NCBI GenBank assembly: GCA_963722075.1
Contig: CAVRJM010000001.1
Span: forward strand, 149,898 to 213,897
DNA length: 64,000 bases
Source of the DNA: Candidatus Babeliales bacterium
Lineage (GTDB): Bacteria; Babelota; Babeliae; Babelales; JANWKD01
Reading direction: 5' to 3'
Shown here: piece by piece, positions 1 to 64,000 of the stretch
Numbering within the stretch: the stretch's first letter is position 1
Layout of the letters: the number at the start of each line of letters is the position of its first letter
The notes under the pieces: generated by a model
What the model saw: the letters and a program-made list of their open reading frames with translations, nothing else
What the model was told of the DNA's origin: nothing
The model's database searches: none
Made by a program: the position numbers and the translations under genes

Positions 1-126
1 GCCCCGTCAATTATTGAAAAAGGTAAAAATTTATTTTATATAAAACTAATAAATAATTTTTTTCATTGAATGAATAAATCATTGTAATAAATAAACTTAT
101 GAAATGAATTGAAAAATTTTAATGAA

Positions 127-157
127 CCTGGATTGCTTCGACGAGCTCGCAACGACG
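127..157. repeat. GC-rich dispersed repeat, module A (CTGGATTGCTTCG..CTCGCAACGAC)
   Basis: The sequence cctggattgcttcgacgagctcgcaacgacg stands out in AT-rich intergenic DNA. The same module recurs at 18130, 22842 (reverse complement), 23002, ~33152 and 60162. Confidence 0.75.
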
Positions 158-301
158 TACGTTTATAATTTTATATTATTTGAGCAAGATATTATGCATC
201 TTAGTGGGAATTTAAAACTTCAAATAAGTGTAAAACTCAACAGAATCTAGCGAGTTTGGCATCTAAAACAGCCTATTTACAAAAAAAGGTCCTTTATTAA
301 T

Positions 302-328
302 GGGATCCTCACGCTGCGCTCGGACGAT
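302..328. repeat. GC-rich dispersed repeat (GGATCC-CACGCTNCGCTCGG type)
   Basis: gggatcctcacgctgcgctcggacgat closely matches 1885-1915 (ctggatccccacgctagcgctcgggatgacg). Confidence 0.6.
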
Positions 329-342
329 AAAAAGAGGGATCA

Positions 343-1695
343 TTACTTAGTCTTTGCATCCTGCACATCATACCCAAGTTGTTTTAACTTCTCACGCAAT
401 TCATCTGATTTTTTATAATCCTTAGCAATGCGTGCTGCTTCACGCTCCTCAATCAATTGTTGAATTTCAGCAGTAATAGTAACTGCTTTTTCAGGTAAGG
501 GATGTAAAGTAAGGCCTAAAATATCAATAATGAATTTTTTTACCAAGCATGCTTCATCAGGTGAAAGTTTTTTAAGATGTTCAAAAACTACGCCAAACAT
601 GCCGGGTGTATTTAAATCATCAACTAAAAACTCCATCATTTTTTTTATAATTTCCGATTCTTTTACTTGAGAAGGCAGTATATTTTCAGGAATTTGTACT
701 TTACTAAAGAACAGTGCCAATTTTTGATATGTTTTGTGTGCCGTTTGTAAATCATCTAAAGAAAAATCCAGCGGCGATCGATAATGATGTGTCAGAATCA
801 TGTATCGTAATACCATCGGATCAAATTGTTCAAAAATTTGGCGAATGGTAAAGAAATTATGCAGAGATTTAGACATTTTTTCTTCATTTATGCGCACAAA
901 TGCATTATGCATCCAGTATCGTGCAAATGGTTTACCCCAGACGCTTTCTGATTGCGCAATTTCATTTTCATGATGTGGGAAAATAAGATCCATGCCGCCG
1001 CCATGAATATCAATATGTTCGCCTAAAAAATGGCGGGCAAGCGCCGAACATTCTATATGCCAACCCGGGCGTCCATATCCCCAAGGGCTTTTCCAAAAAG
1101 TTCCTTCTGGTTCTGCTTTCCATAAAGCAAAATCAAGAGGATCTCTTTTTTTATGGTTTTGTTCAACACGAGCACCAATGCGCAAATCTTCAAGCTTTTG
1201 TTTAGATAATTGCCCATAATCAGAAAAGGTTGGGATGCTAAAATAAACATCACCATCTACCACATACGCTTTGCCGGTATCAACGAGTTTTTTAATAAGG
1301 GTAATAATCTCAGGGATGTGCTCTGTTACACGGGGTTGAAAGGTTGGTGCCAAGCAATTGAGCGCTACCATGTCTTCCTGATAGGCAGTAATAAATTGAT
1401 TGGCAACGAGTAAAAATTTGCTTGGATCGCCATATTCTTGTACTGCTTTATTAATTAATTTGTCATCAATATCAGTAAAATTGCGACAATAAATAACGGT
1501 ATAATCCAAAAATGTTAATAATCGATATAACAGATCAAATACAATATACACGCGGGCATGGCCAACGTGAGAATAATCATAAGGAGTTACGCCACAAACA
1601 TACATGGTAACCTTGTGAGGATACCAGGGTTTAAATGATTCTTTTTTAGCGCTTAAGGTATTGTTAATAACTAGCATATATTCCAACTCGTGCAT
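343..1695 (-). CDS. cysS: cysteine--tRNA ligase
   Basis: Class I aaRS signatures are present: HIGH-type motif (YSHVGHARVY) and a literal KMSKS. The overall layout is CysS-like (PWGYGRPGWHIECSA, LIFPHHENEIAQ). An alternative start at 1677 (MLVINNTLS..) fits typical CysS N-termini better. Confidence 0.95.
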   Translation of the reverse strand: MHELEYMLVINNTLSAKKESFKPWYPHKVTMYVCGVTPYDYSHVGHARVYIVFDLLYRLLTFLDYTVIYCRNFTDIDDKLINKAVQEYGDPSKFLLVANQFITAYQEDMVALNCLAPTFQPRVTEHIPEIITLIKKLVDTGKAYVVDGDVYFSIPTFSDYGQLSKQKLEDLRIGARVEQNHKKRDPLDFALWKAEPEGTFWKSPWGYGRPGWHIECSALARHFLGEHIDIHGGGMDLIFPHHENEIAQSESVWGKPFARYWMHNAFVRINEEKMSKSLHNFFTIRQIFEQFDPMVLRYMILTHHYRSPLDFSLDDLQTAHKTYQKLALFFSKVQIPENILPSQVKESEIIKKMMEFLVDDLNTPGMFGVVFEHLKKLSPDEACLVKKFIIDILGLTLHPLPEKAVTITAEIQQLIEEREAARIAKDYKKSDELREKLKQLGYDVQDAKTK

Positions 1696-1811
1696 TTTAA
1701 GGGTTTTTTATAGTTTAAAAAAGATTATCCACTCTGGTCAATCTTAAAAAAAAAGGTATTCTAATTTATTATTAAAAATTACAGAATTATATTAAATAAA
1801 TTTTTCGATAT

Positions 1812-1852
1812 GTCATTCTGAGATCTTGCTTTGCAAGATCGTGAGAATCCAG
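1812..1852. repeat. palindromic GTCAT..ATCCAG hairpin element
   Basis: gtcattctgaGATCTTGCtttGCAAGATCgtgagaatccag has a perfect 8-bp inner hairpin plus outer arms ATTCT/AGAAT. It belongs to the family at 39546, 39592, 47441, 47501, 50485 and 61490 (reverse complement). Confidence 0.8.
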
Positions 1853-1884
1853 TTATAAAATATAAAGACTTTTTTATTTATTTA

Positions 1885-1915
1885 CTGGATCCCCACGCTA
1901 GCGCTCGGGATGACG
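1885..1915. repeat. palindromic GTCAT..ATCCAG element, reverse orientation
   Basis: The reverse complement reads cgtcatcccgagcgctagcgtggggatccag, with arms ATCCC/GGGAT. Confidence 0.7.
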
Positions 1916-1950
1916 TCTGGGTTGGTTCTGGTAGCTTAGGAGCGTATAAT

Positions 1951-4584
1951 ATGACATCGGTGCTGATGAACGTACTGTTATTTTTTTCATTTTTCTTTTC
2001 AATTCCTTGTATTGTATATGCAGATAGTGATACTAAATCACCTGAACCCATTGCTTTAGAAGAGGATTTATGGCGCATAACAGAACCACAACAACAACCC
2101 CCTGCATTGCCTGTTGAACCCATATACGATAATGCAGATGACGTTTCAATTGTATCGCAACATAAATTAAAAGATAAAGCTGAAAAAACAACTAACAATG
2201 ATATGAATCCACAAGACAGGATGGTCCCTGCAAAACCGCTTATTAATGATATTATCATTATTGGCAATAATCAGGTAGGTACTGATGCAATTCTTAATAA
2301 AATTCCCTATCACGTTAATGAAGAATATACACCGATCAAATCAAAATCCCTTATTTCAAACCTAATGGAGATGGGATACTTTAAAAACGTATCGCTTAAA
2401 GGGGAATTACTTCCGGATAATAAAATAAATCTATATGTGATACTAGCAGAAAAACAACCACTTAAAGAGGTGATTTTTAAAGGGAATAAGCATTTATTAG
2501 AAAAAGATATAAAGAAAAAAATTAAATTTAATGAAAAACCCGCTATTGATGAAAGTGATCTTAAAAAATTTATTAATGACCTTAAAAAATTATATAGAGA
2601 AAAAAACTACCATAACGTTGAAATCGAAGCACAGCTAGAAGATGCTGGCCAGGGTAAGGTAAATGCCGTTTTTACCATTACTGAAAATAAAAAATCTGCT
2701 GTTCAACGAGTTTTTTTTGAAGGGAATAAAGCATTTTCTGATAAAGAGTTACGGGGCCTCATATTCACGCGTGAAGATTGGGTATTAGGGTTTATGGATA
2801 AAGCTGGTTTTTATCAGCCAGAAGCAATCGAAGCAGATCGCCATATGTTGGAAAATTTTTACCAAAGCCGAGGGTATTTAAATGCAAAAGTAACTGATGT
2901 TGAAATACAGCCTGATGTGCAGGATCCTTATAATATGAAAATAACATTTCATATTCTTGAAGGCGATCTTTATACCGTACGCGATATTAAAGTAGCGGGT
3001 AATGATGCTGTTTCTGAAGCGGAAGTTTTAAGTCGATTACCCATAAAATCAGGTGATTTATATTCTAAAGAAAAAATTCGTGATTCAATTGAATTAATAC
3101 GCTTACTACTGGGGGAATATGGCTATATTTATGCCGATGTTGATCCTTCTATTGAACCCGATAATGAAAATAAGACGGTAAATATCACCTTCTTTACTGA
3201 ATTAGGTGATAAAATTACCGTTCGTAAAATTGAAATTCGTGGTAACCAAAAGACGCGCCAAAAGATTATTCGTCGTCAATTATTATTTGATGAAGGTGAT
3301 TTATTAACAACGCAACGCCTTGAAAAATCAAAAGAACGGGTAGAACAATTGGGTTATTTTGATCAACAAAATGGGGTGAGTTGGAAACTTAAGCGGGTAA
3401 ATCAGGATATTGCCGATTTAGAACTTTTTGTAAATGAGGTTAAAACAGGGCGTGTAGATATGCAACTAGGTTTTGGTGGTTCGCCGCGTGATTTACAAAA
3501 CCCTACCGAATCGTTACGTATTGGTGGGTCTATTTCTGATACAAATTTACTTGGCCTTGGTATTGGATTTAATTTAAGTGGTGAATTTTCAAAGCAAGAA
3601 CGGCAACTTCTTTTCAATATTACTGAACCGTGGCTTTTTGATCGTCCTATTTTTGCAGCGCTTGATTTAGCAATCAAAAAATCATTATATGAAGATTTTC
3701 AATTTACCAAAAATGAAGTAAAAGAGCAGTTGGTAAATGGCTCATTTAGTGTTGGTTTTATTTCTCAAAAATTAAATATGACGCGCTTCCTTTTCCTTTT
3801 TGGGGTAGAAGGGTTGCATTATAATCAACCACCTGAAGTAAACCCAGCCTCAATACCAGATCCAAAGGAAGCGGCAGAATTTACGATGATTCTACAGCGC
3901 CGTTTTCCGCAAGGTAGTTTTGCCTGGACTGGTGCACAAGCAAGCCAGGATTTTCGTAATCATCCGCTGCACCCCAGCCGTGGATATCAATGGCTTATTC
4001 AAACACGTATGGGCATTCCTAATAGTGGTCATTTTCATTTAGCTTCCGCACCGCAAGCATCTGCCTTCAATTTTGGATTCTGGAAACTAGATGGCGATGC
4101 CAGCTATTATACGCCATTAATTGGTGAACGTGATTTAGTATTTTACTTCCATACCCATTTTGGCATTGTGGGATCATTCCCGGGGAAAGTAATTCCATTT
4201 AGGGAATTGTACCATATTGGTGGTCCGGCCAGTGTTAGAGGGTTCTTATTTGGTGAAATTGGGCCCACCTTCAAAGGCGTCGATTCTATTGGTGCTAAAA
4301 AAGCATTTTGGTTTAACGCTGAGTTAATTTTCCCGGTAGCTCCTGACTTTTCTATTAAAGGAATCGTATTTTATGATGGTGGTGCTGGATGGGATACGCC
4401 TGATTCGCAAGCAATTTCCAAAAAACGGCTTAAAAATAATAGCTTTAACTATCGTCATTCAGTAGGATTTGGGGTGCGTTTATTGAGGCCTACGCCAATG
4501 CGTATTGATTGGGGTTTCAAGCTTGATAAACGTAAGGGCGAATCACCGAGTGAAGTACATTTGACGATGTCTCATGATTTCTAA
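1951..4584 (+). CDS. bamA: outer membrane protein assembly factor BamA
   Basis: Signal peptide MTSVLMNVLLFFSFFFSIPCIVYA|DS, followed by repeated POTRA-like units (e.g. IIIIGNNQV.., VIFKGNKHL.., VFFEGNKAF.., IKVAGNDAV.., IEIRGNQKT..). The C-terminal Omp85 barrel ends with an aromatic residue (..LTMSHDF). The ORF-track start at 1831 is a TTG inside a repeat hairpin and is probably not used. Confidence 0.9.
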   Translation: MTSVLMNVLLFFSFFFSIPCIVYADSDTKSPEPIALEEDLWRITEPQQQPPALPVEPIYDNADDVSIVSQHKLKDKAEKTTNNDMNPQDRMVPAKPLINDIIIIGNNQVGTDAILNKIPYHVNEEYTPIKSKSLISNLMEMGYFKNVSLKGELLPDNKINLYVILAEKQPLKEVIFKGNKHLLEKDIKKKIKFNEKPAIDESDLKKFINDLKKLYREKNYHNVEIEAQLEDAGQGKVNAVFTITENKKSAVQRVFFEGNKAFSDKELRGLIFTREDWVLGFMDKAGFYQPEAIEADRHMLENFYQSRGYLNAKVTDVEIQPDVQDPYNMKITFHILEGDLYTVRDIKVAGNDAVSEAEVLSRLPIKSGDLYSKEKIRDSIELIRLLLGEYGYIYADVDPSIEPDNENKTVNITFFTELGDKITVRKIEIRGNQKTRQKIIRRQLLFDEGDLLTTQRLEKSKERVEQLGYFDQQNGVSWKLKRVNQDIADLELFVNEVKTGRVDMQLGFGGSPRDLQNPTESLRIGGSISDTNLLGLGIGFNLSGEFSKQERQLLFNITEPWLFDRPIFAALDLAIKKSLYEDFQFTKNEVKEQLVNGSFSVGFISQKLNMTRFLFLFGVEGLHYNQPPEVNPASIPDPKEAAEFTMILQRRFPQGSFAWTGAQASQDFRNHPLHPSRGYQWLIQTRMGIPNSGHFHLASAPQASAFNFGFWKLDGDASYYTPLIGERDLVFYFHTHFGIVGSFPGKVIPFRELYHIGGPASVRGFLFGEIGPTFKGVDSIGAKKAFWFNAELIFPVAPDFSIKGIVFYDGGAGWDTPDSQAISKKRLKNNSFNYRHSVGFGVRLLRPTPMRIDWGFKLDKRKGESPSEVHLTMSHDF

Positions 4585-4662
4585 AAAACCCTTTATTTAA
4601 GGTATGTATTTCTGCTAAAATAGGTATATATTGGTTAGATATTATGAAAATGGAGAGTATCT

Positions 4663-4986
4663 ATGAAAAACAATAAAATATCTTATTTATTATTATTGTT
4701 AGTTTGTCAAAGCATGCGCGCAATGGAAAATCCAAATCCTGAAAAGGAAGTAAAAAGCGAATATAACCTGCAAGGGCTTGATTTTGCTGATGAAATAATA
4801 TTATCAGCTGCAATACAGAAACTTGAATATTTGAAAAATAATAAGAATAGTATAATCCAAAACTATATAAATAAAGCTGGAATAACCCTGAAAGAGGCAA
4901 CGAATCTATATGACAATAATTTAACAGAAGCTCAGGGCTATTTGGATGAGGTAGTAACGGCGATCAAGAAAGGATTGGGTTACTAA
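4663..4986 (+). CDS. small secreted protein, array paralog P1
   Basis: SD ggagag lies upstream. Signal peptide MKNNKISYLLLLLVCQSMRA|MENP. Core IIQNYINKAGITLKEATNLYDNNL matches the array motif. Confidence 0.7.
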   Translation: MKNNKISYLLLLLVCQSMRAMENPNPEKEVKSEYNLQGLDFADEIILSAAIQKLEYLKNNKNSIIQNYINKAGITLKEATNLYDNNLTEAQGYLDEVVTAIKKGLGY

Positions 4987-4993
4987 CGTAGAA

Positions 4994-5040
4994 GATGCTG
5001 AACAGCATTTAGAAATATAATATCTTGAATGGAGCAAAAA
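4994..5040 (+). promoter_or_regulatory. conserved leader upstream of array paralog (candidate promoter + SD)
   Basis: ..cagcatttagaaatataatatcttgaatggagcaaaaa is near-identical to the leaders at 5664-5723 and 7536-7586. It contains a TATAAT-like box and a GGAG 8-9 nt before ATGGACGG. Confidence 0.35.
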
Positions 5041-5595
5041 ATGGACGGTTATAACAACTATAAAAAATATTTTATTACGATCATAGGTTTATTACTTGCC
5101 ATTTCTTCACTGAATGCGATGCTTTATGATGCGCCTAATAATAATGATAAACGTATCAAAGAAATAGAAGATCATCTGGCCTTCATTAATAATCATATTG
5201 ATGAGTTTATTAAAAGTACTATGAAGCAATTTAATATATCAGAAGAAGACGCTATAGAGTATTATCATCAGCTTGTTGATGGCTACGAAGATGAGATTCA
5301 AAAATTACATGAAAAAGATACGCATCTTGAATATTTCCTGGTATACAATGAGGATCCAGAAAATATTCGTGGCCAATTGAGGGGAATAAATGACGAAATT
5401 ACATATTATGAAAAAGAAAAAAACGATATAATCCAAAATTTTAGTATTGGATATCAGATATCTAAATCAGAGGCACTTGAGCAATATGAAAGGAACTTGT
5501 CCAATTTAAAAGATGAAAGAGACGGGTTATTACTTTTATTGGGACAATTAAAGCCGGAATTAACGGTAGAAGAATACATTAAAAAAATTGAATAA
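5041..5595 (+). CDS. small secreted protein, array paralog P2 (two-module fusion)
   Basis: The start ATGGACGG is conserved with 5724, 7116 and 7587; the ATG at 5029 lies within the conserved SD region. Signal peptide ..IIGLLLAISSLNA|MLYD. The N-half matches P3 and the C-half matches P6. Confidence 0.8.
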   Translation: MDGYNNYKKYFITIIGLLLAISSLNAMLYDAPNNNDKRIKEIEDHLAFINNHIDEFIKSTMKQFNISEEDAIEYYHQLVDGYEDEIQKLHEKDTHLEYFLVYNEDPENIRGQLRGINDEITYYEKEKNDIIQNFSIGYQISKSEALEQYERNLSNLKDERDGLLLLLGQLKPELTVEEYIKKIE

Positions 5596-5663
5596 ACCTT
5601 TTGTATCAAAGAAGAAAAGGGAATAAAATGATGAAAAAGGGTGTGGGAGAACATTAAGGTAGA

Positions 5664-5723
5664 AAATGCTGAAAAATTTCAAGACAGCATTTAGAAATAT
5701 AAGATCTTAAATGGGGTAAAAAA
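5664..5723 (+). promoter_or_regulatory. conserved leader upstream of array paralog
   Basis: aaatttcaagacagcatttagaaatataagatcttaaatggggtaaaaaa is duplicated at 7536-7586. Confidence 0.35.
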
Positions 5724-6011
5724 ATGGACGGTAAAAATAAATTTAAAATGTATCTTTTTATAAGTATGCTTTTGCTTACCCTATCTTCATTGTACGCAAT
5801 GAACTATTACGATCAGCGTATCAAAGAATTAACTGACCATGCGCAATTTATCAAAGACCATGCTGAATATTTTATTAAAAGTCATATGAAACAATTTGAT
5901 GTAGCAGAAGAAGAAGCACGACGCTTTTATAATGAATTGATGGGTAACTTTGAGCGAAAAATTCAAAAGTTATTTCGGAAAAGAGATGAAGTTAAGAATG
6001 TTAAACGATAG
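5724..6011 (+). CDS. small secreted protein, array paralog P3
   Basis: MDGKNKFKMYLFISMLLLTLSSLYA|MNYY; core FIKSHMKQFDVAEEEARRFYNEL. Confidence 0.8.
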   Translation: MDGKNKFKMYLFISMLLLTLSSLYAMNYYDQRIKELTDHAQFIKDHAEYFIKSHMKQFDVAEEEARRFYNELMGNFERKIQKLFRKRDEVKNVKR

Positions 6012-6025
6012 AGAAAGGAGTGATC

Positions 6026-6376
6026 ATGCAAGTACATAAACTATTTTATTTATTAATTTTAATTTTAGGGATTAATTCTGGTATTAAATCGATGGAAAAC
6101 CCATATCCAGAGGGTAGCAGAGAGTTTAGCCGAATGTATGTTCAACAAATACCAGCCAAATATTTAGAAGAAGCATTAAAAAAAGCACAGCAAGACTTTA
6201 TAGTATTTAGAGATGGTAAAGAATCTTTCATTCAACAGGTTATGCATGATTTTGGCTATAATAGGGAAGATGTACAATTCGCTTACGACAAGGAGTTAGA
6301 AGTAAAAGAAGCAATTGTAGATAGTATACAAGAGGCTATCAGAAATATACAAAACATCACCGAAGGTGCAGAATAA
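6026..6376 (+). CDS. small secreted protein, array paralog P4
   Basis: SD aaaggag lies 5 nt before the ATG at 6026; the ORF-track start at 6020 is a GTG inside the SD. MQVHKLFYLLILILGINSGIKS|MENP; core FIQQVMHDFGYNREDVQFAYDKEL. Confidence 0.7.
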   Translation: MQVHKLFYLLILILGINSGIKSMENPYPEGSREFSRMYVQQIPAKYLEEALKKAQQDFIVFRDGKESFIQQVMHDFGYNREDVQFAYDKELEVKEAIVDSIQEAIRNIQNITEGAE

Positions 6377-6417
6377 ACGAGATGAAGAAGGACTGTCTAA
6401 TAAAAAAAGGAGTATTT

Positions 6418-6480
6418 ATGAAGATAAATAAACTATTTTATTTATTTAAGCATGACCTGAAAACCCCATCGGCTTTCTAA
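6418..6480 (+). pseudogene. 5' stump of an array paralog truncated by IS200-like insertion
   Basis: SD aggag precedes ATG, then MKINKLFYLF.., the same N-terminus type as 6026 and 7882 (..KLFYL..). The reading frame then runs into the IS left-end hairpin and stops after 20 codons. Confidence 0.55.
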
Positions 6481-7006
6481 GCCTGGGGATGAAAGGTCAT
6501 CCGTATAAGGCGCGGAGGGAGCGGCTGAGTTGCGAAGTGGAGCGCCGTCGAAAAATGTGGCATACTATGAGGTATGTATTGGACAGGAGCACATACAAAG
6601 CATAGGCACATGTACCACATAGTTTGGACACCTAAATATTGGAAGAGGGTATTGCAGGGCAAAATAGCAAAACGAATAGAAGAGCTATTGAAGGAATGCT
6701 CAGAAGTAAACAATTGGGAAATACATGAATTGAATGTGCAGCCGGATCATGTGCATCTAATGGTTCAACTAAAGCCACACATAAGTGTCAGTAAAGCAGT
6801 ACAATTGTTCAAAGGTGGAAGCAGTAAAGTGATTAGAGAAGAATTTCCTGAATTAGAAGAATATTTATGGGGGGATAGCTTCTGGGGAGATGGGTTTTTT
6901 TCTGAAACTGTTGGCCAAGTAAATGTTGATGTCATTCGCGAATATATAAAAAATCAATAGTCCTTAGAATGCGAAGCCACGGCTTTTAAGCCGTGCGAGC
7001 TTCACT
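6449..7006 (+). mobile_element. IS200/IS605-family element (tnpA only)
   Basis: A Y1 HUH transposase gene is flanked by subterminal imperfect hairpins with a shared GGCTT..AAGCC core. Left hairpin: 6454-6498 (CCCCAtcGGCTTtctAAGCCTGGGG). Right hairpin: 6973-7003 (GAAGCcACGGCTTttAAGCCGTgcgaGCTTC). No tnpB is present. The exact ends are not determinable here. Confidence 0.75.
6574..6960 (+). CDS. tnpA: IS200-like Y1 (HUH) transposase
   Basis: YHIVWTPKYWKRVL, HUH motif PDHVHLMV, and a C-terminal helix with the catalytic-type Tyr (VIREYIKNQ). The 128-aa size is typical of the family. Confidence 0.9.
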   Translation: MYWTGAHTKHRHMYHIVWTPKYWKRVLQGKIAKRIEELLKECSEVNNWEIHELNVQPDHVHLMVQLKPHISVSKAVQLFKGGSSKVIREEFPELEEYLWGDSFWGDGFFSETVGQVNVDVIREYIKNQ

Positions 7007-7115
7007 TAAGCTATATATTTTTGGTAAAATAGATGTATGGTGATGGAGTAATAACAGGGAAAATATAGTTAAAACAACTGAATCACTAGAATTATAATTT
7101 ATAAGTGGAGCAAAA

Positions 7116-7487
7116 ATGGACGGTTTTATTAAATATAAAAAATCTTTTATTGCAATTATAGGTTTGTTACTTATTTCTTCATTAAATGGAATGGAGCCTG
7201 ATAAACCTTCTAAATCTGAGGAACCTAGTGCCTATTATCTAGAAGATCCAGAATATGTTCGTGAGGAATTGAAAGCATTAAATAATGATATTAAATATTA
7301 TGAAGAAAACAAAGAAGAGATAGTTCAAAATATTAGTATTGGATATCAGATATCCATGTCAGAGGCGCTAAATCAATACGAACGGCACTTATCTAATTTA
7401 AAAGAGGAAAGGGAGGAGTTGCTGCGGTTATTAGCTCCAGAAAATCCAGAATTATCATTTGAAGAATATGTTAAAAAAATTGAATAA
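7116..7487 (+). CDS. small secreted protein, array paralog P6
   Basis: MDGFIKYKKSFIAIIGLLLISSLNG|MEPD. The C-terminal region is strongly similar to the C-half of P2 (..IVQNISIGYQISMSEALNQYERHLSNLKEERE..EEYVKKIE). Confidence 0.85.
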   Translation: MDGFIKYKKSFIAIIGLLLISSLNGMEPDKPSKSEEPSAYYLEDPEYVREELKALNNDIKYYEENKEEIVQNISIGYQISMSEALNQYERHLSNLKEEREELLRLLAPENPELSFEEYVKKIE

Positions 7488-7535
7488 CAACAAATAATAA
7501 AATGCGTAATTATATATAGGTGCGGTAGTTCTTTT

Positions 7536-7586
7536 AAATTTCAAGTCAGCATTTTAGAAATATAAGATCTTAAATGGAGTAGAAAA
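7536..7586 (+). promoter_or_regulatory. conserved leader upstream of array paralog (here a pseudogene)
   Basis: aaatttcaagtcagcattttagaaatataagatcttaaatggagtagaaaa; compare 5664-5723. Confidence 0.35.
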
Positions 7587-7871
7587 ATGGACGGTAAAAA
7601 TAAATTTAAAATGTATCTTTTTATAAGCATGTTTTTGCTTACTCTATCTTCATTGCACGCAATGAGCTATTTTGATCAACGCATTTAAGAAATAAAAGAT
7701 CATGCTCAATTTATTAGGGATCATGTAGATGAATTTATTAAAAGCCATGTAAGGCAATTTGGGGTAGATGAAGAAGAAGCACGGCGCTTTTATAATGAAT
7801 TGATGGGTAACTTTGAAAAGAAAATTCAGAAATTGCTTAGAAAAAAAGATGAAGAAAATAAGGGTGCCTAA
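7587..7871 (+). pseudogene. nonsense-mutated copy of paralog P3
   Basis: The region is collinear with 5724-6011 at nucleotide level. Codon 34 is TAA (7686-7688, ..cgcatttaagaa..) where P3 has AAA (..cgtatcaaagaa..). The frame stays open and P3-like afterwards (..FIKSHVRQFGVDEEEARRFYNELMGNFEKKIQKL..) up to the TAA at 7869. Confidence 0.85.
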
Positions 7872-7881
7872 GGGGGAAAAA

Positions 7882-8214
7882 ATGAGCTTTAATAAGTTAT
7901 TTTATTTATTTGTATTAATAATGATAATGGGACGTGATGTTTTTGCTATGGAATATACCGGCTTTTATGTTGAGAGTCCAAGCACTACTCAAATTAAATC
8001 TGTAAACGAACAAATTAAAAGTTTGGAAAAAATGATTCAAGGCATAGAAAAAAATAGGGAAAGATTTGTAAACCGTCGGGTAAGGGAAGGGATGACTAAA
8101 GAAGCAGCAGAAATTGATTTTCAGGATTGGCTTGAAAAAAAGAAAGCGCAATTGTATACGCTAAAAAATCCTGATACAGAAGAAAGCTACGTATCGGAAA
8201 TATGGCAAGAATAA
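7882..8214 (+). CDS. small secreted protein, array paralog P8
   Basis: SD aggggg lies upstream of the ATG at 7882. MSFNKLFYLFVLIMIMGRDVFA|MEYT; core FVNRRVREGMTKEAAEIDFQDWL. The ORF-track start at 7813 lies inside the upstream pseudogene. Confidence 0.7.
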   Translation: MSFNKLFYLFVLIMIMGRDVFAMEYTGFYVESPSTTQIKSVNEQIKSLEKMIQGIEKNRERFVNRRVREGMTKEAAEIDFQDWLEKKKAQLYTLKNPDTEESYVSEIWQE

Positions 8215-8239
8215 ATTAAAATGAATTGGAGGAGAAAAC

Positions 8240-8559
8240 ATGAAGATGTTTAAGCTAATTTTTATAGCACTATTATATTGATAAGTAACACTAATCTTAT
8301 TAATGCAATGAAGCGTCCATATCGAAGTGATACCTGGGAAGCTCCAGCTTCATCATTTGTGTTTCAACAAATATATACAGATTGGGATAGAAAAGTTAAA
8401 AATATGGAAGATAATAGAGATCAAGAAATACAGCAATTGACTATTGATAATCCAACTTGGACTTTAGAAGACGTAGAAAATGAATATAATAGAATTTTAG
8501 AAAATGCAAAAGCAAACCGTGAGAATGCAAAGAATCAATTTTTATCCGAGATTTCTTAA
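8240..8559 (+). pseudogene. array paralog P9 with frameshift in its signal-peptide region
   Basis: SD ggaggag plus ATG at 8240 give MKMFKLIFIALLY* . The rest of the gene (8278-8559, ..NLINA|MKRPY.., core IQQLTIDNPTWTLEDVENEYNRIL) is in another frame. One extra T in the T5 run at 8259-8263 would restore MKMFKLIFYSTIILISNTNLINAMKRPY. Confidence 0.6.
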
Positions 8560-8700
8560 TTTTTTACTATTGTATTGCCAAATGAAATTCCAATAAGATT
8601 AGATGGGTAATAAAATATCTCTTGAGCTATTTATGTAAGTATAAATTCTATTATAATAAGGTAATAATAATTATTATATTGTTTTCAATAGGAAATATTT

Positions 8701-17850: not shown

Positions 17851-17944
17851 AATTTCCTACTTTTAGTAATTTGTTAAATTTATTTAAAATGTGAGTTTTT
17901 GCTTAGTGCAGAAAATTATGATACTTGATATGGATTTACAAATG

Positions 17945-18012
17945 GACGTCGTTGCGATCTAGCCTTCGCTCAAGAGCTTCGGCGGACATGGCCCCTGCCG
18001 AAGCAATCCAGG
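17945..18012. repeat. GC-rich mosaic repeat (modules B + A, reverse)
   Basis: gacgtcgttgcgatctagccttcgctcaagagcttcggcggacatggcccctgccgaagcaatccagg is the reverse-complement counterpart of 23002-23054. Confidence 0.8.
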
Positions 18013-18129
18013 CTCAATTATAAATTTTTTAACTACTGATTTATTAATTAATTTAATGAATTATTAATTACTTTTTTATTAAATTAATGAGCTTTTCCAG
18101 GTGCCTATACTCTTTATTTGGTTTTTAAT

Positions 18130-18160
18130 CTGGATTGCTTCGGCAAGCTCGCAACGACGG
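18130..18160. repeat. GC-rich repeat module A
   Basis: ctggattgcttcggcaagctcgcaacgacgg. It forms a 13-nt inverted repeat with 18000-18012 across a 117-nt AT-rich spacer. Confidence 0.8.
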
Positions 18161-18272
18161 CTTTCTATCTACATATTTTTTAACTTTGAGTAAATCATAA
18201 TATTTCTACAAAAAATCAATTGGAATCTAGTATAGCGTTAAAAATGTATAAGAAAAAATAAGAAAAATGAAT

Positions 18273-18689
18273 TTACTTATTTTCAAATATTTTTGAGATA
18301 AGCTTATCAATATGTACATCATAATCTGTTCTCATCTCATTAATTTTATCTTTCATACGAAGTATATCTTCAAGCATTACATTAGGAAGGGAACCACCTT
18401 CCTTTGCGCTTACGATCATAAAAAGTAATCGTTCATGGGCTGGTAAATATGCATAATAACCCACTCCTCCTTTAATTGCATCAAAGGTTCTAATCTCGGA
18501 AATAAAATTTTCAGCTAAAGTTTTTAAATTAACAGGGCCTGTTTCACGTAATATTTTTATGATTTTTCTTTCAAATTCAGCCGCTTCTATTGCCTCTCTT
18601 TCCCGAGAACTTAATTGTCTTTCCATGGCCATAAGGGTAAATGGGGCAAAGGCTATGGTAAAAAGGGCTATTTTTAACAGATTTTTCAT
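18273..18689 (-). CDS. secreted hypothetical protein
   Basis: SD ggagg lies 6 nt before the ATG at 18689. MKNLLKIALFTIAFAPFTLMA|MERQ. Confidence 0.6.
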   Translation of the reverse strand: MKNLLKIALFTIAFAPFTLMAMERQLSSREREAIEAAEFERKIIKILRETGPVNLKTLAENFISEIRTFDAIKGGVGYYAYLPAHERLLFMIVSAKEGGSLPNVMLEDILRMKDKINEMRTDYDVHIDKLISKIFENK

Positions 18690-18800
18690 TATTTCCTCCA
18701 AAGTATAGGGTTTTTTATTAATTATAACATTTCTATTTGTCAAAAATATAGGGTTTAAAGGGGATTTTAGAGCCTATCCCCAGCTTCACTTTGTGATATA

Positions 18801-18885
18801 GGGCTTGTCCCATGGTATTCTCCCGTGCCGGCAGGTATAAATAAGTTTGGGGCGGCTTGTCCCGCCGTAGCCTTGGCGAAGGCGG
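18801..18885. repeat. GC-rich mosaic repeat with CCGCC..GGCGG hairpin
   Basis: gggcttgtccc..ggcggcttgtcccgccgtagccttggcgaaggcgg. The hairpin module also occurs at 50690 with a compensated stem (cccagccgtagccttggcgtaggctgg). Confidence 0.75.
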
Positions 18886-19006
18886 AAAAATTGACATTTT
18901 CAAGGTTTTGCGTAGAATAAACAATAAAAATAGGTAAAAATCATTACTAATTTACCTTTCTTATACAAAACTGTTCTTAAAAATTATTCATACAAAAGGA
19001 TTTGCG

Positions 19007-19267
19007 ATGGCAACCAGTAAATCGGGCGGTTCCACCTCGAACGGCCGAGATAGTCGTAGTAAACGATTAGGCGTTAAATTATTTGATGGGCAAGTAGTTA
19101 ACGGGGGCGAAATTCTTGTTCGTCAACGTGGTACTAGAATTCACCCCGGTTCTGCAGTAGGTATTGGAACTGATCATACCCTATTTGCATTATCTTCTGG
19201 ATTTGTTAAGTTCCATTATGGACCTAAAAAAAGAAGATATGTATCTATTATTGAGAAAAATGCGTAA
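19007..19267 (+). CDS. rpmA: 50S ribosomal protein L27
   Basis: [44 protein letters not shown] is the canonical L27 sequence. Confidence 0.96.
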
Positions 19268-19350
19268 TTTTTCCCATATCCAATAATAGTTTTATAATAA
19301 AAAACGAGTAATACCTTATGCTATCACCTAGTTTACGGTTGGAGAGTACC

Positions 19351-20238
19351 ATGATAGATTTTCTAAGATATCGCGTAGCATGTGCTATTTTTTCCCTCTT
19401 AATATTTTTTGGTTTTATTGGCATGTATGTATACCGTATGAATACTCGAGGGTATGCTTTTAGCTATAGCGTTGATTTTACGGGTGGTACACAAATTCTG
19501 ATGCGTTTTGCACAACCGGTTACTGATAGCCAAATTAAGGATGTACTTGAGCGCAATGGATTTAGTAATCCGGTCATGCGTGATTTCTCGGCGACTGAAG
19601 TAGCAGTACGGCTTAAACAAGTTGCTACTGATACAAAGGGATTAAGTGATACGATTAAGCAGACCTTGCAAGATGGATTTCCTAATAATAGCGTTGAAAT
19701 ACTTTCTGTCGATAGTGTAAGTGGTGCTATTGGTGAAGTATTGCGTTGGAAATCAATTTATGCTGTTTGTTTAGCGCTTTTCTTAATGTTGTTATACATA
19801 TGGTTCCGTTTCTGGTCGGTAAGTTTTGGCGTGGGGGCAGTTGTAGCGCTTTTTCATGATGCCATGGCCATTCTTTTTGTTTTCTTATTATTAGATAAAG
19901 AAATTTCTATCAATGTTATTAGTGCAATTTTAGCGGTACTTGGTTACTCGATTAACGATACGATCGTTATTTTTACTAGGATTCGCCAAAACATAAAAAC
20001 AATGAAAAACATGTCTATTGATAAGATCGTTAATATCAGCCTTAATCAAACATTACGTCGCACCATTTTAACCAGCTTTGCAACAACGTTAGTGGTATTA
20101 TCGCTCATGATTTTAGGTGGCGAAGCATTGCGCGATCTCTCATTAGCATTATTGGTTGGTATGATCTTCGGGACTTATTCATCTATTTACATAGCAGCTC
20201 CGGTTATGTTACTCTTATATAAAGAAGGAGCTAAATAA
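19351..20238 (+). CDS. secF: protein translocase subunit SecF
   Basis: SVDFTGGTQILMRF, conserved TM block ..LFHDAMAILFVF.., INDTIVIFTRIRQN. SD ggagag precedes the ATG at 19351. No secD is adjacent. Confidence 0.9.
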   Translation: MIDFLRYRVACAIFSLLIFFGFIGMYVYRMNTRGYAFSYSVDFTGGTQILMRFAQPVTDSQIKDVLERNGFSNPVMRDFSATEVAVRLKQVATDTKGLSDTIKQTLQDGFPNNSVEILSVDSVSGAIGEVLRWKSIYAVCLALFLMLLYIWFRFWSVSFGVGAVVALFHDAMAILFVFLLLDKEISINVISAILAVLGYSINDTIVIFTRIRQNIKTMKNMSIDKIVNISLNQTLRRTILTSFATTLVVLSLMILGGEALRDLSLALLVGMIFGTYSSIYIAAPVMLLLYKEGAK

Positions 20239-20444
20239 AATACTAAACACGTTTCTTTTAACAAATCAATGGAGTGAAAAATTCGTCTATTTTGTTTCAT
20301 TTTTATGTAAGTAAAGCAGTGTATTGTCATTATATATTCACACTGTTTTTTGTATTCTAAAAAATTTCGTTTTTTTAATATTCTATTTAAAAAAGTAATA
20401 AAAAATTTTTAATTGTATCATTCTTCTTAAGGAGATCTATCGTT

Positions 20445-21749
20445 ATGGTAACGCAAGAATTAGAGAAAATGAGTCTTGCCGATTTAAATCAATATGCACG
20501 AAAATTGGGTGTAGTAGGCGCTACCTTAATGTCAAAAGTGGTTTTAATTCAAAAAATTAAAGAACTACAAGAAAATCCTGATAAGGAATTGGAAGTAGAA
20601 GGGGTATTAGAAAAATTACCTGATGGATTTGGGTTTTTACGATCTGCTAAATTTGATTATGTATCCGGCCCTGATGATATTTATGTTTCGCCATCTCAAA
20701 TACGTCGTTTTGGTTTAAGAACGGGGGATACGGTATCAGGCGTTATCCGTAAACCTAAAGACGGGGAAAAATATTTTGCCTTATTAAAGATTGATAAAGT
20801 AAATTTTATGGATCCATCAACGCTTGGTGATCGATTATTCTTTGATCGCTTAACACCGTTGCATCCCGATAAAAAATTTAATTTAGAATCTAATCCCACC
20901 TATATTTCTACTCGTTTAATGGATATTTTCTCGCCTATAGGTAAAGGACAGCGCGGATTAATTGTTGCGCCGCCAAAAGCAGGTAAAACGGTTCTCTTAA
21001 AAGAAATCGCTCAAACTATTTTAGCCAATCATCCAGAAGTATATCTCATTGTTCTTTTAGTTGATGAACGCCCTGAGGAAGTTTCTGATATGCGCCGTTC
21101 TATAAAAGGCATGAACGCTGAAGTAATTAGTTCTACCTTTGATGAGGCAGCAGAACGTCACGTGCAAGTTGCAGAAATTGTGTTAGAGAAAGCAAAACGC
21201 TTTGTTGAAGTAGGCAAAGATGTGGTTATCGTGCTTGATGCTATTACCCGTTTAGCGCGTGCTTATAATACTATTGCACCAGCATCTGGTAAAATTTTAA
21301 CCGGTGGTATTGATGCTAATGCTTTGCAGCGGCCAAAACGGTTTTTTGGTGCAGCACGTAATACTGAAGAGGGCGGATCTCTTACCATTATTGCAACCGC
21401 ATTAATTGAGACTGGTTCTCGTATGGACGAAGTTATTTACGAGGAATTCAAGGGAACTGGTAATATGGAAATGCACCTGAGTCGAAAATTAGCAAACCGT
21501 CGCTTATTTCCTGCCTTTGATCTACTCATTTCTGGTACCCGTAAGGAAGATTTACTACTTTCTCCCGATGAACTTAATAAATCATGGATTCTACGTAAGT
21601 TCTTGGCTACAATGCCTACGGTAGAAGGCATGGAATTCTTAATTGATAAAATGAAAAAGCATAAAACGAACGCTGAATTTTTTGAATCAATTCATAAGAA
21701 GAATGGAAGCAGCTCCAATGGTTCTTCAAATCCTGGCTCTGCAGCATAA
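20445..21749 (+). CDS. rho: transcription termination factor Rho
   Basis: N-terminal Rho domain ([15 protein letters not shown]), RNA-binding [10 protein letters not shown], Walker [22 protein letters not shown], and the [23 protein letters not shown] block. Confidence 0.96.
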
Positions 21750-22092
21750 ATTAATTTTTTTGGTAGCAGTAATAGGATTCTTGGCTACTGCAATGGAACC
21801 ACCGCATAAGAAAATAAAAGAAACTAAATCCTTGCCAGCTTTATCAGAGCGATTGCCTACTGAAGCATCGTTACGCATTAGAGCGATTTATTGCTTAGCA
21901 CAAAAATATCATGAAGAGAGTCCATATGGTGAAGGTAGTGAAGATAATACATTATCAGCTATAGCAACAAAGGTGCCCGATAATTGCTGGTGTTTACTGG
22001 AAGCGCTTTATAAAAAGAAACTACAGCCAACGCGTGCCTTAAGATTCATATGTAAGCATATTATGCCGATGAAGACATGGTGTACGATTTAA
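21682..22092 (+). CDS. hypothetical N-terminal fragment; possibly the 5' part of a split ankyrin-repeat gene
   Basis: The ORF overlaps the rho 3' end; a likely start is the TTG at ~21763 giving (M)[10 protein letters not shown]|MEPPHKK. It ends 16 nt after the next ORF starts, in a different frame. The downstream frame is open from 22056 (..[19 protein letters not shown]). Confidence 0.4.
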
Positions 22093-22820
22093 TCAGTATT
22101 GGTGCAAGCCCCAATTGCTTTGTGCGGTGTGATGGGTATCGCATACCCATTTTAGTAAGTATGATTAAAATTGGCAGGTCATCAGTTGTCGAAGCATTGC
22201 TACAATGTGGTGCTCATCCCAATAAAGTATATTACCATGATGATGCTTGTTCATATGAAAATAGAATATATAAATCAATTTCAGTATTAATGCATGCTGC
22301 GCTTTTTAAAAAGAAGAAAGAAATAGGCATACTTTTGTGTTATGGCGCAGACATAGCGCAAAGGCAGGGCGCCGGTTATACCACATTGGAATATGCTGCA
22401 CCTGATAAAGAAGCGATGGAATTATTATTAGAGGCAGGTGCACCTAAAAATGATGCCGTGCTCGATTTTACTATTGAAAAAAAATACACCCAGATAACCA
22501 ATTGGCTATTAATAAGCCATGATTTCAAACCAGATTTAGAAACATTGTGTCGAGCGTTAGAAAAAAATGAATCTGCTACGGTTGGGGTACTGTTAGATTT
22601 GAAAATTCCTGAAATTACTATCCATAGCAAATGGGGCACATATCCTATCGTTGCTAAGGCGATAGATAATGATTGTGTTGCAAGTCTAGAACAATTTCTT
22701 AATCGTGGATTACCCATTAATTATCAAGTTGATCAACGAGGTACTACGTTACTACAATATGCACGACGAGAAAATGCAGTCAGAATCATGCAGTATCTTA
22801 CAGAGCATGGGGCTCATTAA
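22077..22820 (+). CDS. ankyrin-repeat protein
   Basis: Repeated ..LL..GA.PN.. units ([45 protein letters not shown]). Confidence 0.8.
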   Translation: MVYDLISIGASPNCFVRCDGYRIPILVSMIKIGRSSVVEALLQCGAHPNKVYYHDDACSYENRIYKSISVLMHAALFKKKKEIGILLCYGADIAQRQGAGYTTLEYAAPDKEAMELLLEAGAPKNDAVLDFTIEKKYTQITNWLLISHDFKPDLETLCRALEKNESATVGVLLDLKIPEITIHSKWGTYPIVAKAIDNDCVASLEQFLNRGLPINYQVDQRGTTLLQYARRENAVRIMQYLTEHGAH

Positions 22821-22841
22821 TTCTATATACTCAAAAAAGAT

Positions 22842-22870
22842 GTCGTTGCGAGCTTGCGAAGCAATCCAGG
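22842..22870. repeat. GC-rich repeat module A (reverse)
   Basis: gtcgttgcgagcttgcgaagcaatccagg. Its last 13 nt form a perfect inverted repeat with 23002-23014. Confidence 0.8.
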
Positions 22871-23001
22871 CTGAACATTTTTCAAAACTACAAGAATTAA
22901 TTTATCTATCCAAAAAACCCGAAATAAGTATGTTTATTATCTTTCCATTATTATTACCAGAATTAATTTGCGTGTAATTAATAGAGCAATTTTTATATAA
23001 A

Positions 23002-23054
23002 CCTGGATTGCTTCTCCGCCGAAGCTCTTCGAGCGAAGGCTGGATCGCAATGAC
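23002..23054. repeat. GC-rich mosaic repeat (modules A-start + B)
   Basis: cctggattgcttctccgccgaagctcttcgagcgaaggctggatcgcaatgac; compare 17945 (reverse complement), 33165 and 60228. Confidence 0.8.
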
Positions 23055-23132
23055 ATTGGTTTATAATTTTATGTAAATTGAACATCACTTTCTACAATAA
23101 TCTGCCCAAGAAGAATTATTAAAATAGAGACA

Positions 23133-25148
23133 TCATGCGGCTGGATTAAGGTATTCATATGCATTATCAATAATCGAGCTTTCAATTCCTTCTTCTTTAA
23201 GAATATCAAGTGCAATATGTTGCTCGGATATTCCTGGCTCTAATTTAAATGGATAATGAATATGACCAAGCGGGTCAATTTCTACCGATACTTTGTAATT
23301 ACTAAAACTTGAATCCTCACTGAGTTGTGTTAGTTCAGCAAAATGGGTGGCGATAATACTCAAACAATTGGGCAACGTTCCTAAATAATGCGCAATGCTT
23401 AATGCAGCAGCTTTGCTTTCGGCAACTGAGGTTCCGTTAAATAATTCATCCATAGCAAGTAAGCACCGTTGCTGTTGATTTATTTGTTGGGTAATATCAC
23501 ACAATGTATGAACGCGTATCACTTGTGCCTTAAATAATGAGTTACCCGAAGCAATATCATCTTGAATATTTAAATAGGTGGCAATTGCGTCAAAAGGGGT
23601 AATTATTGCTTTATCAGCTGCAGCGATCCCGATAGTTTGGGCAAGTACTATATTAATTATTAATCCTTTAATAAGCGCTGATTTTCCGCCGGCATTGGGA
23701 CCCGTCAAAATAACATTGGGTTTATCGGTATCGCCCATAACTAAGGAATTAGGGACCACTATATTTTTATTAATTAAAATGTTCCAAAAGTTATGCAGTT
23801 CAATAAAAGGAGTTGCTTGTGCTTTATATTCTACAAAACAGAAATGAACATGCTCATGTTCAAACTCTTTAAGGAGCGTGGCACATGAGAGGTATGCATC
23901 TAATTGGCCTACTAATAAAAATAATTGTTGGAGTGATGCTTTAACGGTATGCATCAAACGATACGCAGCTAAAATAGTTCCTTGATGAGCAAAAAAGGTG
24001 GCAGGAGATTTAAAAGTATCGCTTTTTAATAAGGTAAATAATTTTTTTATTTTTTTGTATTTTTTTAGGGTGTCCATTTGGTTAATGAAATCAGTGGCAA
24101 TACTGCAGTGTTGCATTAAGTAGCGATTATGTTTAAGGATATCGTACATCTGTTCAAAAGAAGCAAACGCATCTGCCAGCGCCATTAACTTTTGGTGCAT
24201 TAAAAGTTGGAGGGTAATATTATCAATGGTCCAATCAAAATTTTCTTTAAATGATAAGCCTGAATAACCACTAGCTAAAGTACAAAGTCCTGTTTGGGCA
24301 TATTTATTGGTACTAAAATAAGTAATGCAAGCACTTAATACCGCAGGACATACGCTTTGAAAATAAGTGCCAACTTGATGAATAGTATTTGGTAATGGTA
24401 CATCAAGTAATTGCATTAAACTATATAGTGGCAATGAAACAACGGCACCCAGTAAAAGTGCTGTGGTAGAAATACGAATTTGATGGTCCCATAATGATTT
24501 TGCTAGCAGTAAGAGTTCAGAGCTATTTAATAAATGATCAAATTTTTTTATGGCTGGTATTGAAAAATAACAGCGCTTACTTGCTTGTACAAAGCCATCT
24601 TGGCCGCCATAAAATGATAAGATAATATTTTCTTGAAGTGCAATTTTTTGTAAGCATTCATGTAGCTGCGTATATAATGATTCATTGCTCATGAAATAAC
24701 GAATGAGTGATTGCCGTTGTTGTAATTCGGTTATAGAACTAATAGGCGCGCTGAGCAACCCATATAAGTAGATTCTACCAAATTGTGTAAGGGTGCGATC
24801 AACACAATGTGCAGCAAACGTATCTTCCTTTTTATTACCGCACAAAAGATTAATATCTTGAGCGGTAATCATATCAAATAAAATTGCGGGCAGCTGCGTT
24901 GGGTGTTGTATTGCGGCCTTATCAAATATGGTAAAGGTAGTTTTTTGTTTTTTGAATGGTTGAAGATTTTGTTGGTATTTAAAACAGCGATTAAGATAAT
25001 CGCCAAAGCATTCATTGGGCCATTCCTCATCGTCCCATGAAAGTGAGCGCATTGCGTACGGTTCTATTTTTTTATAAATAGTTTCGTGTGCTTCAGTTGA
25101 TAATAATAACCAAGTAATTAAAATAATTAGTAGATGTTTTTTTTTCAT
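23133..25148 (-). CDS. MutS-related ATPase (domain III/V only) with N-terminal signal/TM and internal TM segments
   Basis: Walker A LTGPNAGGKSALIKG, Walker B LLAMDELFNGTS, and ..ATHF.. as in MutS domain V. There is no mismatch-binding domain. The N-terminus is MKKKHLLIILITWLLLSTEA, and hydrophobic helices lie around residues 225-290. Confidence 0.8.
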   Translation of the reverse strand: MKKKHLLIILITWLLLSTEAHETIYKKIEPYAMRSLSWDDEEWPNECFGDYLNRCFKYQQNLQPFKKQKTTFTIFDKAAIQHPTQLPAILFDMITAQDINLLCGNKKEDTFAAHCVDRTLTQFGRIYLYGLLSAPISSITELQQRQSLIRYFMSNESLYTQLHECLQKIALQENIILSFYGGQDGFVQASKRCYFSIPAIKKFDHLLNSSELLLLAKSLWDHQIRISTTALLLGAVVSLPLYSLMQLLDVPLPNTIHQVGTYFQSVCPAVLSACITYFSTNKYAQTGLCTLASGYSGLSFKENFDWTIDNITLQLLMHQKLMALADAFASFEQMYDILKHNRYLMQHCSIATDFINQMDTLKKYKKIKKLFTLLKSDTFKSPATFFAHQGTILAAYRLMHTVKASLQQLFLLVGQLDAYLSCATLLKEFEHEHVHFCFVEYKAQATPFIELHNFWNILINKNIVVPNSLVMGDTDKPNVILTGPNAGGKSALIKGLIINIVLAQTIGIAAADKAIITPFDAIATYLNIQDDIASGNSLFKAQVIRVHTLCDITQQINQQQRCLLAMDELFNGTSVAESKAAALSIAHYLGTLPNCLSIIATHFAELTQLSEDSSFSNYKVSVEIDPLGHIHYPFKLEPGISEQHIALDILKEEGIESSIIDNAYEYLNPAA

Positions 25149-25218
25149 AACTGCCTTTTTTGATAAATGAATTGAGTAATAATGGCAGTTTGAAGAATAA
25201 TTATTGTATCTATATTTG

Positions 25219-26199
25219 TCAAATTAATAACGGGTATTCTTTAAACCCAATTAAACGACATTCAGGCTGCGGTAAAATACCAAATTGTTCATAAACGCGT
25301 TGTTGCATAGTGCGCGCAAGAGAAATAATATCAGCGCTAGTTGCATTGCCTTTATTAACGATCATATTAGCATGCTGATACGAAACAATGGCATCTCCAT
25401 AGGTAAGTACTCCTTTTACCCCAATTTTATCTAAATAATAAGCAACATAAATAAGCTTTTTGCCGTTGCTCATGAGGCTTACTTCATGCTCATAGAAGTT
25501 TCTAAAAAAGCTACCGCAGGTTCCGCTGGTAGGATAACGTGATGCACGATGGCGAATAATTTCTACGGATCGTCCGCGTGCAAATGCTGCTTCTAGTTGG
25601 GTGATTTTTTTTACTTTAAAGGTAGCGCTTACTAAATAATACTGATCTGATTGTAAGGTAGAATCATTATAGCCAAAATTAAACCACCCATTATCGACAT
25701 GTTTAATAATTCCAGTTTCTTTTTCTATAACTTCCGCGCTTACCAAAAAATGGGAAAGTAGGAATTGAAAATAATGCAAATTAATAAAAACGGAACCGCC
25801 TACGGTGCCGGGAATACCGCTAAATTCTTCCAGCCCACTCAGATTATTATCAAGGCAGGTATTAATAAGGTCAGCAATAGTAATGCCCGCGCCAGCTTTT
25901 ACTAAAAGATAATCTTTGTCACCATCAAAAAATTCAACATTTTTTAAGTGAGGACGAATTACCAACCCATTGAAGCCCTGATCGCTTATTAAGATGTTGG
26001 CGCCTTGCCCCAGGAGAAAAATAGGCAGATTGTATTGTTGGCCAAAAGAAAGTGCACTTTGGAATTCATGAATATGTGTTGGTTCACTAAAAAAAGCAGC
26101 AGTGCCGCCCGTACTAAACCAATTTTTATCGTGCAATGGCACGTTAATCTGAATGTTTGAAGGAAGTAAAGATGGTTCTATAAGTTCAAGATTATTCAT
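25219..26199 (-). CDS. murB: UDP-N-acetylenolpyruvoylglucosamine reductase
   Basis: FAD-binding PCMH pattern (FSTGGTAAFF, LGQGANILISD, IPGTVGGSVFIN) and C-terminal ..GSFFRN.., ..HANMIVN. Confidence 0.92.
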   Translation of the reverse strand: MNNLELIEPSLLPSNIQINVPLHDKNWFSTGGTAAFFSEPTHIHEFQSALSFGQQYNLPIFLLGQGANILISDQGFNGLVIRPHLKNVEFFDGDKDYLLVKAGAGITIADLINTCLDNNLSGLEEFSGIPGTVGGSVFINLHYFQFLLSHFLVSAEVIEKETGIIKHVDNGWFNFGYNDSTLQSDQYYLVSATFKVKKITQLEAAFARGRSVEIIRHRASRYPTSGTCGSFFRNFYEHEVSLMSNGKKLIYVAYYLDKIGVKGVLTYGDAIVSYQHANMIVNKGNATSADIISLARTMQQRVYEQFGILPQPECRLIGFKEYPLLI

Positions 26200-27121
26200 T
26201 GGTTTGTAGTTGAATGGAACAAACTTTTTTTGGTATGGTTCGAATTACTACTTTTTTTTGTTCAACTAAGATGGAACATTCTTTGCTACAGGTATTGCCA
26301 AAACGTGCGATGCAGCCAGGACAGGCGATAAATTGGTTATTGCATTCAGCATTTATGCAGTTAGTATAATCATCATACATAATGCCGCATAGTTCGCAAT
26401 TAGTCAGAATATCATCAGTAACCTTAACAGCAATGCGCCCATCAAAAACATAGTTTTTGCCTTTAAAATAACCATCGGGGAACTGCTCTGCGTAGCGATG
26501 AATACCCCCTTCAAGCTGATAAACTTTGCTAGCAACATTTTTTGATTTTAAGTAACTTGATGCGCGTTCGCATCTAATGCCACCGGTGCAATACATAAGC
26601 ACTTCTTTATCTTTAAAAAGTTCTTGATTAGCATCAATGTAGTCAGGTAACTCCCGAAAATGATCAATATTTGGGGTGATTGCCTGCTTGAAAGCGCCAA
26701 TACGTGATTCATAGTTATTGCGTGCGTCTAAAATGATTAAGTTATCAGGTGGTTCAGTCAGGAGCTCATGTACCTGCTCAGGAGTTAGGTGAATTCCGCC
26801 ATTTTTAGCGGTAATTTCTTGTGTATCAAGCCCTAGATGAGTAATTTCATTTTTAACGACAATGCGTAAGCGGGGAAAGTAATCGGCAGCGCCGTCACTT
26901 TCTTTAAAATCAATATGTAAAAATAACGGATGCTCATTCATAAGCTGTTTATAGCTTGCAATTGAATCATTAGTTCCACCTAAGGTGCCATTAATTCCTT
27001 CATGAGCAATGATAACGCGTCCTTTAAGATGAAGCTCTTTACCTATTTTTTCTTGCCATTTTCTGATTTGCTCAGGATAGGTAATATCGACGTATTTATA
27101 AAATAATATAATTTTACCCAT
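26192..27121 (-). CDS. trhO: rhodanese-domain tRNA uridine(34) hydroxylase (UPF0176/YceA family)
   Basis: ILFYKYVDI..LHLKGRVIIAHEGINGTLGG, rhodanese active-site loop YCTGGIRCERAS, and a C-terminal Cys-rich tail. Confidence 0.88.
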   Translation of the reverse strand: MGKIILFYKYVDITYPEQIRKWQEKIGKELHLKGRVIIAHEGINGTLGGTNDSIASYKQLMNEHPLFLHIDFKESDGAADYFPRLRIVVKNEITHLGLDTQEITAKNGGIHLTPEQVHELLTEPPDNLIILDARNNYESRIGAFKQAITPNIDHFRELPDYIDANQELFKDKEVLMYCTGGIRCERASSYLKSKNVASKVYQLEGGIHRYAEQFPDGYFKGKNYVFDGRIAVKVTDDILTNCELCGIMYDDYTNCINAECNNQFIACPGCIARFGNTCSKECSILVEQKKVVIRTIPKKVCSIQLQTNE

Positions 27122-27277
27122 AGTTTGTTATTTATAGTGGTTAAAGTGATGAAGCGGGAATCATTTTTTCTTAAAAGTATCAAAAAACTCTCAATTTGTC
27201 GAATAAGGCAGGTATATTACTAGCAGGCAAATATATAAAAATTAATGTATAAGGCCATGTTGACTAAGATTTAGTTT

Positions 27278-27306
27278 ACGTAGACGGATGGCCATCCATT
27301 AATAAA
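27278..27306. repeat. GC-rich repeat fragment ending in ATCCATTAATAAA
   Basis: acgtagacggatggccatccattaataaa; compare 56249-56275 (acgtagacggatggggatccattaatt). Confidence 0.7.
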
Positions 27307-27436
27307 ATTATTCATACAACTATTCTAAATTATATGTTTCAGGTGCATTTGTCGGGTATTTCGGAGGTCTAAGTTGACAGGAATTGTTTATTTTTTCACA
27401 ATAAATCTATAATAAAGTGTTTTTTAAAAGGAAAAA

Positions 27437-27865
27437 ATGAAAAAAATTGCACTTCTAGGTATGCTCTTACTAGTATCTTCAGCTATACAAGCCGAAAATA
27501 CTACCGACTCAGCTATCCCTACACAAGAAATAACCAGTGATACTATTGATATGAATGGTTTTGTAGACCCTCTTATCGAGGGGTTATTAGCAGAAGAAGC
27601 AGAACTATTTCTATTTACGGTAATGCGAATAAATCGCTTGGTGTTGCAGAAACAAATTAATGATAATGCGCAGCAACACAATCAGCAATTAGAAGAATTA
27701 GCAATTCAAAATAAAGCGTTACAAGAAAGAGTGGCAGAATTAGAAGAAAAGGACGAGCAGAAAACAATAGTGATTGTTCAGATGAAATCGCAATTAAATT
27801 ACTTGGGTACCAAGCTTGCGCAGTTTGAATATAAAAAAAATAGTGAAGGCATTATTGGTGGTTAA
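27437..27865 (+). CDS. secreted coiled-coil protein
   Basis: Canonical signal peptide MKKIALLGMLLLVSSAIQA|EN, then heptad-like QQLEELAIQNKALQERVAELEEK. Confidence 0.6.
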   Translation: MKKIALLGMLLLVSSAIQAENTTDSAIPTQEITSDTIDMNGFVDPLIEGLLAEEAELFLFTVMRINRLVLQKQINDNAQQHNQQLEELAIQNKALQERVAELEEKDEQKTIVIVQMKSQLNYLGTKLAQFEYKKNSEGIIGG

Positions 27866-27894
27866 GCGCCCTTTATAAAGGATATGGTTATTCA

Positions 27895-30231
27895 ATGAAA
27901 TTATCGCTCCGTTGGATTTTTGATCATTTAGCAACATCCTGGAAAGATCATTCTATTCCAGATCTCATTGCTCGTATTAATAATACCGTTGCAGAAGTAG
28001 AATTATTTGAATTTTATGCGCTTGATTTTTCTCTATTCACCTTTATAAAGGTGACTGATATAGCGCCAGATAGCATTATTGGGTTTAGTGATGAATATAA
28101 GTTATCTATAGCCCTTACTCCACGAGATGATATTCAAATGCACGAATGGTATTTAATAAAAAGGAGTAAGGAAAAATGGGTATGGGCGAGCGCAACAGAT
28201 TTTAAAGCACAAAAAGAAGGATTGTTGCCAGCATTTACCATTCGGTTAGATGACATAGCAGGTCAATGGAAAAAAACAATCGAGCATGAAGATTATATTC
28301 TTACGATCGCAAATACTTCTCTTACGCATCGGCCAGATTTATGGTCACATCGCGGGTTTGCACGTGAAATTGCCGTGATTTTGGGATGCGCATTACGCGA
28401 TGAAAAGCATTTTTTAACCGATTATGTAATTAACGAAGAAAAAGGGCCTGAGCATACTACAAAAGCCGACCAGGTTGCCTTTGGTGTCTTAACTGCTCAT
28501 GTTAAACGATTGGCAGGATTATATATTTCACGTATTCAAAATCAACCGTGTGTATTTGATATTGCCTATCGCTTGCTGCGGGTGGATGGCAAGCCTATTA
28601 ATGCAATTGTTGATCTTACCAATTATGTTATGTACGATATCGGCCAGCCAATGCATGCCTTTGATGCAACAAAATTGGCGGCAAAAAAAATTATAGCTAC
28701 GCAGGTAGCACAGGAACAACCATTGGTGTTATTAGATGGCCAAGAAATTATAATTTCTGAACATGATCTTGTTATTAGTGATGGCAAAAAAGCCGTAGCG
28801 CTAGCGGGCATTATGGGAGGAAAATCAAGTGCCATTGAGCGTACTACTAATTCCATAATAATAGAAGCAGCTACCTTTGATGCGGCAACGATTCGCAGAA
28901 GTTCGATGCATTTTAAAATACGTACTGAAGCATCAACTCGTTTTGAAAAATCGTTGGATGTTCATCAATTACCTAAAGCATTGTTACGATTTTTACATCT
29001 ACTGGAAAAAAATAATATTTCATTTGAAGCTCAAGATCCTATTACGTGCATAGGGAATGTCGGTAAAGTAATCACTATCAATATTGAGCATGCATTTATT
29101 GAAAAAAAAATTGGTGCAGTTATTGAACAGCAGTTTGTGGTAAAAACATTAGAATCCTTGGGATTTAATGTAGAAATAATTCAAAAACCGCATCTGCATT
29201 ATTTGGTTACGGTGCCACATTGGCGCGCTAAAGATGTAACGATTGCTGAAGACTTGGTAGAAGAAGTAGTACGTTTTTATGGGTATAATAATATTGTGTA
29301 TCAATTGCCGCAATTGCCAACTAAACCGATGCCGTATTTGCAGACGCAACGGCGCTATACTATTAAGCAGCTTCTTGCATTCCATGGATTAATGCGTGAA
29401 GTGTATAATTATGCGTTATATGATGATGAATTTCTTAACGTAATTTCTTGGCAACCACTATACGCATTATCATTACAAAATCCAATTTCTGAGCACATGA
29501 CACGGTTGGTTACCAGCTTAATACCGCACCTATTCAAAACTGTGTACCAAAATAAAAATTATCAAGATACATTACCGTTTTTTGAGTGTAATAAAATATG
29601 GCCAGCTACCATGCAATCGGGCACATTATCCTTTGGAGAGCAACAAAGCATAGCCGGCGTTTTTTATGATGAAAAAAAGCCAGTAGATTTTTATCAAAAA
29701 AAACAAATTCTTACTGATATATTTGCAAGTTTAGGAATTTCTATACAATGGGCCAAAACCGATGCGGTGCTGCCACTATGGTACCATCCCTATAAAACGG
29801 CAACACTTATGCATGACCAAACCGTTATTGGATGGGCTGGCTCGGTTAATCCTGGCTTTTTATCACGCTTTTTACCGGGTGATGCATTTATTTTTGAATT
29901 AAATGCTGATCAATTAGTAGCAATACCGCCTAAACTGGTTACCATGGCGCCACTTGCAAAATACCAAGATACCTGGCGCGATATTAGTATGTTCATACCC
30001 GCGGTACTATCATTTGATCAGGTTGTACGTACCATAAAAGCTGTTTCGCCACTGATTTTTGATGTTGCATTGATAGACTTTTTTCAAAAGCCTGAATGGC
30101 TGGATAAACGTGCAATGACGGTACGCTTTTTTGCGCGAGATCCTCATAAAACCTTAACAACAGAAGAAATTGATCAATTGTATCATCAGATTGTGCAAAG
30201 CCTGACACCGTATCAGGTGGAAATAAGATGA
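27895..30231 (+). CDS. pheT: phenylalanine--tRNA ligase beta subunit
   Basis: B3/B4 and B5 motifs (THRPDLWSHRGFAREIA, QPMHAFDATKL, LAGIMGG), a C-terminal anticodon-binding-like domain, and 778 aa. No pheS is adjacent. Confidence 0.93.
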   Translation: MKLSLRWIFDHLATSWKDHSIPDLIARINNTVAEVELFEFYALDFSLFTFIKVTDIAPDSIIGFSDEYKLSIALTPRDDIQMHEWYLIKRSKEKWVWASATDFKAQKEGLLPAFTIRLDDIAGQWKKTIEHEDYILTIANTSLTHRPDLWSHRGFAREIAVILGCALRDEKHFLTDYVINEEKGPEHTTKADQVAFGVLTAHVKRLAGLYISRIQNQPCVFDIAYRLLRVDGKPINAIVDLTNYVMYDIGQPMHAFDATKLAAKKIIATQVAQEQPLVLLDGQEIIISEHDLVISDGKKAVALAGIMGGKSSAIERTTNSIIIEAATFDAATIRRSSMHFKIRTEASTRFEKSLDVHQLPKALLRFLHLLEKNNISFEAQDPITCIGNVGKVITINIEHAFIEKKIGAVIEQQFVVKTLESLGFNVEIIQKPHLHYLVTVPHWRAKDVTIAEDLVEEVVRFYGYNNIVYQLPQLPTKPMPYLQTQRRYTIKQLLAFHGLMREVYNYALYDDEFLNVISWQPLYALSLQNPISEHMTRLVTSLIPHLFKTVYQNKNYQDTLPFFECNKIWPATMQSGTLSFGEQQSIAGVFYDEKKPVDFYQKKQILTDIFASLGISIQWAKTDAVLPLWYHPYKTATLMHDQTVIGWAGSVNPGFLSRFLPGDAFIFELNADQLVAIPPKLVTMAPLAKYQDTWRDISMFIPAVLSFDQVVRTIKAVSPLIFDVALIDFFQKPEWLDKRAMTVRFFARDPHKTLTTEEIDQLYHQIVQSLTPYQVEIR

Positions 30232-30686
30232 AAAAGAGTACCGGTCTCCTACTATATGGATTTGTTTTTATGGCAATTCTATGTATTGATCGAGTAACTA
30301 AACTATTTGCACAAATGGTTGGTGATTGGGTGGTTATTCCCCATTTTTTGAGGATGTACCTCGTATATAATCGCGGCGTTTCTTGGAGTTTTTTTCATTC
30401 AGATAATAATACGGTATTTATGTGGTTAACGTTTGTTATCGTGTTGTTTATTGTCATTTTTTTTGCTTACACGATCCATCGTTGGCAAAATCAGGCACTG
30501 ATCCTGGGTGAAGTAATGGTTCTTGCTGGCGCATTATCTAATGTAGTTGATCGCTTCCTGTATGGAGGCGTTATAGATTTTATACTCATGTCATATTATT
30601 CCTGGTCCTGGCCCATTTTTAATGCGGCGGATGTTTTTATTGTAATGGGATTAATAATAATGGTTGTAAGTGAGCTATTTATTTAA
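30228..30686 (+). CDS. lspA: lipoprotein signal peptidase (SPase II)
   Basis: YNRGVSWSFF and VIDFI..WPIFNAADVFI motifs, four TM helices. ATGA overlap with pheT. Confidence 0.9.
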   Translation: MKKSTGLLLYGFVFMAILCIDRVTKLFAQMVGDWVVIPHFLRMYLVYNRGVSWSFFHSDNNTVFMWLTFVIVLFIVIFFAYTIHRWQNQALILGEVMVLAGALSNVVDRFLYGGVIDFILMSYYSWSWPIFNAADVFIVMGLIIMVVSELFI

Positions 30687-31123
30687 TGAAACGATTATTA
30701 CTATATTATGCAACATTAGGACCCATTGGTTATCAACGAGCGTCTGGAACGGTTGCTAGTTTATGTACTATGGTATGCTTATTTTGTATACCAGCGATAG
30801 GAACGGGTTGGTATTTACTCATTTGTAGCATGCTATATCTTATTTCACATGTTATTATAAAAAATGTATTGAAGCATTTTCAAAACGAAGACCCCTCTGA
30901 GATTGTCATTGATGAGCTGGTAGGATCCTTGGTTACTTTTTATGGTGTTTCCTTCTCTGCATCATCATTAATTTTGGGGTTTTTGTTATTTCGTTTTTTT
31001 GATATATCAAAAGTATGGCCCATAAATATGGTAGAAAAATTTGGCGGGCCGACTGGTATTATGCTTGATGATATTATTGCCGGAATATTCAGTAATCTTA
31101 TTTTAAAAATTCTTTTTATATGA
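30686..31123 (+). CDS. pgpA: phosphatidylglycerophosphatase A
   Basis: IVIDELVG, FRFFDISKVWP and GIMLDDIIAGI are PgpA motifs. Confidence 0.85.
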   Translation: MKRLLLYYATLGPIGYQRASGTVASLCTMVCLFCIPAIGTGWYLLICSMLYLISHVIIKNVLKHFQNEDPSEIVIDELVGSLVTFYGVSFSASSLILGFLLFRFFDISKVWPINMVEKFGGPTGIMLDDIIAGIFSNLILKILFI

Positions 31124-31782
31124 ATAAGCAGCACGTGATCGTAAGATCTCTTTTAAATATGGTGGTACCCCGTTTTTGCAATAATTGTGGTTGTTGGCTG
31201 ACTGAACGTACTATTTTGTGTGCACCATGCACGGATGTTATAAATCCCGTTGTATCCAAAGAACTATTCATCACCTCGACCGCTTCCATGCACGTATATG
31301 CCGTATCTGATTATGCGTATCCGTTAAAATCGTTAATTTTAGCCAAATCCCATGGTAATCGAGTTGCCAGTATGCATTTAGGTCATCTGCTCTGGCAGAT
31401 GAGCACAATTAGCACAATGGATTTTGATATTATAGTCCCCATTCCGCTTCATTGGACTCGGTATGCGTACCGGGGGTACAATCAAGCTGAAGTATTAGCA
31501 CAAGTGCTTGCCCGCTATAGCAAAAAGCCGGTAGTTAATTTACTCAAGCGAACCAAGCGCACCATATTTCAATCAAAGCTACCGTTGAAGCAACGCGCTG
31601 AAAATGTAAAAAATGTATTTAAAATGGTATCAGTGACCGATCACCATGATTATTATGGAAAGAAGATTCTATTGGTTGATGATTTGATGACCACTGGATC
31701 AACCTTTAAATACGCAGCGCGAGAACTATTAGCATTAAAACCAGCATCAATTGCAGGGGTGGTTGCCTGTAGAGTTGTATAG
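31120..31782 (+). CDS. comFC: ComF-family phosphoribosyltransferase-domain protein
   Basis: N-terminal Cys pairs (CNNCGCW..CAPC) and PRTase loop ILLVDDLMTTGST. Confidence 0.85.
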   Translation: MNKQHVIVRSLLNMVVPRFCNNCGCWLTERTILCAPCTDVINPVVSKELFITSTASMHVYAVSDYAYPLKSLILAKSHGNRVASMHLGHLLWQMSTISTMDFDIIVPIPLHWTRYAYRGYNQAEVLAQVLARYSKKPVVNLLKRTKRTIFQSKLPLKQRAENVKNVFKMVSVTDHHDYYGKKILLVDDLMTTGSTFKYAARELLALKPASIAGVVACRVV

Positions 31783-31875
31783 GTTGTTTTTGCAACATTT
31801 GGGTTTCTATGGTAGGATTTTTAAAAGGAAAAATATATGTATAAAATACTTATTAAACCAAAAAGGGAATACCCA

Positions 31876-32961
31876 ATGAATAAACGTATGTTTGCCAGCT
31901 CCATATTAGTAATGGGTGCGCTTGTTTTATTGCCTAATTGTGAATTATCTAAATCTGGCGAATCAGCGGCGCCAGCTGCTGCCCATGAAAAATCGGTGCC
32001 AGGGGCTCCTGCACCAGCAGTTTCTAAACCAGCGCCTTCAGGCCCACAAGGGGAAATTCTGTTGACCTTATATGATCAAAAAGTTCCAAAAGTTACCGTA
32101 ACGGATTTTCAAAATTATAAAAAAGAGCTTTTAGAAGCACAACCTAACTATGCTTCCATTATTGAATTTATGCCGGGTGCTAATGAGCAGATTTTTGAAA
32201 GCCTCGTGAATGAAGCGATCCTTGAAGAATGGGCGGATAAGAACCATATCGCGCAAACCAAGGAATATAAAGAAGATCTTGATAAAATTATGAAATATGC
32301 GCATCGCAGCTTGAACGTTAAATACTTCCAAGAAAAACATCCAGTAACCGTTACTGATGCAGAAATCAAAAAATATTATGACGAAAACAAAAATAATATT
32401 CCACAATTAATTGTTTCTCCTGGTGGCGTAACTGCTAAAGCGGTTATGTTTGATACCAAAGCAGCAGCACAGGCTTTCTATGATAAGGTGAAAGATCCTA
32501 AATCTAATTTTGATGCAATGGCTAAAGAAACAAACGCAGCGGTAAAAGATCTTGGCGAAGTAAATAACCAAAGCTTTGAAGTGGATAGCGCTGTTCGCAA
32601 AACCTTAATGGATGCAAAAAGATTCCCAGCGGTTGATCTTGTTGAAATCAGTGATAAATCATTTGCCGTAGTTAAAGCATTAAGCAAAAAAGATGCGCAA
32701 TATGTTCCATTTGACCAAGTTAAGCCAGGCATTGAAAACTTGTTAAAACAACAAAAAGCTGCTGAAGTATTAACTAAAGAACTTGATAAACTCAAAAAGG
32801 AATACAAGGCAAACGTTAACAAAGAATATTTCGAACGTGAACGTAAAGTACAAGAAGAGCATGCTCAAAAGGCAGCCGCTTCTATGAAAAAAGAACTTGG
32901 TGAACCTACCAAAGGTGAAGAAGAAAAAAAACCAGCACCCAAGCCAATGAAAGCTGCTTAA
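31876..32961 (+). CDS. SurA/PpiD/PrsA-like periplasmic chaperone lipoprotein (degenerate parvulin region)
   Basis: Lipobox MNKRMFASSILVMGALVLLPN|C, a Pro/Ala linker, and a SurA-N-like helical region. The K/E-rich tail resembles PpiD/PrsA-type proteins. The assignment is by architecture only. Confidence 0.55.
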   Translation: MNKRMFASSILVMGALVLLPNCELSKSGESAAPAAAHEKSVPGAPAPAVSKPAPSGPQGEILLTLYDQKVPKVTVTDFQNYKKELLEAQPNYASIIEFMPGANEQIFESLVNEAILEEWADKNHIAQTKEYKEDLDKIMKYAHRSLNVKYFQEKHPVTVTDAEIKKYYDENKNNIPQLIVSPGGVTAKAVMFDTKAAAQAFYDKVKDPKSNFDAMAKETNAAVKDLGEVNNQSFEVDSAVRKTLMDAKRFPAVDLVEISDKSFAVVKALSKKDAQYVPFDQVKPGIENLLKQQKAAEVLTKELDKLKKEYKANVNKEYFERERKVQEEHAQKAAASMKKELGEPTKGEEEKKPAPKPMKAA

Positions 32962-32982
32962 GGATTTGATTTAATTTTTATA

Positions 32983-33208
32983 ACTGGATTCTCATCCGTC
33001 TTCGTTAAAACTACGCCGGACAAGCGACCTAATTAAGCCTGACTGGATGTGGGGACTGTGTCCGCCGAAGTTTTTTACTCAATAGTAATTAACTAAGGAA
33101 ATCAACGAAGGCGGATCCAGTGAATAAATAAAAAGCCTTTATTCTTTAAAACTGGATTGCTTCGTAACTCATGTCCGCCGAAGCCAACCGGGCGAAGGCT
33201 GGATCGAC
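32983..33208. repeat. cluster of GC-rich mosaic repeats
   Basis: Contains ..gtggggactgtgtccgccgaag.. (compare 47369 reverse complement and 50205), ..gaaggcggatccagtg.., and ctggattgcttcg..atgtccgccgaagccaaccgggcgaaggctggatcgac (modules A + B). Confidence 0.8.
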
Positions 33209-33293
33209 TATGGCATTTTCTTGTTTAGTACGATCTATTTGAAAAAGAAGGGACACGTGTAATTATGATTCTTACATTATATGGGGTTTTCTT

Positions 33294-34214
33294 ATGAAAA
33301 AATTATGGCCAATTCTCTACATTTTTTCTCTCTGCTTTTATATAAATGTAACAAGTGCAGTTGTTATGGATGTATTAAAGGATAAAGAGTTATTTGATAT
33401 TAATAGCGTAGTGGTAACGGTTGATGGTCCCGAACGCAAGCGCTATATTTGTAAATCAGAATTAATGCGTGTTGGTATTGATGGTAGAAAACCATCAGTG
33501 GAAGATTTAATTACTGAAGAACTTGCCTTGCAAGATGCCATTAAACATAAGATACCGGTTGAGGATTTTGCTGATCGTTACATCGCTTCAATAAAAAAAG
33601 CGCATAACGTTAATGATCGTGAAGTTGATCGTATCTTTGAAGCCGCTGGACTTACTCCTGATGAAGGGCGTGCTAAGTTGCAAGCAATGGGTGCGCATAA
33701 TACCATGATTGATATGAAGGTAAAAGCACGGATTTTTGTTCCCCAACAAGAAATCGAAGAGTATGCTAAAAATAATCCCCTCTATAAAGAACCAAAATAT
33801 CAATTAGAAGTAGCGATTGTTCCATTTTTTTCCTTTGATCGAAAAAAACAAGAAGAACAATTCCAGTTTCTGATTGAGCAAGCCAAAGAAGGGCAATTAG
33901 ATGTGATATGGGGTGCTCCCTTTTGGTTGAAAAAAAGCGATATTGCTGATGATAAACAATTTATACTCACCATGCAGGTGGGCGAGGTTTCGTTACCGCA
34001 ACCTGGCAATGCTGGTTTTGAATTTTGCCGTTTAAAAAATAAAAAACCTGAAAAGCTTATTCCTTTAGAAAAAAGATTTAGAACGATTCTCGATGAATTG
34101 CGTGAACCAAAATTTAAGGGAATGTTTGATAGCTATATCAATGATCTTTTAACCAATGCAGCCATTATTTACCCAGAAGCTGATTGTTCTGGCGGAGACA
34201 CCGGCCGGGCTTGA
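33294..34214 (+). CDS. secreted SurA-N-like chaperone-type protein (tentative)
   Basis: Signal peptide MKKLWPILYIFSLCFYINVTSA. The mature part resembles SurA N-/C-terminal chaperone helices (..EELALQDAIKHKIPVEDFADRYIASIKK..). No clear PPIase motif. Confidence 0.45.
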   Translation: MKKLWPILYIFSLCFYINVTSAVVMDVLKDKELFDINSVVVTVDGPERKRYICKSELMRVGIDGRKPSVEDLITEELALQDAIKHKIPVEDFADRYIASIKKAHNVNDREVDRIFEAAGLTPDEGRAKLQAMGAHNTMIDMKVKARIFVPQQEIEEYAKNNPLYKEPKYQLEVAIVPFFSFDRKKQEEQFQFLIEQAKEGQLDVIWGAPFWLKKSDIADDKQFILTMQVGEVSLPQPGNAGFEFCRLKNKKPEKLIPLEKRFRTILDELREPKFKGMFDSYINDLLTNAAIIYPEADCSGGDTGRA

Positions 34215-35542
34215 GGACCATATAATACATAATGCTGCGCATGTGGGAAACCTTGTGCTGCCAATTTATTCATAAGAGCAATGCCAATAGTTTGTTTGGC
34301 TGGTTTATGTTCGATATATAAACGTGCAATAAGATAAGAAGCCGTTTGATGATGATTTCTATGTGCTTGCTTGAGTAGCTTATATCCGACTTTTTGGTTG
34401 AATGCTCCTGGTTGATTAAGATGATGGATCGCTAATTCATATTGCGCATCAGAATCTTTTTGGCCAGCTGCTATCTCTAAGTAAAAAAGCCCTAAGGAAA
34501 TATCTTGATCAAGATACGTGCCCTTTAATAGATGGGTTCCGTATTCACGGTAAGCAGGCATATGCTGTTGTGCCACTGCTTCTTGAAAAAATTTTTTTGC
34601 TTTTTCTTTATTTTGGGGAAGGTATCTATTGGTACAATAATAACGTCCCATAAGGCATTGAGCAGGAGCAAATCCTATGCATGCTGCATTATGTATTAAT
34701 TTGATACCTTTTTTTATATCAAATGGGACTCCGTTACCCTGCAAATATAAAACACCCAGACTATTTTGAGCATATAAACAGCCTAATTGGGTGGCCTTTT
34801 CATAATAGAACGTTGCGTGATTGTAATTTTGCTTTACGAAGTTATTTTCAGTTTCATATAATAAGCCCAAATAAAAAGCTGCGGTAGCAAAATCTGATTT
34901 CGCTGCTTGTTTCATAAGCTCGAGTGCTTGTTTTATGTTTTTTATTTGACCAAAGCCATATAAGTAACAGAGCCCTAATGAAAATGTGGCAGGAATTGAA
35001 CCCATCATTTGAGCTTTATTATAACAGCTTTGGGCTTTGAATTCATCATTTTTATATTCATACAGTTTACCAAGCAAATAAAGTGCCCGATGATCCGATT
35101 TTGCTTTTTCTAAATAAGCAATACCTAGTTGTTCATTAATAGATTCTATATCCGTTATTTTTTTAATTAAATAATAAATACCCCAAAATAAATAATCTGA
35201 AGGGCTAACGGGTGATCTTTGCTCAAAAAATGAAAAATCTATTTGATCCCACCGCATATTTTTAAAGGGATCGCTTGGGGTTTGGTAGGCATCAGCATCA
35301 TCAAGAAATTTGTTATAGGTTGCGTAGTAAATAAGCGTTTGGAGGGCCTGTGGATTGCTGTTAGCATGTGCAATTAATAGTGGAATGACGGGAAAAATAT
35401 CTTTCAAATTAATGGAAGGGGTATGGTAATGGGAAGCAATAAGATGTGTTGGATCCTCATGAGTTAGTTTCCCAATGAGTGGCGGTTTCATAGAATATAA
35501 TGCAGTATTTATAAATACTATAAATATTAATAATAGAAACAT
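34169..35542 (-). CDS. Sel1-like (SLR/TPR) repeat protein, secreted
   Basis: Multiple Sel1 units (..A.F.LGL.Y..G.G...N...A...F.KAA..G...A.. pattern, e.g. ATFSLGLCYLYGFGQIKNIKQALELMKQAA, AQNSLGVLYLQGNGVPFDIKKGIKLIHNAA). N-terminus MFLLLIFIVFINTALYS|MKPP. Confidence 0.85.
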   Translation of the reverse strand: MFLLLIFIVFINTALYSMKPPLIGKLTHEDPTHLIASHYHTPSINLKDIFPVIPLLIAHANSNPQALQTLIYYATYNKFLDDADAYQTPSDPFKNMRWDQIDFSFFEQRSPVSPSDYLFWGIYYLIKKITDIESINEQLGIAYLEKAKSDHRALYLLGKLYEYKNDEFKAQSCYNKAQMMGSIPATFSLGLCYLYGFGQIKNIKQALELMKQAAKSDFATAAFYLGLLYETENNFVKQNYNHATFYYEKATQLGCLYAQNSLGVLYLQGNGVPFDIKKGIKLIHNAACIGFAPAQCLMGRYYCTNRYLPQNKEKAKKFFQEAVAQQHMPAYREYGTHLLKGTYLDQDISLGLFYLEIAAGQKDSDAQYELAIHHLNQPGAFNQKVGYKLLKQAHRNHHQTASYLIARLYIEHKPAKQTIGIALMNKLAAQGFPHAQHYVLYGPQARPVSPPEQSASG

Positions 35543-35692
35543 GTCCCTTTCCCCTTTACGAGTTTCATCTGTTACTATATCAAAATAGATTTTGGTAATT
35601 AAAGAATTAAAAGCAAAAAGTGAATAATTGCATTTATTTATAATAGGTTACTATAATGCAGATGGTTTTGAATTAAATTAAGAGGAATTTGT

Positions 35693-36661
35693 ATGAAACA
35701 TGGATTGTTGTTATTACTTTTTTTACCCGGCATTGTTAATGGAATGTTAGAATTAGAAAACGGGCTTAAGCAGCTAAAATCAAAATTATCAACGCTTGAT
35801 AGGCAAATGCATGCATTTTATACCGCGCCGATAGCTACAAAACCTGCAAAACCACCGATGCCTATTATCTCAGAACCAATAATTGCTAAAAAACCGGAAC
35901 CCCAAAGTATCAGTGCTCCTCTAAAACGGCTTACTTCTATACAATATAATGATTTAAAAAAGGTGATAGAAGAAGAATCTAAAGAAGATGGTTGTTGGAA
36001 TTATAATTTAAATACCTATCCAGTTATCCAGGAACTTGAAAAAGAATTGGGGCTTTCTCAATTTATTTTTTCATGCCTTGGTAAATATATTATGATTTCC
36101 AGCCGTACCATGATGCGTGGGAACCGTGAATTATTCTCTATTGATGAGGTGAGGACTGAATTAAATAGTTACCGTTTTGATAAGGTAACCAAAGAGTATA
36201 AAATTCATCTTATGCCTAAATCGGGTGAAGATTTACTCCTTATCATTGAGCGTTTGCTCAAAGAAATTCAATCGAATGATCAACTGCAAAATTCGCTTGT
36301 TGAAATTAAATTTAAAACGCCTGATTATCAAGAATTAAAGGAGCGATTAAAAAAACTGAAAAGCGGTAGTAAAAAAGTTAAGCCTATTATTGTTATATAT
36401 CCAGGTAGCAGTAAAAAAGATGCGCAAACGGTGTTAAATAGTGTGTATAAATTATTTGGCACTATGGAAGGGCTTGATATGGCACCGCGATTTAATGAAA
36501 AAATTACCTCGTTAATATATTATGCACAAAGCCATGGCGATATAAAAAGAGGTAATGAGTTTGATGAATTTTTTACTGAAGATAAGAAATTCTTCAAACC
36601 GGATGTAGAAGGCAAAGGATACGATATTGATTATCGCTTACAAAATCCCGCTGCACATTAA
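35693..36661 (+). CDS. secreted protein with OspF/SpvC-like phosphothreonine-lyase motif pattern (tentative)
   Basis: Signal peptide MKHGLLLLLFLPGIVNG|ML and a Pro-rich linker. It then has, in the same order as the SpvC catalytic residues: YKIHLMP (K104-x-H106), EIKFKTPD (K134-x-K136), KERLK (R148) and IIVIYPG (Y158). Confidence 0.5.
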   Translation: MKHGLLLLLFLPGIVNGMLELENGLKQLKSKLSTLDRQMHAFYTAPIATKPAKPPMPIISEPIIAKKPEPQSISAPLKRLTSIQYNDLKKVIEEESKEDGCWNYNLNTYPVIQELEKELGLSQFIFSCLGKYIMISSRTMMRGNRELFSIDEVRTELNSYRFDKVTKEYKIHLMPKSGEDLLLIIERLLKEIQSNDQLQNSLVEIKFKTPDYQELKERLKKLKSGSKKVKPIIVIYPGSSKKDAQTVLNSVYKLFGTMEGLDMAPRFNEKITSLIYYAQSHGDIKRGNEFDEFFTEDKKFFKPDVEGKGYDIDYRLQNPAAH

Positions 36662-37912
36662 TTATTCGTATTCTTCTTCTTGATTAATTTGAGCATACAA
36701 TTCACATGCCTTTTTAGTTAAATTATCTTTATTATCTTTATACTCATTTTTAGATGAAAAATAATGAGATATAATAGCTTCAAATCCAACATCAATATTA
36801 ATGGGCGCTCTTTTTTCGCGTACTTCGATGGTTCTGACGGGGGTAACACTCACTAGATGCAATGCATGGTTACATGCTTGAATAACTTTTTGTAAATCAA
36901 CCGTATCTTTAGTTTGATCAGGAACATAATAGATAATTTTCACAATGGCATCAGCAATATCATACTGCTGAATTGCTTCAATAATTTGATAGGTCTGATC
37001 CAAATTCGGTTTTAAGCGAATCTCTATTTGCAAAAACGGGCGTATGGGTGTCTTAATAAATTCATGTGTAGTTACGTTTTTTTCTTTAATAGTAACGGAA
37101 CAAAACCCTTTTTCTTCTTTGCGTTCGCCAAAATCAATGCGTTCAATAGATCCGGAATATATAATAGCCGGATATCCCTCAGGATTAAGATTTTGATAAC
37201 GATGTAAATGTCCTAAGGCAACATAATCAAATGGTTCAATAGCTAATTGAGATGGTAGTAAAATAGGATCAGTGCCATAAATAGCGCGTTTTTCTGAGCC
37301 CGAAAAAATCCCTGAACTTACCGTTAGATGACCTGCCAGCACGGCCGGGATGGTTGGATCAAGTTCTTGTGCCAGATTGTTAATAATAGTGCTCACTGAT
37401 TGTGAAATATAATCAGTAAGCACGGTGTTCGATTTATATGCATGAGTGTTATTCATTGCAATATTAGTTCTACTGGGCCACGGGATACCAACAATCTGAA
37501 CAGGACCGCTTTTGGTTGGTAATGTTATCCAGGATGGTTTTGCAAATACATGAAACCCTTGCACGGGGAGCTCACCAAAGATATCAAGGGTGGTGGCTTT
37601 ACCAAAACTTAACGGGTTATCATGATTACCAACCACAATAATAATGGGGATTCCTGCTTTATATAAACGTAAAAAGCAGCGCATTAAGAGCCGCTGCTGC
37701 GTGGGGCTTGGATTGATTGTTTTATATGCATCACCCGAAAACAGAAAAAAATCAAAAGCATGATCAATGGTGTAATCGATGCAAAAATTAAGCGCCTTTT
37801 CAAAATCTAATAAGCGTGTATGGATTCCTGTTTTGGCATCGATCTTACCATAATTTTCCATACCAAAATGGATATCGGCAGTGTGAATAAATCGTATCCC
37901 ATTACGATCCAT
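36662..37912 (-). CDS. sbcD: Mre11/SbcD-family DNA repair exonuclease
   Basis: Calcineurin-like phosphoesterase motifs are present (IHTADIHFG, SGDAYK, VVGNHD, LAGHL, LGHLH). No sbcC is adjacent. Confidence 0.88.
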   Translation of the reverse strand: MDRNGIRFIHTADIHFGMENYGKIDAKTGIHTRLLDFEKALNFCIDYTIDHAFDFFLFSGDAYKTINPSPTQQRLLMRCFLRLYKAGIPIIIVVGNHDNPLSFGKATTLDIFGELPVQGFHVFAKPSWITLPTKSGPVQIVGIPWPSRTNIAMNNTHAYKSNTVLTDYISQSVSTIINNLAQELDPTIPAVLAGHLTVSSGIFSGSEKRAIYGTDPILLPSQLAIEPFDYVALGHLHRYQNLNPEGYPAIIYSGSIERIDFGERKEEKGFCSVTIKEKNVTTHEFIKTPIRPFLQIEIRLKPNLDQTYQIIEAIQQYDIADAIVKIIYYVPDQTKDTVDLQKVIQACNHALHLVSVTPVRTIEVREKRAPINIDVGFEAIISHYFSSKNEYKDNKDNLTKKACELYAQINQEEEYE

Positions 37913-39348
37913 TATGTTCCTTCAATGGATTTTGCGGTTTTGGTGGCGGCAATAAATGGAGAACGGGCTGTTCGCTCTTTTATTTTTTTAGCATATCCTT
38001 CTTTATTTATTTGCCGAGCGCGGCCGATTGCTAGGGTTGCTGGTGGAATATGGTTGGTAATAACAGAACCTGCTGCGGTGTAGCTTTCTTTTTCTATAGT
38101 TACCGGAGCAACAAGTGTGTTGTTACTGCCAATAAATACCTGATCTTTAATAATGGTAGCATGTTTGTTAACACCATCATAATTACAGGTGATAGTGCCA
38201 GCACCTATATTGACCTTATTGCCAATAGTTGCATTACCCAAAAAAGAAAGATGTTTTGCTTTACTGTGTTTGCCCACCGTGCTCTTTTTTACTTGTACAA
38301 AATTGCCAATAACTGAATGCTCTTCAATGGTTGTTGATCCTTCAATATGCGCAAAAGGGCCAATATGACAATAATCATGAATGGTAGAATCAGTAATAAC
38401 GGAATGAGAATAAACAGTAACCTTATTCCCAACTGATGCGTTATTAATAATTGAAAAGGGTTCAATGTTGCAATTGTTGCCAATGCGCGATCCATTAATA
38501 ATATGCACACCGCTACTTATATAGCTTCCCGATCCAATAATTACATCAGTATCAATATGAACATTTTGTGCAGCATAAAAACGTACGCCACGTTCCATCC
38601 AGTAGGTAATTAATGATGAGCGTTTTATTTGCTCAACAGTCCAAAGTTCTTTAAAATCATTAACGCCGCGAATGGTATCAAAAGGTGCATCAATCGTTTT
38701 AACGATCAGCTGTTGATCGCCAGCAATTTTTATTAAATCAGTAATATATAATTCATTAGTTATCTTGCTCTGTTCAAGCTTATGGATATTATCTTCTAAA
38801 AAGCTTTTTTTAAAGAGGTAAATACCCGCATTAATGCAGCAAGATTCTTCCTTATAATCGGTACGTTCTTTTGCCTCAACAATAGTAATTCTGGTATCTT
38901 CTTTCAGAATGCGCCCATATCCTTTGAGCCCTGGATCAGTATTATGTGCTATAACCAAGGTAACTGCCGCATCTGTAAGTGTATGCGTATCAATTAATTG
39001 GGTGATGAGTTCTTGCGTGATGAGGGGAGTATCGCCATTGAGTACTAATACATATTCGGCATTCCAATTATTTTTCGTGGAATACAATGCATGTCCAGTA
39101 CCTTTTTGTTCAGACTGAATTTCAAAATTGATCGTTGTGCCATGCCGTCGGGTGATTATATGTTCTATGGTCTCCCGATCATGGCCCACGACTACGGTAG
39201 TATCAATATGTAATTTTTCAAGAAGAGTAGTTGCATATAATATCATTTCTTGACCGCAAATTTTTTCCGCTAATTTAGTTTTGCCGGTATTAAAACGTGT
39301 TGAGCGGCCTGCTGCTAAAATGATTGCTTGTACCTTATTTTCTGACAT
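37912..39348 (-). CDS. glmU: bifunctional UDP-GlcNAc pyrophosphorylase / GlcN-1-P N-acetyltransferase
   Basis: ILAAGRSTRF..GKTKL nucleotidyltransferase motif and a long C-terminal hexapeptide (LbH) repeat region. SD aaggag precedes the ATG at 39348. TAATG overlap with the sbcD start. Confidence 0.93.
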   Translation of the reverse strand: MSENKVQAIILAAGRSTRFNTGKTKLAEKICGQEMILYATTLLEKLHIDTTVVVGHDRETIEHIITRRHGTTINFEIQSEQKGTGHALYSTKNNWNAEYVLVLNGDTPLITQELITQLIDTHTLTDAAVTLVIAHNTDPGLKGYGRILKEDTRITIVEAKERTDYKEESCCINAGIYLFKKSFLEDNIHKLEQSKITNELYITDLIKIAGDQQLIVKTIDAPFDTIRGVNDFKELWTVEQIKRSSLITYWMERGVRFYAAQNVHIDTDVIIGSGSYISSGVHIINGSRIGNNCNIEPFSIINNASVGNKVTVYSHSVITDSTIHDYCHIGPFAHIEGSTTIEEHSVIGNFVQVKKSTVGKHSKAKHLSFLGNATIGNKVNIGAGTITCNYDGVNKHATIIKDQVFIGSNNTLVAPVTIEKESYTAAGSVITNHIPPATLAIGRARQINKEGYAKKIKERTARSPFIAATKTAKSIEGT

Positions 39349-39497
39349 ACAGAGCTCCTTAAATCGTGAACAATTCAATCCCATCATGAGGGGTGCCTAA
39401 TTTTGTCCCAGTATACCTGCCATTTTGAATATTTTTAATCCCTTTTTATTTTTTTTGTATGCAATTATTAGATGATACATGGTATAAAAATATAACT

Positions 39498-39625
39498 GAA
39501 AGCGACTTGAGCAAAGGCTGGATCATAATGATAGTTGTTCCTATTGTTCATTCCGAATGCAGTTTGGGAATCCATTAATAAAATCACTATTGTCATCACG
39601 AGCTTGCGTGGTGATCCATTAATGA
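39498..39625. repeat. cluster of GC-rich palindromic repeats (two GTCAT..ATCCATTAAT hairpins)
   Basis: gttcATTCCgaatgcagtttgGGAATccattaataaa and tgtcATCACgagcttgcgtgGTGATccattaatg, preceded by ..gcaaaggctggatcataatga. Confidence 0.8.
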
Positions 39626-39646
39626 GATTATCATCCTATTTTATAT

Positions 39647-40102
39647 TCAGATTACTTTTGGCTTGTATATCGTAATTTTATTGCCATCAGGATCAAGCGC
39701 AATAAATGCCCTTTTGCCTTCTATTTCAATTAATGGTTGCAGTATAGGAATTTCCATAGCGATAAAATCTTCATAAGAATTCTCGATCTTGTTAGCACCA
39801 AACGATAAGTTATAAGTACCCGTGGGTTGCCATTCGTTGGCGGAAAGAGATAAAATTAACTTTCCAAAATCTAATGAAAAAGAAGAAGAAGTTGGTCTTA
39901 GATTATCAGGTTTTATTCCCAAAATTTTTTCGTAGAAAGCGGTACTTACGTTCACGTTTTTTACATATACCATATCGATATAATGTATGGAAGCTTTTTG
40001 TGCATTACCCCATACAAGAGTTCCCATTTGTTTATAAAATATAGGTATTAATACCATCATAACAATTTTGAATAATAAAACCTTATCCGGTTCAGATGTC
40101 AT
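39647..40102 (-). CDS. VOC/glyoxalase-family protein (start uncertain)
   Basis: ..IDMVYVKNVNVSTAFYEKILGIKP.. and ..AFIALDPDGNKITIY are typical glyoxalase/bleomycin-resistance beta-alpha-beta-beta-beta module ends. The N-terminal 40 aa of the ORF may not be translated. Confidence 0.6.
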   Translation of the reverse strand: MTSEPDKVLLFKIVMMVLIPIFYKQMGTLVWGNAQKASIHYIDMVYVKNVNVSTAFYEKILGIKPDNLRPTSSSFSLDFGKLILSLSANEWQPTGTYNLSFGANKIENSYEDFIAMEIPILQPLIEIEGKRAFIALDPDGNKITIYKPKVI

Positions 40103-40350
40103 ATAATAATTTTACTTTCGTGGTAATATTTTCTTTCGAACAATGATCTATTACTAGTTGTCCTCAATACTACCACTTTTATTACACCCATTTTTTCATT
40201 TTATTGTGATTTGCTCAAATTTCTATTTTAACGTTTAATAATATAGCTTAATTTTTCTCAGTTGTCTCTATGAGAGCTTAATTTAAGACTATAAATAAAA
40301 AAATGAGAAGTTATTGAAGTTTGCCATAGTATGTTCAACGTAATTATACC

Positions 40351-40405
40351 AGCGCCTTGTCCGGCATCGCCTTGGCGACGACGGAAAGCTAGGGATGACA
40401 GAGGG
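40351..40405. repeat. truncated reverse copy of ~95-nt element E1
   Basis: The reverse complement, ccctctgtcatccctagctttccgtcgtcgccaaggcgatgccggacaaggcgct, matches 50150-50200 and 47380-47432 (reverse complement). Confidence 0.85.
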
Positions 40406-40607
40406 AAAAATTTTTACTAGAAGATTCCTTACTTCGCTCAACATACTAGGTTGAGTTATGCTGAAGAAATGAATTGCCTGTTCCGAAATGTCAGGATCAA
40501 AGGTATAAAATAAAAAACAAAATGATATGTTGAAACTACCAAAAATAACTTCTCAAAAAACCAGAATCCTTTATCCTTATGTAATGTATAATAACGGTGA
40601 GTTTTAT

Positions 40608-40700
40608 GGAGAGATGGCTGAGCGGTCGAAAGCGGTTGCCTCGAAAGCGATTATTCTCTAAATAAGGGAATCGAGGGTTCGAATCCCTCTCTCTCCTCCA
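40608..40700 (+). tRNA. tRNA-Ser (anticodon CGA), CCA encoded
   Basis: Acceptor GGAGAGA/TCTCTCC; anticodon stem GTTGC/GCGAT with loop CTCGAAA (anticodon CGA). It has a long class-II variable arm, a T-arm GAGGG-TTCGAAT-CCCTC, and a terminal TCCA. Confidence 0.9.
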
Positions 40701-40899
40701 TACTTCGCTAAAGCTTCGTATGGCAGGCCAACTTTTTAAATGATTGAAATTAATATAAATAGAATAGTGAAAGCGAAGTATGCCTTCGAAGTTCGTAGGG
40801 CTTATGAGAATAACGTGAAGATGGATACAACGCTTGGCACGGCTATTTAGAATGATAGAAATTTATTATTAGAGCAATGAAAGAGCGAAGACGGTAATA

Positions 40900-42168
40900 A
40901 TGTTTGTTAAGTATCGAAATTCTTTTTTTATTTTTTTTCTGTTGTGTTTAATCGGTTCCACCAGTAAAGCATGGGTAGCTGATAATCGTTTTTTACCTGA
41001 ATTTTATCCGCATGTTAATCATTACAGAACATGGGAATCTCCCTCTACCAGTTATCTTGATGGGCTTTTTATGGTGGGGCATGATGCTTTTGATCATGAG
41101 GACGATGAAAAAGAGGTGGGCATTTTTGATATATTTGGTAATTATGATGAAAATAAATTAGCACAAGCAATTGTTGCAATTGGGCTCCCCGATCCATTTG
41201 ATGCCTTTCCAACATTACAACGATTTCGTGGTCAAGAAATTTTGTGGAATATGGAAAGCAAAATTCAAGCACAAGGTGCGGTATTTCAATTTGAACAACA
41301 AGTATGGGATTATCTTTGGATAGGCGGTTCATCATTTTTTCTTCATCTATATTCACGCATCAATTTTGAATTAAACCCCCATACCATTAGAACATTATCA
41401 ATTAGCCCTGAGGATCAAATAAGCTTAGATCAAATGCGTCGCCTGATGAATGATGAAATTGGCATTTTTCCGCCGGTGGTGAGTAAAGTTGGTTTTTCAG
41501 ATATAGATGTCTATTTGCGCTTAGGCTCTATGTGGGAATACCTGTGTAAATTTAGAAAAGTTGATGCAGGCTTCAGTTTTGGGGGATTAATACCAACCGG
41601 TTTGATGCGTACGATCCAAAATCCTGCTTCTATTCCCATTGGTGGTGATGGGCATTGGGGCGTATATCTTAAAGGAGACCTTGAATTAGAATTAAAAGAA
41701 GATTGGAAGGCTGGCGCCTGGTTTCGTATTAATAAGCGATTTAAAAAATATAGAACGGAGCGGTTGCAGGTTGTTGATGAGCAGCAACTTTTTGGCGTAG
41801 TTCAAGGCCGTGTTGCCATTAATCCCGGATGGACTTTTCTTTTTGCGCCGTATGGACGATTAGAAAATATCCGTGAAGGATTTGGTCTTGAGTTGGGGTA
41901 TGTTATTACGCATCATATGCAGGATGATTGGAAGGATGCACGTGAGGTGCAAATACCAACAGTAAATCTGCAAGAGATTATAAAACGTTCTTCATGGACG
42001 TCTGAATATGTTATGGTTGAAGCATTTTTTGATTCTGCTAGAATTTTACCATCTTATTGTAAAGCACCAATTATATCTTTTAGATGGGATGTACCAATAC
42101 GATTTTTTGCAGCTAAAGGCGCTGCCAAAACGAATCGAATTATGTTAGGAATTGAATTAAATTATTAA
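40900..42168 (+). CDS. putative outer-membrane beta-barrel protein
   Basis: Signal peptide MFVKYRNSFFIFFLLCLIGSTSKA|W, alternating amphipathic strands in the C-terminal half, and a terminal ..LGIELNY aromatic beta-signal. Confidence 0.55.
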   Translation: MFVKYRNSFFIFFLLCLIGSTSKAWVADNRFLPEFYPHVNHYRTWESPSTSYLDGLFMVGHDAFDHEDDEKEVGIFDIFGNYDENKLAQAIVAIGLPDPFDAFPTLQRFRGQEILWNMESKIQAQGAVFQFEQQVWDYLWIGGSSFFLHLYSRINFELNPHTIRTLSISPEDQISLDQMRRLMNDEIGIFPPVVSKVGFSDIDVYLRLGSMWEYLCKFRKVDAGFSFGGLIPTGLMRTIQNPASIPIGGDGHWGVYLKGDLELELKEDWKAGAWFRINKRFKKYRTERLQVVDEQQLFGVVQGRVAINPGWTFLFAPYGRLENIREGFGLELGYVITHHMQDDWKDAREVQIPTVNLQEIIKRSSWTSEYVMVEAFFDSARILPSYCKAPIISFRWDVPIRFFAAKGAAKTNRIMLGIELNY

Positions 42169-42184
42169 AGGTTGGGTTTAACTT

Positions 42185-43234
42185 ATGGCAAAATTATTAA
42201 CGTTCTTTCCCGCAAAAAAACTATTTAGTTTTTTTTCTAATGATATTGCAATCGATTTAGGAACAGCAAATACGTTAGTGTATGTTCGCAATAAAGGTAT
42301 CGTGCTTGATGAACCGACGGTAGTTGCGGTTAAAGCAAACACTAATATAGTATTAGCTGCAGGACGTAGTGCTAAGGAAATGCTTGGCAAAACGCCAGAA
42401 AGTATTGTCGCCTGCCGTCCCATGCGTGATGGCGTTATTGCTAACTTTGAATTAACTGAAAGTATGTTGCGCTATTTTATCCGCTCGGTAAATGATAATC
42501 GTCGTACCATGATCCGCCCTCGTATGATTATTGGCGTTCCTTCGGGCATTACACAAGTTGAGCGGCGCGCGATTGAAGAATCAGCAAAGCAGGCAGGTGC
42601 GCGTGAAGTGCACACCATTATGGAACCGATGGCAGCAGCAATTGGTGCTGGGTTGGCGGTACAGGATCCTGTTGGCAGTATGATTGTTGATATTGGTGGC
42701 GGAACTACTGAAGTTGCGGTTATTACGCTTAAAGATGTGGTGTTTTGCCGTTCCGTGCGCGTGGGCGGTGATGAAATGGATCGCTCCATTGTGCAGTATG
42801 TAAAACGAAAATATAATCTTCTTATTGGTGAACGAACCGCTGAACAAGTTAAAATAAATATTGGTACGGTTATTCTTGATTCCCCTATTGAGAAGATGAA
42901 TGTAAAAGGGCGTGATTTAGTAACCGGTATTCCAAAAACAATTTTGTTAACAAGCACGGAAGTTAATGAAGCGTTACTGGAAACCGTTTCGCATATCGTT
43001 GACGTGGTACGTGTTGCTTTGGAAAATACCCCGCCAGAACTTTCATCTGATTTGGTTGATAAAGGAATTGTAATGGCAGGTGGTGGTTCTCTTTTGCGTG
43101 GTCTTGATAAACTTATTTCTAAAGAAACTAAATTGCCGGTGCGCCTTGCCGATGATCCATTGCGTTGTGTGGTGAACGGAGCAGGTATGGTGCTTGATAA
43201 ATTAGATTTCTTCAAAGAAACATTAATGAAATAA
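42185..43234 (+). CDS. mreB: rod-shape-determining actin homolog MreB
   Basis: FSNDIAIDLGTANTLVY, VPSGITQVERRA, DIGGGTTEVAV and IVMAGGGSLLRGLD. Confidence 0.96.
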   Translation: MAKLLTFFPAKKLFSFFSNDIAIDLGTANTLVYVRNKGIVLDEPTVVAVKANTNIVLAAGRSAKEMLGKTPESIVACRPMRDGVIANFELTESMLRYFIRSVNDNRRTMIRPRMIIGVPSGITQVERRAIEESAKQAGAREVHTIMEPMAAAIGAGLAVQDPVGSMIVDIGGGTTEVAVITLKDVVFCRSVRVGGDEMDRSIVQYVKRKYNLLIGERTAEQVKINIGTVILDSPIEKMNVKGRDLVTGIPKTILLTSTEVNEALLETVSHIVDVVRVALENTPPELSSDLVDKGIVMAGGGSLLRGLDKLISKETKLPVRLADDPLRCVVNGAGMVLDKLDFFKETLMK

Positions 43235-43239
43235 TACAT

Positions 43240-44022
43240 TTGAATAAAGTACAATCTCAGGGGATTCCCCTTAAAAAGAAATTTGGGCAACATTTTTTAC
43301 GTGATCAAAGCGTGGTTGATGCTGCTATTGCACGGGTAGATATTACTAATGCTTCGGTGTTTGAAATTGGAGGCGGTGACGGTTTTTTAACGCGTTCAAT
43401 TTTGCAAGCACCCATTGCGCGTTTGTGGGTATTTGAAATCGATCCCGATTGGGTTAGCTATTTACAAAATAGTATCCATGATGAACGCTTATGCGTTAAA
43501 CATGAGAATATTTTAGATGTGAATTTTGAGCAATTTGAACCCAATAAGCCATGGACCTTACTAGCGAATTTACCCTACCAAATTACCTTCCCTATCTTTT
43601 ATATGCTCTATGATCATCGGGCATTAATAAAAGAAGGAGTGGTTATGGTGCAAGAAGAAGTGGCACAAAAATTAGTTAAAACCCGTGGCAAAGGATATGG
43701 ATTCCCGTCGCTTTTTTTTAACCATTATTTTGAACTTGAATTGTTACAAAAAATTCCACCTACAGCATTTTTGCCACCGCCCAAAGTCTATTCGCGGCTT
43801 ATATATATCAAGCCAAAAAACAATGTGCCCATTATTCCCCATGAACCAGAATTTTGGAAATTTATTAAAATCTGCTTTGCTCAACCGCGTCGTACACTTA
43901 AAAATAATCTTAATCATACGCATTATGATATGAATAAGATTTCTGAAGAAACGTTAGCGTTGCGCGCGCAGCAAATGAAAATGGAAGATTTTTTAGAGAT
44001 TTGGAAAAAAATCAATTATTAA
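43240..44022 (+). CDS. rsmA: 16S rRNA (adenine1518/1519-N6)-dimethyltransferase
   Basis: KKKFGQHFL, SAM motif VFEIGGGDGFLT, and NLPYQIT. TTG start. Confidence 0.92.
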   Translation: MNKVQSQGIPLKKKFGQHFLRDQSVVDAAIARVDITNASVFEIGGGDGFLTRSILQAPIARLWVFEIDPDWVSYLQNSIHDERLCVKHENILDVNFEQFEPNKPWTLLANLPYQITFPIFYMLYDHRALIKEGVVMVQEEVAQKLVKTRGKGYGFPSLFFNHYFELELLQKIPPTAFLPPPKVYSRLIYIKPKNNVPIIPHEPEFWKFIKICFAQPRRTLKNNLNHTHYDMNKISEETLALRAQQMKMEDFLEIWKKINY

Positions 44023-44077
44023 TAAAACCTTTTCTTATTATAACTAATTTTAATAATACAATATTACAGGAATTAAA

Positions 44078-44441
44078 ATGCAGATCGATCTTTTATTAGA
44101 TTTAATAAAGATAGGATGTGTGTTAATGAAGATGGGACACGTAGCTCCCGAATTACGTTTTGCCAGTGACGAGTTATTGCTCGTAAAATATTACTATAAT
44201 AGATCAAATAAGGATGAGCAAACCAAGCTAACAAGATTGCCTACCAACCATGCAGGGGTTAGATATAACACCCCGATTTAATACGAAGATTACCTCCTTA
44301 ATTTATTATGCACAAAGTAGTAGTGATCTGAAAATAAAGAGTGATTTAGAAAAATATTTTACTGAGGATAAAATTTTTTTTAGATCGGATGTTGAAGGTA
44401 AAAAAAATGTTGATTATAGTTTGAAAGATCCCCGTACGTAA
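44078..44441 (+). pseudogene. decayed, 5'-truncated paralog of 35693..36661
   Basis: 44250-44441 (MQGLDITPRFNTKITSLIYYAQSSSDLK..YFTEDKIFFRSDVEGK) aligns with the C-terminus of the 322-aa protein (MEGLDMAPRFNEKITSLIYYAQSHGDIK..FFTEDKKFFKPDVEGK). The upstream piece (IDLLLDLIK..ELRFASDE..LLLVKYYYNRSNKDEQ) aligns in other frames. There is no signal peptide, no K-x-H motif, and KFK has become RFA. Confidence 0.75.
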
Positions 44442-44463
44442 ATCGCCTATCTTTATGGGGCAA

Positions 44464-45678
44464 TTAATCCAGCGTTAATATGACTTTCATCCATCCATCA
44501 GCACGTTTATCAAATTGCTTATATCCAGTAACAATCTCATCAAAGGGTAATTTATGGGAATAAAAATCGCGCGAGTCAAAAATGCTATTCTGTACCCATT
44601 CAAGCAAGCGCGGAATATACTTACGATGATTGCAATTTCCCATTCGCAGGATAAGATTTTTTCCCATAGCTTCTCCAATCGGGAATGTCTTTAATAATTC
44701 GGTATAGACGCCAATGATAGAAATAGTTCCTGCTTTTGCAACTGATCTGACTGCCCATTGCAATGCTTGTGATGGTGCATTTCCGGGAATCCAATTACCG
44801 TGATGCGGATTAATGCGTGGCGCAACAGTTTTAACTTCTTTTTTAAATTCTTTAAGCCACGCATGATGTTTTAATGAAGAAAAAAAGGAATAATGAGGAT
44901 GATCAGCATCAATGCCGACCGCATCAATTATTTTAGTAGGTCCTTTGTTACTGGTACTTTTTTTGAGTTCTGTGTATGGATCATGAGTATCAAAATTAAT
45001 GGTAATAGCGCCTTGTGCTGCTGCTTTTTGTAAGCGAAATGGTATGCGATCAATGGCAAACACTGCAGCTGGTTTTAATTGGTTTACACAAAAAAGTATG
45101 AGTTGGCCGACTGGGCCGCAGCCAAATATAGCAACCGTATCATCAGGTTGGATATCGGCCATTTCAACAGCCATGTAGGCAGTGGGTAAAATATCTGATA
45201 ATAAAATAACTTGATCATCAACAATGGAATCAGGAATAGCAATCAATGAAGCATCAGCATATGGTACACGAACTTTTTGGGTTTGCATTCCTTGAAAGGG
45301 GCCTGAATCTTTAGGGCCGCCATAATACGGTGTGCCGGCATCAGGACCTTGTGGATTAGCATTATCGCATTGGGAATAGATTTCTTTGCGACAATATTCA
45401 CAATAGCCGCAGCTGATGGTAGAAGGAACAATAACGCGATCGCCGATTTTAAATTTTTCAACGCGAGCGCCAAGCTGCTCAACTATACCAACTCCTTCAT
45501 GCCCTAAAATAGTTCCTTTAAGAGTGTTTGCGATAGTGCCGCGTACGCTATGTAAATCGGTTCCGCAAATAGCACTACGCGTTAATTTTACAATGACATC
45601 ATGATCATTTTTAAGTTTAGGCTCAGGAACGTGCTCTAAACGAATATCTCCCACCTTATAAAATACTAGCGCTTTCAT
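44464..45678 (-). CDS. zinc-dependent medium-chain dehydrogenase (formaldehyde/alcohol dehydrogenase-like)
   Basis: MKALVFYKVGDIRLE.., catalytic Zn CGTDLH..GHEGVG, structural Zn CGYCEYCRK..C, and Rossmann GCGPVG. SD ggag precedes the ATG at 45678. Confidence 0.88.
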   Translation of the reverse strand: MKALVFYKVGDIRLEHVPEPKLKNDHDVIVKLTRSAICGTDLHSVRGTIANTLKGTILGHEGVGIVEQLGARVEKFKIGDRVIVPSTISCGYCEYCRKEIYSQCDNANPQGPDAGTPYYGGPKDSGPFQGMQTQKVRVPYADASLIAIPDSIVDDQVILLSDILPTAYMAVEMADIQPDDTVAIFGCGPVGQLILFCVNQLKPAAVFAIDRIPFRLQKAAAQGAITINFDTHDPYTELKKSTSNKGPTKIIDAVGIDADHPHYSFFSSLKHHAWLKEFKKEVKTVAPRINPHHGNWIPGNAPSQALQWAVRSVAKAGTISIIGVYTELLKTFPIGEAMGKNLILRMGNCNHRKYIPRLLEWVQNSIFDSRDFYSHKLPFDEIVTGYKQFDKRADGWMKVILTLD

Positions 45679-45757
45679 AAACTGAATCTCCTTTTTATGG
45701 TAAGCGTAGTTTAACAATGAGATTGGATGCAATTATTTTACAAAAAATCCCAAACAG

Positions 45758-47164
45758 TTAGGAGATTATTGCACGGCGCCATTTGCGGCGTTTGAGCCAT
45801 CTTTCTTTTTTTTGAGCCTTTTTTGATTCATGTGCGTTTGCAAGCGCTTGCTGCGCTTTTTGTTCGTACATTTCTCGCGTGTATTGGGCGGGAATACAGG
45901 GCTTAATCACATCAAGGACGCGTTGATGATCGTCAATGCCAGGAAAGCTTACATTAAGTTTGTGAGAAGTATTAAGTGACCTAATACGCATTTTATTTTC
46001 AAATAAGCGAATATCCAACATTACATGATTAGAAGGTAAATTAAGTTCTTTTAGAATAGTAACCAAATACCCTAAATAAGCGCCCGCTGGAAAGGGATGG
46101 TACGGCAAATAATCGCGATAGCCAAATGTCCAGCCAAATGACCATAATTCTGTATGTCCTGGATCAGCATTCCGTAACAAACGCGAAGGAATAGTATCTT
46201 TGTGGCGCGTACAATTATTGTTGATGGCGGTGCGCGCGATACGTTTAAAGCGTAACCAAATTTGGGTTAATTTATCAGGAAGGGTGAACCCATAACGTGA
46301 GCTAAAGATACGGTTAGAAAAAAAGCGATTAGTAGCCAGGCAATCAACCACTTGAACGCGATCTCCGGTGGAATAAAAATGATATACTTTTTTAAATAAT
46401 GGATGAAGAATTAAATAATCAGCGTCAGGAATAACCGGAACTCCAATCAAAATAAGTTCATCAATGTGCCAGGGAAGTTTAAGTGGTGGTAAGGCATTTG
46501 CTGCTGGAGATGCAGTAATTGTTGGCGTAGCAATTTTTTGTGGTGCATTATGGCGTTCGTCGGCGGCATGAGCAGTTTTTAATACCACGTAACCACCATG
46601 GCTATAGGCGACCGTTTGAATTTTAGGTTCTATTCCTTTTGCACGTAATTTTGCTACTTCTTTATCAAGCTGATCATAAAAAATTAATGCCTCTTGGTAG
46701 CGTACTTGTGAGCTGAGTAATCCTGACCAGCCAAAGGTATAAAATAGATGTTCTTGCGCTTGTGGGTGCAATGAAGCAAACTCTTTATATGCATGAGCAA
46801 ATGCTGTTGAGGCGTTGCCTTGCAGTAAGCTGTGCATATCTACGGGCTGCAGCCCTAAACCTTGCATTGCATATACTTGGTAAAAAAACGGGTCTTTGCG
46901 CATAATTTCAACAGCGCGGGCATATATAGAATCAGCTATCTGATCTGTCATGAATCGGATTAAATTTGATACTGAAAGATGTGGTTTAATATTAATAATG
47001 CCATGCACAAAAATGGTCATCCATACTTCTTTAGGTTTCACGGTGGGTGAAATTCCATTTTGATTAGCGGGAATAATTTTTTCTGTTGTATGTACCAAAG
47101 AAATACCGCAGGTAACCCAAGTAAAAAGAAAAATAAAAGCAAAGCTTTTTTTAAATAAATTCAT
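45758..47164 (-). CDS. secreted alpha/beta-hydrolase (lipase/esterase-like)
   Basis: Signal peptide; FVHG oxyanion-type motif near the N-terminus; nucleophile elbow VAYSHGG (a GxSxG variant). Basic C-terminal tail. Confidence 0.55.
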   Translation of the reverse strand: MNLFKKSFAFIFLFTWVTCGISLVHTTEKIIPANQNGISPTVKPKEVWMTIFVHGIINIKPHLSVSNLIRFMTDQIADSIYARAVEIMRKDPFFYQVYAMQGLGLQPVDMHSLLQGNASTAFAHAYKEFASLHPQAQEHLFYTFGWSGLLSSQVRYQEALIFYDQLDKEVAKLRAKGIEPKIQTVAYSHGGYVVLKTAHAADERHNAPQKIATPTITASPAANALPPLKLPWHIDELILIGVPVIPDADYLILHPLFKKVYHFYSTGDRVQVVDCLATNRFFSNRIFSSRYGFTLPDKLTQIWLRFKRIARTAINNNCTRHKDTIPSRLLRNADPGHTELWSFGWTFGYRDYLPYHPFPAGAYLGYLVTILKELNLPSNHVMLDIRLFENKMRIRSLNTSHKLNVSFPGIDDHQRVLDVIKPCIPAQYTREMYEQKAQQALANAHESKKAQKKERWLKRRKWRRAIIS

Positions 47165-47290
47165 AATAGAAATAATTGAAAAAAATGAATAATACGTACC
47201 ATTTCTTAGTATATACAGTTTTTTAATAATTTTTATCGGGTATTTAATTCTATTTTATCATATTGGAGGGAGTAGAGGGGGAGGGAAATA

Positions 47291-47531
47291 AATTTTCGGG
47301 TGTACGACGCTGTTACCGGTCTTAATCAATTAATGGATCAAGCCTTCGCTAAAAAAAGCTACGGCGGACACAGTCCCCACGCCTTGTCCGGCATAGTCTT
47401 GGCGACGACGGAAAGCTCAGAATGACATGAGTGAGTCCTTGTCATCTTGAGGGAGCGTAGCGACCGTAAAGATCCAGTTATAAAATTAATTTATTATTTA
47501 TCATCCTGAGGAGCGTTAGCGACAAAAGGAT
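47291..47531. repeat. cluster of GC-rich mosaic repeats (5 modules)
   Basis: aaattttcgggtgtacgacgctgttaccgg matches 50433. The element E1 is present in reverse (47347-47432). There are two GTCAT hairpins: 47441-47477 (arms ATCTT/AAGAT) and 47501-47531 (arms ATCCT/AGGAT). Confidence 0.88.
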
Positions 47532-47535
47532 ATTA

Positions 47536-49374
47536 TTATTCAATAGTCACTGACTTTGCCAAATTGCGTGGCTTATCAATATGACAACCCAAGCTGCGAG
47601 CAACACTATAAGCAAAAAACTGCATCAGGCCCGTCATAGCAAGAGGTGCTAAAAGCGGCTCAACTGGTTGAATAATAAATGCGGTATCAGCGAGTTCTAT
47701 TAATTCCTGTTGGCCTTCAAATGCAAATATAATAAGATGACCATTGCGCGCTTTAACTTCTTGTGCATTAGAAATAAGTTTTTGGTAAATAAGAATATCC
47801 AAAGAAGAAAATATAAAAATTGGTGTTTGGTTATCAATAAGAGCTATAGGGCCGTGTTTTAATTCGCCGGCAGGGTAACATTGCGTAAATACATAGGCGA
47901 TTTCTTTTAATTTTAATGCCGCTTCCATAGCAAACGGGTAACTAATATTACGTCCTAAGAAAATAAATTTTTTAAATTGAGCATACCAACCAGCTAATTG
48001 ATTAACAATTTTATCATGATAAAGCCATATGCTATTTTCAAGTACTTCAGCTGCGATAGAAAGATTTCGGTATGCGTCATCCATAGAGGTTATTATATTC
48101 TTTTCAAGCGCAATACGGTGAGCGAGCCAATACAGCGTTGTTAATTGGCATGAAAATGCTTTGGTTGAAGCAACCGCAATTTCCGGGCCAGCATTCATTA
48201 AAAGAGCGCCTCTTGTTTCGCGTATAATGCTGCTGGAGGGTACATTGGTGAGGCCAACTGTTGGCAGATTAAAAGAATTGATTAAGCGAAGCGCTTCAAG
48301 TGTATCGGCTGTTTCGCCTGATTGTGATATGCCAATATAGATGGAATTTTTTTCAGCAAAAAAAGTCATATACCTAAATTCAGAAGCCAGTACTACACGG
48401 GTGGGAATATTACAAATTTGCTCAAAAAAGAATTGAGCAATGCGTGCTGCATACCAAGAAGTGCCGCATCCAATGAGCGTAATAGATTCCATATTTTTTA
48501 CCAAATCGGCGCTCACTCCCATCTGCTGCCATATTGTTTCATGCTGTGAAGAAAGCTGTTCAAGCGTAGATTGAATGGCTGCTTTTTGTTCAAAAATTTC
48601 TTTTAACATAAAATGTTCATAACCATTTTTGTTAATAACAGACCATTGACCGGTCATTTCCTGCGCTTGCAGTGGTAATGCTTGTCCAGAAAAATCATAA
48701 AGCTGTACGGCTTGATGATCTAAAAATGCAAAACTTTTATCAGGTAAAAAAACAGTTTTATTTGTATGTTCAATAAACGCTAAATGATCAGAGGCTACAA
48801 AAGTTTCTTGGGTACCCAACCCTAAGCATAACGGCGACCCTTTACGTATAACGATCATGATATCAGGGTATTGTTGGGTGATGATAGCCAGCGCATACGC
48901 CCCTTCTAATTGCTTAATAAGCGCACGCGTTGCATCATAAAGATTAGGAATGGCTGTAATAATTGATTCAAAAAGGTGCGCTACTACTTCGGTATCTGTT
49001 TGAGAGCTGAAAACATGTCCTTCTTTAATAAGAGTATTTTTTAGCTCATGATAATTTTCAATGATACCATTGTGCACTACCGAAACCGTTTTTAAGCAGT
49101 CAAATTGCGGATGTGCATTATCTGTAGAAGCAACGCCATGGCTTGACCATCGCGTATGGCCAATCCCCACATGACCATCAATAGGAGAATCTTCAATTTT
49201 TTTAACCAAATTAGAAAGATGTCCTGCTGCCTTTTGATAAAGGATGCTATTATCTTGTGGATTTATACAAGCGAAACCAGCAGAATCATAACCGCGGTAT
49301 TCCAAACGGCCCAAGCCTTTAAGAATAGTAGCACAGCTAAAATTTTTACCTATATACCCGACCAATCCACACAT
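47536..49374 (-). CDS. glmS: glutamine--fructose-6-phosphate aminotransferase
   Basis: MCGLVGYIG with the N-terminal nucleophile Cys, two SIS domains, and a C-terminal ..LAKSVTIE. Confidence 0.96.
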   Translation of the reverse strand: MCGLVGYIGKNFSCATILKGLGRLEYRGYDSAGFACINPQDNSILYQKAAGHLSNLVKKIEDSPIDGHVGIGHTRWSSHGVASTDNAHPQFDCLKTVSVVHNGIIENYHELKNTLIKEGHVFSSQTDTEVVAHLFESIITAIPNLYDATRALIKQLEGAYALAIITQQYPDIMIVIRKGSPLCLGLGTQETFVASDHLAFIEHTNKTVFLPDKSFAFLDHQAVQLYDFSGQALPLQAQEMTGQWSVINKNGYEHFMLKEIFEQKAAIQSTLEQLSSQHETIWQQMGVSADLVKNMESITLIGCGTSWYAARIAQFFFEQICNIPTRVVLASEFRYMTFFAEKNSIYIGISQSGETADTLEALRLINSFNLPTVGLTNVPSSSIIRETRGALLMNAGPEIAVASTKAFSCQLTTLYWLAHRIALEKNIITSMDDAYRNLSIAAEVLENSIWLYHDKIVNQLAGWYAQFKKFIFLGRNISYPFAMEAALKLKEIAYVFTQCYPAGELKHGPIALIDNQTPIFIFSSLDILIYQKLISNAQEVKARNGHLIIFAFEGQQELIELADTAFIIQPVEPLLAPLAMTGLMQFFAYSVARSLGCHIDKPRNLAKSVTIE

Positions 49375-49549
49375 AATACTTCTCCTTTAGTATGTTCAGT
49401 AGTATATCCAGTCTTCGCTTGCGATGGAGTATCGTTGAGTAGGGCTGAGCTACGACGGACAATCTTCGTATCATTTCAAACCTATAGCAACGCAGTCGAT
49501 CGTAGCCGAATTTACCTTCGAAGTTTTTCTCGTGAAGGCAAAGATTGAA

Positions 49550-50008
49550 TTAACGTTTTACAAACTGGAATCGGCGACGTGCTGCTTTACGACCATATTT
49601 TTTACGTTCTTTTACGCGTGAATCGACTGTTAATAACCCGTGAGAGCGCAATAAAGAACGAGACGCTTCATCGATTTCCAGTAAGGCACGTGATATGCCA
49701 AGACGTACTGCTCCTGCTTGGCCATTAATACCGCCACCCATTACATCAGCATATGCATCATATAGAGAGGTTTTTAATGCTTTAAAAGGTTTAGTTGCAT
49801 CAAGGCGGGCAATATCAGTAGTGAAATAAGAAGAGTATTCTTTATCGTTTACTAAGATTTTACCGGTTCCTCGGCGTAACCAAACACGTGCTACTGACTT
49901 TTTACGGCGACCAACACCGTGAGCCAACGGAGCTTGTTTTTTAATCGCTTTTACTGGCGCAGTACCTGATTTAGGGGCTGCTTTAGTTGTTTTTTTTACT
50001 TTTTCCAT
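49550..50008 (-). CDS. rpsI: 30S ribosomal protein S9 (with basic N-terminal extension)
   Basis: GGGINGQAGAVRLGISRAL and C-terminal ..RKKYGRKAARRRFQFVKR. The ATG at 50008 is preferred. No rplM lies upstream. Confidence 0.93.
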   Translation of the reverse strand: MEKVKKTTKAAPKSGTAPVKAIKKQAPLAHGVGRRKKSVARVWLRRGTGKILVNDKEYSSYFTTDIARLDATKPFKALKTSLYDAYADVMGGGINGQAGAVRLGISRALLEIDEASRSLLRSHGLLTVDSRVKERKKYGRKAARRRFQFVKR

Positions 50009-50082
50009 TAGAGGTTTTGATATCCTTATTTGATAACAGTGGATTAACAATCCTTAATTATGTCAAAAAGGGGTAAAATTGT

Positions 50083-50707
50083 CAATCCGCCTTCGTTTTC
50101 TAAAAGTATTACTTCTAAGTAAAGAAAACTACGGCGGGATAAATCCGCTCCCTGTCATCCCGAGCTTTCCGTCGTCACCAAGGTTATGCCGGACACCGGC
50201 GTGGGGACTGCGTCCGCCGTAGCTTGCCAAGCCTGTAGGCGTGGATAAGCGTAGGCTGGATCCATTAATAAAAATTATAATCCTATTTTGCAAGTAAGGT
50301 ATTTTTCTCGCCAAAAATACCTTAACTAAAAGGGGGCCACCATGCTGGTGGATCCGTCTTCGCTAAGGCTTCGCCGAGACAGGATGCTCTCCCACGCGTA
50401 TATACACCACTTCAATGTTAATGCTGCGCATTAAATTTTCGGGTGTACGACGCGTTACCGGATTTTAATTTTATACATTTCCTCGTCATCTTGAGGGAGT
50501 AGAGCGACCGTAAAGATCCAGTGGATAATATAAAGAGTCATTTAAAATTGGCGTTACCCAAGGCGAAGTACGCCTACGCTTTCTATAAGTTTTATTATGG
50601 GGTAAAGAAAGCTTCGGACGGGACAGCCTACGCCTATCACTTTTCTCATATAATTTATATAGATCATTAAAAAAACTGGCTTGCCCAGCCGTAGCCTTGG
50701 CGTAGGC
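50083..50707. repeat. 620-bp block made almost entirely of GC-rich mosaic repeats
   Basis: At least 7 recognisable modules are present. They include E1 (50148-50245), ..gctggatccattaataaa, aaattttcgggtgtacgacgcgttaccgg (50433) and a GTCAT hairpin (50485-50521). Also present are ..ggcgaagtacgcctacgc.. and cccagccgtagccttggcgtaggctgg, which abuts the tRNA-Thr 3' end. Confidence 0.88.
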
Positions 50708-50782
50708 TGGAGCCGATGATCGGACTTGAACCGACGACCTATTGATTACGAATCAATTGCTCTACCACTGAGCTACATCGGC
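50708..50782 (-). tRNA. tRNA-Thr (anticodon CGT), CCA encoded
   Basis: The reverse complement is GCCGATGTAGCTCAGTGGTAGAGCAATTGATTCGTAATCAATAGGTCGTCGGTTCAAGTCCGATCATCGGCTCCA. It folds as a cloverleaf with anticodon loop TTCGTAA. Confidence 0.92.
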
Positions 50783-50827
50783 GTTTGCTGCTTGTAGGAT
50801 AACAAAAATGAAAATAAAAGTATAAAA

Positions 50828-51205
50828 CTATGCAGCTTCTTTAGCCGATTCTTCAATACGTTCTTGGCATTTAAGACAGCGGGTTGCATTAGGGTATAAT
50901 TTCAAGCGTTTTTCTGAAATTGGTTGATTACAATCAACACAAATACCATATGACCCTTCAGCGATCATTTCTAATGCTTTAAGAATGCGATTATACTCGT
51001 CCAGTTCAGCGTCTTGCAGAGAAATTTTAAGTGTTTCCATAGAAGAAGACGATGCTTGATCACCAATATCCTGTACTTCACCGGGGTTATCCGTTTTATA
51101 CAGTTCGCCCAGTTCTTGATCCAGTTCTTTTTTACGTGTTAATAATTTAGCTTTTATTGCAGATAAGTTTATGCCTTCTCTAATTATTTTTTTTTCCTCG
51201 CTCAC
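50828..51205 (-). CDS. dksA: DksA/TraR-family C4 zinc-finger regulator
   Basis: Coiled-coil N-terminal part and CVDCNQPISEKRLKLYPNATRCLKCQ. Confidence 0.85.
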   Translation of the reverse strand: MSEEKKIIREGINLSAIKAKLLTRKKELDQELGELYKTDNPGEVQDIGDQASSSSMETLKISLQDAELDEYNRILKALEMIAEGSYGICVDCNQPISEKRLKLYPNATRCLKCQERIEESAKEAA

Positions 51206-51655
51206 TCGAGATCCTTCTTTCTTTGAAAAATTTTTTTAATAAGGTTGCTGATTCCTGAAGGCAGATTCCTGAAATAATTTCTAAAGTATTTCTTCTATAT
51301 ACCTGAAGAGGGCCTTGGTTGTCAAGTTTGTAACCAAATAAAGGAGAAGAAGCACCAAAAACTACCCCACGTAATCTGCTTAGTAATATTAAATTCATAC
51401 ACATGGCGCATGGTTCCAAGGTAACATAGAGCCAGCATCCCTCAAGGCGCCAATCTTTTTGGAAGGCGCATGCTTTAGTAATTGCTCGTATTTCTGCATG
51501 GGCTACTTGCTGTTTTTTTTCTCTACCTGATTATAGCCGCGACCAATAATAGTGCCGGTAGAATTCACTACTAGTGCTCCAATAGGAACCTCATTTTGCT
51601 TATAGGCGCGCCGTGCTTGGGCAAGGGCCTGTTTCATATATAATTCATGATTCAT
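51180..51655 (-). pseudogene. tadA: tRNA-specific adenosine deaminase TadA, interrupted by a frameshift in an A8 tract
   Basis: The N-part (51503-51655) reads MNHELYMKQALAQARRAYKQNEVPIGALVV..GYNQVEKK. After the A8 run (T8 on + at 51513-51520), the frame with QQVAHAEIRAI..LYVTLEPCAMC.. (HAE and PCxxC zinc motifs) continues to 51180. One extra A (A9) would make a single ~158-aa ORF. Confidence 0.85.
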
Positions 51656-53438
51656 CGGTACCCTGCAGAAATCTAATAAGATCTTCAGAGGCATGAGGGG
51701 TAATATAATCTGATGCAGTTCTTCCTTGGTGATCTTTCATCGTTTTATCAGCGCCATTATTAACGAGTAATATTACTGCATTAGTATTATTACGACCTAC
51801 TACTATCATAAGCGGGGTAATGCCTTGATTATCTGGTGAATTAATAAGTTTTGTAAGTTGGTGAGGGTAGGTCGTGTGTAGTAGCAATTTTAAGCAATCA
51901 AAATTGTGTTTCGCGGCAAAATGGATAGCATTGCGTCCCTTATTATCAGTTAAAAATATATCGGCTTTAAAGTCGTGAATTAATGTTGATGCCACTGGAA
52001 ATAGATTATGCTTAATGGCCTGATGTAAGGGTGTACGCCCTTTATTGTTTTTCTTATCAAGAAATGAACGATGTTGATCAACAAGCTTTTCTAGTAATTG
52101 AGGGCAATAAATTGCAAAGTGTATAATTGCATCACCTCTATTAGTGACATGAGTGGTATCGGAATTGGGTAATAATTTTAAAGATAACTCGCTATCATTA
52201 TCACGAAGTGCGTTCATGAGCGCGGTTTCACCAGTATCATCACATTGGTTGATGATATTTGGATAGCGGCATAATGTATCAATTGTGGTAGGATCTTTAT
52301 GGCAGGTTGCGTACCATAAAACGGACCTTTTTTGAGAATCAAGGATGGCTGGATTAGCGCGTTTAGCAAGTAATCTATTAAAAGTTTCTGGAGAGATACC
52401 AGATTTAACGCATAATTGTAATAAGGTACATTTTCGATTCTCACAAAAAAAATATATATCATACGCATCATTTATATGGGCCCACCAACTATCATCAACT
52501 AAATGTATGTTGTTAGTTATAACAGCTAATAATAAAAATAACTTATTTTTTTGAGCAATGGTCAATTTCGGTGTGTCTGTTAGTAACTTATCATATGCTC
52601 CGTCTTCAACTTGTTCAACCAGTTCTTCATATGCTCCAATTCTAACGTGCCCCTGCGGAGCATGATAGTTTGTTGGTAATTCGGTGACTCTATCTTTAAA
52701 TTGGATTTCCGCCTGCGCAACCATATAGTCCGTTGCTAATTCTGGAGCATGATTAAGTATTAGTTCTAATAAATGAGTATTACGATTAGTAGCATTTACT
52801 TTTTGCCATAAATATTTCTTGGTAATAATGTTAATTAATAAGCTTGCAAGTTTTTTACAATCATATATAAGCGCATTATGTAACGGGGTCATACCGTTCT
52901 TATCTGGTGTTACTATATCTAAATATCCTGCATTGCGCGGTAATTTCTTGCGATCACAAAGTAGTAATAGTTCCGTTGCTACCTTAGGATCTCCATTACA
53001 AATAAGCGCATTAAGGGGCGTTTGCCCAGCTGTATTAGTAGCTTCTAAATTACAGCGATAATTTTTTAATCTATTATGTAATGATGCTATGGTTCTTGAT
53101 CGGTGAATAAAAAAATCCGGCTTACATTCGCCTGATTCTAAAAATGTAGCAAAGTCAACATGAGCTTTTAAGAGGCTCTCATAATCTTCATTTTGAAGTA
53201 ATGGTTCAATTTCTTTATGGGTTAACTTTTTATTTTCCAGTGCATGTAATATGCCATCTATGGCTAAGGTAATTAAGGAAGGTAGCTGGTAGGTATCGTG
53301 TAAGGGTTCTACCGGTTCTAATATAGTAGGGTCAATATCCATTATAGTAGGATTAACATTCATTGTAGTATGTTCCATATCCATGGCGGCTATAATGCTC
53401 GTGCAAAAAAGTGAGAATAAAAGAATATTTTTTTTCAT
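51645..53438 (-). CDS. ankyrin-repeat protein, secreted
   Basis: MKKNILLFSLFCTSIIAA|MDME, then many ANK units (GQTPLNALICNG, GMTPLHNALIYD, GETALMNALRDN, GRTPLHQAIKHN, GRNAIHFAAKHN, GITPLMIVVGRNN..LLVNNGADK). Confidence 0.88.
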   Translation of the reverse strand: MKKNILLFSLFCTSIIAAMDMEHTTMNVNPTIMDIDPTILEPVEPLHDTYQLPSLITLAIDGILHALENKKLTHKEIEPLLQNEDYESLLKAHVDFATFLESGECKPDFFIHRSRTIASLHNRLKNYRCNLEATNTAGQTPLNALICNGDPKVATELLLLCDRKKLPRNAGYLDIVTPDKNGMTPLHNALIYDCKKLASLLINIITKKYLWQKVNATNRNTHLLELILNHAPELATDYMVAQAEIQFKDRVTELPTNYHAPQGHVRIGAYEELVEQVEDGAYDKLLTDTPKLTIAQKNKLFLLLAVITNNIHLVDDSWWAHINDAYDIYFFCENRKCTLLQLCVKSGISPETFNRLLAKRANPAILDSQKRSVLWYATCHKDPTTIDTLCRYPNIINQCDDTGETALMNALRDNDSELSLKLLPNSDTTHVTNRGDAIIHFAIYCPQLLEKLVDQHRSFLDKKNNKGRTPLHQAIKHNLFPVASTLIHDFKADIFLTDNKGRNAIHFAAKHNFDCLKLLLHTTYPHQLTKLINSPDNQGITPLMIVVGRNNTNAVILLVNNGADKTMKDHQGRTASDYITPHASEDLIRFLQGTDES

Positions 53439-53589
53439 AAAAGGCCTTTTTATAATACATGATTAACAACAGCATAGTATCACATATTATTTCAATTAGC
53501 AAATAATGCAAAAAGGTGGTTTTTACCAAGGCGTTATAGGAAAATACCTATTTTTAGGGTATACTAACTATGGTATGCTCAGTGCATAA

Positions 53590-56061
<2,472 letters not shown>

Positions 56062-56066
56062 CTTTT

Positions 56067-56275
56067 TGTCATCCCGATCCAACCTTCGCCTGAGAGATTT
56101 GGGCGGACATGGCTTGTGAATCAATCCATTAATAAAAATCCCCTGTCATCCCGATCCGCCGCCGCCAAAGGCTAAGGTGGGATAAAAGCGCTTGTCCCGT
56201 CGAAGTTGTTTACTCCGCCATAGCTTTTTTAGCTACGGCTGGATTAACGTAGACGGATGGGGATCCATTAATTAA
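56067..56275. repeat. cluster of GC-rich mosaic repeats
   Basis: gtcatcccgatccaaccttcgcc.., ..caatccattaataaaaatcc, and the 16131-type element (56147-56270), which carries an internal insertion (ttgtttactccgccatagcttttttagctacggctgg). Confidence 0.88.
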
Positions 56276-56343
56276 TAAAGGCCATAGTTATGGTCATTCT
56301 AAACAGAAGTAACCTAACAACCTACTAAAAAGAAGTTTAATAG

Positions 56344-57084
56344 ATGAAATATTTATTTATTAAAAAAATAATAAGCACCGTTATGATATCCATTTTTAGT
56401 GGGCTTTTATATAGTATGGATAGGCCAGATGATCTAGAGGGTGGATCTATTCAAGTAGATTTGGCCAATATTTCTTTATTTAGTCATATTTATAATGCAG
56501 ATGAGGTCAGTGTACTTGATCGTGAAAGTTTAAAGGAAGATCTAGAGCAAAAAAAGCTGAAAACCGTTTCCATTCTTCTTGAAATGTGTTACAGATGTCG
56601 CGTTGATCTTTGTGACGGTGATTTATTCCAGAACAGCTTTTTTTTCCCACAATGGGCATGGGAAGAAGAATATCCGGAAGGCTTAATAAAAATACATGCC
56701 ATTTGGCAGTTGCTACGAAGTGATTATGAAATACAACGCGATATCGGAAAAATTACATTTTTAAATCTTATCGAAAGTCTTAATTCTACTTCACAAGAAA
56801 TAATATTGAAACAATTAAATTCTTACAAAATGTCCAAAGAAAGACTTTTTATTAATGTGTGTCTAACGCTAATGCCTTTTTCTGTAATAGGATTAATTGG
56901 CTATTACGAAAATGAAAACGATTTGTGGAAAAACAAATCTTTTAAATTAGTGATAGGGCTTGGGGGTGTTGCTGCTCTTTTATATGGCTCGATAAAAGTT
57001 GGCTGCTCAACTCAAGATTATAGGTGGTGGCAATCAGCCAAGCGGTTTCAGAAGGCAGTAGCTATCTGTGAACAATCTTCTTAG
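56344..57084 (+). CDS. secreted/membrane protein, paralog of 59025..59714
   Basis: N-terminus ..ISIFSGLLYS|MDRP; a shared block FLNLIESLN..IILKQLNSY; two C-terminal TM helices; YRWWQS; Cys-containing tail AVAICEQS. Confidence 0.65.
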   Translation: MKYLFIKKIISTVMISIFSGLLYSMDRPDDLEGGSIQVDLANISLFSHIYNADEVSVLDRESLKEDLEQKKLKTVSILLEMCYRCRVDLCDGDLFQNSFFFPQWAWEEEYPEGLIKIHAIWQLLRSDYEIQRDIGKITFLNLIESLNSTSQEIILKQLNSYKMSKERLFINVCLTLMPFSVIGLIGYYENENDLWKNKSFKLVIGLGGVAALLYGSIKVGCSTQDYRWWQSAKRFQKAVAICEQSS

Positions 57085-57204
57085 TTTCTTGAAAAAAGCA
57101 CTTCTTGTAAATATTTTCAAATAGAAATATACAACATTCTATTGGTTGTAAATTCATAAAGTTTATGTATACTAAATAATACAAATATTAATAATGGAGT
57201 AATA

Positions 57205-58467
57205 ATGCATTATAAAAAGCTTTTTTTATTATTCTTGTTGATTGGTATACCGTTAACAAGTAATGCTAGGCTTAAGACAGCATTGTTAAATTCGATCTTA
57301 ACGAATAAATTTCATCGGCGGCTTGAGGATGTTGGCTTTGGGGGGACATGGGCTTTATTAGCAATGGGTGGTTTTCATGCAGCTGAAACAATGTGGTGGG
57401 ATAAGAAACCACTTAGTAAACACAATCTTATACTACCGATTGCAGGAATTGTTACTATGATAGGAACGATGGGTTTATCTACTTATTTACAAATTAAATC
57501 AAGAAGTTGGAATCCCTTTCAAGAAGAGCTTAATGCCGCAACTAATAATTATGAGAATAAGAAAAAGGATCTTATCAAAAAACTATATGAAGTAGAGCTA
57601 AATAAAGAAAAAGAAATAGTTGAGCGGTTGAATGAGTTAGAAACTGATTTAGATAAAAAAATAATAGAAGCACTAGATAATAACCATAATTATAAATCAT
57701 TTTTCCTTTCCAGGAGCATGGGAACAGACCGATACCAAAACATACAAGAATTATTATTTAGTCGTAATCCACGGCCAAATATTCTTATTCATCTTTGTAG
57801 GTATGGATTTAAACTCACCACTCACGAATTTCAAACAATACTGAATGAATGGCCCTTAACTGATGCTAACTATCTATTTAAAAAAATGAGTAAGTTAAAA
57901 AAAAATGGTCTTTACACACAAAATAAATGCAAAATTGTCGGATTGTCTGACTATTCTGATTGGTTGGAGCTCTGGGCAGATTATGCAAATAATTCAAATA
58001 ACCTATATCGTAATATAAAACTTTTTGAACGGTTAAATAAGTATGGTACTTGTATGGATTTAACAGAAGTAGTTATTTATTGTGTTAGAAAAAACTATTT
58101 TAATGTTATTGATTGTTTAAAAAAACAATTTGGTATTGATTTGAATAAAGGAAATAAATATGGGGAAACGCCACTTGAAACTGCTACTTTAGCTAATAAT
58201 ATAGTGATGGTTAAATACCTAATAGAGCAAGGTGCATCTGTGGTGAATGCGAAAACTAAAGGGTTATTATGGTTTGCTAAGAGATTTCCCGACCGCTTAA
58301 TTTATGATTATCTAAAAAGCAAATTGAGAGACCAACTAGTTGATAATTTTAAAATTATATTGGGCAATGGTTATACCAATAGATATGAATACAGAACTGG
58401 CTCTATTCCTACAGAATTGCCTGATGAACTTATACAACATATTGCCGACTATGCAGTAAAAAAATAA
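57205..58467 (+). CDS. membrane-anchored coiled-coil protein with at least one ankyrin repeat
   Basis: An N-terminal signal/TM plus two TM helices, a K/E-rich coiled coil (KKKDLIKKLYEVELNKEKEIVERLNELE), and an ANK unit GETPLETATLANNIVMVKYLIEQGASV. Confidence 0.65.
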   Translation: MHYKKLFLLFLLIGIPLTSNARLKTALLNSILTNKFHRRLEDVGFGGTWALLAMGGFHAAETMWWDKKPLSKHNLILPIAGIVTMIGTMGLSTYLQIKSRSWNPFQEELNAATNNYENKKKDLIKKLYEVELNKEKEIVERLNELETDLDKKIIEALDNNHNYKSFFLSRSMGTDRYQNIQELLFSRNPRPNILIHLCRYGFKLTTHEFQTILNEWPLTDANYLFKKMSKLKKNGLYTQNKCKIVGLSDYSDWLELWADYANNSNNLYRNIKLFERLNKYGTCMDLTEVVIYCVRKNYFNVIDCLKKQFGIDLNKGNKYGETPLETATLANNIVMVKYLIEQGASVVNAKTKGLLWFAKRFPDRLIYDYLKSKLRDQLVDNFKIILGNGYTNRYEYRTGSIPTELPDELIQHIADYAVKK

Positions 58468-58498
58468 ATTGATGAATACTTAAAATGAGGAAATCAAA

Positions 58499-59005
58499 AT
58501 GGAATTATATAAAAAATTGATATTGCTTATGGGTATTATAGTGGTAATGCCTTGTGTATTTGCAATGGAGCATGAAGATGACCCAGAATTAGCGGAAGCA
58601 ATGAAGCGGTCATTACTTGGGCAAAATCAATACCTGCCAAGTGCGCCCCCAATGCATGGAGTTCAAAATAGTGAAATAGCAGATCGAAATTTAGCAATAG
58701 AACTTACCTACTCATGGAATAATTCTGAAGGCAATGGAAAAGAAAGAACGGGTAATGATGATTCTCAAAATTATGCAGGTTCTTCACGTTCACGTGGTAC
58801 AAATAGACCGGTTGATTCCACTAATTTTAATTTTGCTGCCCGTCATGCTGCACTTACCGAGTTTAAAAACAAACCATGTAATAATTGTTTTTATAGGCAA
58901 AATCTACCTTGGTACAAAAAATATTTTCTTCCACTTATTAGTAGTGCAGCACTTTTTGGTGCGGGTAGTTTATTTACCTACGCATTGATGAAGTGGACTC
59001 GATAA
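58499..59005 (+). CDS. secreted low-complexity protein with C-terminal TM anchor
   Basis: MELYKKLILLMGIIVVMPCVFA|MEHE; a polar Ser/Asn/Gly-rich middle region; C-terminal TM YFLPLISSAALFGAGSLFTYALMKW. Confidence 0.6.
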   Translation: MELYKKLILLMGIIVVMPCVFAMEHEDDPELAEAMKRSLLGQNQYLPSAPPMHGVQNSEIADRNLAIELTYSWNNSEGNGKERTGNDDSQNYAGSSRSRGTNRPVDSTNFNFAARHAALTEFKNKPCNNCFYRQNLPWYKKYFLPLISSAALFGAGSLFTYALMKWTR

Positions 59006-59024
59006 TGATTCTCCTTCAGTAATA

Positions 59025-59714
59025 ATGGTTTTTATGAAGAAGTATATTTCTTATCTACTTTTTGCTTTTTCTATTTTAAGTTTATTTATGAGTACTGCTT
59101 CATTACTGCATGCTATGGATAGTGATTCAGAATGGTGGCAAGAAAATGAAAAGCAACAAGCAATTATCACGCTGGTAAGTACCATAGCAAAAATGGGATA
59201 TATTTATCAAAAATTAGATATTCAAAATATCGAATTTCCCGTTTACATACCGGAGGTTACCGGAAGATATGATTTATGGTGTAATAATTATGATTCTCCT
59301 AATCCTTTTGAGAATTCTCATTGGGATAAATACTGTCCTGGTGGGTATGATCAATGTTCTGCTGCAGTAGATCAATTAAAGAAACGTTTACCAGAAAATA
59401 CATTACTTTCTCTTATTGCAAAACTAACGCCATTAAATAAAAAAATACTCTTGAAGGATTTGCAACAATATAATCCAAACCCTTCTTTATATTGGCGTAT
59501 TGCAGGTACAAGTGCATCGGCAGTGTTGTCGGTAGGTAGTGCGGCTCTTACGTATACATTTCCTGATTTAAAATATGCTGGTATTGCTGGCATGGTGCTG
59601 GGTGGAATTGGTACTTTAGTAGGAGCATGTTTTGTAAAAACTAGTTTTAGTGAGCGGCAATGGTGGCGGCGATGTCCTAATTGCCATGAAGCAATTAGAC
59701 TTTGCAAAGAATAG
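59025..59714 (+). CDS. secreted/membrane protein, paralog of 56344..57084
   Basis: ..FSILSLFMSTASLLHA|MDSD; LLSLIAKLT..ILLKDLQQY; two TM helices; RQWWRR; Cys tail CPNCHEAIRLCKE. Confidence 0.65.
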   Translation: MVFMKKYISYLLFAFSILSLFMSTASLLHAMDSDSEWWQENEKQQAIITLVSTIAKMGYIYQKLDIQNIEFPVYIPEVTGRYDLWCNNYDSPNPFENSHWDKYCPGGYDQCSAAVDQLKKRLPENTLLSLIAKLTPLNKKILLKDLQQYNPNPSLYWRIAGTSASAVLSVGSAALTYTFPDLKYAGIAGMVLGGIGTLVGACFVKTSFSERQWWRRCPNCHEAIRLCKE

Positions 59715-59823
59715 TAAAAACAATCTCAATGGTTTCAAAACTTCGATGGTATTCTTGACGTAAGTAAAACCTTTTATAAAACAACCCAGTCTATTAAGAA
59801 AAAAATGACAGCTATGGTAATAC

Positions 59824-59948
59824 CGTCATTCCGCTATGCCATTGCCAGGATTATGGCAGAATAAAAGCGCTTGTTTCGTCTAAGCTTTAGCGAAGACGGA
59901 TAGGGAATTGAATTGCATCAGCCGTAGCTGGCAAAGCGAAGGCTGGAA
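59824..59948. repeat. cluster of GC-rich mosaic repeats
   Basis: ..ataaaagcgcttgtttcgtctaagctttagcgaagacggatagg (compare 56183) and tcagccgtagctggcaaagcgaaggctgg, a hairpin module with a CAGCC/GGCTG stem. Confidence 0.8.
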
Positions 59949-59991
59949 ACAATGGATAAAATTAAATGACCTTAAAGCAAAACCCGTTGAA

Positions 59992-60035
59992 GGGTCTGCA
60001 GCACATCGTTAGATGTGCGAGGGCCCGCCTTTTTT
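59992..60035 (+). terminator. intrinsic-terminator-like stem-loop followed by T6
   Basis: GGGTCtgca-GCACATCgttaGATGTGC-gag-GGCCC gcc TTTTTT. Two further perfect hairpins follow at 60051-60075 and 60087-60112. Confidence 0.5.
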
Positions 60036-60161
60036 GCGATCAAAGAGAGATACATAAGAGATTCTTCTCTTATGTGCCCTTGTATTGAAAATATTGGGCA
60101 AGCAATATTTTCATACCCGGCCGGTATTAGGCCAATTGAGAAATTGGATTAAAATTTTATT

Positions 60162-60432
60162 GCTGGATTGCTTCGACAAGCTCGCAACGACAATGGCGAT
60201 TTTATTACCCAATTGCTTTGACAAGCCATGTCCGCCGAAGTTATTCGAGCGAAGGATCGATCGCAACGACAAGAGGTTCTATTTCTTAATGGATTCCCAT
60301 CGTCTCTGCTAAAGCTTCGACGTGACAAGCGCATCCCGCCATAGCTGTTTACTCCGCCATAGCTTTCTTTACTTAGTATTAAAGCTTTTAGAAAGCGACG
60401 GCTGGATTGGCGGCGGCGAATCAGGATGACAA
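60162..60432. repeat. cluster of GC-rich mosaic repeats
   Basis: Module A (gctggattgcttcgacaagctcgcaacgac), module B (catgtccgccgaagttattcgagcgaaggatcgatcgcaacgac), ttaatggattccc.., and a reversed GCGCTTGTC module (cttcgacgtgacaagcgcatcccgcc). These are followed by ccgccatagc x2 and ..gcgacggctggattggcggcgg. Confidence 0.88.
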
Positions 60433-60581
60433 AGGTGATTTTGTTGCTTTTTATACCTTTGTTATCTTTCTCAATTTAAAAATAAGTCTTAATAAAATAG
60501 TTGGCAAGATAAAAAATTGCATTAGCCCAATGAGCCATGGTAAAATAATTCTCAAAAATCTTTTTACCATTGCATTAGCTC

Positions 60582-61493
60582 ATGAATGAAAAAAATATAA
60601 ACGCTCCTGCTCAATTATTAATTGTAACCGGCTATTCTGGTGCGGGCAAAAGTACTGTTTTGCGTGCCTTAGAAGATATCGGTTTTTTTTGTGTTGATAA
60701 TTTACCCATTCCGTTACTCACCTCATTTTTTCAACTCATTGCTCAGTCAACCATGATGGGGCAAAAAATTGCGCTCGGCATTGATATTCGTAGCGGTCAA
60801 AATATGCAAGATTTGATCACCAAATTACAAGAACCAATTGCCAATCAATATTTGGTGAAAATATTCTTTTTAACCGCTAGTTTGCAGGTGCTGGTGAAAC
60901 GCTACCAAGAAACACGGCGCAAGCATCCATTGAGCACTACCATGAGTCTTGAAGAAGCGATTAAAAACGAACAAGAATTATTATATCCACTTATGCAATT
61001 AGCTGATTTGGTATTGGATACTGATCAATTAACCATTCATCATCTGCGTAAATTTGTGCGTGGATCATTTGCTGAATCGGGGCAATCGCAATTGGTGGTG
61101 AATCTTATTTCATTTGGTTTTAAATATGGCATTCCCACCGAAAGCAATTATATTTATGATGTACGTTCGTTACCCAATCCCTATTTTGTGTCACATTTGC
61201 GTCCCTTAGATGGCACCTCTACTGAAATACGTAATTATTTATTTGCGCAGCCAGAAGTGCAAGATTATTGGCATCGCTTAAAAGAGTTTATTAATTTTTC
61301 AATTCAAAAATCGTATGATGAAGGGCGCTTTTTTACTAATATAGCAATTGGCTGTACCGGCGGGCGTCATCGTTCGGTTGCATTAGTGCATGAGCTTGCT
61401 AGCATACCGATGGAACAAGTTCATTACGTGGTAAAGCATCGTGATATTATGCAATATGCAACAGAAAACCAAATGACAGGAGGGTTTTATTAA
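60582..61493 (+). CDS. rapZ: RNase adapter / nucleotide-binding protein RapZ (YvcJ family)
   Basis: LLIVTGYSGAGKSTVLRALEDIGFFCVDNLP, ..SFGFKYG.P.., DVRSLPNPY and IGCTGGRHRSV. Confidence 0.9.
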   Translation: MNEKNINAPAQLLIVTGYSGAGKSTVLRALEDIGFFCVDNLPIPLLTSFFQLIAQSTMMGQKIALGIDIRSGQNMQDLITKLQEPIANQYLVKIFFLTASLQVLVKRYQETRRKHPLSTTMSLEEAIKNEQELLYPLMQLADLVLDTDQLTIHHLRKFVRGSFAESGQSQLVVNLISFGFKYGIPTESNYIYDVRSLPNPYFVSHLRPLDGTSTEIRNYLFAQPEVQDYWHRLKEFINFSIQKSYDEGRFFTNIAIGCTGGRHRSVALVHELASIPMEQVHYVVKHRDIMQYATENQMTGGFY

Positions 61494-61522
61494 TGGATTC
61501 CCACACTTCGTTCGGAATGACC
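61490..61522. repeat. GTCAT..ATCCATTAA hairpin element (reverse) overlapping the rapZ stop codon
   Basis: The reverse complement is gtcATTCCgaacgaagtgtgGGAATccattaa. The rapZ TAA (61491-61493) lies inside the terminal TTAATGGAT motif. Confidence 0.75.
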
Positions 61523-61535
61523 GATAGGAATAATA

Positions 61536-61814
61536 ATGAAGTATAAAAAAATGGTATTACCCCTCATATTAGTAGCGGAAATTATTTTATTTTTTGGTAA
61601 TTTTTTAATAGCAGAAAACGGCTTGCGTGCTATTAATGGATTAAAAAATGAAAACGCGCAATTAGGCGCTCATATTGATGCGCTTAAAAAAGAGCTTTTT
61701 GATTTAGAAGAAGAAATTTTGTTACGGCACAAATATCCTTTTTATAAAGAAAAAATAGCACGCGAACAGCTGCATATGGCAAAAAAGAATGAAACTATTT
61801 GTTACCTTAATTAA
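61536..61814 (+). CDS. ftsB: FtsB/DivIC-like septum formation initiator
   Basis: A single N-terminal TM, then a leucine-zipper-like coil (LKNENAQLGAHIDALKKELFDLEEEI) and ..IAREQLHMAKKNE, typical of the Septum_form family. Confidence 0.7.
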   Translation: MKYKKMVLPLILVAEIILFFGNFLIAENGLRAINGLKNENAQLGAHIDALKKELFDLEEEILLRHKYPFYKEKIAREQLHMAKKNETICYLN

Positions 61815-61819
61815 GGAGA

Positions 61820-62431
61820 ATGATGGTATATACGTTGGCTCCCTTACCATACCCCTATAATGCACTTGAACCATATATCGATACTAAAACGATGGAATTG
61901 CATCATGATAAGCATCAACAAGCTTACATTGATGGCTTAAATAAAGCGCTCGAAAATCATCCTGAAATACAAAATACCCCGCTTGTTGAATTGATTAGAC
62001 ATCTTGATAAGGTGCCCCAAGATATACGCACTGACGTGCAAAATAATGGTGGCGGTGAATTGAATCATTCAATGTTTTGGTTGATGCTCAAAGTAAATAA
62101 TGATACAGAACCAAAAGGAGTTATTGCGCAAGAAATAAAAAAAAAGTTTGGCTCTTTTGCAGCATTTCAAATGGAGTTTGAGCAGAGTGCAAAAAAACGA
62201 TTTGGTAGCGGCTGGGCATGGTTGTGTGTTGATAAGAAAGGTGATTTGATGATTACTTCAACTGCCAATCAAGATAATCCCTTATCACAAGGACATATGC
62301 CTATTTTAGGATTAGATGTATGGGAACATGCCTATTATTTAAAATATAATAATAGACGCCCTGATTATATTAAGGCATGGTGGCATGTAGTTAATTGGGA
62401 TGAAGTAGAACAAAATTATAAAAAAATATGA
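61820..62431 (+). CDS. sodA: superoxide dismutase (Mn-type signature)
   Basis: LPYPYNALEPYID..MELHHDKHQQAYI, NNGGGELNHSMFW, FGSGWAWL, TANQDNP (Gln in the Mn-type position) and DVWEHAYYLKY. Confidence 0.93.
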   Translation: MMVYTLAPLPYPYNALEPYIDTKTMELHHDKHQQAYIDGLNKALENHPEIQNTPLVELIRHLDKVPQDIRTDVQNNGGGELNHSMFWLMLKVNNDTEPKGVIAQEIKKKFGSFAAFQMEFEQSAKKRFGSGWAWLCVDKKGDLMITSTANQDNPLSQGHMPILGLDVWEHAYYLKYNNRRPDYIKAWWHVVNWDEVEQNYKKI

Positions 62432-62444
62432 AAGGAACAAAGTA

Positions 62445-62816
62445 ATGAACGTTAAATTTTTTTCTTTAGTAGTGGTAACTCTTTTATTGAGCACTGTTTG
62501 TTTGAAAGCAAATATATTTAATGATCTAGATCGTTCTACCAATACGGTAATAAGTCACCCGTATTATAATCATGTTCTTAATACTTGTGTTGGTATTTGG
62601 ACTTTTTCATTATTAAAGGAACTTTTGGTTCCTAATTTACATCATAACGATACTGAAACTACGGTTGCTACCTTATGTTCACTTGGTGGTGCTTGTGGTG
62701 CTTCATATCTTGCACAGAAGTATCCTGGCTATGCCACAGTAACGTGTGTAGTCTATGGCCTTTACTGTTTTTTACATAAACATCATCGCACCATAAAAAG
62801 ACATATGAGGTTATAA
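62445..62816 (+). CDS. hypothetical membrane protein
   Basis: A signal/TM at the N-terminus plus 2-3 further hydrophobic helices and a basic tail. Confidence 0.5.
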   Translation: MNVKFFSLVVVTLLLSTVCLKANIFNDLDRSTNTVISHPYYNHVLNTCVGIWTFSLLKELLVPNLHHNDTETTVATLCSLGGACGASYLAQKYPGYATVTCVVYGLYCFLHKHHRTIKRHMRL

Positions 62817-62825
62817 AAGATAAAA

Positions 62826-62858
62826 GGGAACGATAATTCGTTCCCTCATTATTTTCTT
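62826..62858. terminator. hairpin between convergent genes (bidirectional terminator candidate)
   Basis: GGGAACGataattCGTTCCC (62826-62845) is followed by a T-rich tract (tcattattttctttg) and preceded by an A-rich tract. Confidence 0.5.
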
Positions 62859-62877
62859 TGTTACAAAAAGTAATATT

Positions 62878-63129
62878 TTATTGAGCTGTTGGTGCAACGT
62901 CGCTGGTAGCGGAAGTTTGAATATACATCATATTACCACTATTATCATATACCGGTGTTTGTGGCATAAATACTTGTGGCATCTTAAATCCAGTTACTAT
63001 TTGATACAACAAACTTTGAATGAACTGTTTAGCATTTGGTGTTTCAGTTGAAATTTGTGTTTTAACTACAGGACCAAATATTTGTATAAAGACTTCGTTA
63101 TCTTTTATTACAATCTGCCCTATAATCAT
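62878..63129 (-). CDS. hypothetical; probably the C-terminal part of one gene with 63098..63466
   Basis: There is no SD before the ATG at 63129, and that ATG uses the last A of an A6 run (63129-63134). Confidence 0.4.
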   Translation of the reverse strand: MIIGQIVIKDNEVFIQIFGPVVKTQISTETPNAKQFIQSLLYQIVTGFKMPQVFMPQTPVYDNSGNMMYIQTSATSDVAPTAQ

Positions 63130-63466
63130 TTTTTACGCTATTATAAATACCGTTTAAAGCACCTAAAGGAGGAAGCCCTCCCATTCCATATTTTTTAGTG
63201 CCTCCTCGAGCATATGAATTTAATGCATGTACTAAGCCACGAAGTTCATCAACAGTTACCGTACTCAGTGGATTTGTTAGATTCATAAATGGTATTTTGA
63301 CTTTTTCAAACGTCGTATTAGCTGTTGTTGTGATATCTTGTATTGCGCTATTTATTTCTTTTTGTATTTTAGCTTTATTATAAAGCCCCTGGCCGCCAAT
63401 GCGCGTTGCAGCAAAAGATGCCATTGGCACTAAAGCCAATAAAACTATATATATAACTTTCTTCAT
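63098..63466 (-). CDS. secreted hypothetical protein (N-terminal part if the gene is frameshifted)
   Basis: Canonical signal peptide MKKVIYIVLLALVPMASFA|A. Changing A6 to A5 would join it to 62878..63129 (..YNSVK-MIIGQIVIKDNE..), giving ~190 aa. Confidence 0.6.
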   Translation of the reverse strand: MKKVIYIVLLALVPMASFAATRIGGQGLYNKAKIQKEINSAIQDITTTANTTFEKVKIPFMNLTNPLSTVTVDELRGLVHALNSYARGGTKKYGMGGLPPLGALNGIYNSVKNDYRADCNKR

Positions 63467-63677
63467 GAAAACTCCTTTTAAGTGATTTATAGGTAAAACT
63501 GTGCCAAAAATGGCTCCTATTCTTAAGAATAACTCATTATAGAGGGGAATAGCAATATTTTCAAATAGAAAATAAAATCAGGCGATTGCTTGTAAATAAG
63601 GGCGGGGGCCCTTTTAAAAATAATTATATTTGTTATTATTATAATAGTAATATTTAATTAGTAACGAGAGGAATTGT

Positions 63678-64000
63678 ATGAAAATAAAGTTGTTTACACT
63701 GTTTTTAATGGTTAGCCTTGGAATGGGTACAGTATCTCTTCGGGCAATGGATAGCAAAAAGGTAATTGATTGGGATCGTAGGTATGATGCATTCGAGCAA
63801 GGAGCAGCTACAGCAGAAACTGGGAGGCCAGATCGGAGATGGCAAAGGGTAAGAAATCAGCAGGAAGATGATCTCATTGGTAATCGAACTTCAACAGGAT
63901 CACAGTATCCAAATACATCCTATTATAATCCTAGCAATCATTCATCTGGTAAATCTACTTTTTTCTTAATAAAAGATTACCTAAAATGGGGTTTGAGTGG
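63678..64000 (+). CDS. secreted hypothetical protein, 3' end beyond the window
   Basis: SD gagagg lies upstream. MKIKLFTLFLMVSLGMGTVSLRA|MDSK. I translated the frame by hand and it stays open to the end of the window; it is not in the ORF track because no stop is reached. Confidence 0.6.
   Translation, partial: MKIKLFTLFLMVSLGMGTVSLRAMDSKKVIDWDRRYDAFEQGAATAETGRPDRRWQRVRNQQEDDLIGNRTSTGSQYPNTSYYNPSNHSSGKSTFFLIKDYLKWGLS

Follow-up and report, generated by a model that had tools for sequence, protein, structure and literature searches.

Palindromic repeats in a Candidatus Dependentiae lineage: probable members of the CGTC-tagged REP superfamily

What are the GC-rich palindromes that recur in the spacers of this AT-rich genome, and how did they come to be there? 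The host is an intracellular bacterium of Candidatus Dependentiae (TM6/Babeliales) with a genome of ~1.42 Mb, and all counts within the window, the whole stretch of DNA analysed, refer to 64 kb of it. We consider it about 75% probable that the repeats are small, selfish, non-autonomous palindromes belonging to the CGTC-tagged REP superfamily, along with related GC-rich hairpin modules that bear a TGTC tag, and that they multiplied recently in the non-coding DNA of a single lineage of this group; for modules B, C and D, an 84-nt module and a 190-nt element the match to the CGTC definition is loose, and these may form families of their own. The repeat class is already described and bacteria-wide.

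Repeat inventory and unit anatomy

GC-rich modules occur at ~25 non-coding loci of the window, well beyond chance expectation. A preliminary description had claimed a mosaic family of palindromic elements; the family is real, and every position given for it holds. Non-coding DNA makes up 17% of the window and contains 16/16 units of a relaxed scan, with 0/16 inside any gene. Short-read contigs of the same genome (L001 and L122) terminate within repeat units, and by these contig ends the window repeats are multi-copy in the genome. The elements, with coordinates and strand, are as follows.

128..156 (-), module A, simple CGTC unit CGTC-GTTGC-GA-GCTCGTC-GAA-GCAAT-CCAG
297..331 (-), degenerate unit, 5' arm lost, ending GGATCCCATTAATAAA, read from sequence
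1811..1853 (+), CGTC unit, arms ATTCT/AGAAT, inner hairpin ATCTTGC/GCAAGAT
1884..1915 (-), CGTC unit, arms ATCCC/GGGAT, tail-to-tail with the 1811 unit
6441..7006 (+), IS200-family insertion sequence, tnpA 6574-6960, tested as candidate mobiliser
16131..16208 (-), long hairpin, first copy of the ~80-nt composite
17947..18011 (+), module A holding a nested module B, which follows GTCGTTGCGA directly
18130..18159 (-), simple module A unit
18800..18891 (+), pair of TGTC-tagged GC hairpins, one of them CCGCC…GGCGG at 18862
22841..22869 (+), simple module A unit
23003..23055 (-), module A (ATTGC arm) with module B nested within
27280..27306 (+), composite 3' end fragment (ACGTAGACGGATGGCCATCCATTAATAAA)
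32977..33036 (-), TGTC-tagged hairpin fused to a CGTC-unit 3' end (…GAGAATCCAGTTATAAA)
33059..33121 (+), B-type unit TGTC-CGCC-GAAG…CGAAG-GCGG-ATCCAGT, its loop AT-rich and 35 nt long
33152..33210 (-), module A 3' half with nested module B, 5' arm lost
39545..39620 (+), two tandem CGTC units, arms ATTCC/GGAAT and ATCAC/GTGAT
40345..40405 (-), E1, truncated copy
47325..47431 (-), E1 composite: CGTC head, inverted TGTC hairpin, B-type unit, tail
47440..47533 (+), two tandem CGTC units, ATCTT/AAGAT and ATCCT/AGGAT
49460..49542 (strand not assigned), 84-nt GC-rich module
50152..50272 (+), E1 full composite GTCATCCCGA…GGATCCATTAATAAA, nested hairpins
50355..50388 (strand not assigned), 30-34-nt hairpin unit inserted in a ~190-nt conserved element; the L123 copy is without the unit
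50484..50522 (+), CGTC unit, arms ATCTT/AAGAT; identity with the 47441 unit 91%
50674..50707 (+), hairpin CCAGCC…GGCTGG abutting the 3' end of tRNA-Thr
56067..56136 (+), chimera of an ATCCC head, a nested B and an A-like 3' end; arms non-complementary
56144..56275 (+), ~80-nt composite, copy 2, with nested 39-nt unit D
59860..59950 (+), TGTC-tagged hairpin and D-type hairpin CAGCC…GGCTG
60163..60271 (-), module A simple unit (60163-60192), then tandem module A with nested B (60205-60271)
60282..60440 (-), ~80-nt composite, copy 3; unit D nested at another internal position and inverted relative to copy 2
61492..61522 (-), CGTC unit, arms ATTCC/GGAAT, between rapZ and divIC

The key unit has the form (C/T)GTC-AT-NNN-GA…N'N'N'-AT-CCA(G/T): a fixed, asymmetric head, (C/T)GTC-AT-NNN-GA, is followed by a variable interior that is either a mini-hairpin or an entire other unit, then by a 3' arm (N'N'N'-AT) complementing the 5' arm, and by the tail CCA(G/T), which continues as T(A/T)ATAAA in the host genome. 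Among 18 aligned units, TGTC or CGTC was found in 15/18, AT in 15/18 and CCA in 16/18. Window searches returned six matches to GTCATNNNGA…ATCCAKT (0.02 expected), 13 to ATCCAKTWATAAA with at most one mismatch (1.9 expected) and five exact matches to the module A pattern CTGGATTGCTTC-N(5-35)-TCGCAAYGAC (0.00 expected), with partial module A copies at 17948-18010 and at 33152. Module B was found at 17978rc, 23015, 33174 and 60231, and AAATTTTCGGGTGTACGACGC at 47291 and 50433, while alignment yielded three copies of E1 and three of the ~80-nt composite (16131rc, 56147 and 60300-60440rc).

The claim of arm covariation also withstood scrutiny. With no preselection for complementarity, NNN arms at GTCAT…ATCC anchors were perfectly complementary in 10/25 cases, compared to 0.4 expected. 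Across the 18-unit alignment, imperfect copies included, paired cells amounted to 91.1% (76.3% shuffled) and the covariation score was 0.544 (0.268 shuffled), with 0/500 shuffles reaching either observed value, and sliding the partner columns along dropped pairing to 16-54%. At least seven different arm sequences coexist with complementarity kept. Units pair over a short outer stem of 5 bp, which leads into an internal loop and does not make a strong hairpin; single units folded no better than shuffled sequence as DNA or RNA (RNA z -1.1 to +1.5 over both strands). G·A pairs and GNA mini-loops, GCGAAGC for example, may be scored too low by nearest-neighbour models. The covariation may be read as selection on structure; the predicted structures are weak.

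Complementarity could instead arise without selection, if template switching in quasi-palindromes or gene conversion fixed both arms at once, or if each arm type were a separate palindromic lineage acquired by horizontal transfer, a reading we hold to be possible but on balance doubtful. The units at 47441 and 50485 have the same arms and similar loops, and because arm-sharing copies share loops too, much of the covariation lies between subfamilies. The same arm types with similar interiors also occur in unrelated phyla. However, one homologous composite family shows compensatory arm changes, with ATCCC/GGGAT in the window and ATTCT/AGAAT in L254, which is either the closest relative sampled or a co-occurring relative. 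Absence of selection would moreover address only the upkeep of complementarity, and it is compatible with mobility.

Spacers in related genomes

Five related contigs keep the gene order of the window, and because their spacers at the same sites are short and repeat-free, we infer that the elements are recent gains. In L123, whose RapZ is 88% identical to that of the window and whose gene order is the same, spacers measured 79, 50, 262 and 142 nt compared to 371, 175, 777 and 867 nt in the window, respectively. The tandem units at 47440..47533 belong to a ~290-nt repeat block that is missing at the orthologous L123 site, neither L123 nor L125 has the unit found at the rapZ/divIC junction, and 82 kb from four other relatives contained no units. 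GC-rich non-coding islands numbered 5.9 per 10 kb in the window and 0.5-0.8 in the four closest relative loci, and the 84-nt module lies on opposite sides of rpsI in the window and L123. Such presence and absence could partly reflect deletions in the relatives, though five relative loci agree.

Unit D sits at two different positions and in opposite orientations in two copies of the ~80-nt composite, and of two homologous ~190-nt elements one has a hairpin of ~30 nt that the other lacks. These observations and the comparisons above support the view that the elements behave as REP/RPE/MITE-like mobile DNA, as far as can be judged from copies and relatives. Mobility of this kind had been proposed in the preliminary description, and the test it had set against mobility comes out in favor of it, since the elements are missing from close relatives' orthologous spacers.

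Mobilisation and alternative roles

Under the preferred reading of recently multiplied selfish repeats, units would spread through a single-stranded or cruciform DNA intermediate, which may be recognised by its shape together with the conserved tag, GA bulge and tail. Recognition of this sort would explain how the different arm sequences coexist yet stay complementary. The enzyme would act in trans and is probably not the window's IS200 transposase, and a few copies have perhaps been put to use by the host, such as the T-run hairpin by tRNA-Thr.

That the units are instead host cis-acting elements (terminators, mRNA stabilisers or RNA-processing sites) kept by RNA-structure selection appears improbable. 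Arm covariation would fit such roles, as would the many copies just past stop codons (e.g., of glmS, rapZ and gyrB), and roles of this kind have been proposed for REPs in other bacteria (PMC3733652); the hairpin at 50674..50707 is followed by a T-run on the minus strand, making it a possible terminator. However, same-gene spacers in five relative loci lack units, and units occur in both orientations and in every gene context (divergent promoter regions, tandem and convergent spacers), on either strand relative to the upstream gene. The tail on the tag strand is A-rich, not U-rich, terminator-like sites seldom coincide with units, and a single unit makes a weak hairpin as either DNA or RNA, such that a terminator or stabiliser role is unlikely.

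We likewise give little credence to the CGTC hairpins being att-like targets of a site-specific recombinase (IS110/Piv-type or phage enzyme), with nested modules as scars or cargo from repeated integration at the palindrome centre, as reportedly proposed for Neisseria dRS3/NIME arrays. Units do nest within other units, with nested modules always starting at one point, directly after the GTCATNNNGA head, and chimeric units with unmatched arms exist (e.g., 56067-56136). Presence of the module A motif in viral and prophage contigs and the status of Coxiella REPs as known IS1111 targets (PMC5896051) also speak for recombination. Against it, Pfam scans of 58 large ORFs (each >100 aa) detected no recombinase or integrase, and the A+B composites have identical junctions, so they are possibly copies of one composite rather than independent insertions.

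Equally hard to sustain is a REPIN/RAYT-type system in which the hairpins, as single-stranded DNA, are the substrate that the window's Y1 transposase recognises and mobilises. An IS200-type transposase gene is indeed present and complete (6574-6960; Pfam Y1_Tnp, 142 bits), enzymes of this class work on DNA hairpins, a link between GTAG REPs and RAYTs is described, and the published discussion leaves room for CGTC elements being mobilised by 'a broad spectrum of transposases' (PMC3733652). Its suggested role as driver of the repeats is nevertheless unsupported: tnpA belongs to a classical IS200-family element of 566 bp (6441-7006) whose own left-end and right-end hairpins, set against the repeats as the preliminary description had advised, show no similarity to them (best E 0.2-1.6), and no CGTC units flank it in the window. 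Most homologues are on contigs of ~1 kb, a distribution that marks a multi-copy IS rather than a single-copy RAYT, and L254, from the same sample as L123, carries the same IS (TnpA identity 86%) with one unit only in 12 kb. IS200/IS605-family elements usually show replication-strand bias; unit orientation is 11 plus and 12 minus under a GC skew that is constant across the stretch. No association with Y1 genes emerged among 120 foreign loci with the module A motif or in the literature (PMC3733652).

Comparison with known repeat families

Coxiella burnetii QMITE2 and other MITEs share with the window repeats a palindromic build, a lack of autonomy and an intracellular host, and in both cases relatives occur in Bradyrhizobium and Rhodopseudomonas; QMITE2 differs in its length (150-190 bp), direct repeats and contained GTAG REP, and its position is conserved between strains, whereas the window elements vary among close relatives. 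The GTAG REPs of REPIN/RAYT systems are also small hairpin repeats, often paired and thought to move as single-stranded DNA, but the window tag is CGTC, the window has no repeat-flanked RAYT, and its Y1 gene is that of an ordinary IS200. Neisseria NIME/dRS3 and E. coli BIMEs similarly combine short palindromic units with other modules in varied order and orientation, filling longer spacers, while modules in the window are enclosed in the loops of other units instead of standing next to them, and no associated phage or recombinase was seen there. Rickettsia RPEs resemble the window repeats as GC-richer palindromes of an AT-rich obligate intracellular genome, with CGTC-tagged ends and no transposase known for either; they differ, their consensus being compared by description only, in measuring 100-150 bp and being known for in-frame insertions within protein genes, whereas no scanned window unit lies within a gene.

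CGTC-tagged REPs are defined by an unpaired tag (CGTC or TGTC), a stem whose first two pairs read AT, and a CCA tail that stays unpaired; their hosts include Rickettsia, Wolbachia, Coxiella and Neisseria, and for the class, which includes the RPE ends, no associated transposase is known (Di Nocera, De Gregorio and Rocco 2013, BMC Genomics 14:522; PMC3733652). Two peptides in the supplement of that study, SFPRKRES and WIPWSNHGMT, are by back-translation consistent with GTCAT…ATCCAG units. Module A is widely distributed, with matches in 120 or more genome stretches that span many phyla, in at least 120 IMG/VR (viral) contigs and on several plasmids; other arm types, e.g., GTCATCCTGAG and GTCATTCTGAG, likewise appear in foreign genomes. 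The module A match extends beyond the searched positions to a consensus (…TTCGCTNCGCTCGCAATGAC) dominant in Bradyrhizobium and sphingomonads, and a Rickettsia endosymbiont locus (L074) has the module A frame with a longer interior. Canonical members have 8-9-bp stems and 4-5-nt loops and are mostly head-to-head dimers (PMC3733652), whereas window units have a 5-bp outer stem, then a GA/GNN internal loop and a variable inner hairpin, are arranged tail-to-tail or in tandem, are heavily self-nested into composites of 80-130 nt, and bear a conserved T(A/T)ATAAA flank at their tails. Dependentiae are not on the published host list, and our literature search found no report of such repeats in this group. 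Common to both sets are the (C/T)GTC tag, the AT first pairs and the CCA tail, together with intracellular bacterial hosts, no linked transposase, and many stem/loop subtypes per genome in mostly intergenic positions.

Hairpin repeat units and the complementarity of their arms

The preliminary description had placed GC-rich palindromic modules at numerous intergenic loci, and every one of its coordinates held in pattern scans, repeat finding and alignment. Module A, the simple CGTC unit (CTGGATTGCTTC…TCGCAAYGAC), had five exact matches (0 expected) and partial copies at 17948-18010 and 33152, while GTCATNNNGA…ATCCAKT had six (0.02 expected) and the tail-plus-flank sequence ATCCAKTWATAAA had 13 (1.9 expected). 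Module B, a GC-rich module often nested inside A, the three copies of element E1 and the composite of ~80 nt were recovered by repeat finding and alignment, and a third composite copy, previously missed, was located at 60300-60440, giving three in the window. A relaxed scan returned 16 units, 16/16 within the non-coding 17% of the window. G+C content is ~35% along the whole window, and 38 non-coding GC-rich islands (≥60% G+C) were counted.

The genome carrying the window is small (~1.42 Mb) and belongs to the TM6/Dependentiae phylum. Pfam matches in the window included the housekeeping genes cysS, bamA, smpB, thyX, secF, rho, a mutS-family gene, murB, pheT, lspA, glmU, mreB, ksgA, glmS, rpsI, dksA, gyrB, rapZ and sodB, and several ankyrin- and Sel1-repeat proteins, which would suit an intracellular lifestyle; two tRNAs and one IS200-type transposase are also present. 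A 156-nt direct repeat (74% identity) links the 3' part of ORF 35693-36661 (copy at 36461-36616) to the apparent spacer 44023-44463 (copy at 44247-44402), pointing to a pseudogene or a piece of a gene in the latter.

On the tag strand, units follow the general form (C/T)GTC – AT-NNN – GA – interior – N'N'N'-AT – CCA(G/T), and module A fits it when reverse-complemented (CGTC-GTTGC-GA-…-GAA-GCAAT-CCAG). Eighteen units were aligned by head and tail, with imperfect and chimeric units included on purpose. The tag was TGTC or CGTC in 15/18 (exceptions GTTC, TATC and GGTC) and the tail CCA(G/T) in 16/18; stem pair 1 was A-T in 15/18, with G·T in the module A subfamily, and stem pair 2 was T-A in all 18. 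The paired part comprises an outer stem of 5 bp, the only contiguous pairs; inward of it a conserved GA lies opposite G(A/T)(A/G), and the interior beyond is variable (7 to ~110 nt). Dimers were either tail-to-tail (1811/1915, 17947/18159, 22841/23055) or tandem (39545/39591, 47440/47500, 60163/60205).

The proposal that arms differ between copies and stay complementary withstood comparison with shuffled copies. Using only GTCAT and ATCC as anchors and leaving the three inner arm bases free, we found perfectly complementary arms at 10 of 25 anchors, against 0.4 expected. In the 18-unit alignment 91.1% of cells were paired, compared to 76.3 ± 2.6% with the 3' letters shuffled, and the covariation score was 0.544 compared to 0.268; because none of 500 shuffles reached the observed pairing or score, complementarity was not refuted. 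Sliding the partner columns lowered pairing to 16-54%. Both sides varied in three of the five stem pairs, and the arm types were ATTGC, ATTCT, ATCCC, ATTCC, ATCAC, ATCTT and ATCCT. Single units folded in isolation, whether as DNA or as either RNA strand, were no more stable than shuffles, with z-scores mostly not significant, and hairpin stability is therefore unusable as evidence.

At least seven arm sequences, all kept complementary, would argue for recognition of shape and against sequence-specific inverted repeats. Complementarity could be kept by selection for mobility or by one-step correction within quasi-palindromes, or the complementary arm types could represent separate palindromic lineages. 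The composite homologue in the related contig L254 has arms ATTCT/AGAAT, compared to ATCCC/GGGAT in the window copies, so that a single family shows compensatory change. Chance or low complexity as the origin of the repeats was rejected from the match and covariation statistics.

Nested insertions and filled or empty sites among relatives

Module B and the interiors of the composite and of E1 all start directly after GTCATNNNGA, so that a constant head and tail enclose an interior that varies. Since their junctions are identical, the A+B composites may be copies of one composite, not independent insertions. The hairpin unit TGTTTAC-TCCGCC-ATAGC…GCKACG-GCTGGA-TT was inserted at one internal position of the composite copy at 56144; the copy at 60282-60440 holds it elsewhere and inverted. 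A conserved ~190-nt element is split by a hairpin of ~30 nt in the window but is uninterrupted in L123, a contig of a related genome. This non-coding element (window 50270-50470, L123 7780-7930, fragment at window 47291-47320) ends AAATTTTCGGGTGTACGACGCGTTACCGG, had no Rfam match and in each genome follows the tail of a CGTC unit, though at different sites, in the rpsI/tRNA-Thr spacer of the window and downstream of gyrB in L123; it could encode a small RNA or be a further mobile module. An 84-nt GC-rich module (window 49460-49542, L123 4023-4106; 76% identical, E 2e-12) falls on one side of rpsI in the window (glmS/rpsI spacer) and on the other in L123 (rpsI/tRNA-Thr spacer).

Relatives were taken as contigs with RapZ homologues (L123 88%, L125 79%, L246 75%, L247 64% and L248 58% identity), in all of which the gene order glmS-rpsI-tRNA-dksA-tadA-gyrB … rapZ-divIC-sodB is kept. 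Spacers in the window and L123 differed in length as follows.

Spacer lengths in L123 and in the window
468-aa ORF / glmS: L123 79 nt; window 371 nt
glmS / rpsI: L123 50 nt; window 175 nt
rpsI / dksA: L123 262 nt; window 777 nt
upstream of rapZ: L123 142 nt; window 867 nt

Alignment of the 468-aa ORF/glmS spacer showed a repeat block of ~290 nt between well-conserved flanks, the block being missing from L123. The rapZ/divIC unit is absent from both L123 and L125, which points to gain in the window's lineage. There the inserted unit has a conserved flank, TTTTATTAAT, that contains the rapZ TAA stop (61470-61493), and the insertion therefore reshaped the gene end; RapZ of the window is a few residues longer than that of the relatives. 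Unit density in the relaxed scan was 2.5 per 10 kb in the window, compared to one true unit in L123 and none in 82 kb from L125, L246, L247 and L248, and GC-rich non-coding islands numbered 5.9 per 10 kb, compared to 0.5-0.8 in the four closest relative loci. BLAST of all repeat segments against relative contigs, with matches to contigs of the window's own genome set aside, returned one orthologous-flank match (L123) and one weak foreign module A match. Short-read Logan contigs of the window's own genome break off within repeat units, which is what repeats in many copies would be expected to cause. The absence of units from orthologous spacers thus bears out the mobility suggested in the preliminary description.

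Gene content surrounding the conserved core is variable. A tRNA adenosine deaminase gene, tadA, is a frameshifted pseudogene on the minus strand of the window (51206-51694), with fragments '…NEVPIGALVV…GRGYNQ' and 'EPCAMC…' in different frames, and is intact (153-164 aa) at the equivalent position in L123, L246, L247 and L248. Between tadA and gyrB the window has a 597-aa ankyrin-repeat gene (51645-53438); at this position L123 has no gene and L125 an ankyrin gene.

Distribution, mobilisation and host function

The exact module A pattern occurred in at least 120 genome stretches (one genome per species), compared to ~2 expected by chance on our own estimate. Hosts among the matches listed included many Bradyrhizobium and sphingomonads, other alpha-proteobacteria including Rickettsiales, Legionellales, Coxiellaceae, Berkiellales, Lysobacterales and Bacteroidales, together with single metagenome-assembled genomes labelled Melainabacteria, Spirochaetaceae, Opitutaceae, Parcubacteria and Bacillota; the rarer phyla call for caution, as such labels may include binning errors. 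The middle of module A, outside the searched positions, was also conserved (…TTCGCTNCGCTCGC… or …TTCGTCGCTTCGCTCCTCGC…). Some foreign copies had longer inner hairpins within an unchanged outer frame, and many formed inverted pairs ~50 nt apart. Other arm types of the window were found in foreign genomes as well (GTCATCCTGAG…GAAGGATC, GTCATTCTGAGG…GAAGAATC). Given this wide distribution, the window elements are local members of a bacteria-wide class and no lineage-specific invention. The window-specific AACGAC variant of module A was found in five metagenome contigs (41-66% GC), which resembled the window in the unit alone and identified no donor or relative; the variant therefore seems to arise sporadically.

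IMG/VR contigs with module A numbered at least 120, and the motif was also present in Helicobacter canis prophage records and on plasmids, namely alpha-proteobacterial megaplasmids, a Legionella lytica plasmid (Acanthamoeba isolate) and a cyanobacterial plasmid. Viral or prophage contigs and plasmids are possible vehicles of spread between phyla, and on the stronger, doubtful reading given below the motif on plasmids and viral contigs, including replicons of amoeba-associated bacteria such as Legionella, would suggest exchange inside shared amoebal hosts.

We consider it likely that selfish, non-autonomous CGTC-type hairpin repeats entered the Dependentiae lineage and increased in number within its spacers and within existing copies, probably recognised by shape together with the conserved tag, GA bulge and tail. 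A stronger version, a very recent burst in this lineage with site-specific, structure-guided insertion, is doubtful, at roughly one chance in five; new units would then always insert directly after the GTCATNNNGA head of an existing unit or, alternatively, enter AT-rich spacers beside a TTAAT-like sequence. As the genome is ~1.42 Mb and its sampled relatives (RapZ ≤88%) are nearly repeat-free, gene-content comparison could then reveal the enzyme. The main value of the window is as a tractable case for finding the mover of CGTC REPs and Rickettsia palindromic elements (RPEs), which comparison of the full genome with repeat-poor relatives could bring to light. The repeats also break short-read assemblies of such genomes and inflate spacers that annotators might mistake for regulatory RNA.

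A general role of the units as terminators or stabilisers is unlikely, because the hairpins are weak, A-rich sequence follows the tail on the tag strand and the units are dispensable in relatives. Divergent, convergent and tandem gene pairs all have units between them, and the units take either orientation with respect to the gene upstream. A consensus scan of 45000-62000 showed no enrichment of promoter-like sites and terminator-like sites rarely on units. Intrinsic terminators have a stable GC hairpin and a U-run, a form fitted only by the hairpin after tRNA-Thr, which directly follows the gene, precedes a T-run, looks like a terminator and may be co-opted. GC-rich hairpins lie directly 3' of both tRNA genes, at 40701-40735 after tRNA-Ser and at 50674-50707 after tRNA-Thr.

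The IS200/RAYT-type enzyme had been put forward as mobiliser of the hairpins, and ORF 6574-6960 does encode a full-length Y1_Tnp protein (Pfam). It lies in a 566-bp element (6441-7006; 86% identical to the L254 copy) with a strong hairpin at its left end (6452-6500) and another hairpin at its right end (6973-7003). These ends resembled none of the repeats significantly, and the element has no CGTC unit on either side. Its homologues were mostly on ~1-kb contigs, the pattern expected of a multi-copy IS, and L254, from a sample shared with L123, has the IS yet a single unit in 12 kb. Among the matches listed, a Y1 gene neighboured the motif in 0/120 foreign loci, and tblastn of TnpA against these loci gave one distant and one marginal match, neither adjoining a unit. 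Unit orientation is balanced (11 plus, 12 minus) along a constant positive GC skew. With unrelated ends, a unit-poor L254, no Y1 neighbours and balanced orientation, mobilisation by this enzyme is unlikely. The element is inserted in a tandem array of small paralogous ORFs (4663-9700) with signal-peptide-like N-termini, no Pfam match and apparent pseudogene copies in the seeming spacers.

Comparison with known repeat systems

At the gathering threshold, Rfam matched only the two tRNAs in the whole window, and at E-value thresholds it added nothing in window 47100-50900 and L123 7600-8100. Literature searches with the repeat sequence strings returned unrelated primer matches only, and a search on palindromic repeats in Dependentiae gave nothing relevant; in the open literature searched, no paper after 2013 treated mobility of CGTC repeats.

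CGTC-tagged REPs (Di Nocera, De Gregorio and Rocco 2013, PMC3733652) have an unpaired CGTC tag, often TGTC and with a CCTC variant, complementary A-T pairs at stem positions 1 and 2, an unpaired tail fitting CCA, a stem of 8-9 bp, a loop of 4-5 nt and many stem and loop subtypes; they are mostly intergenic, predominantly head-to-head dimers and without a dedicated transposase. Reported hosts are alpha-proteobacteria, Rickettsia (RPE ends), Wolbachia, Coxiella, Neisseria, Bacteroidetes, Chlorobi, Spirochaetes and Thermotogae (PMC3733652). Window units share the tag, the A-T first stem pairs, the CCA tail and the lack of a transposase flanked by repeats, but have a 5-bp stem with a GA/GNN internal loop and tail-to-tail or tandem dimers. 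Peptides of intragenic R. conorii units in the supplement (SFPRKRES, VIPAKAGI, WIPWSNHGMT; PMC3733652) were, when back-translated, consistent with GTCAT…ATCCAG sequences.

In the REPIN/RAYT system a GTAG tag accompanies a single-copy RAYT flanked by REPs, whereas the window tag is CGTC/TGTC and the Y1 gene belongs to an IS of multi-copy type whose end hairpins differ. Cataloguing of RPEs goes back to about 2000. They are palindromes of 100-150 bp often in frame inside protein-coding genes; compared by description only, the window composites measure 80-130 nt, but the scanned units are all intergenic. MITEs have terminal inverted repeats, as which the 5-bp arms could be read, and target-site duplications; no direct repeats were visible at the rapZ/divIC or nested insertions, where flanks are too diverged for exact boundaries. 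The mosaic of window repeats is comparable to Neisseria NIMEs and E. coli BIMEs. The CGTC-tagged class (2013) and its presence in intracellular bacteria are already known; new are the host phylum Dependentiae, the clear filled and empty sites between close relatives and the fixed-position nesting, and filled or empty sites and nested insertions together suggest a process recently active in a very small genome.

Follow-up and report, generated by a model that had tools for sequence, protein, structure and literature searches.

Methionine directly after the predicted signal peptidase I cut site: a candidate lineage-specific rule for putative effectors in Dependentiae

The 64,000-nucleotide stretch of DNA analysed here (the window) comes from a member of the Dependentiae (Babeliales), as relatives of its BamA carry the names Babeliales or Dependentiae. 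It carries an array of related genes encoding proteins with signal peptides (SPs), and an IS200-type transposase inside the array marks it as a plastic island. Outside the array, the window encodes Sel1-repeat, ankyrin-repeat and orphan proteins whose SPs are likewise followed by a Met (SP-Met proteins; Table 1). An initial annotation had listed 21 N-termini with a Met after the hydrophobic region, and 21/21 are present in the sequence as given. As genes, 19 of them are intact and two are pseudogenes: the copy at 7587, with 93% DNA identity to the gene at 5724, meets an in-frame stop following 33 codons, and the copy at 8240 has its SP head in one frame and LINA/MKRP in the frame of ORF 8278-8559. 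The motif listed at 18273 is also genuine; that coordinate marks the stop of a minus-strand ORF, whose SP starts at 18689; positions 35542 and 53438 are starts on the minus strand.

Table 1. Genes of the window with a signal peptide followed by Met, and the transposase within the array. A slash marks the predicted cut site.
Feature	Coordinates	Strand	Length (aa)	N-terminus	+1 Met codon	Other
Array gene 1	4663..4986	+	107	MKNNKISYLLLLLVCQSMRA/MENP	4723	GGAG 5' of ATG 4663
Array gene 2	5041..5595	+	184	...AISSLNA/MLYD	5119	Alternative start 5029
Array gene 3	5724..6011	+	95	...TLSSLYA/MNYY	5799	
Array gene 4	6026..6376	+	116	...GINSGIKS/MENP	6092	AGGAG 5' of start
IS200-type Y1 transposase within array	6574..6960	+				Pfam Y1_Tnp, E 1e-41; not an SP-Met gene
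Array gene 5	7116..7487	+	123	...LISSLNG/MEPD	7191	
Pseudogene copy of array gene 3	7587..7688	+		...TLSSLHA/MSYFDQRI, stop	7662	In-frame stop
Array gene 6	7882..8214	+	110	...MGRDVFA/MEYT	7948	
Frameshifted array copy	8240..8559	+		MKMFKLIFIALLY (SP head); ...LINA/MKRP	8308	
Array gene 8	8701..9039	+	112	...NGIASNA/MEHS	8761	
Array gene 9	9065..9397	+	110	...YQNLIRS/MEAP	9131	
Array gene 10	9428..9706	+	92	...AMVVRP/MEHK	9488	Atypical Pro at -1
Orphan	12041..12367	+	108	MNILLFIILFLFSFNNWA/MDFG	12095	No Pfam match
Orphan	18273..18689	-	138	MKNLLKIALFTIAFAPFTLMA/MERQ	18626	GGAGG 5' of ATG 18689
Small protein overlapping rho 3' end	21682..22092	+		...VIGFLATA/MEPP	21793	
Sel1-repeat protein	34169..35542	-	457	MFLLLIFIVFINTALYS/MKPP	35491	Pfam Sel1, E 4e-27
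Orphan	35693..36661	+	322	MKHGLLLLLFLPGIVNG/MLEL	35744	
Ankyrin-repeat protein	51645..53438	-	597	MKKNILLFSLFCTSIIAA/MDME	53384	Pfam Ank_2, E 9e-34
Orphan	56344..57084	+	246	...IFSGLLYS/MDRP	56416	
Orphan	58499..59005	+	168	...VVMPCVFA/MEHE	58565	
Orphan	59025..59714	+	229	...STASLLHA/MDSD	59115	
Orphan, cut by window end	63678..64000	+		...GTVSLRA/MDSK	63747	

The island around the orphan at 12041 is missing from the closest relative (L082), the ankyrin-repeat protein at 51645 has itself as sole match at E <= 1e-20, and a search outside the window found no homolog of the orphan at 56344, a weak paralog of the gene at 59025. Array gene 2 is a paralog of the genes at 7116 and 5724. The Met is retained in the L082 ortholog of the 21682 gene (...VVPCFS/MEQS), and HA/MDSD of the 59025 orphan is retained in a close variant (P0139). 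An ankyrin ORF (22077-22820) comes after the 21682 gene, out of frame.

The upstream start of these genes is real. A Shine-Dalgarno motif lies 5' of the SP start in 56-60% of SP-Met genes, the same rate as in other SP genes, and GGAG, GAGG or AGGA is found 5-10 nt 5' of the SP ATG in at least 13/20 window genes. The +1 ATG is preceded by such a motif in 0/61 cases (0/16 in the window, 0/45 in related loci), below even the 5% at random internal ATGs, which bears out the earlier statement that the internal ATGs lack one. Because the motif precedes the upstream starts and not the internal ATGs, the pattern is not a product of mis-called starts. The 20 nt 5' of the +1 ATG are also coding-like in composition (41% GC, as against 31% before real starts).

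The residues around the Met resemble a peptidase site. When a Met lies at most 15 residues from the hydrophobic core, the preceding residue is A/G/S in 72% of cases (14% for Met elsewhere), L/I/V/A occupies -3 in 68%, and D/E comes next in 56%, compared with 6% after Met elsewhere and 10% after true starts of the same genome. The SPs have a median length of 20 residues (interquartile range 18-22), and the Met falls exactly at the predicted signal peptidase I site. Proteobacterial SPase I (A-x-A) sites have the same n/h/c layout, small residue at -1, aliphatic or small residue at -3 and length of about 20, and both have acidic residues near the start of the mature protein; Leu or Ile at -3 is commoner in the Dependentiae SP-Met sites. 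In E. coli, however, the +1 residue is typically Ala or small/polar. When nine array paralogs with 15-31% identity to the first are aligned, the start Met and the +1 Met are the only invariant columns; as one of two invariant columns at such divergence, the +1 Met is maintained, not merely inherited, and is under constraint.

The frequency of the +1 Met was also determined in roughly 80 other Dependentiae loci totalling about 1 Mb (metagenome, BamA neighbourhoods). Cut sites were inferred from the -3/-1 rule and with a home-made predictor, blind to the +1 residue, which recovers known E. coli sites such as those of DegP, BtuF and Ivy, mis-sites roughly a third of all known E. coli sites, and places Met at +1 in 13/22 SP proteins of the window (about 60%) and in 0/21 secreted proteins of the E. 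coli control. Among high-confidence SPs of the window, X is Met in 12 of the 16 [A/G/S]-X-[D/E] tripeptides just past the hydrophobic core (binomial p about 1e-18 on a mature-region Met frequency of 1.7%), so the Met is indeed far from chance, as first proposed. Met is likewise the most frequent X in [AGS]X[DE] of the related loci (27/208, p 3.5e-16), and clean SP/Met cases occur in >25 of the 80 metagenome loci (e.g. L043 ...FAPVFA/MDSG, L062 ...GPLCA/MEAG).

In the Dependentiae loci, the same predictor gives Met at +1 in 42/175 non-conserved SP proteins (24%; 24-28% phylum-wide) and in 2/125 conserved ones (1.6%; Fisher p 4e-9), 'non-conserved' being judged against BamA neighbourhoods, not whole genomes. 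At these rates, the predicted +1 Met is confined to non-conserved secreted proteins. No homolog exists in any other sampled locus for 92% of SP-Met proteins, compared with 43% of other SP proteins (p 1.7e-12). The initial division into lineage-specific proteins with Met and housekeeping proteins without it holds as a trend but not as an absolute. Its examples without Met are correct (BamA VYA/DS, 27437 IQA/EN, 40900 SKA/WV, 63466 SFA/AT and the lipoprotein at 31876), but three secreted proteins without a Pfam match (27437, 62445 and 63098) also lack Met at +1. An ankyrin protein of the window (57205-58467), with the SP site SNA/RLK, runs against the rule in the same way.

The possibility that the motif is confined to one duplicated family was checked and does not hold, as the SP-Met set comprises the array family and 9 families unrelated by BLAST. 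In the homologous array of another genome (L089), Met is present in 2/8 genes, the position reading L, V, G, D, M, V, M, V, and Met is dispensable for the family there. Because this array has 2/8 Met, whereas the present genome has Met in 11/11 array copies and in 9 other families, the rule appears to work at the level of the genome and not of the family. Judged from sequence, it is a property of the Dependentiae lineage that is very strong in this genome.

The explanation that we consider best, and hold tentatively at somewhat below even confidence, is that signal peptidase I substrates of this lineage follow a '+1 Met' rule of their own, limited to putative effectors and providing a stable N-terminus in the host, with a post-Sec sorting tag as the other candidate purpose. 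Its parts differ in strength: a real SP combined with a selected +1 Met is very probable, a cut by signal peptidase I exactly before the Met is fairly probable, and selection for N-terminal stability in the host is rather doubtful. Under the proposed rule, a Sec-type SP that opens with Met-Lys/Asn, continues as a hydrophobic core and closes its c-region with L/I/V-x-A/S/G would be cut directly before the conserved Met, usually followed by Glu or Asp, and the mature exported protein would start Met-Glu or Met-Asp. The targets would be fast-evolving ankyrin, Sel1, LRR and orphan secreted proteins, putatively host-directed effectors, with conserved periplasmic and outer-membrane proteins exempt, and selection would act on the protein, its mature first residue deciding its fate after export. 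The +1 Met is possibly a marker of host-directed effectors. Of the three readings first offered, a lineage-specific secretion or processing signal is best supported, by site position, constraint, recurrence and restriction. We found no published description of a +1 Met rule.

Under the eukaryotic N-end rule an N-terminal Met is stabilising, and a D/E after it would block its removal by methionine aminopeptidase. Ala, Ser and Gly are likewise stabilising at the N-terminus. The most likely purpose of the rule would be a mature N-terminus that is stable inside the host, where the acidic residue would block Met removal and a destabilising residue would stay unexposed. Stability logic alone leaves the preference for Met over Ala, Ser or Gly unexplained; stabilising +1 residues other than Met are only mildly enriched in non-conserved relative to conserved secreted proteins (49% vs 36%).

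Related strategies are known from other bacteria. Liberibacter and phytoplasmas, which are wall-less or reduced, intracellular and without effector injectors, use plain Sec SPs for small orphan effectors. They share with the Dependentiae the placing of Sec SPs on small orphan proteins, putatively host-acting in Dependentiae, and we know of no conserved +1 residue described in them. Dependentiae ankyrin proteins mostly have SPs and are thought to get to the host cytoplasm (PMC4378268; PMC6561590). Anthrax edema and lethal factors are Sec-secreted and act in the host cytosol, and native edema factor starts with a stabilising Met (PMC3755998, PMC2518864); its mature form begins MNEHYTES, and potency in host cells tracks the N-end rule (PMC3755998). 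However, these are single Gram-positive toxins delivered by protective antigen, not a proteome-wide rule, and the Met of edema factor is partly removed in preparations, while in Dependentiae arrival in the host cytosol and N-degron control are putative. The proposed rule is analogous to the Q-rule of Bacteroidetes, a phylum-specific single residue fixed right after a canonical Sec/SPI SP, in which the Gln that occupies +1 after the cut by signal peptidase I is cyclised to pyroglutamate and has been shown to stabilise extracytoplasmic proteins (PMC5837995, PMC10653852). In Dependentiae the residue is Met instead of Gln, with no modifying enzyme known or implied. Further, the Q-rule broadly spans most SPI substrates, whereas the Met rule would be limited to effector-like proteins that are not conserved (24-28% phylum-wide, about 60% in the window) and spare conserved envelope proteins (1.6%).

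The +1 Met could instead serve sorting after Sec export, with the Met-acidic N-terminus, or an uncleaved A-M-E junction, read by a lineage-specific factor after SP removal (a dedicated peptidase, an outer-membrane translocon or vesicle loading). Such a tag, comparable in logic to the Bacteroidetes lipoprotein export signal or to sortase/exosortase tags, would part host-bound released proteins from envelope-resident ones and predicts the split between non-conserved and conserved proteins given above, and the genome-to-genome variation in strength for the same family suggests a trans-acting reader of the Met. In Chromulinavorax destructans, 44% of CDS have putative SPs and Sec is the only export route discussed (PMC6561590), so an extra discrimination step would be needed. 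We nevertheless consider this the less likely purpose: the genes of the window include no candidate reader, one or two residues would be unusually short for a sorting signal, the Met cannot be the sole export ticket when roughly one in four non-conserved secreted proteins carries it phylum-wide, and the ankyrin protein at 57205 has an SP and lacks it. The Q-rule study also judged +1 Gln not to be a generic sorting signal (PMC5837995).

A historical origin, in which the Met is the old start of a cytosolic or newborn gene that later gained an upstream hydrophobic extension encoded by AT-rich DNA, or of a gene captured behind an SP module and still young enough to keep it, is improbable. It would fit the overwhelmingly orphan or poorly conserved carriers, the position of the array in a plastic island with an IS200 transposase, and several F/I/L/Y/N-rich SPs that resemble translated AT-rich DNA (e.g. 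those of the 12041 orphan and the Sel1-repeat protein); a cut right at the old Met would restore the ancestral N-terminus. However, the +1 ATGs bear no relic Shine-Dalgarno motif, the Met is invariant among highly divergent paralogs, and the residues on either side (A/S/G before, D/E after) are those of a cut site and not of true starts. SP-module DNA is similar within the array family only, with nothing shared between unrelated genes, which disfavours the recent cassette capture that the initial annotation had entertained.

Its other suggestion, that the in-frame ATG also initiates an SP-less cytosolic isoform beside the exported one, is still less probable. The Met codon is a canonical start codon and is kept without exception in this genome. 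At the same position, two of six L089 non-Met paralogs have TTG and GTG, and about 40% of genes in these genomes have no recognisable Shine-Dalgarno motif, which shows that translation can begin without one. On the other side, 4/8 L089 paralogs read GTA, GTA, GGC and GAT at the position, the sequence before the +1 ATG is coding-like and motif-free, second-residue usage is unlike that of true starts, a start codon has no need of the -3/-1 neighbours that fit a peptidase site, and no reason is apparent for keeping ankyrin or Sel1 effectors in the cytosol as well. Least probable by far is an annotation artefact in which the internal Met is the true start and the SP a translated 5' leader: AT-rich leaders may translate as hydrophobic strings, and public gene callers picked shorter starts for two of these genes (P0138 and P0139), but the Shine-Dalgarno motifs precede the upstream ATG, the upstream frames are open, with an ATG, K/N-rich n-regions and Leu-rich cores, and the SP protein sequences are conserved among paralogs.

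The SP-Met genes, which carry a Met directly after the predicted signal-peptide cut site (+1), encode genuine signal peptides, and the +1 Met is constrained at that position. Their n-regions are short, positive or non-acidic and lie straight after a real start codon; most include Lys or Arg, the exceptions at 12041 and 35542 having very short n-regions. A hydrophobic core is found in 20/20 proteins (best eight-residue window uncharged, with a Kyte-Doolittle value ≥2.0), and the median distance from the start to the +1 Met is 20 residues. Around the cut, the residues are those of Sec/signal peptidase I substrates, with a small −1, a small or aliphatic −3 and no Pro at +1, the site at 9428 being atypical. 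Among 63 pooled cases, −1 is Ala in 37, Ser in 14, Gly in 7 and Pro in 5, and −3 is Leu in 23, Ile in 11, Ala in 8, Val in 4 and Ser in 4.

The same preferences emerged from a non-circular test of Met residues lying within 15 residues after a core. The preceding residue is Ala, Gly or Ser in 72% of these versus 14% of Met elsewhere, the following residue is Asp or Glu in 56% versus 6%, and −3 is Leu, Ile, Val or Ala in 68% of the near-core cases. Judged from sequence, this context matches the layout of a signal peptidase I site whose +1 residue is Met. True initiator Met residues in the same genome are followed by Asp or Glu in only 10%, and Met makes up 1.7% of the mature regions of SP-Met proteins. 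In the window, X is Met in 12 of the 16 [A/G/S]-X-[D/E] motifs near the core end (20 residues, high-confidence signal peptides; binomial p ~1e-18). A home-made predictor that ignores the +1 residue, and that mis-sites about one-third of known E. coli sites, put the cut before the Met in 13/22 window proteins. It includes hydropathy contrast and replaced a rule-based version that mis-sited several cases; an EM-trained cleavage matrix was also built, from Dependentiae signal-peptide proteins that are conserved, but it settled on the hydrophobic core, not the cut site, and was discarded. Of the lineage-specific secretion or processing signal proposed in the initial annotation, the signal peptide and the constrained predicted +1 Met are retained; we infer that signal peptidase I cuts before the Met and that selection on the protein favours the Met-acidic N-terminus.

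Translation of the 21 N-termini listed at the outset reproduced 17 on the plus strand exactly and identified 35542 and 53438 as minus-strand starts. The MERQ N-terminus was also recovered, but 18273 proved to be the stop end of its ORF and not a start (Table). Checking each ATG of the window for the signal-peptide plus Met architecture gave no genuine case beyond the known ones; gene calls throughout the analysis are simple longest-ORF calls.

Table. Window positions of the features discussed (↓, predicted cut site)
Position	Strand	Feature	N-terminus or junction
1831-4584		bamA	
4585-9734		Variable bamA-nth island: 11 small secreted-protein genes and an IS200 Y1 transposase	
4663-9706		Array of paralogous small secreted-protein genes	
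4663		Array gene	MENP
6026		Array gene	MENP
6574-6960		IS200 Y1 transposase	
7116		Array gene	MEPD
7587-7688		Dead array copy: in-frame stop after 33 codons; DNA 93% identical to the 5724 gene	
8240-8559		Dead array copy: frameshift separates signal-peptide head from body (ORF 8278-8559)	...LINA↓MKRP
9065		Array gene	MEAP
9428		Array gene	VRP↓M
12041-15910		Pfam-less block (108, 753, 114, 181 and 141 aa) between glycosyltransferase and DUF2062 genes	
18273-18743	−	SP-Met ORF; signal peptide starts at 18689	MKNLLKIALFTIAFAPFTLMA↓MERQ
21682-22092	+	SP-Met ORF overlapping the rho 3' end	MEPP
22077-22820		Ankyrin ORF in another frame, 16-nt overlap with the preceding ORF	
23133-25148	−	671-aa protein with MutS domains III and V	MKKKHLLIILITWLLLSTEA...
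31876		Lipoprotein	...LLPNC↓E
35542	−	SP-Met gene start	MKPP
53438	−	SP-Met gene start	
56344-57084		SP-Met gene	MDRP
57205-58467		Ankyrin protein without the Met	SNA↓RLK
59025-59714		SP-Met gene	

BamA has hundreds of relatives named Candidatus Babeliales, Babeliaceae or Dependentiae, the closest being 85% identical, which assigns the window to a Dependentiae (TM6) genome. The comparison set comprised one related genome locus (the distant L001, from the BamA scan), 80 metagenome loci around Dependentiae bamA (~1 Mb) and five neighbourhoods from closer relatives. Clean SP-Met cases occur in more than 25 loci, such as MKKLLLSLVLVASFAPVFA↓MDSG (L043), ...ISMGPLCA↓MEAG (L062), ...IASMAGA↓MDDK (L037), ...SCSSLLS↓MEHA (L084) and ...ISTFLYA↓MEEK (L091). 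In the loci outside the window, no residue fills the X of [AGS]X[DE] more often than Met (27/208, p = 3.5e-16), and Met never takes that place in 100 kb of E. coli (0/16). Gln comes second to Met in this motif just after signal peptides (24/208, Dependentiae loci L001–L084), which hints that a weaker Q-type preference may also exist in the phylum.

The +1 Met is unevenly distributed among secreted proteins. By the same +1-blind prediction, in loci outside the window, it occurs in 42/175 (24%) non-conserved versus 2/125 (1.6%) conserved signal-peptide proteins, with conservation scored within bamA neighbourhoods (Fisher p = 4e-9), and in 0/21 E. coli proteins, a set in which the known sites of DegP, BtuF and Ivy, among others, are correctly predicted. 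Likewise, the other Dependentiae loci sampled contain no homolog for 92% of SP-Met proteins versus 43% of the remaining signal-peptide proteins, and only 3% versus 42% are widely conserved (Mann–Whitney p = 1.7e-12, unchanged without the window). The window carriers are ankyrin, Sel1 and Pfam-less proteins. The division between lineage-specific and housekeeping proteins drawn initially is upheld by BamA, the PPIase lipoprotein and the DivIC-like protein, none of which has the Met; however, one ankyrin protein (57205-58467) also does without it, so the rule is not absolute. The pattern recurs independently, spans the phylum and is restricted to non-conserved secreted proteins.

Confinement of the motif to one duplicated family, which the initial annotation had named as a refuting outcome, does not apply. 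The array genes are one family at profile level, and BLAST of mature parts divides the 10 non-array SP-Met genes into nine unrelated families, only 56344 and 59025 being weakly related. Among nine aligned intact array paralogs, 15–31% identical to the first, the initiator Met and the +1 Met are the only invariant columns; given this divergence, the +1 Met has been maintained, not merely inherited. Searches with the SP-Met ankyrin protein returned only itself at E ≤ 1e-20, and those with the 56344/59025 pair only its own genome or strain, so that conservation at the ortholog level is checkable only for the array family and the 21682 gene. A profile search of the array family against 1.84 billion representatives gave mostly the window's own proteins, plus four to five distant members, one of them in locus L089. 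AlphaFold folds an array protein into a helical bundle (pLDDT 80); the model has no PDB fold match below E 0.1 and is therefore silent on function.

In another genome (locus L089), a homologous eight-gene array adjoins nth. Its signal peptides are very alike among themselves, yet position +1 reads L, V, G, D, M, V, M and V (codons TTG, GTG, GGC, GAT, ATG, GTA, ATG and GTA), which implies that the array family does not need the Met. The window genome, and less so many other Dependentiae, imposes the +1 Met on unrelated families. Such genome-level imposition points to a trans-acting reader or host-side selection, not to a cis quirk of one family. The carriers lie in islands. The bamA–nth interval, filled in the window by the array and its IS200 transposase, contains nothing in L093 or in L082, the closest relative; L084, L091 and L092 have different small genes there, unrelated to the array. 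The Pfam-less block at 12041-15910, missing in L082, looks like a second inserted island.

With moderate confidence, we regard the SP-Met proteins as Sec-exported and putatively host-directed, with a mature N-terminus selected as Met followed by Asp or Glu. The eukaryotic N-end rule counts Met as stabilising but counts D, E, Q, K and L, which are among the typical bacterial +1 residues, as destabilising. An acidic residue in second place keeps methionine aminopeptidase from uncovering the position behind the Met, and NatB acts on N-termini of the Met-Asp/Glu class. In the proposed mechanism, Sec would export the proteins, signal peptidase I would cut before the Met, and the mature Met-Asp/Glu N-terminus would be stabilising in a eukaryotic setting, its acidic second residue keeping the aminopeptidase from exposing what follows. 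There are precedents. Anthrax edema factor in its native mature form starts MNEHYTES; this Met was given a stabilising score, and the potency of the toxin obeys the N-end rule (PMC3755998). Papers on Dependentiae report signal peptides on most ankyrin proteins, which are presumed to enter the cytoplasm of the host (PMC4378268, PMC6561590).

The weak points of this stability model are that it does not explain Met over Ala, Ser or Gly and that other stabilising +1 residues are only mildly enriched (49% of non-conserved versus 36% of conserved secreted proteins). The main rival is that the Met-acidic N-terminus would serve as a sorting tag after Sec. A trans-acting reader is one of the two agents to which genome-level imposition points; no dedicated effector delivery route is described in the Dependentiae literature examined. 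A bolder and rather doubtful proposal would make Met-Glu/Asp a dedicated mark of the Dependentiae host-directed secretome, either read by a trans-acting component after Sec or mimicking a eukaryotic Met-acidic (NatB-type) N-terminus in the host.

Two less likely explanations treat the Met as a start codon, either a fossil one or one of a dual start. A mis-called start was the first hypothesis, because AT-rich upstream in-frame extensions can look hydrophobic; it was rejected on the position of the Shine-Dalgarno motif: at least 13/20 window genes have GGAG, GAGG or AGGA 5–10 nt ahead of the upstream ATG, and none has it ahead of the internal ATG. In the window and related loci together, the motif precedes 56–60% of SP-Met gene starts, equal to other signal-peptide genes, and 0/61 internal +1 ATGs versus 5% of random internal ATGs, in agreement with the lack of such motifs noted initially. 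The 20 nt before the internal ATG are coding-like in composition (41% GC versus 31% before real starts). An internal start therefore has neither a ribosome-binding signal nor a start-like context, and the GTA, GGC and GAT codons at the L089 +1 position argue against start-codon function; the second isoform that the initial annotation had considered is accordingly disfavoured. Public gene calls for the 56344-57084 and 59025-59714 genes (P0138 and P0139) start within the signal peptide (MISIFSG... and MSTASLL...). Automated annotation thus hides the signal peptide of some SP-Met proteins, and annotators should be aware that gene callers sometimes begin these genes inside or after it.

Capture of genes behind signal-peptide cassettes, also suggested at the outset, is not borne out in a recent form, since blastn of upstream and signal-peptide DNA finds similarity only within the array family and never between unrelated genes. 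A type IV prepilin-type leader (G↓F/M-T-L-I-E) was rejected because the hydrophobic segment precedes the Met and polar, acidic sequence follows it, and a lipobox Cys lies at or beside the site in 0/21, the lipoprotein at 31876 being a separate case.

The +1 Met system works like a canonical signal peptidase I signal with a lineage-specific +1 preference added, and is not a lipobox, prepilin leader or internal start. The nearest described phenomenon is the Bacteroidetes Q-rule, in which Gln is fixed at +1 and the stability of exported proteins is raised (PMC5837995, PMC10653852). The Q-rule covers most signal peptidase I substrates regardless of function, whereas the +1 Met divides conserved from non-conserved ones (2/125 versus 42/175). 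The 64-kb window holds no candidate for an enzyme modifying the new N-terminus, as the glutaminyl cyclase of the Q-rule does. Because the residue differs (Met, not Gln), no modifying enzyme is implied and core envelope proteins are spared, the +1 Met is not a member of the Q-rule.

Dependentiae are widespread obligate parasites of protists, with an unusually large share of proteins carrying signal peptides, and to our knowledge no effector signature is known for them. Genes passing our high-confidence signal-peptide filter amount to ~48% of called genes in all Dependentiae loci versus 23% in E. coli, which fits the 44% of CDS reported for Chromulinavorax destructans (PMC6561590). Full-text searches of open-access literature, including the Babela and Chromulinavorax genome papers, gave no description of a +1 Met bias, and a search of the TM6 paper (Yeoh, 2016) gave no occurrence of "signal peptide". 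If true, two residues would suffice to recognise effectors throughout a phylum that is largely uncultured, and a rule separating fast-evolving, probably host-directed proteins from the housekeeping envelope would allow effector prediction from metagenomes. With the Q-rule as the first example, it would be the second case of a phylum that fixes the residue at which its mature exported proteins begin. It would also allow one to test directly whether cleavage sites of bacterial signal peptides are shaped by the eukaryotic N-degron system.

Several minor observations concern individual window genes. Pro is common two to three residues past the +1 Met (MENP, MEPD, MEAP, MEPP, MKPP, MDRP and MKRP; Table), suggesting that in the window genome the motif may extend a little further, to M-[ED]-x-P; in the pooled loci Pro is less enriched (5–6/63 at each position). 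The overlapping ORFs at 21682-22820 could be one frameshifted effector gene or two overlapping genes, and the L082 ortholog of the 21682-22092 part has only 86 aa. Rfam and tRNA scans of the window gave only two tRNAs. The protein at 23133-25148 has an N-terminus resembling a membrane anchor or signal peptide, which is unexpected as a location signal in a protein of the MutS type.

Follow-up and report, generated by a model that had tools for sequence, protein, structure and literature searches.

A tadA gene split at an A8 tract in a Candidatus Babeliales genome is probably an under-counted homopolymer

In the deposited genome of a Candidatus Babeliales bacterium (GCA_963722075.1), tadA is divided between two reading frames at a run of eight A's. 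The best explanation, which we consider probable, is an artefact: the gene would be intact, with a GAG-AAA-AAA-AAA (A9) stretch recorded as A8, and the one-base under-count would already be present in the reads and have been carried into the consensus. The organism would then make an ordinary full-length TadA (158 aa) that deaminates A34 of tRNA-Arg(ACG). An artefact is favored because the same deficit is seen in indispensable genes that occur only once, because the spectrum of homopolymer lengths is cut off at its upper end, and because the broken genes show no decay. The host of the locus is a small intracellular Dependentiae bacterium. Positions given without a contig name refer to the window, the whole stretch of 64,000 nucleotides that was analysed (contig CAVRJM010000001.1, positions 149,898 to 213,897 of the forward strand); those prefixed C1, the main contig, C3 or C4 refer to contigs of the assembly.

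The tadA locus

The gene occupies 51180-51655 on the minus strand. A preliminary description had reported it as split by a frameshift in an A8 tract, and the deposited sequence contains exactly this: a T8 on the plus strand at 51513-51520, with two frames meeting at a clean one-base break. In frame 0 of the minus strand, the N-terminal part (51503..51655, minus strand) starts at the ATG at 51655 and runs for 50 codons, from MNHELY to GYNQVEKKNSK (reading MNHELYMKQALAQARRAYKQNEVPIGALVVNSTGTIIGRGYNQVEKKNSK), before a premature TAG at 51503-51505; it encodes the start of the deaminase fold, namely helix 1 and the first strands. The frame switches in the A8 run (51513..51520, minus strand; codons GAG AAA AAA AAC), where the zero-frame heptamer is the slippery sequence A AAA AAC and a zero-frame stop follows three codons downstream. 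The C-terminal part (51180..51512, minus strand) lies in the -1 frame, which opens just upstream of the run and reads ...EKKQQVAHAEIRAI...EPCAMC...GKKNN as far as the TAG stop at 51180-51182; a longer reading of the same frame to the stop at 51180 is ...EKKQQVAHAEIRAITKACAFQKDWRLEGCWLYVTLEPCAMC...ERGKKNN. The zinc-ligand motifs earlier assigned to this part were found in it. HAE (codons CAT GCA GAA, 51492..51500, minus strand; context VAHAEI) supplies the zinc ligand His and the catalytic Glu, PCAMC (51399..51413, minus strand; context EPCAMC) supplies the PCxxC ligands, and both align with the same motifs in solved TadA structures.

Each part matches the PF14437 profile, the N part over positions 1-47 (E = 4.8e-9) and the C part over positions 46-142 (E = 1.7e-19). 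As the first match ends at 47 and the second begins at 46, nothing has been lost at the joint. The two frames are not a chance pair of ORFs. The frame is restored, as had been proposed, by one added A: the A9 reading gives NQVEKKKQQVAHAEIRAI with the spacing of every relative and yields a 158-aa protein that covers PF14437 1-142 (E = 2e-33). This protein aligns over its full length with TadA chains of known structure (7cph, 4e-34; 2b3j from S. aureus, 1e-27; 1z3a from E. coli, 9e-26), and guanine and cytosine deaminases score far below the TadA chains in the same PDB search. Its best NCBIfam model is the TadA equivalog NF008113, covered over model positions 6-160 of 165; the curated cut-off of this model, which is centred on enterobacterial TadA, is missed (109 bits vs 150).

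The neighborhood is compact. A dksA/traR-type zinc-finger gene (50828..51205, minus strand) overlaps the 3' end of tadA by 26 nt, and the stop codon of a 597-aa ankyrin-repeat gene (51645..53438, minus strand) overlaps the tadA start. The contig of the nearest relative (L022) has the same layout of tadA and dksA, with PF01258 adjoining tadA. The overlap of tadA and the dksA-type gene (51180-51205) spans an A9 run, and the nearest relative has exactly the same sequence throughout it, A9 included. The tadA of the sister genome (G001) stops at an earlier TGA, and the sequence past this TGA is still conserved, which presumably reflects the dksA coding sequence.

Is the break confined to the consensus? 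A Logan k-mer contig from run ERR10755947 (L105, 3857 bp) is 100% identical to C1:200635-204491 and reads A8. Neither of its ends is at a homopolymer: one falls in a tRNA gene, namely inside tRNA-Thr(CGU) (50708..50782, minus strand) downstream of dksA, and the other in a conserved gyrB motif. The Logan collection also contains the truncated 50-aa N part (an exact match), a 74-aa C fragment and the truncated products of valS, gnd and comM. The majority of reads in ERR10755947 therefore say A8, which excludes a polishing slip, and the break is genuine at the level of these reads as well as of the deposited sequence. A single uninterrupted tadA frame is absent from the assembly and from L105 alike. 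The 1.47-Mb genome holds one copy of tadA, and no second was found in it.

Conservation and age of the break

Across 40 related genomes from 21 families of the same order, tadA is in one frame in all 40; internal TGA codons flagged in the relatives' genes proved to be merely terminal stops. The nearest relative, which is the best match among 5.8 billion protein clusters, is a 158-aa protein of 82% identity encoded on a megahit (short-read) metagenome contig, where EKKKQQLAHAE is read in a single frame. Its DNA at the site is GTA GAA AAA AAA AAA CAA, an A11, against GTA GAG AAA AAA AA-C in the window; the lineage thus encodes Lys-Lys-Lys with A's alone, a stretch from which exactly one A is missing in the window. 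An exact-pattern scan of genome and metagenome contig collections, with the organism's own genome excluded, returned no version of the site with A8, A9 or A10.

Both halves had been described as well conserved, and comparison with the nearest relative bears this out: dN/dS is 0.13 in the N half and 0.16 in the C half, values of purifying selection, and neither half carries a second lesion. The lack of further damage and the intact frame in the 40 relatives also uphold the earlier argument against long-term pseudogenisation. With one frame in all relatives and a dN/dS of about 0.15, the gene is neither an old pseudogene nor a case of programmed frameshifting, and the break is either very recent or not real.

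Frame breaks elsewhere in the genome

Frame breaks were counted genome-wide by searching all ORFs of the sister genome G001 against this genome with tblastn and keeping those junctions where the target frame truly closes, with rRNA and antisense-ORF matches set aside. This homology census was used instead of a purely ORF-based scan for fusions at homopolymers, which was swamped by ordinary gene junctions. About 17 breaks were obtained, six of them at sense-strand A8 or A9 runs, and all six of these are one-base deficits. Besides tadA they affect an AAA-ATPase-like gene (C1:8617, at an A9 run), comM/yifB (C1:104287), ruvX/yqgF (C1:1210623), gnd (C1:1247438) and valS (C1:1272042). The deficit in valS, ruvX, gnd and comM is at A8, as in tadA. 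No further lesion was found in any of the six genes. Five of them (comM, tadA, ruvX, gnd and valS) occur once in the genome; for the ATPase-like gene there are diverged paralogues, of which the most similar (C1:861155) shows 50% identity.

Both valS and ruvX are universally essential. Among the 119 relatives of the order in which valS was found it is intact in 118, and the lone exception is a plainly degraded assembly; apparent splits in two others (G075 and G089) are single frames with an insertion. Since valS, ruvX and tadA are struck as readily as dispensable genes, the process responsible is blind to function. The breaks away from homopolymers are located in IS elements, in paralogue families, in a DUF gene and in a leuS that is duplicated; these are places where real decay is expected. 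Sequencing error, rescue by slippage and compensated loss had been offered as candidate explanations of the split. They are the right set, but they were weighed on tadA viewed alone, and the A8 deficits in valS, ruvX, gnd and comM shift the weight towards sequencing error.

The AAA-ATPase/PD-(D/E)XK-like gene broken at an A9 run lies outside the window (C1:7619-8751). Another NCBI assembly has, on a 1489-bp contig, an intact 378-aa version whose protein is identical to the A10 reading. There may thus be a second, short-read assembly of this strain, and the intact version supports the reading of these breaks as artefacts.

Several other features were noted. Measured against this genome, G001 (905,774 + 712,466 bp) has about 89 breaks of frame, most of them in short runs or outside homopolymers, and its rpoB and rpoC are fragmented into many pieces; it looks like a long-read assembly of low accuracy. 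Because of these breaks G001 was dropped as a clean reference and served only as a source of protein queries. On the main contig leuS (C1:814897-817331) is in at least four pieces that are about 87% identical to an intact 848-aa leuS (C3:17394-19937), and 2.4 kb of leuS-flanking genes are near-identical (2 mismatches) between C1 and the 21.5-kb C3. Two readings fit the arrangement: a segmental duplication in which one of the copies is decaying, or the binning of a second strain into the assembly. C3 was rejected as a duplicate for gauging assembly error, being a diverged copy (87-100% identity). An IS630-family transposase is split into two frames at an A9 run (C1:1013726-1013734), and one added A fuses its HTH and DDE parts. 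A programmed transcriptional-slippage site is known for the IS630 family, and this A9 looks like such a site rather than an error. A 309-aa transposase-like ORF (C4:371-1300) encodes a protein 92-100% identical to copies in G001 (its C1 near 92,783 and its C2 near 711,811), while housekeeping genes of this genome and the sister species are only about 70% identical, which suggests either a recently shared IS element or cross-sample carry-over.

Homopolymer lengths and the sequencing platform

The A/T runs of this genome number 781 at length 8, 150 at length 9 and six at length 10, and none was found in the assembly at length 11 or more. The comparison set, 554 kb of fragmented, short-read-like assemblies of relatives, holds 342 runs of length 8, 67 of length 9, six of length 10, three of length 11 and three of length 12. 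The drop from 8 to 9 is alike in the two (about 0.2), but runs of at least 10 are depleted 4.5-fold relative to A9 in this genome (Fisher p = 0.0035), and 13-16 runs of at least 11 would be expected from the relatives. The absence of these longest runs looks like a platform limit on homopolymer length. In all Babeliales sampled, A/T runs fall about 5-fold from length 8 to 9 and about 2-fold per step below 8, and the 5-fold drop at length 9 is consistent with runs being selected against once they reach the length of the transcription hybrid (9 bp).

In the reported Nanopore R10.4 consensus the vast majority of runs up to about 10 (below 11) are resolved, single reads have difficulty at lengths of 8-9, and problems persist from length 10 upwards (PMC9262707); the pattern seen here matches that behavior. 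We infer both the platform (long-read and Nanopore-like), to which the 1.42-Mb contig is a pointer, and the true length of the tadA run. Long ORFs of the genome contain 85 in-frame A9 runs on the sense strand, and the in-frame A9 that lies 300 nt downstream in tadA itself matches the nearest relative. An under-count would accordingly touch about five of 90 true A9 runs, some 6%. This small proportion counts against an artefact, as do the A8 of the Logan contig and a search of 15 billion public proteins in which no intact tadA, valS, gnd or comM of the same strain was found. Should ERR10755947 be an Illumina or other short-read run, or HiFi, the deletions would be real.

Slippage and loss as alternatives

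If the deletion were real, how would TadA be made? The serious rival to an artefact is a recent deletion from A9 to A8 after which full-length TadA is still produced, at a reduced level, by slippage; this is possible, in our judgement, rather than likely. Either the RNA polymerase would slip back and add an A to some transcripts, or the ribosome would shift by -1 on A AAA AAC, and either route would put K or N, both tolerable, at a position that is variable. Recurrence of the A8 in an independent k-mer assembly of the reads speaks for such a deletion, as does the nature of the genome, which is small, AT-rich and host-dependent (34.7% GC, 1.47 Mb). Such a state would correspond to the tolerated poly(A) frameshifts of insect endosymbionts, which have been described in retained genes of Blochmannia (Blochmannia vafer, PMC3017870). 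Transcription errors at A/T runs are mostly +1 insertions and rise exponentially with run length (PMC5574713); an inserted base is the change needed here, and insertion would also account for the finding of deficits only, in six of six breaks. Yet restored frames are unseen in the Buchnera transcriptome, where no case was recorded (PMC5574713), and the frameshift in tadA is kept in no relative. For rescue to be general, valS and ruvX would likewise have to be expressed through slippage, and this on a run that does not reach the length of the 9-bp RNA:DNA hybrid. Ribosomal slippage would receive no help from a stimulatory structure, as the next 93 nt, at -20.6 kcal/mol, are no more stably folded than shuffled sequence (z = 0.21), and slippage of either kind leaves the missing runs of 11 or more unexplained.

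A second alternative, which we consider improbable, is that tadA has really been inactivated and that its loss is tolerated, with an unmodified tRNA-Arg(ACG) and tRNA-Arg(UCG) together sufficing for the four CGN codons, as a first step on the path along which some Mollicutes came to live without TadA. The preliminary description had called TadA essential, which is too strong: B. subtilis survives deletion of the tadA homologue yaaJ with CGN decoding intact (PMC10454642), and some Mollicutes have lost tadA in a stepwise manner (PMC3711424). Given these precedents, an unrescued loss is less far-fetched than was assumed there. The tRNA-Arg set of the genome (ACG, UCG, CCU and UCU) would also permit it. 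The tRNA check suggested earlier shows ACG to be present and GCG and CCG to be absent from the genome, but it does not reveal compensation: the sister genome has the same tRNA-Arg set alongside an intact tadA, so tRNA-Arg(UCG) is not a specific compensation. Nor is there any sign of adaptation to life without inosine in the tRNA set, in tRNA-Arg(ACG) or in Arg codon usage. The tRNA-Arg(ACG) gene (C1:972578-972654) is intact, with a normal cloverleaf and the anticodon loop CUACGGA, and CGT and CGC are still the two commonest Arg codons (9.7 and 7.6 per thousand). Retention of tadA in 40 of 40 relatives argues in the same direction. Moreover, the identical lesion in valS is not tolerable in this way, and a separate explanation for tadA would be unparsimonious.

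The last alternative, an evolved programmed frameshift of the dnaX kind or a TadA split into two subunits, is very improbable: the slippery A AAA AAC with a zero-frame stop three codons on is suggestive of a programmed site, but none of the 40 relatives shares the break, the nearest metagenomic relative is in frame and the downstream structure is absent, while a two-subunit enzyme was rejected because the N part has no catalytic residue and the first ATG, GTG or TTG in the frame of the C part is the TTG at 51419, past HAE, so that this part cannot be a separate active subunit.

Implications

If the A8 is an artefact, at least five to six genes of the reference genome are falsely rendered as pseudogenes at A8/A9 runs, and the length of long runs has probably been underestimated across the assembly. 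Annotation of the lineage and metabolic inference from it would then need correcting, for example for the pentose-phosphate pathway (gnd) and tRNA editing. It is doubtful, although it deserves consideration, that the deletions are real and that a Dependentiae endosymbiont keeps tadA, valS, ruvX, gnd and comM out of frame at A8 runs and lives on full-length products of transcriptional (+1 A) or ribosomal (-1) slippage. Were this true, the phenomenon associated with Buchnera and Blochmannia would be known from a new phylum, from shorter runs and from an aminoacyl-tRNA synthetase that is universally essential. Slippage would then have to provide an intracellular bacterium with both its valyl-tRNA synthetase and its wobble inosine. 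Such reliance of gene expression on error would be striking, and it would offer a natural test of the minimal amount of TadA per cell.

Comparison with known systems

Recoding of dnaX uses a -1 ribosomal frameshift at A AAA AAG in E. coli and transcriptional slippage on an A9 in Thermus thermophilus (PMC5009743). The tadA locus resembles these sites in its A-rich slippery run and nearby zero-frame stop. The dnaX sites are conserved, are accompanied by stimulators and give two useful products, and the tadA site shows none of the three.

Mollicutes and B. subtilis are like the present organism in combining tRNA-Arg(ACG) and tRNA-Arg(UCG) without tRNA-Arg(CCG), and in having a reduced genome; there, either A34 or I34 is able to serve all CGN codons. 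They differ in that here, the break apart, tadA and the tRNA it acts on show perfect conservation, codon usage is unadjusted and the relatives keep tadA.

The intracellular symbionts Buchnera and Blochmannia offer a further parallel. Poly(A) frameshifts in their genes were reportedly described by Tamas and colleagues in 2008 as being rescued by polymerase infidelity. As here, the genomes are AT-rich, reduced and intracellular, otherwise intact genes are broken in A runs, and +1 transcript insertions run in the direction that restores the frame. In those symbionts, however, the frameshifts persist across strains or species and mostly occupy runs of at least 9-10, whereas the break in tadA is at an A8 shared by no relative. 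An out-of-frame tadA held under selection in other strains or species was not found, as no other genome has the break, although purifying selection itself is seen.

Consensus errors in homopolymer length, by which genes become fragmented in long-read (Nanopore) assemblies (Sereika et al. 2022, PMC9262707), complete the comparison. The present case is unlike a simple error of that type in that the deficit recurs in an independent k-mer assembly and that about 6% of A9 runs are affected. It is like them in that one-base deficits are confined to the longest A/T runs, genes are affected whatever their essentiality, long runs are compressed, and most runs of up to 9-10 are correct.
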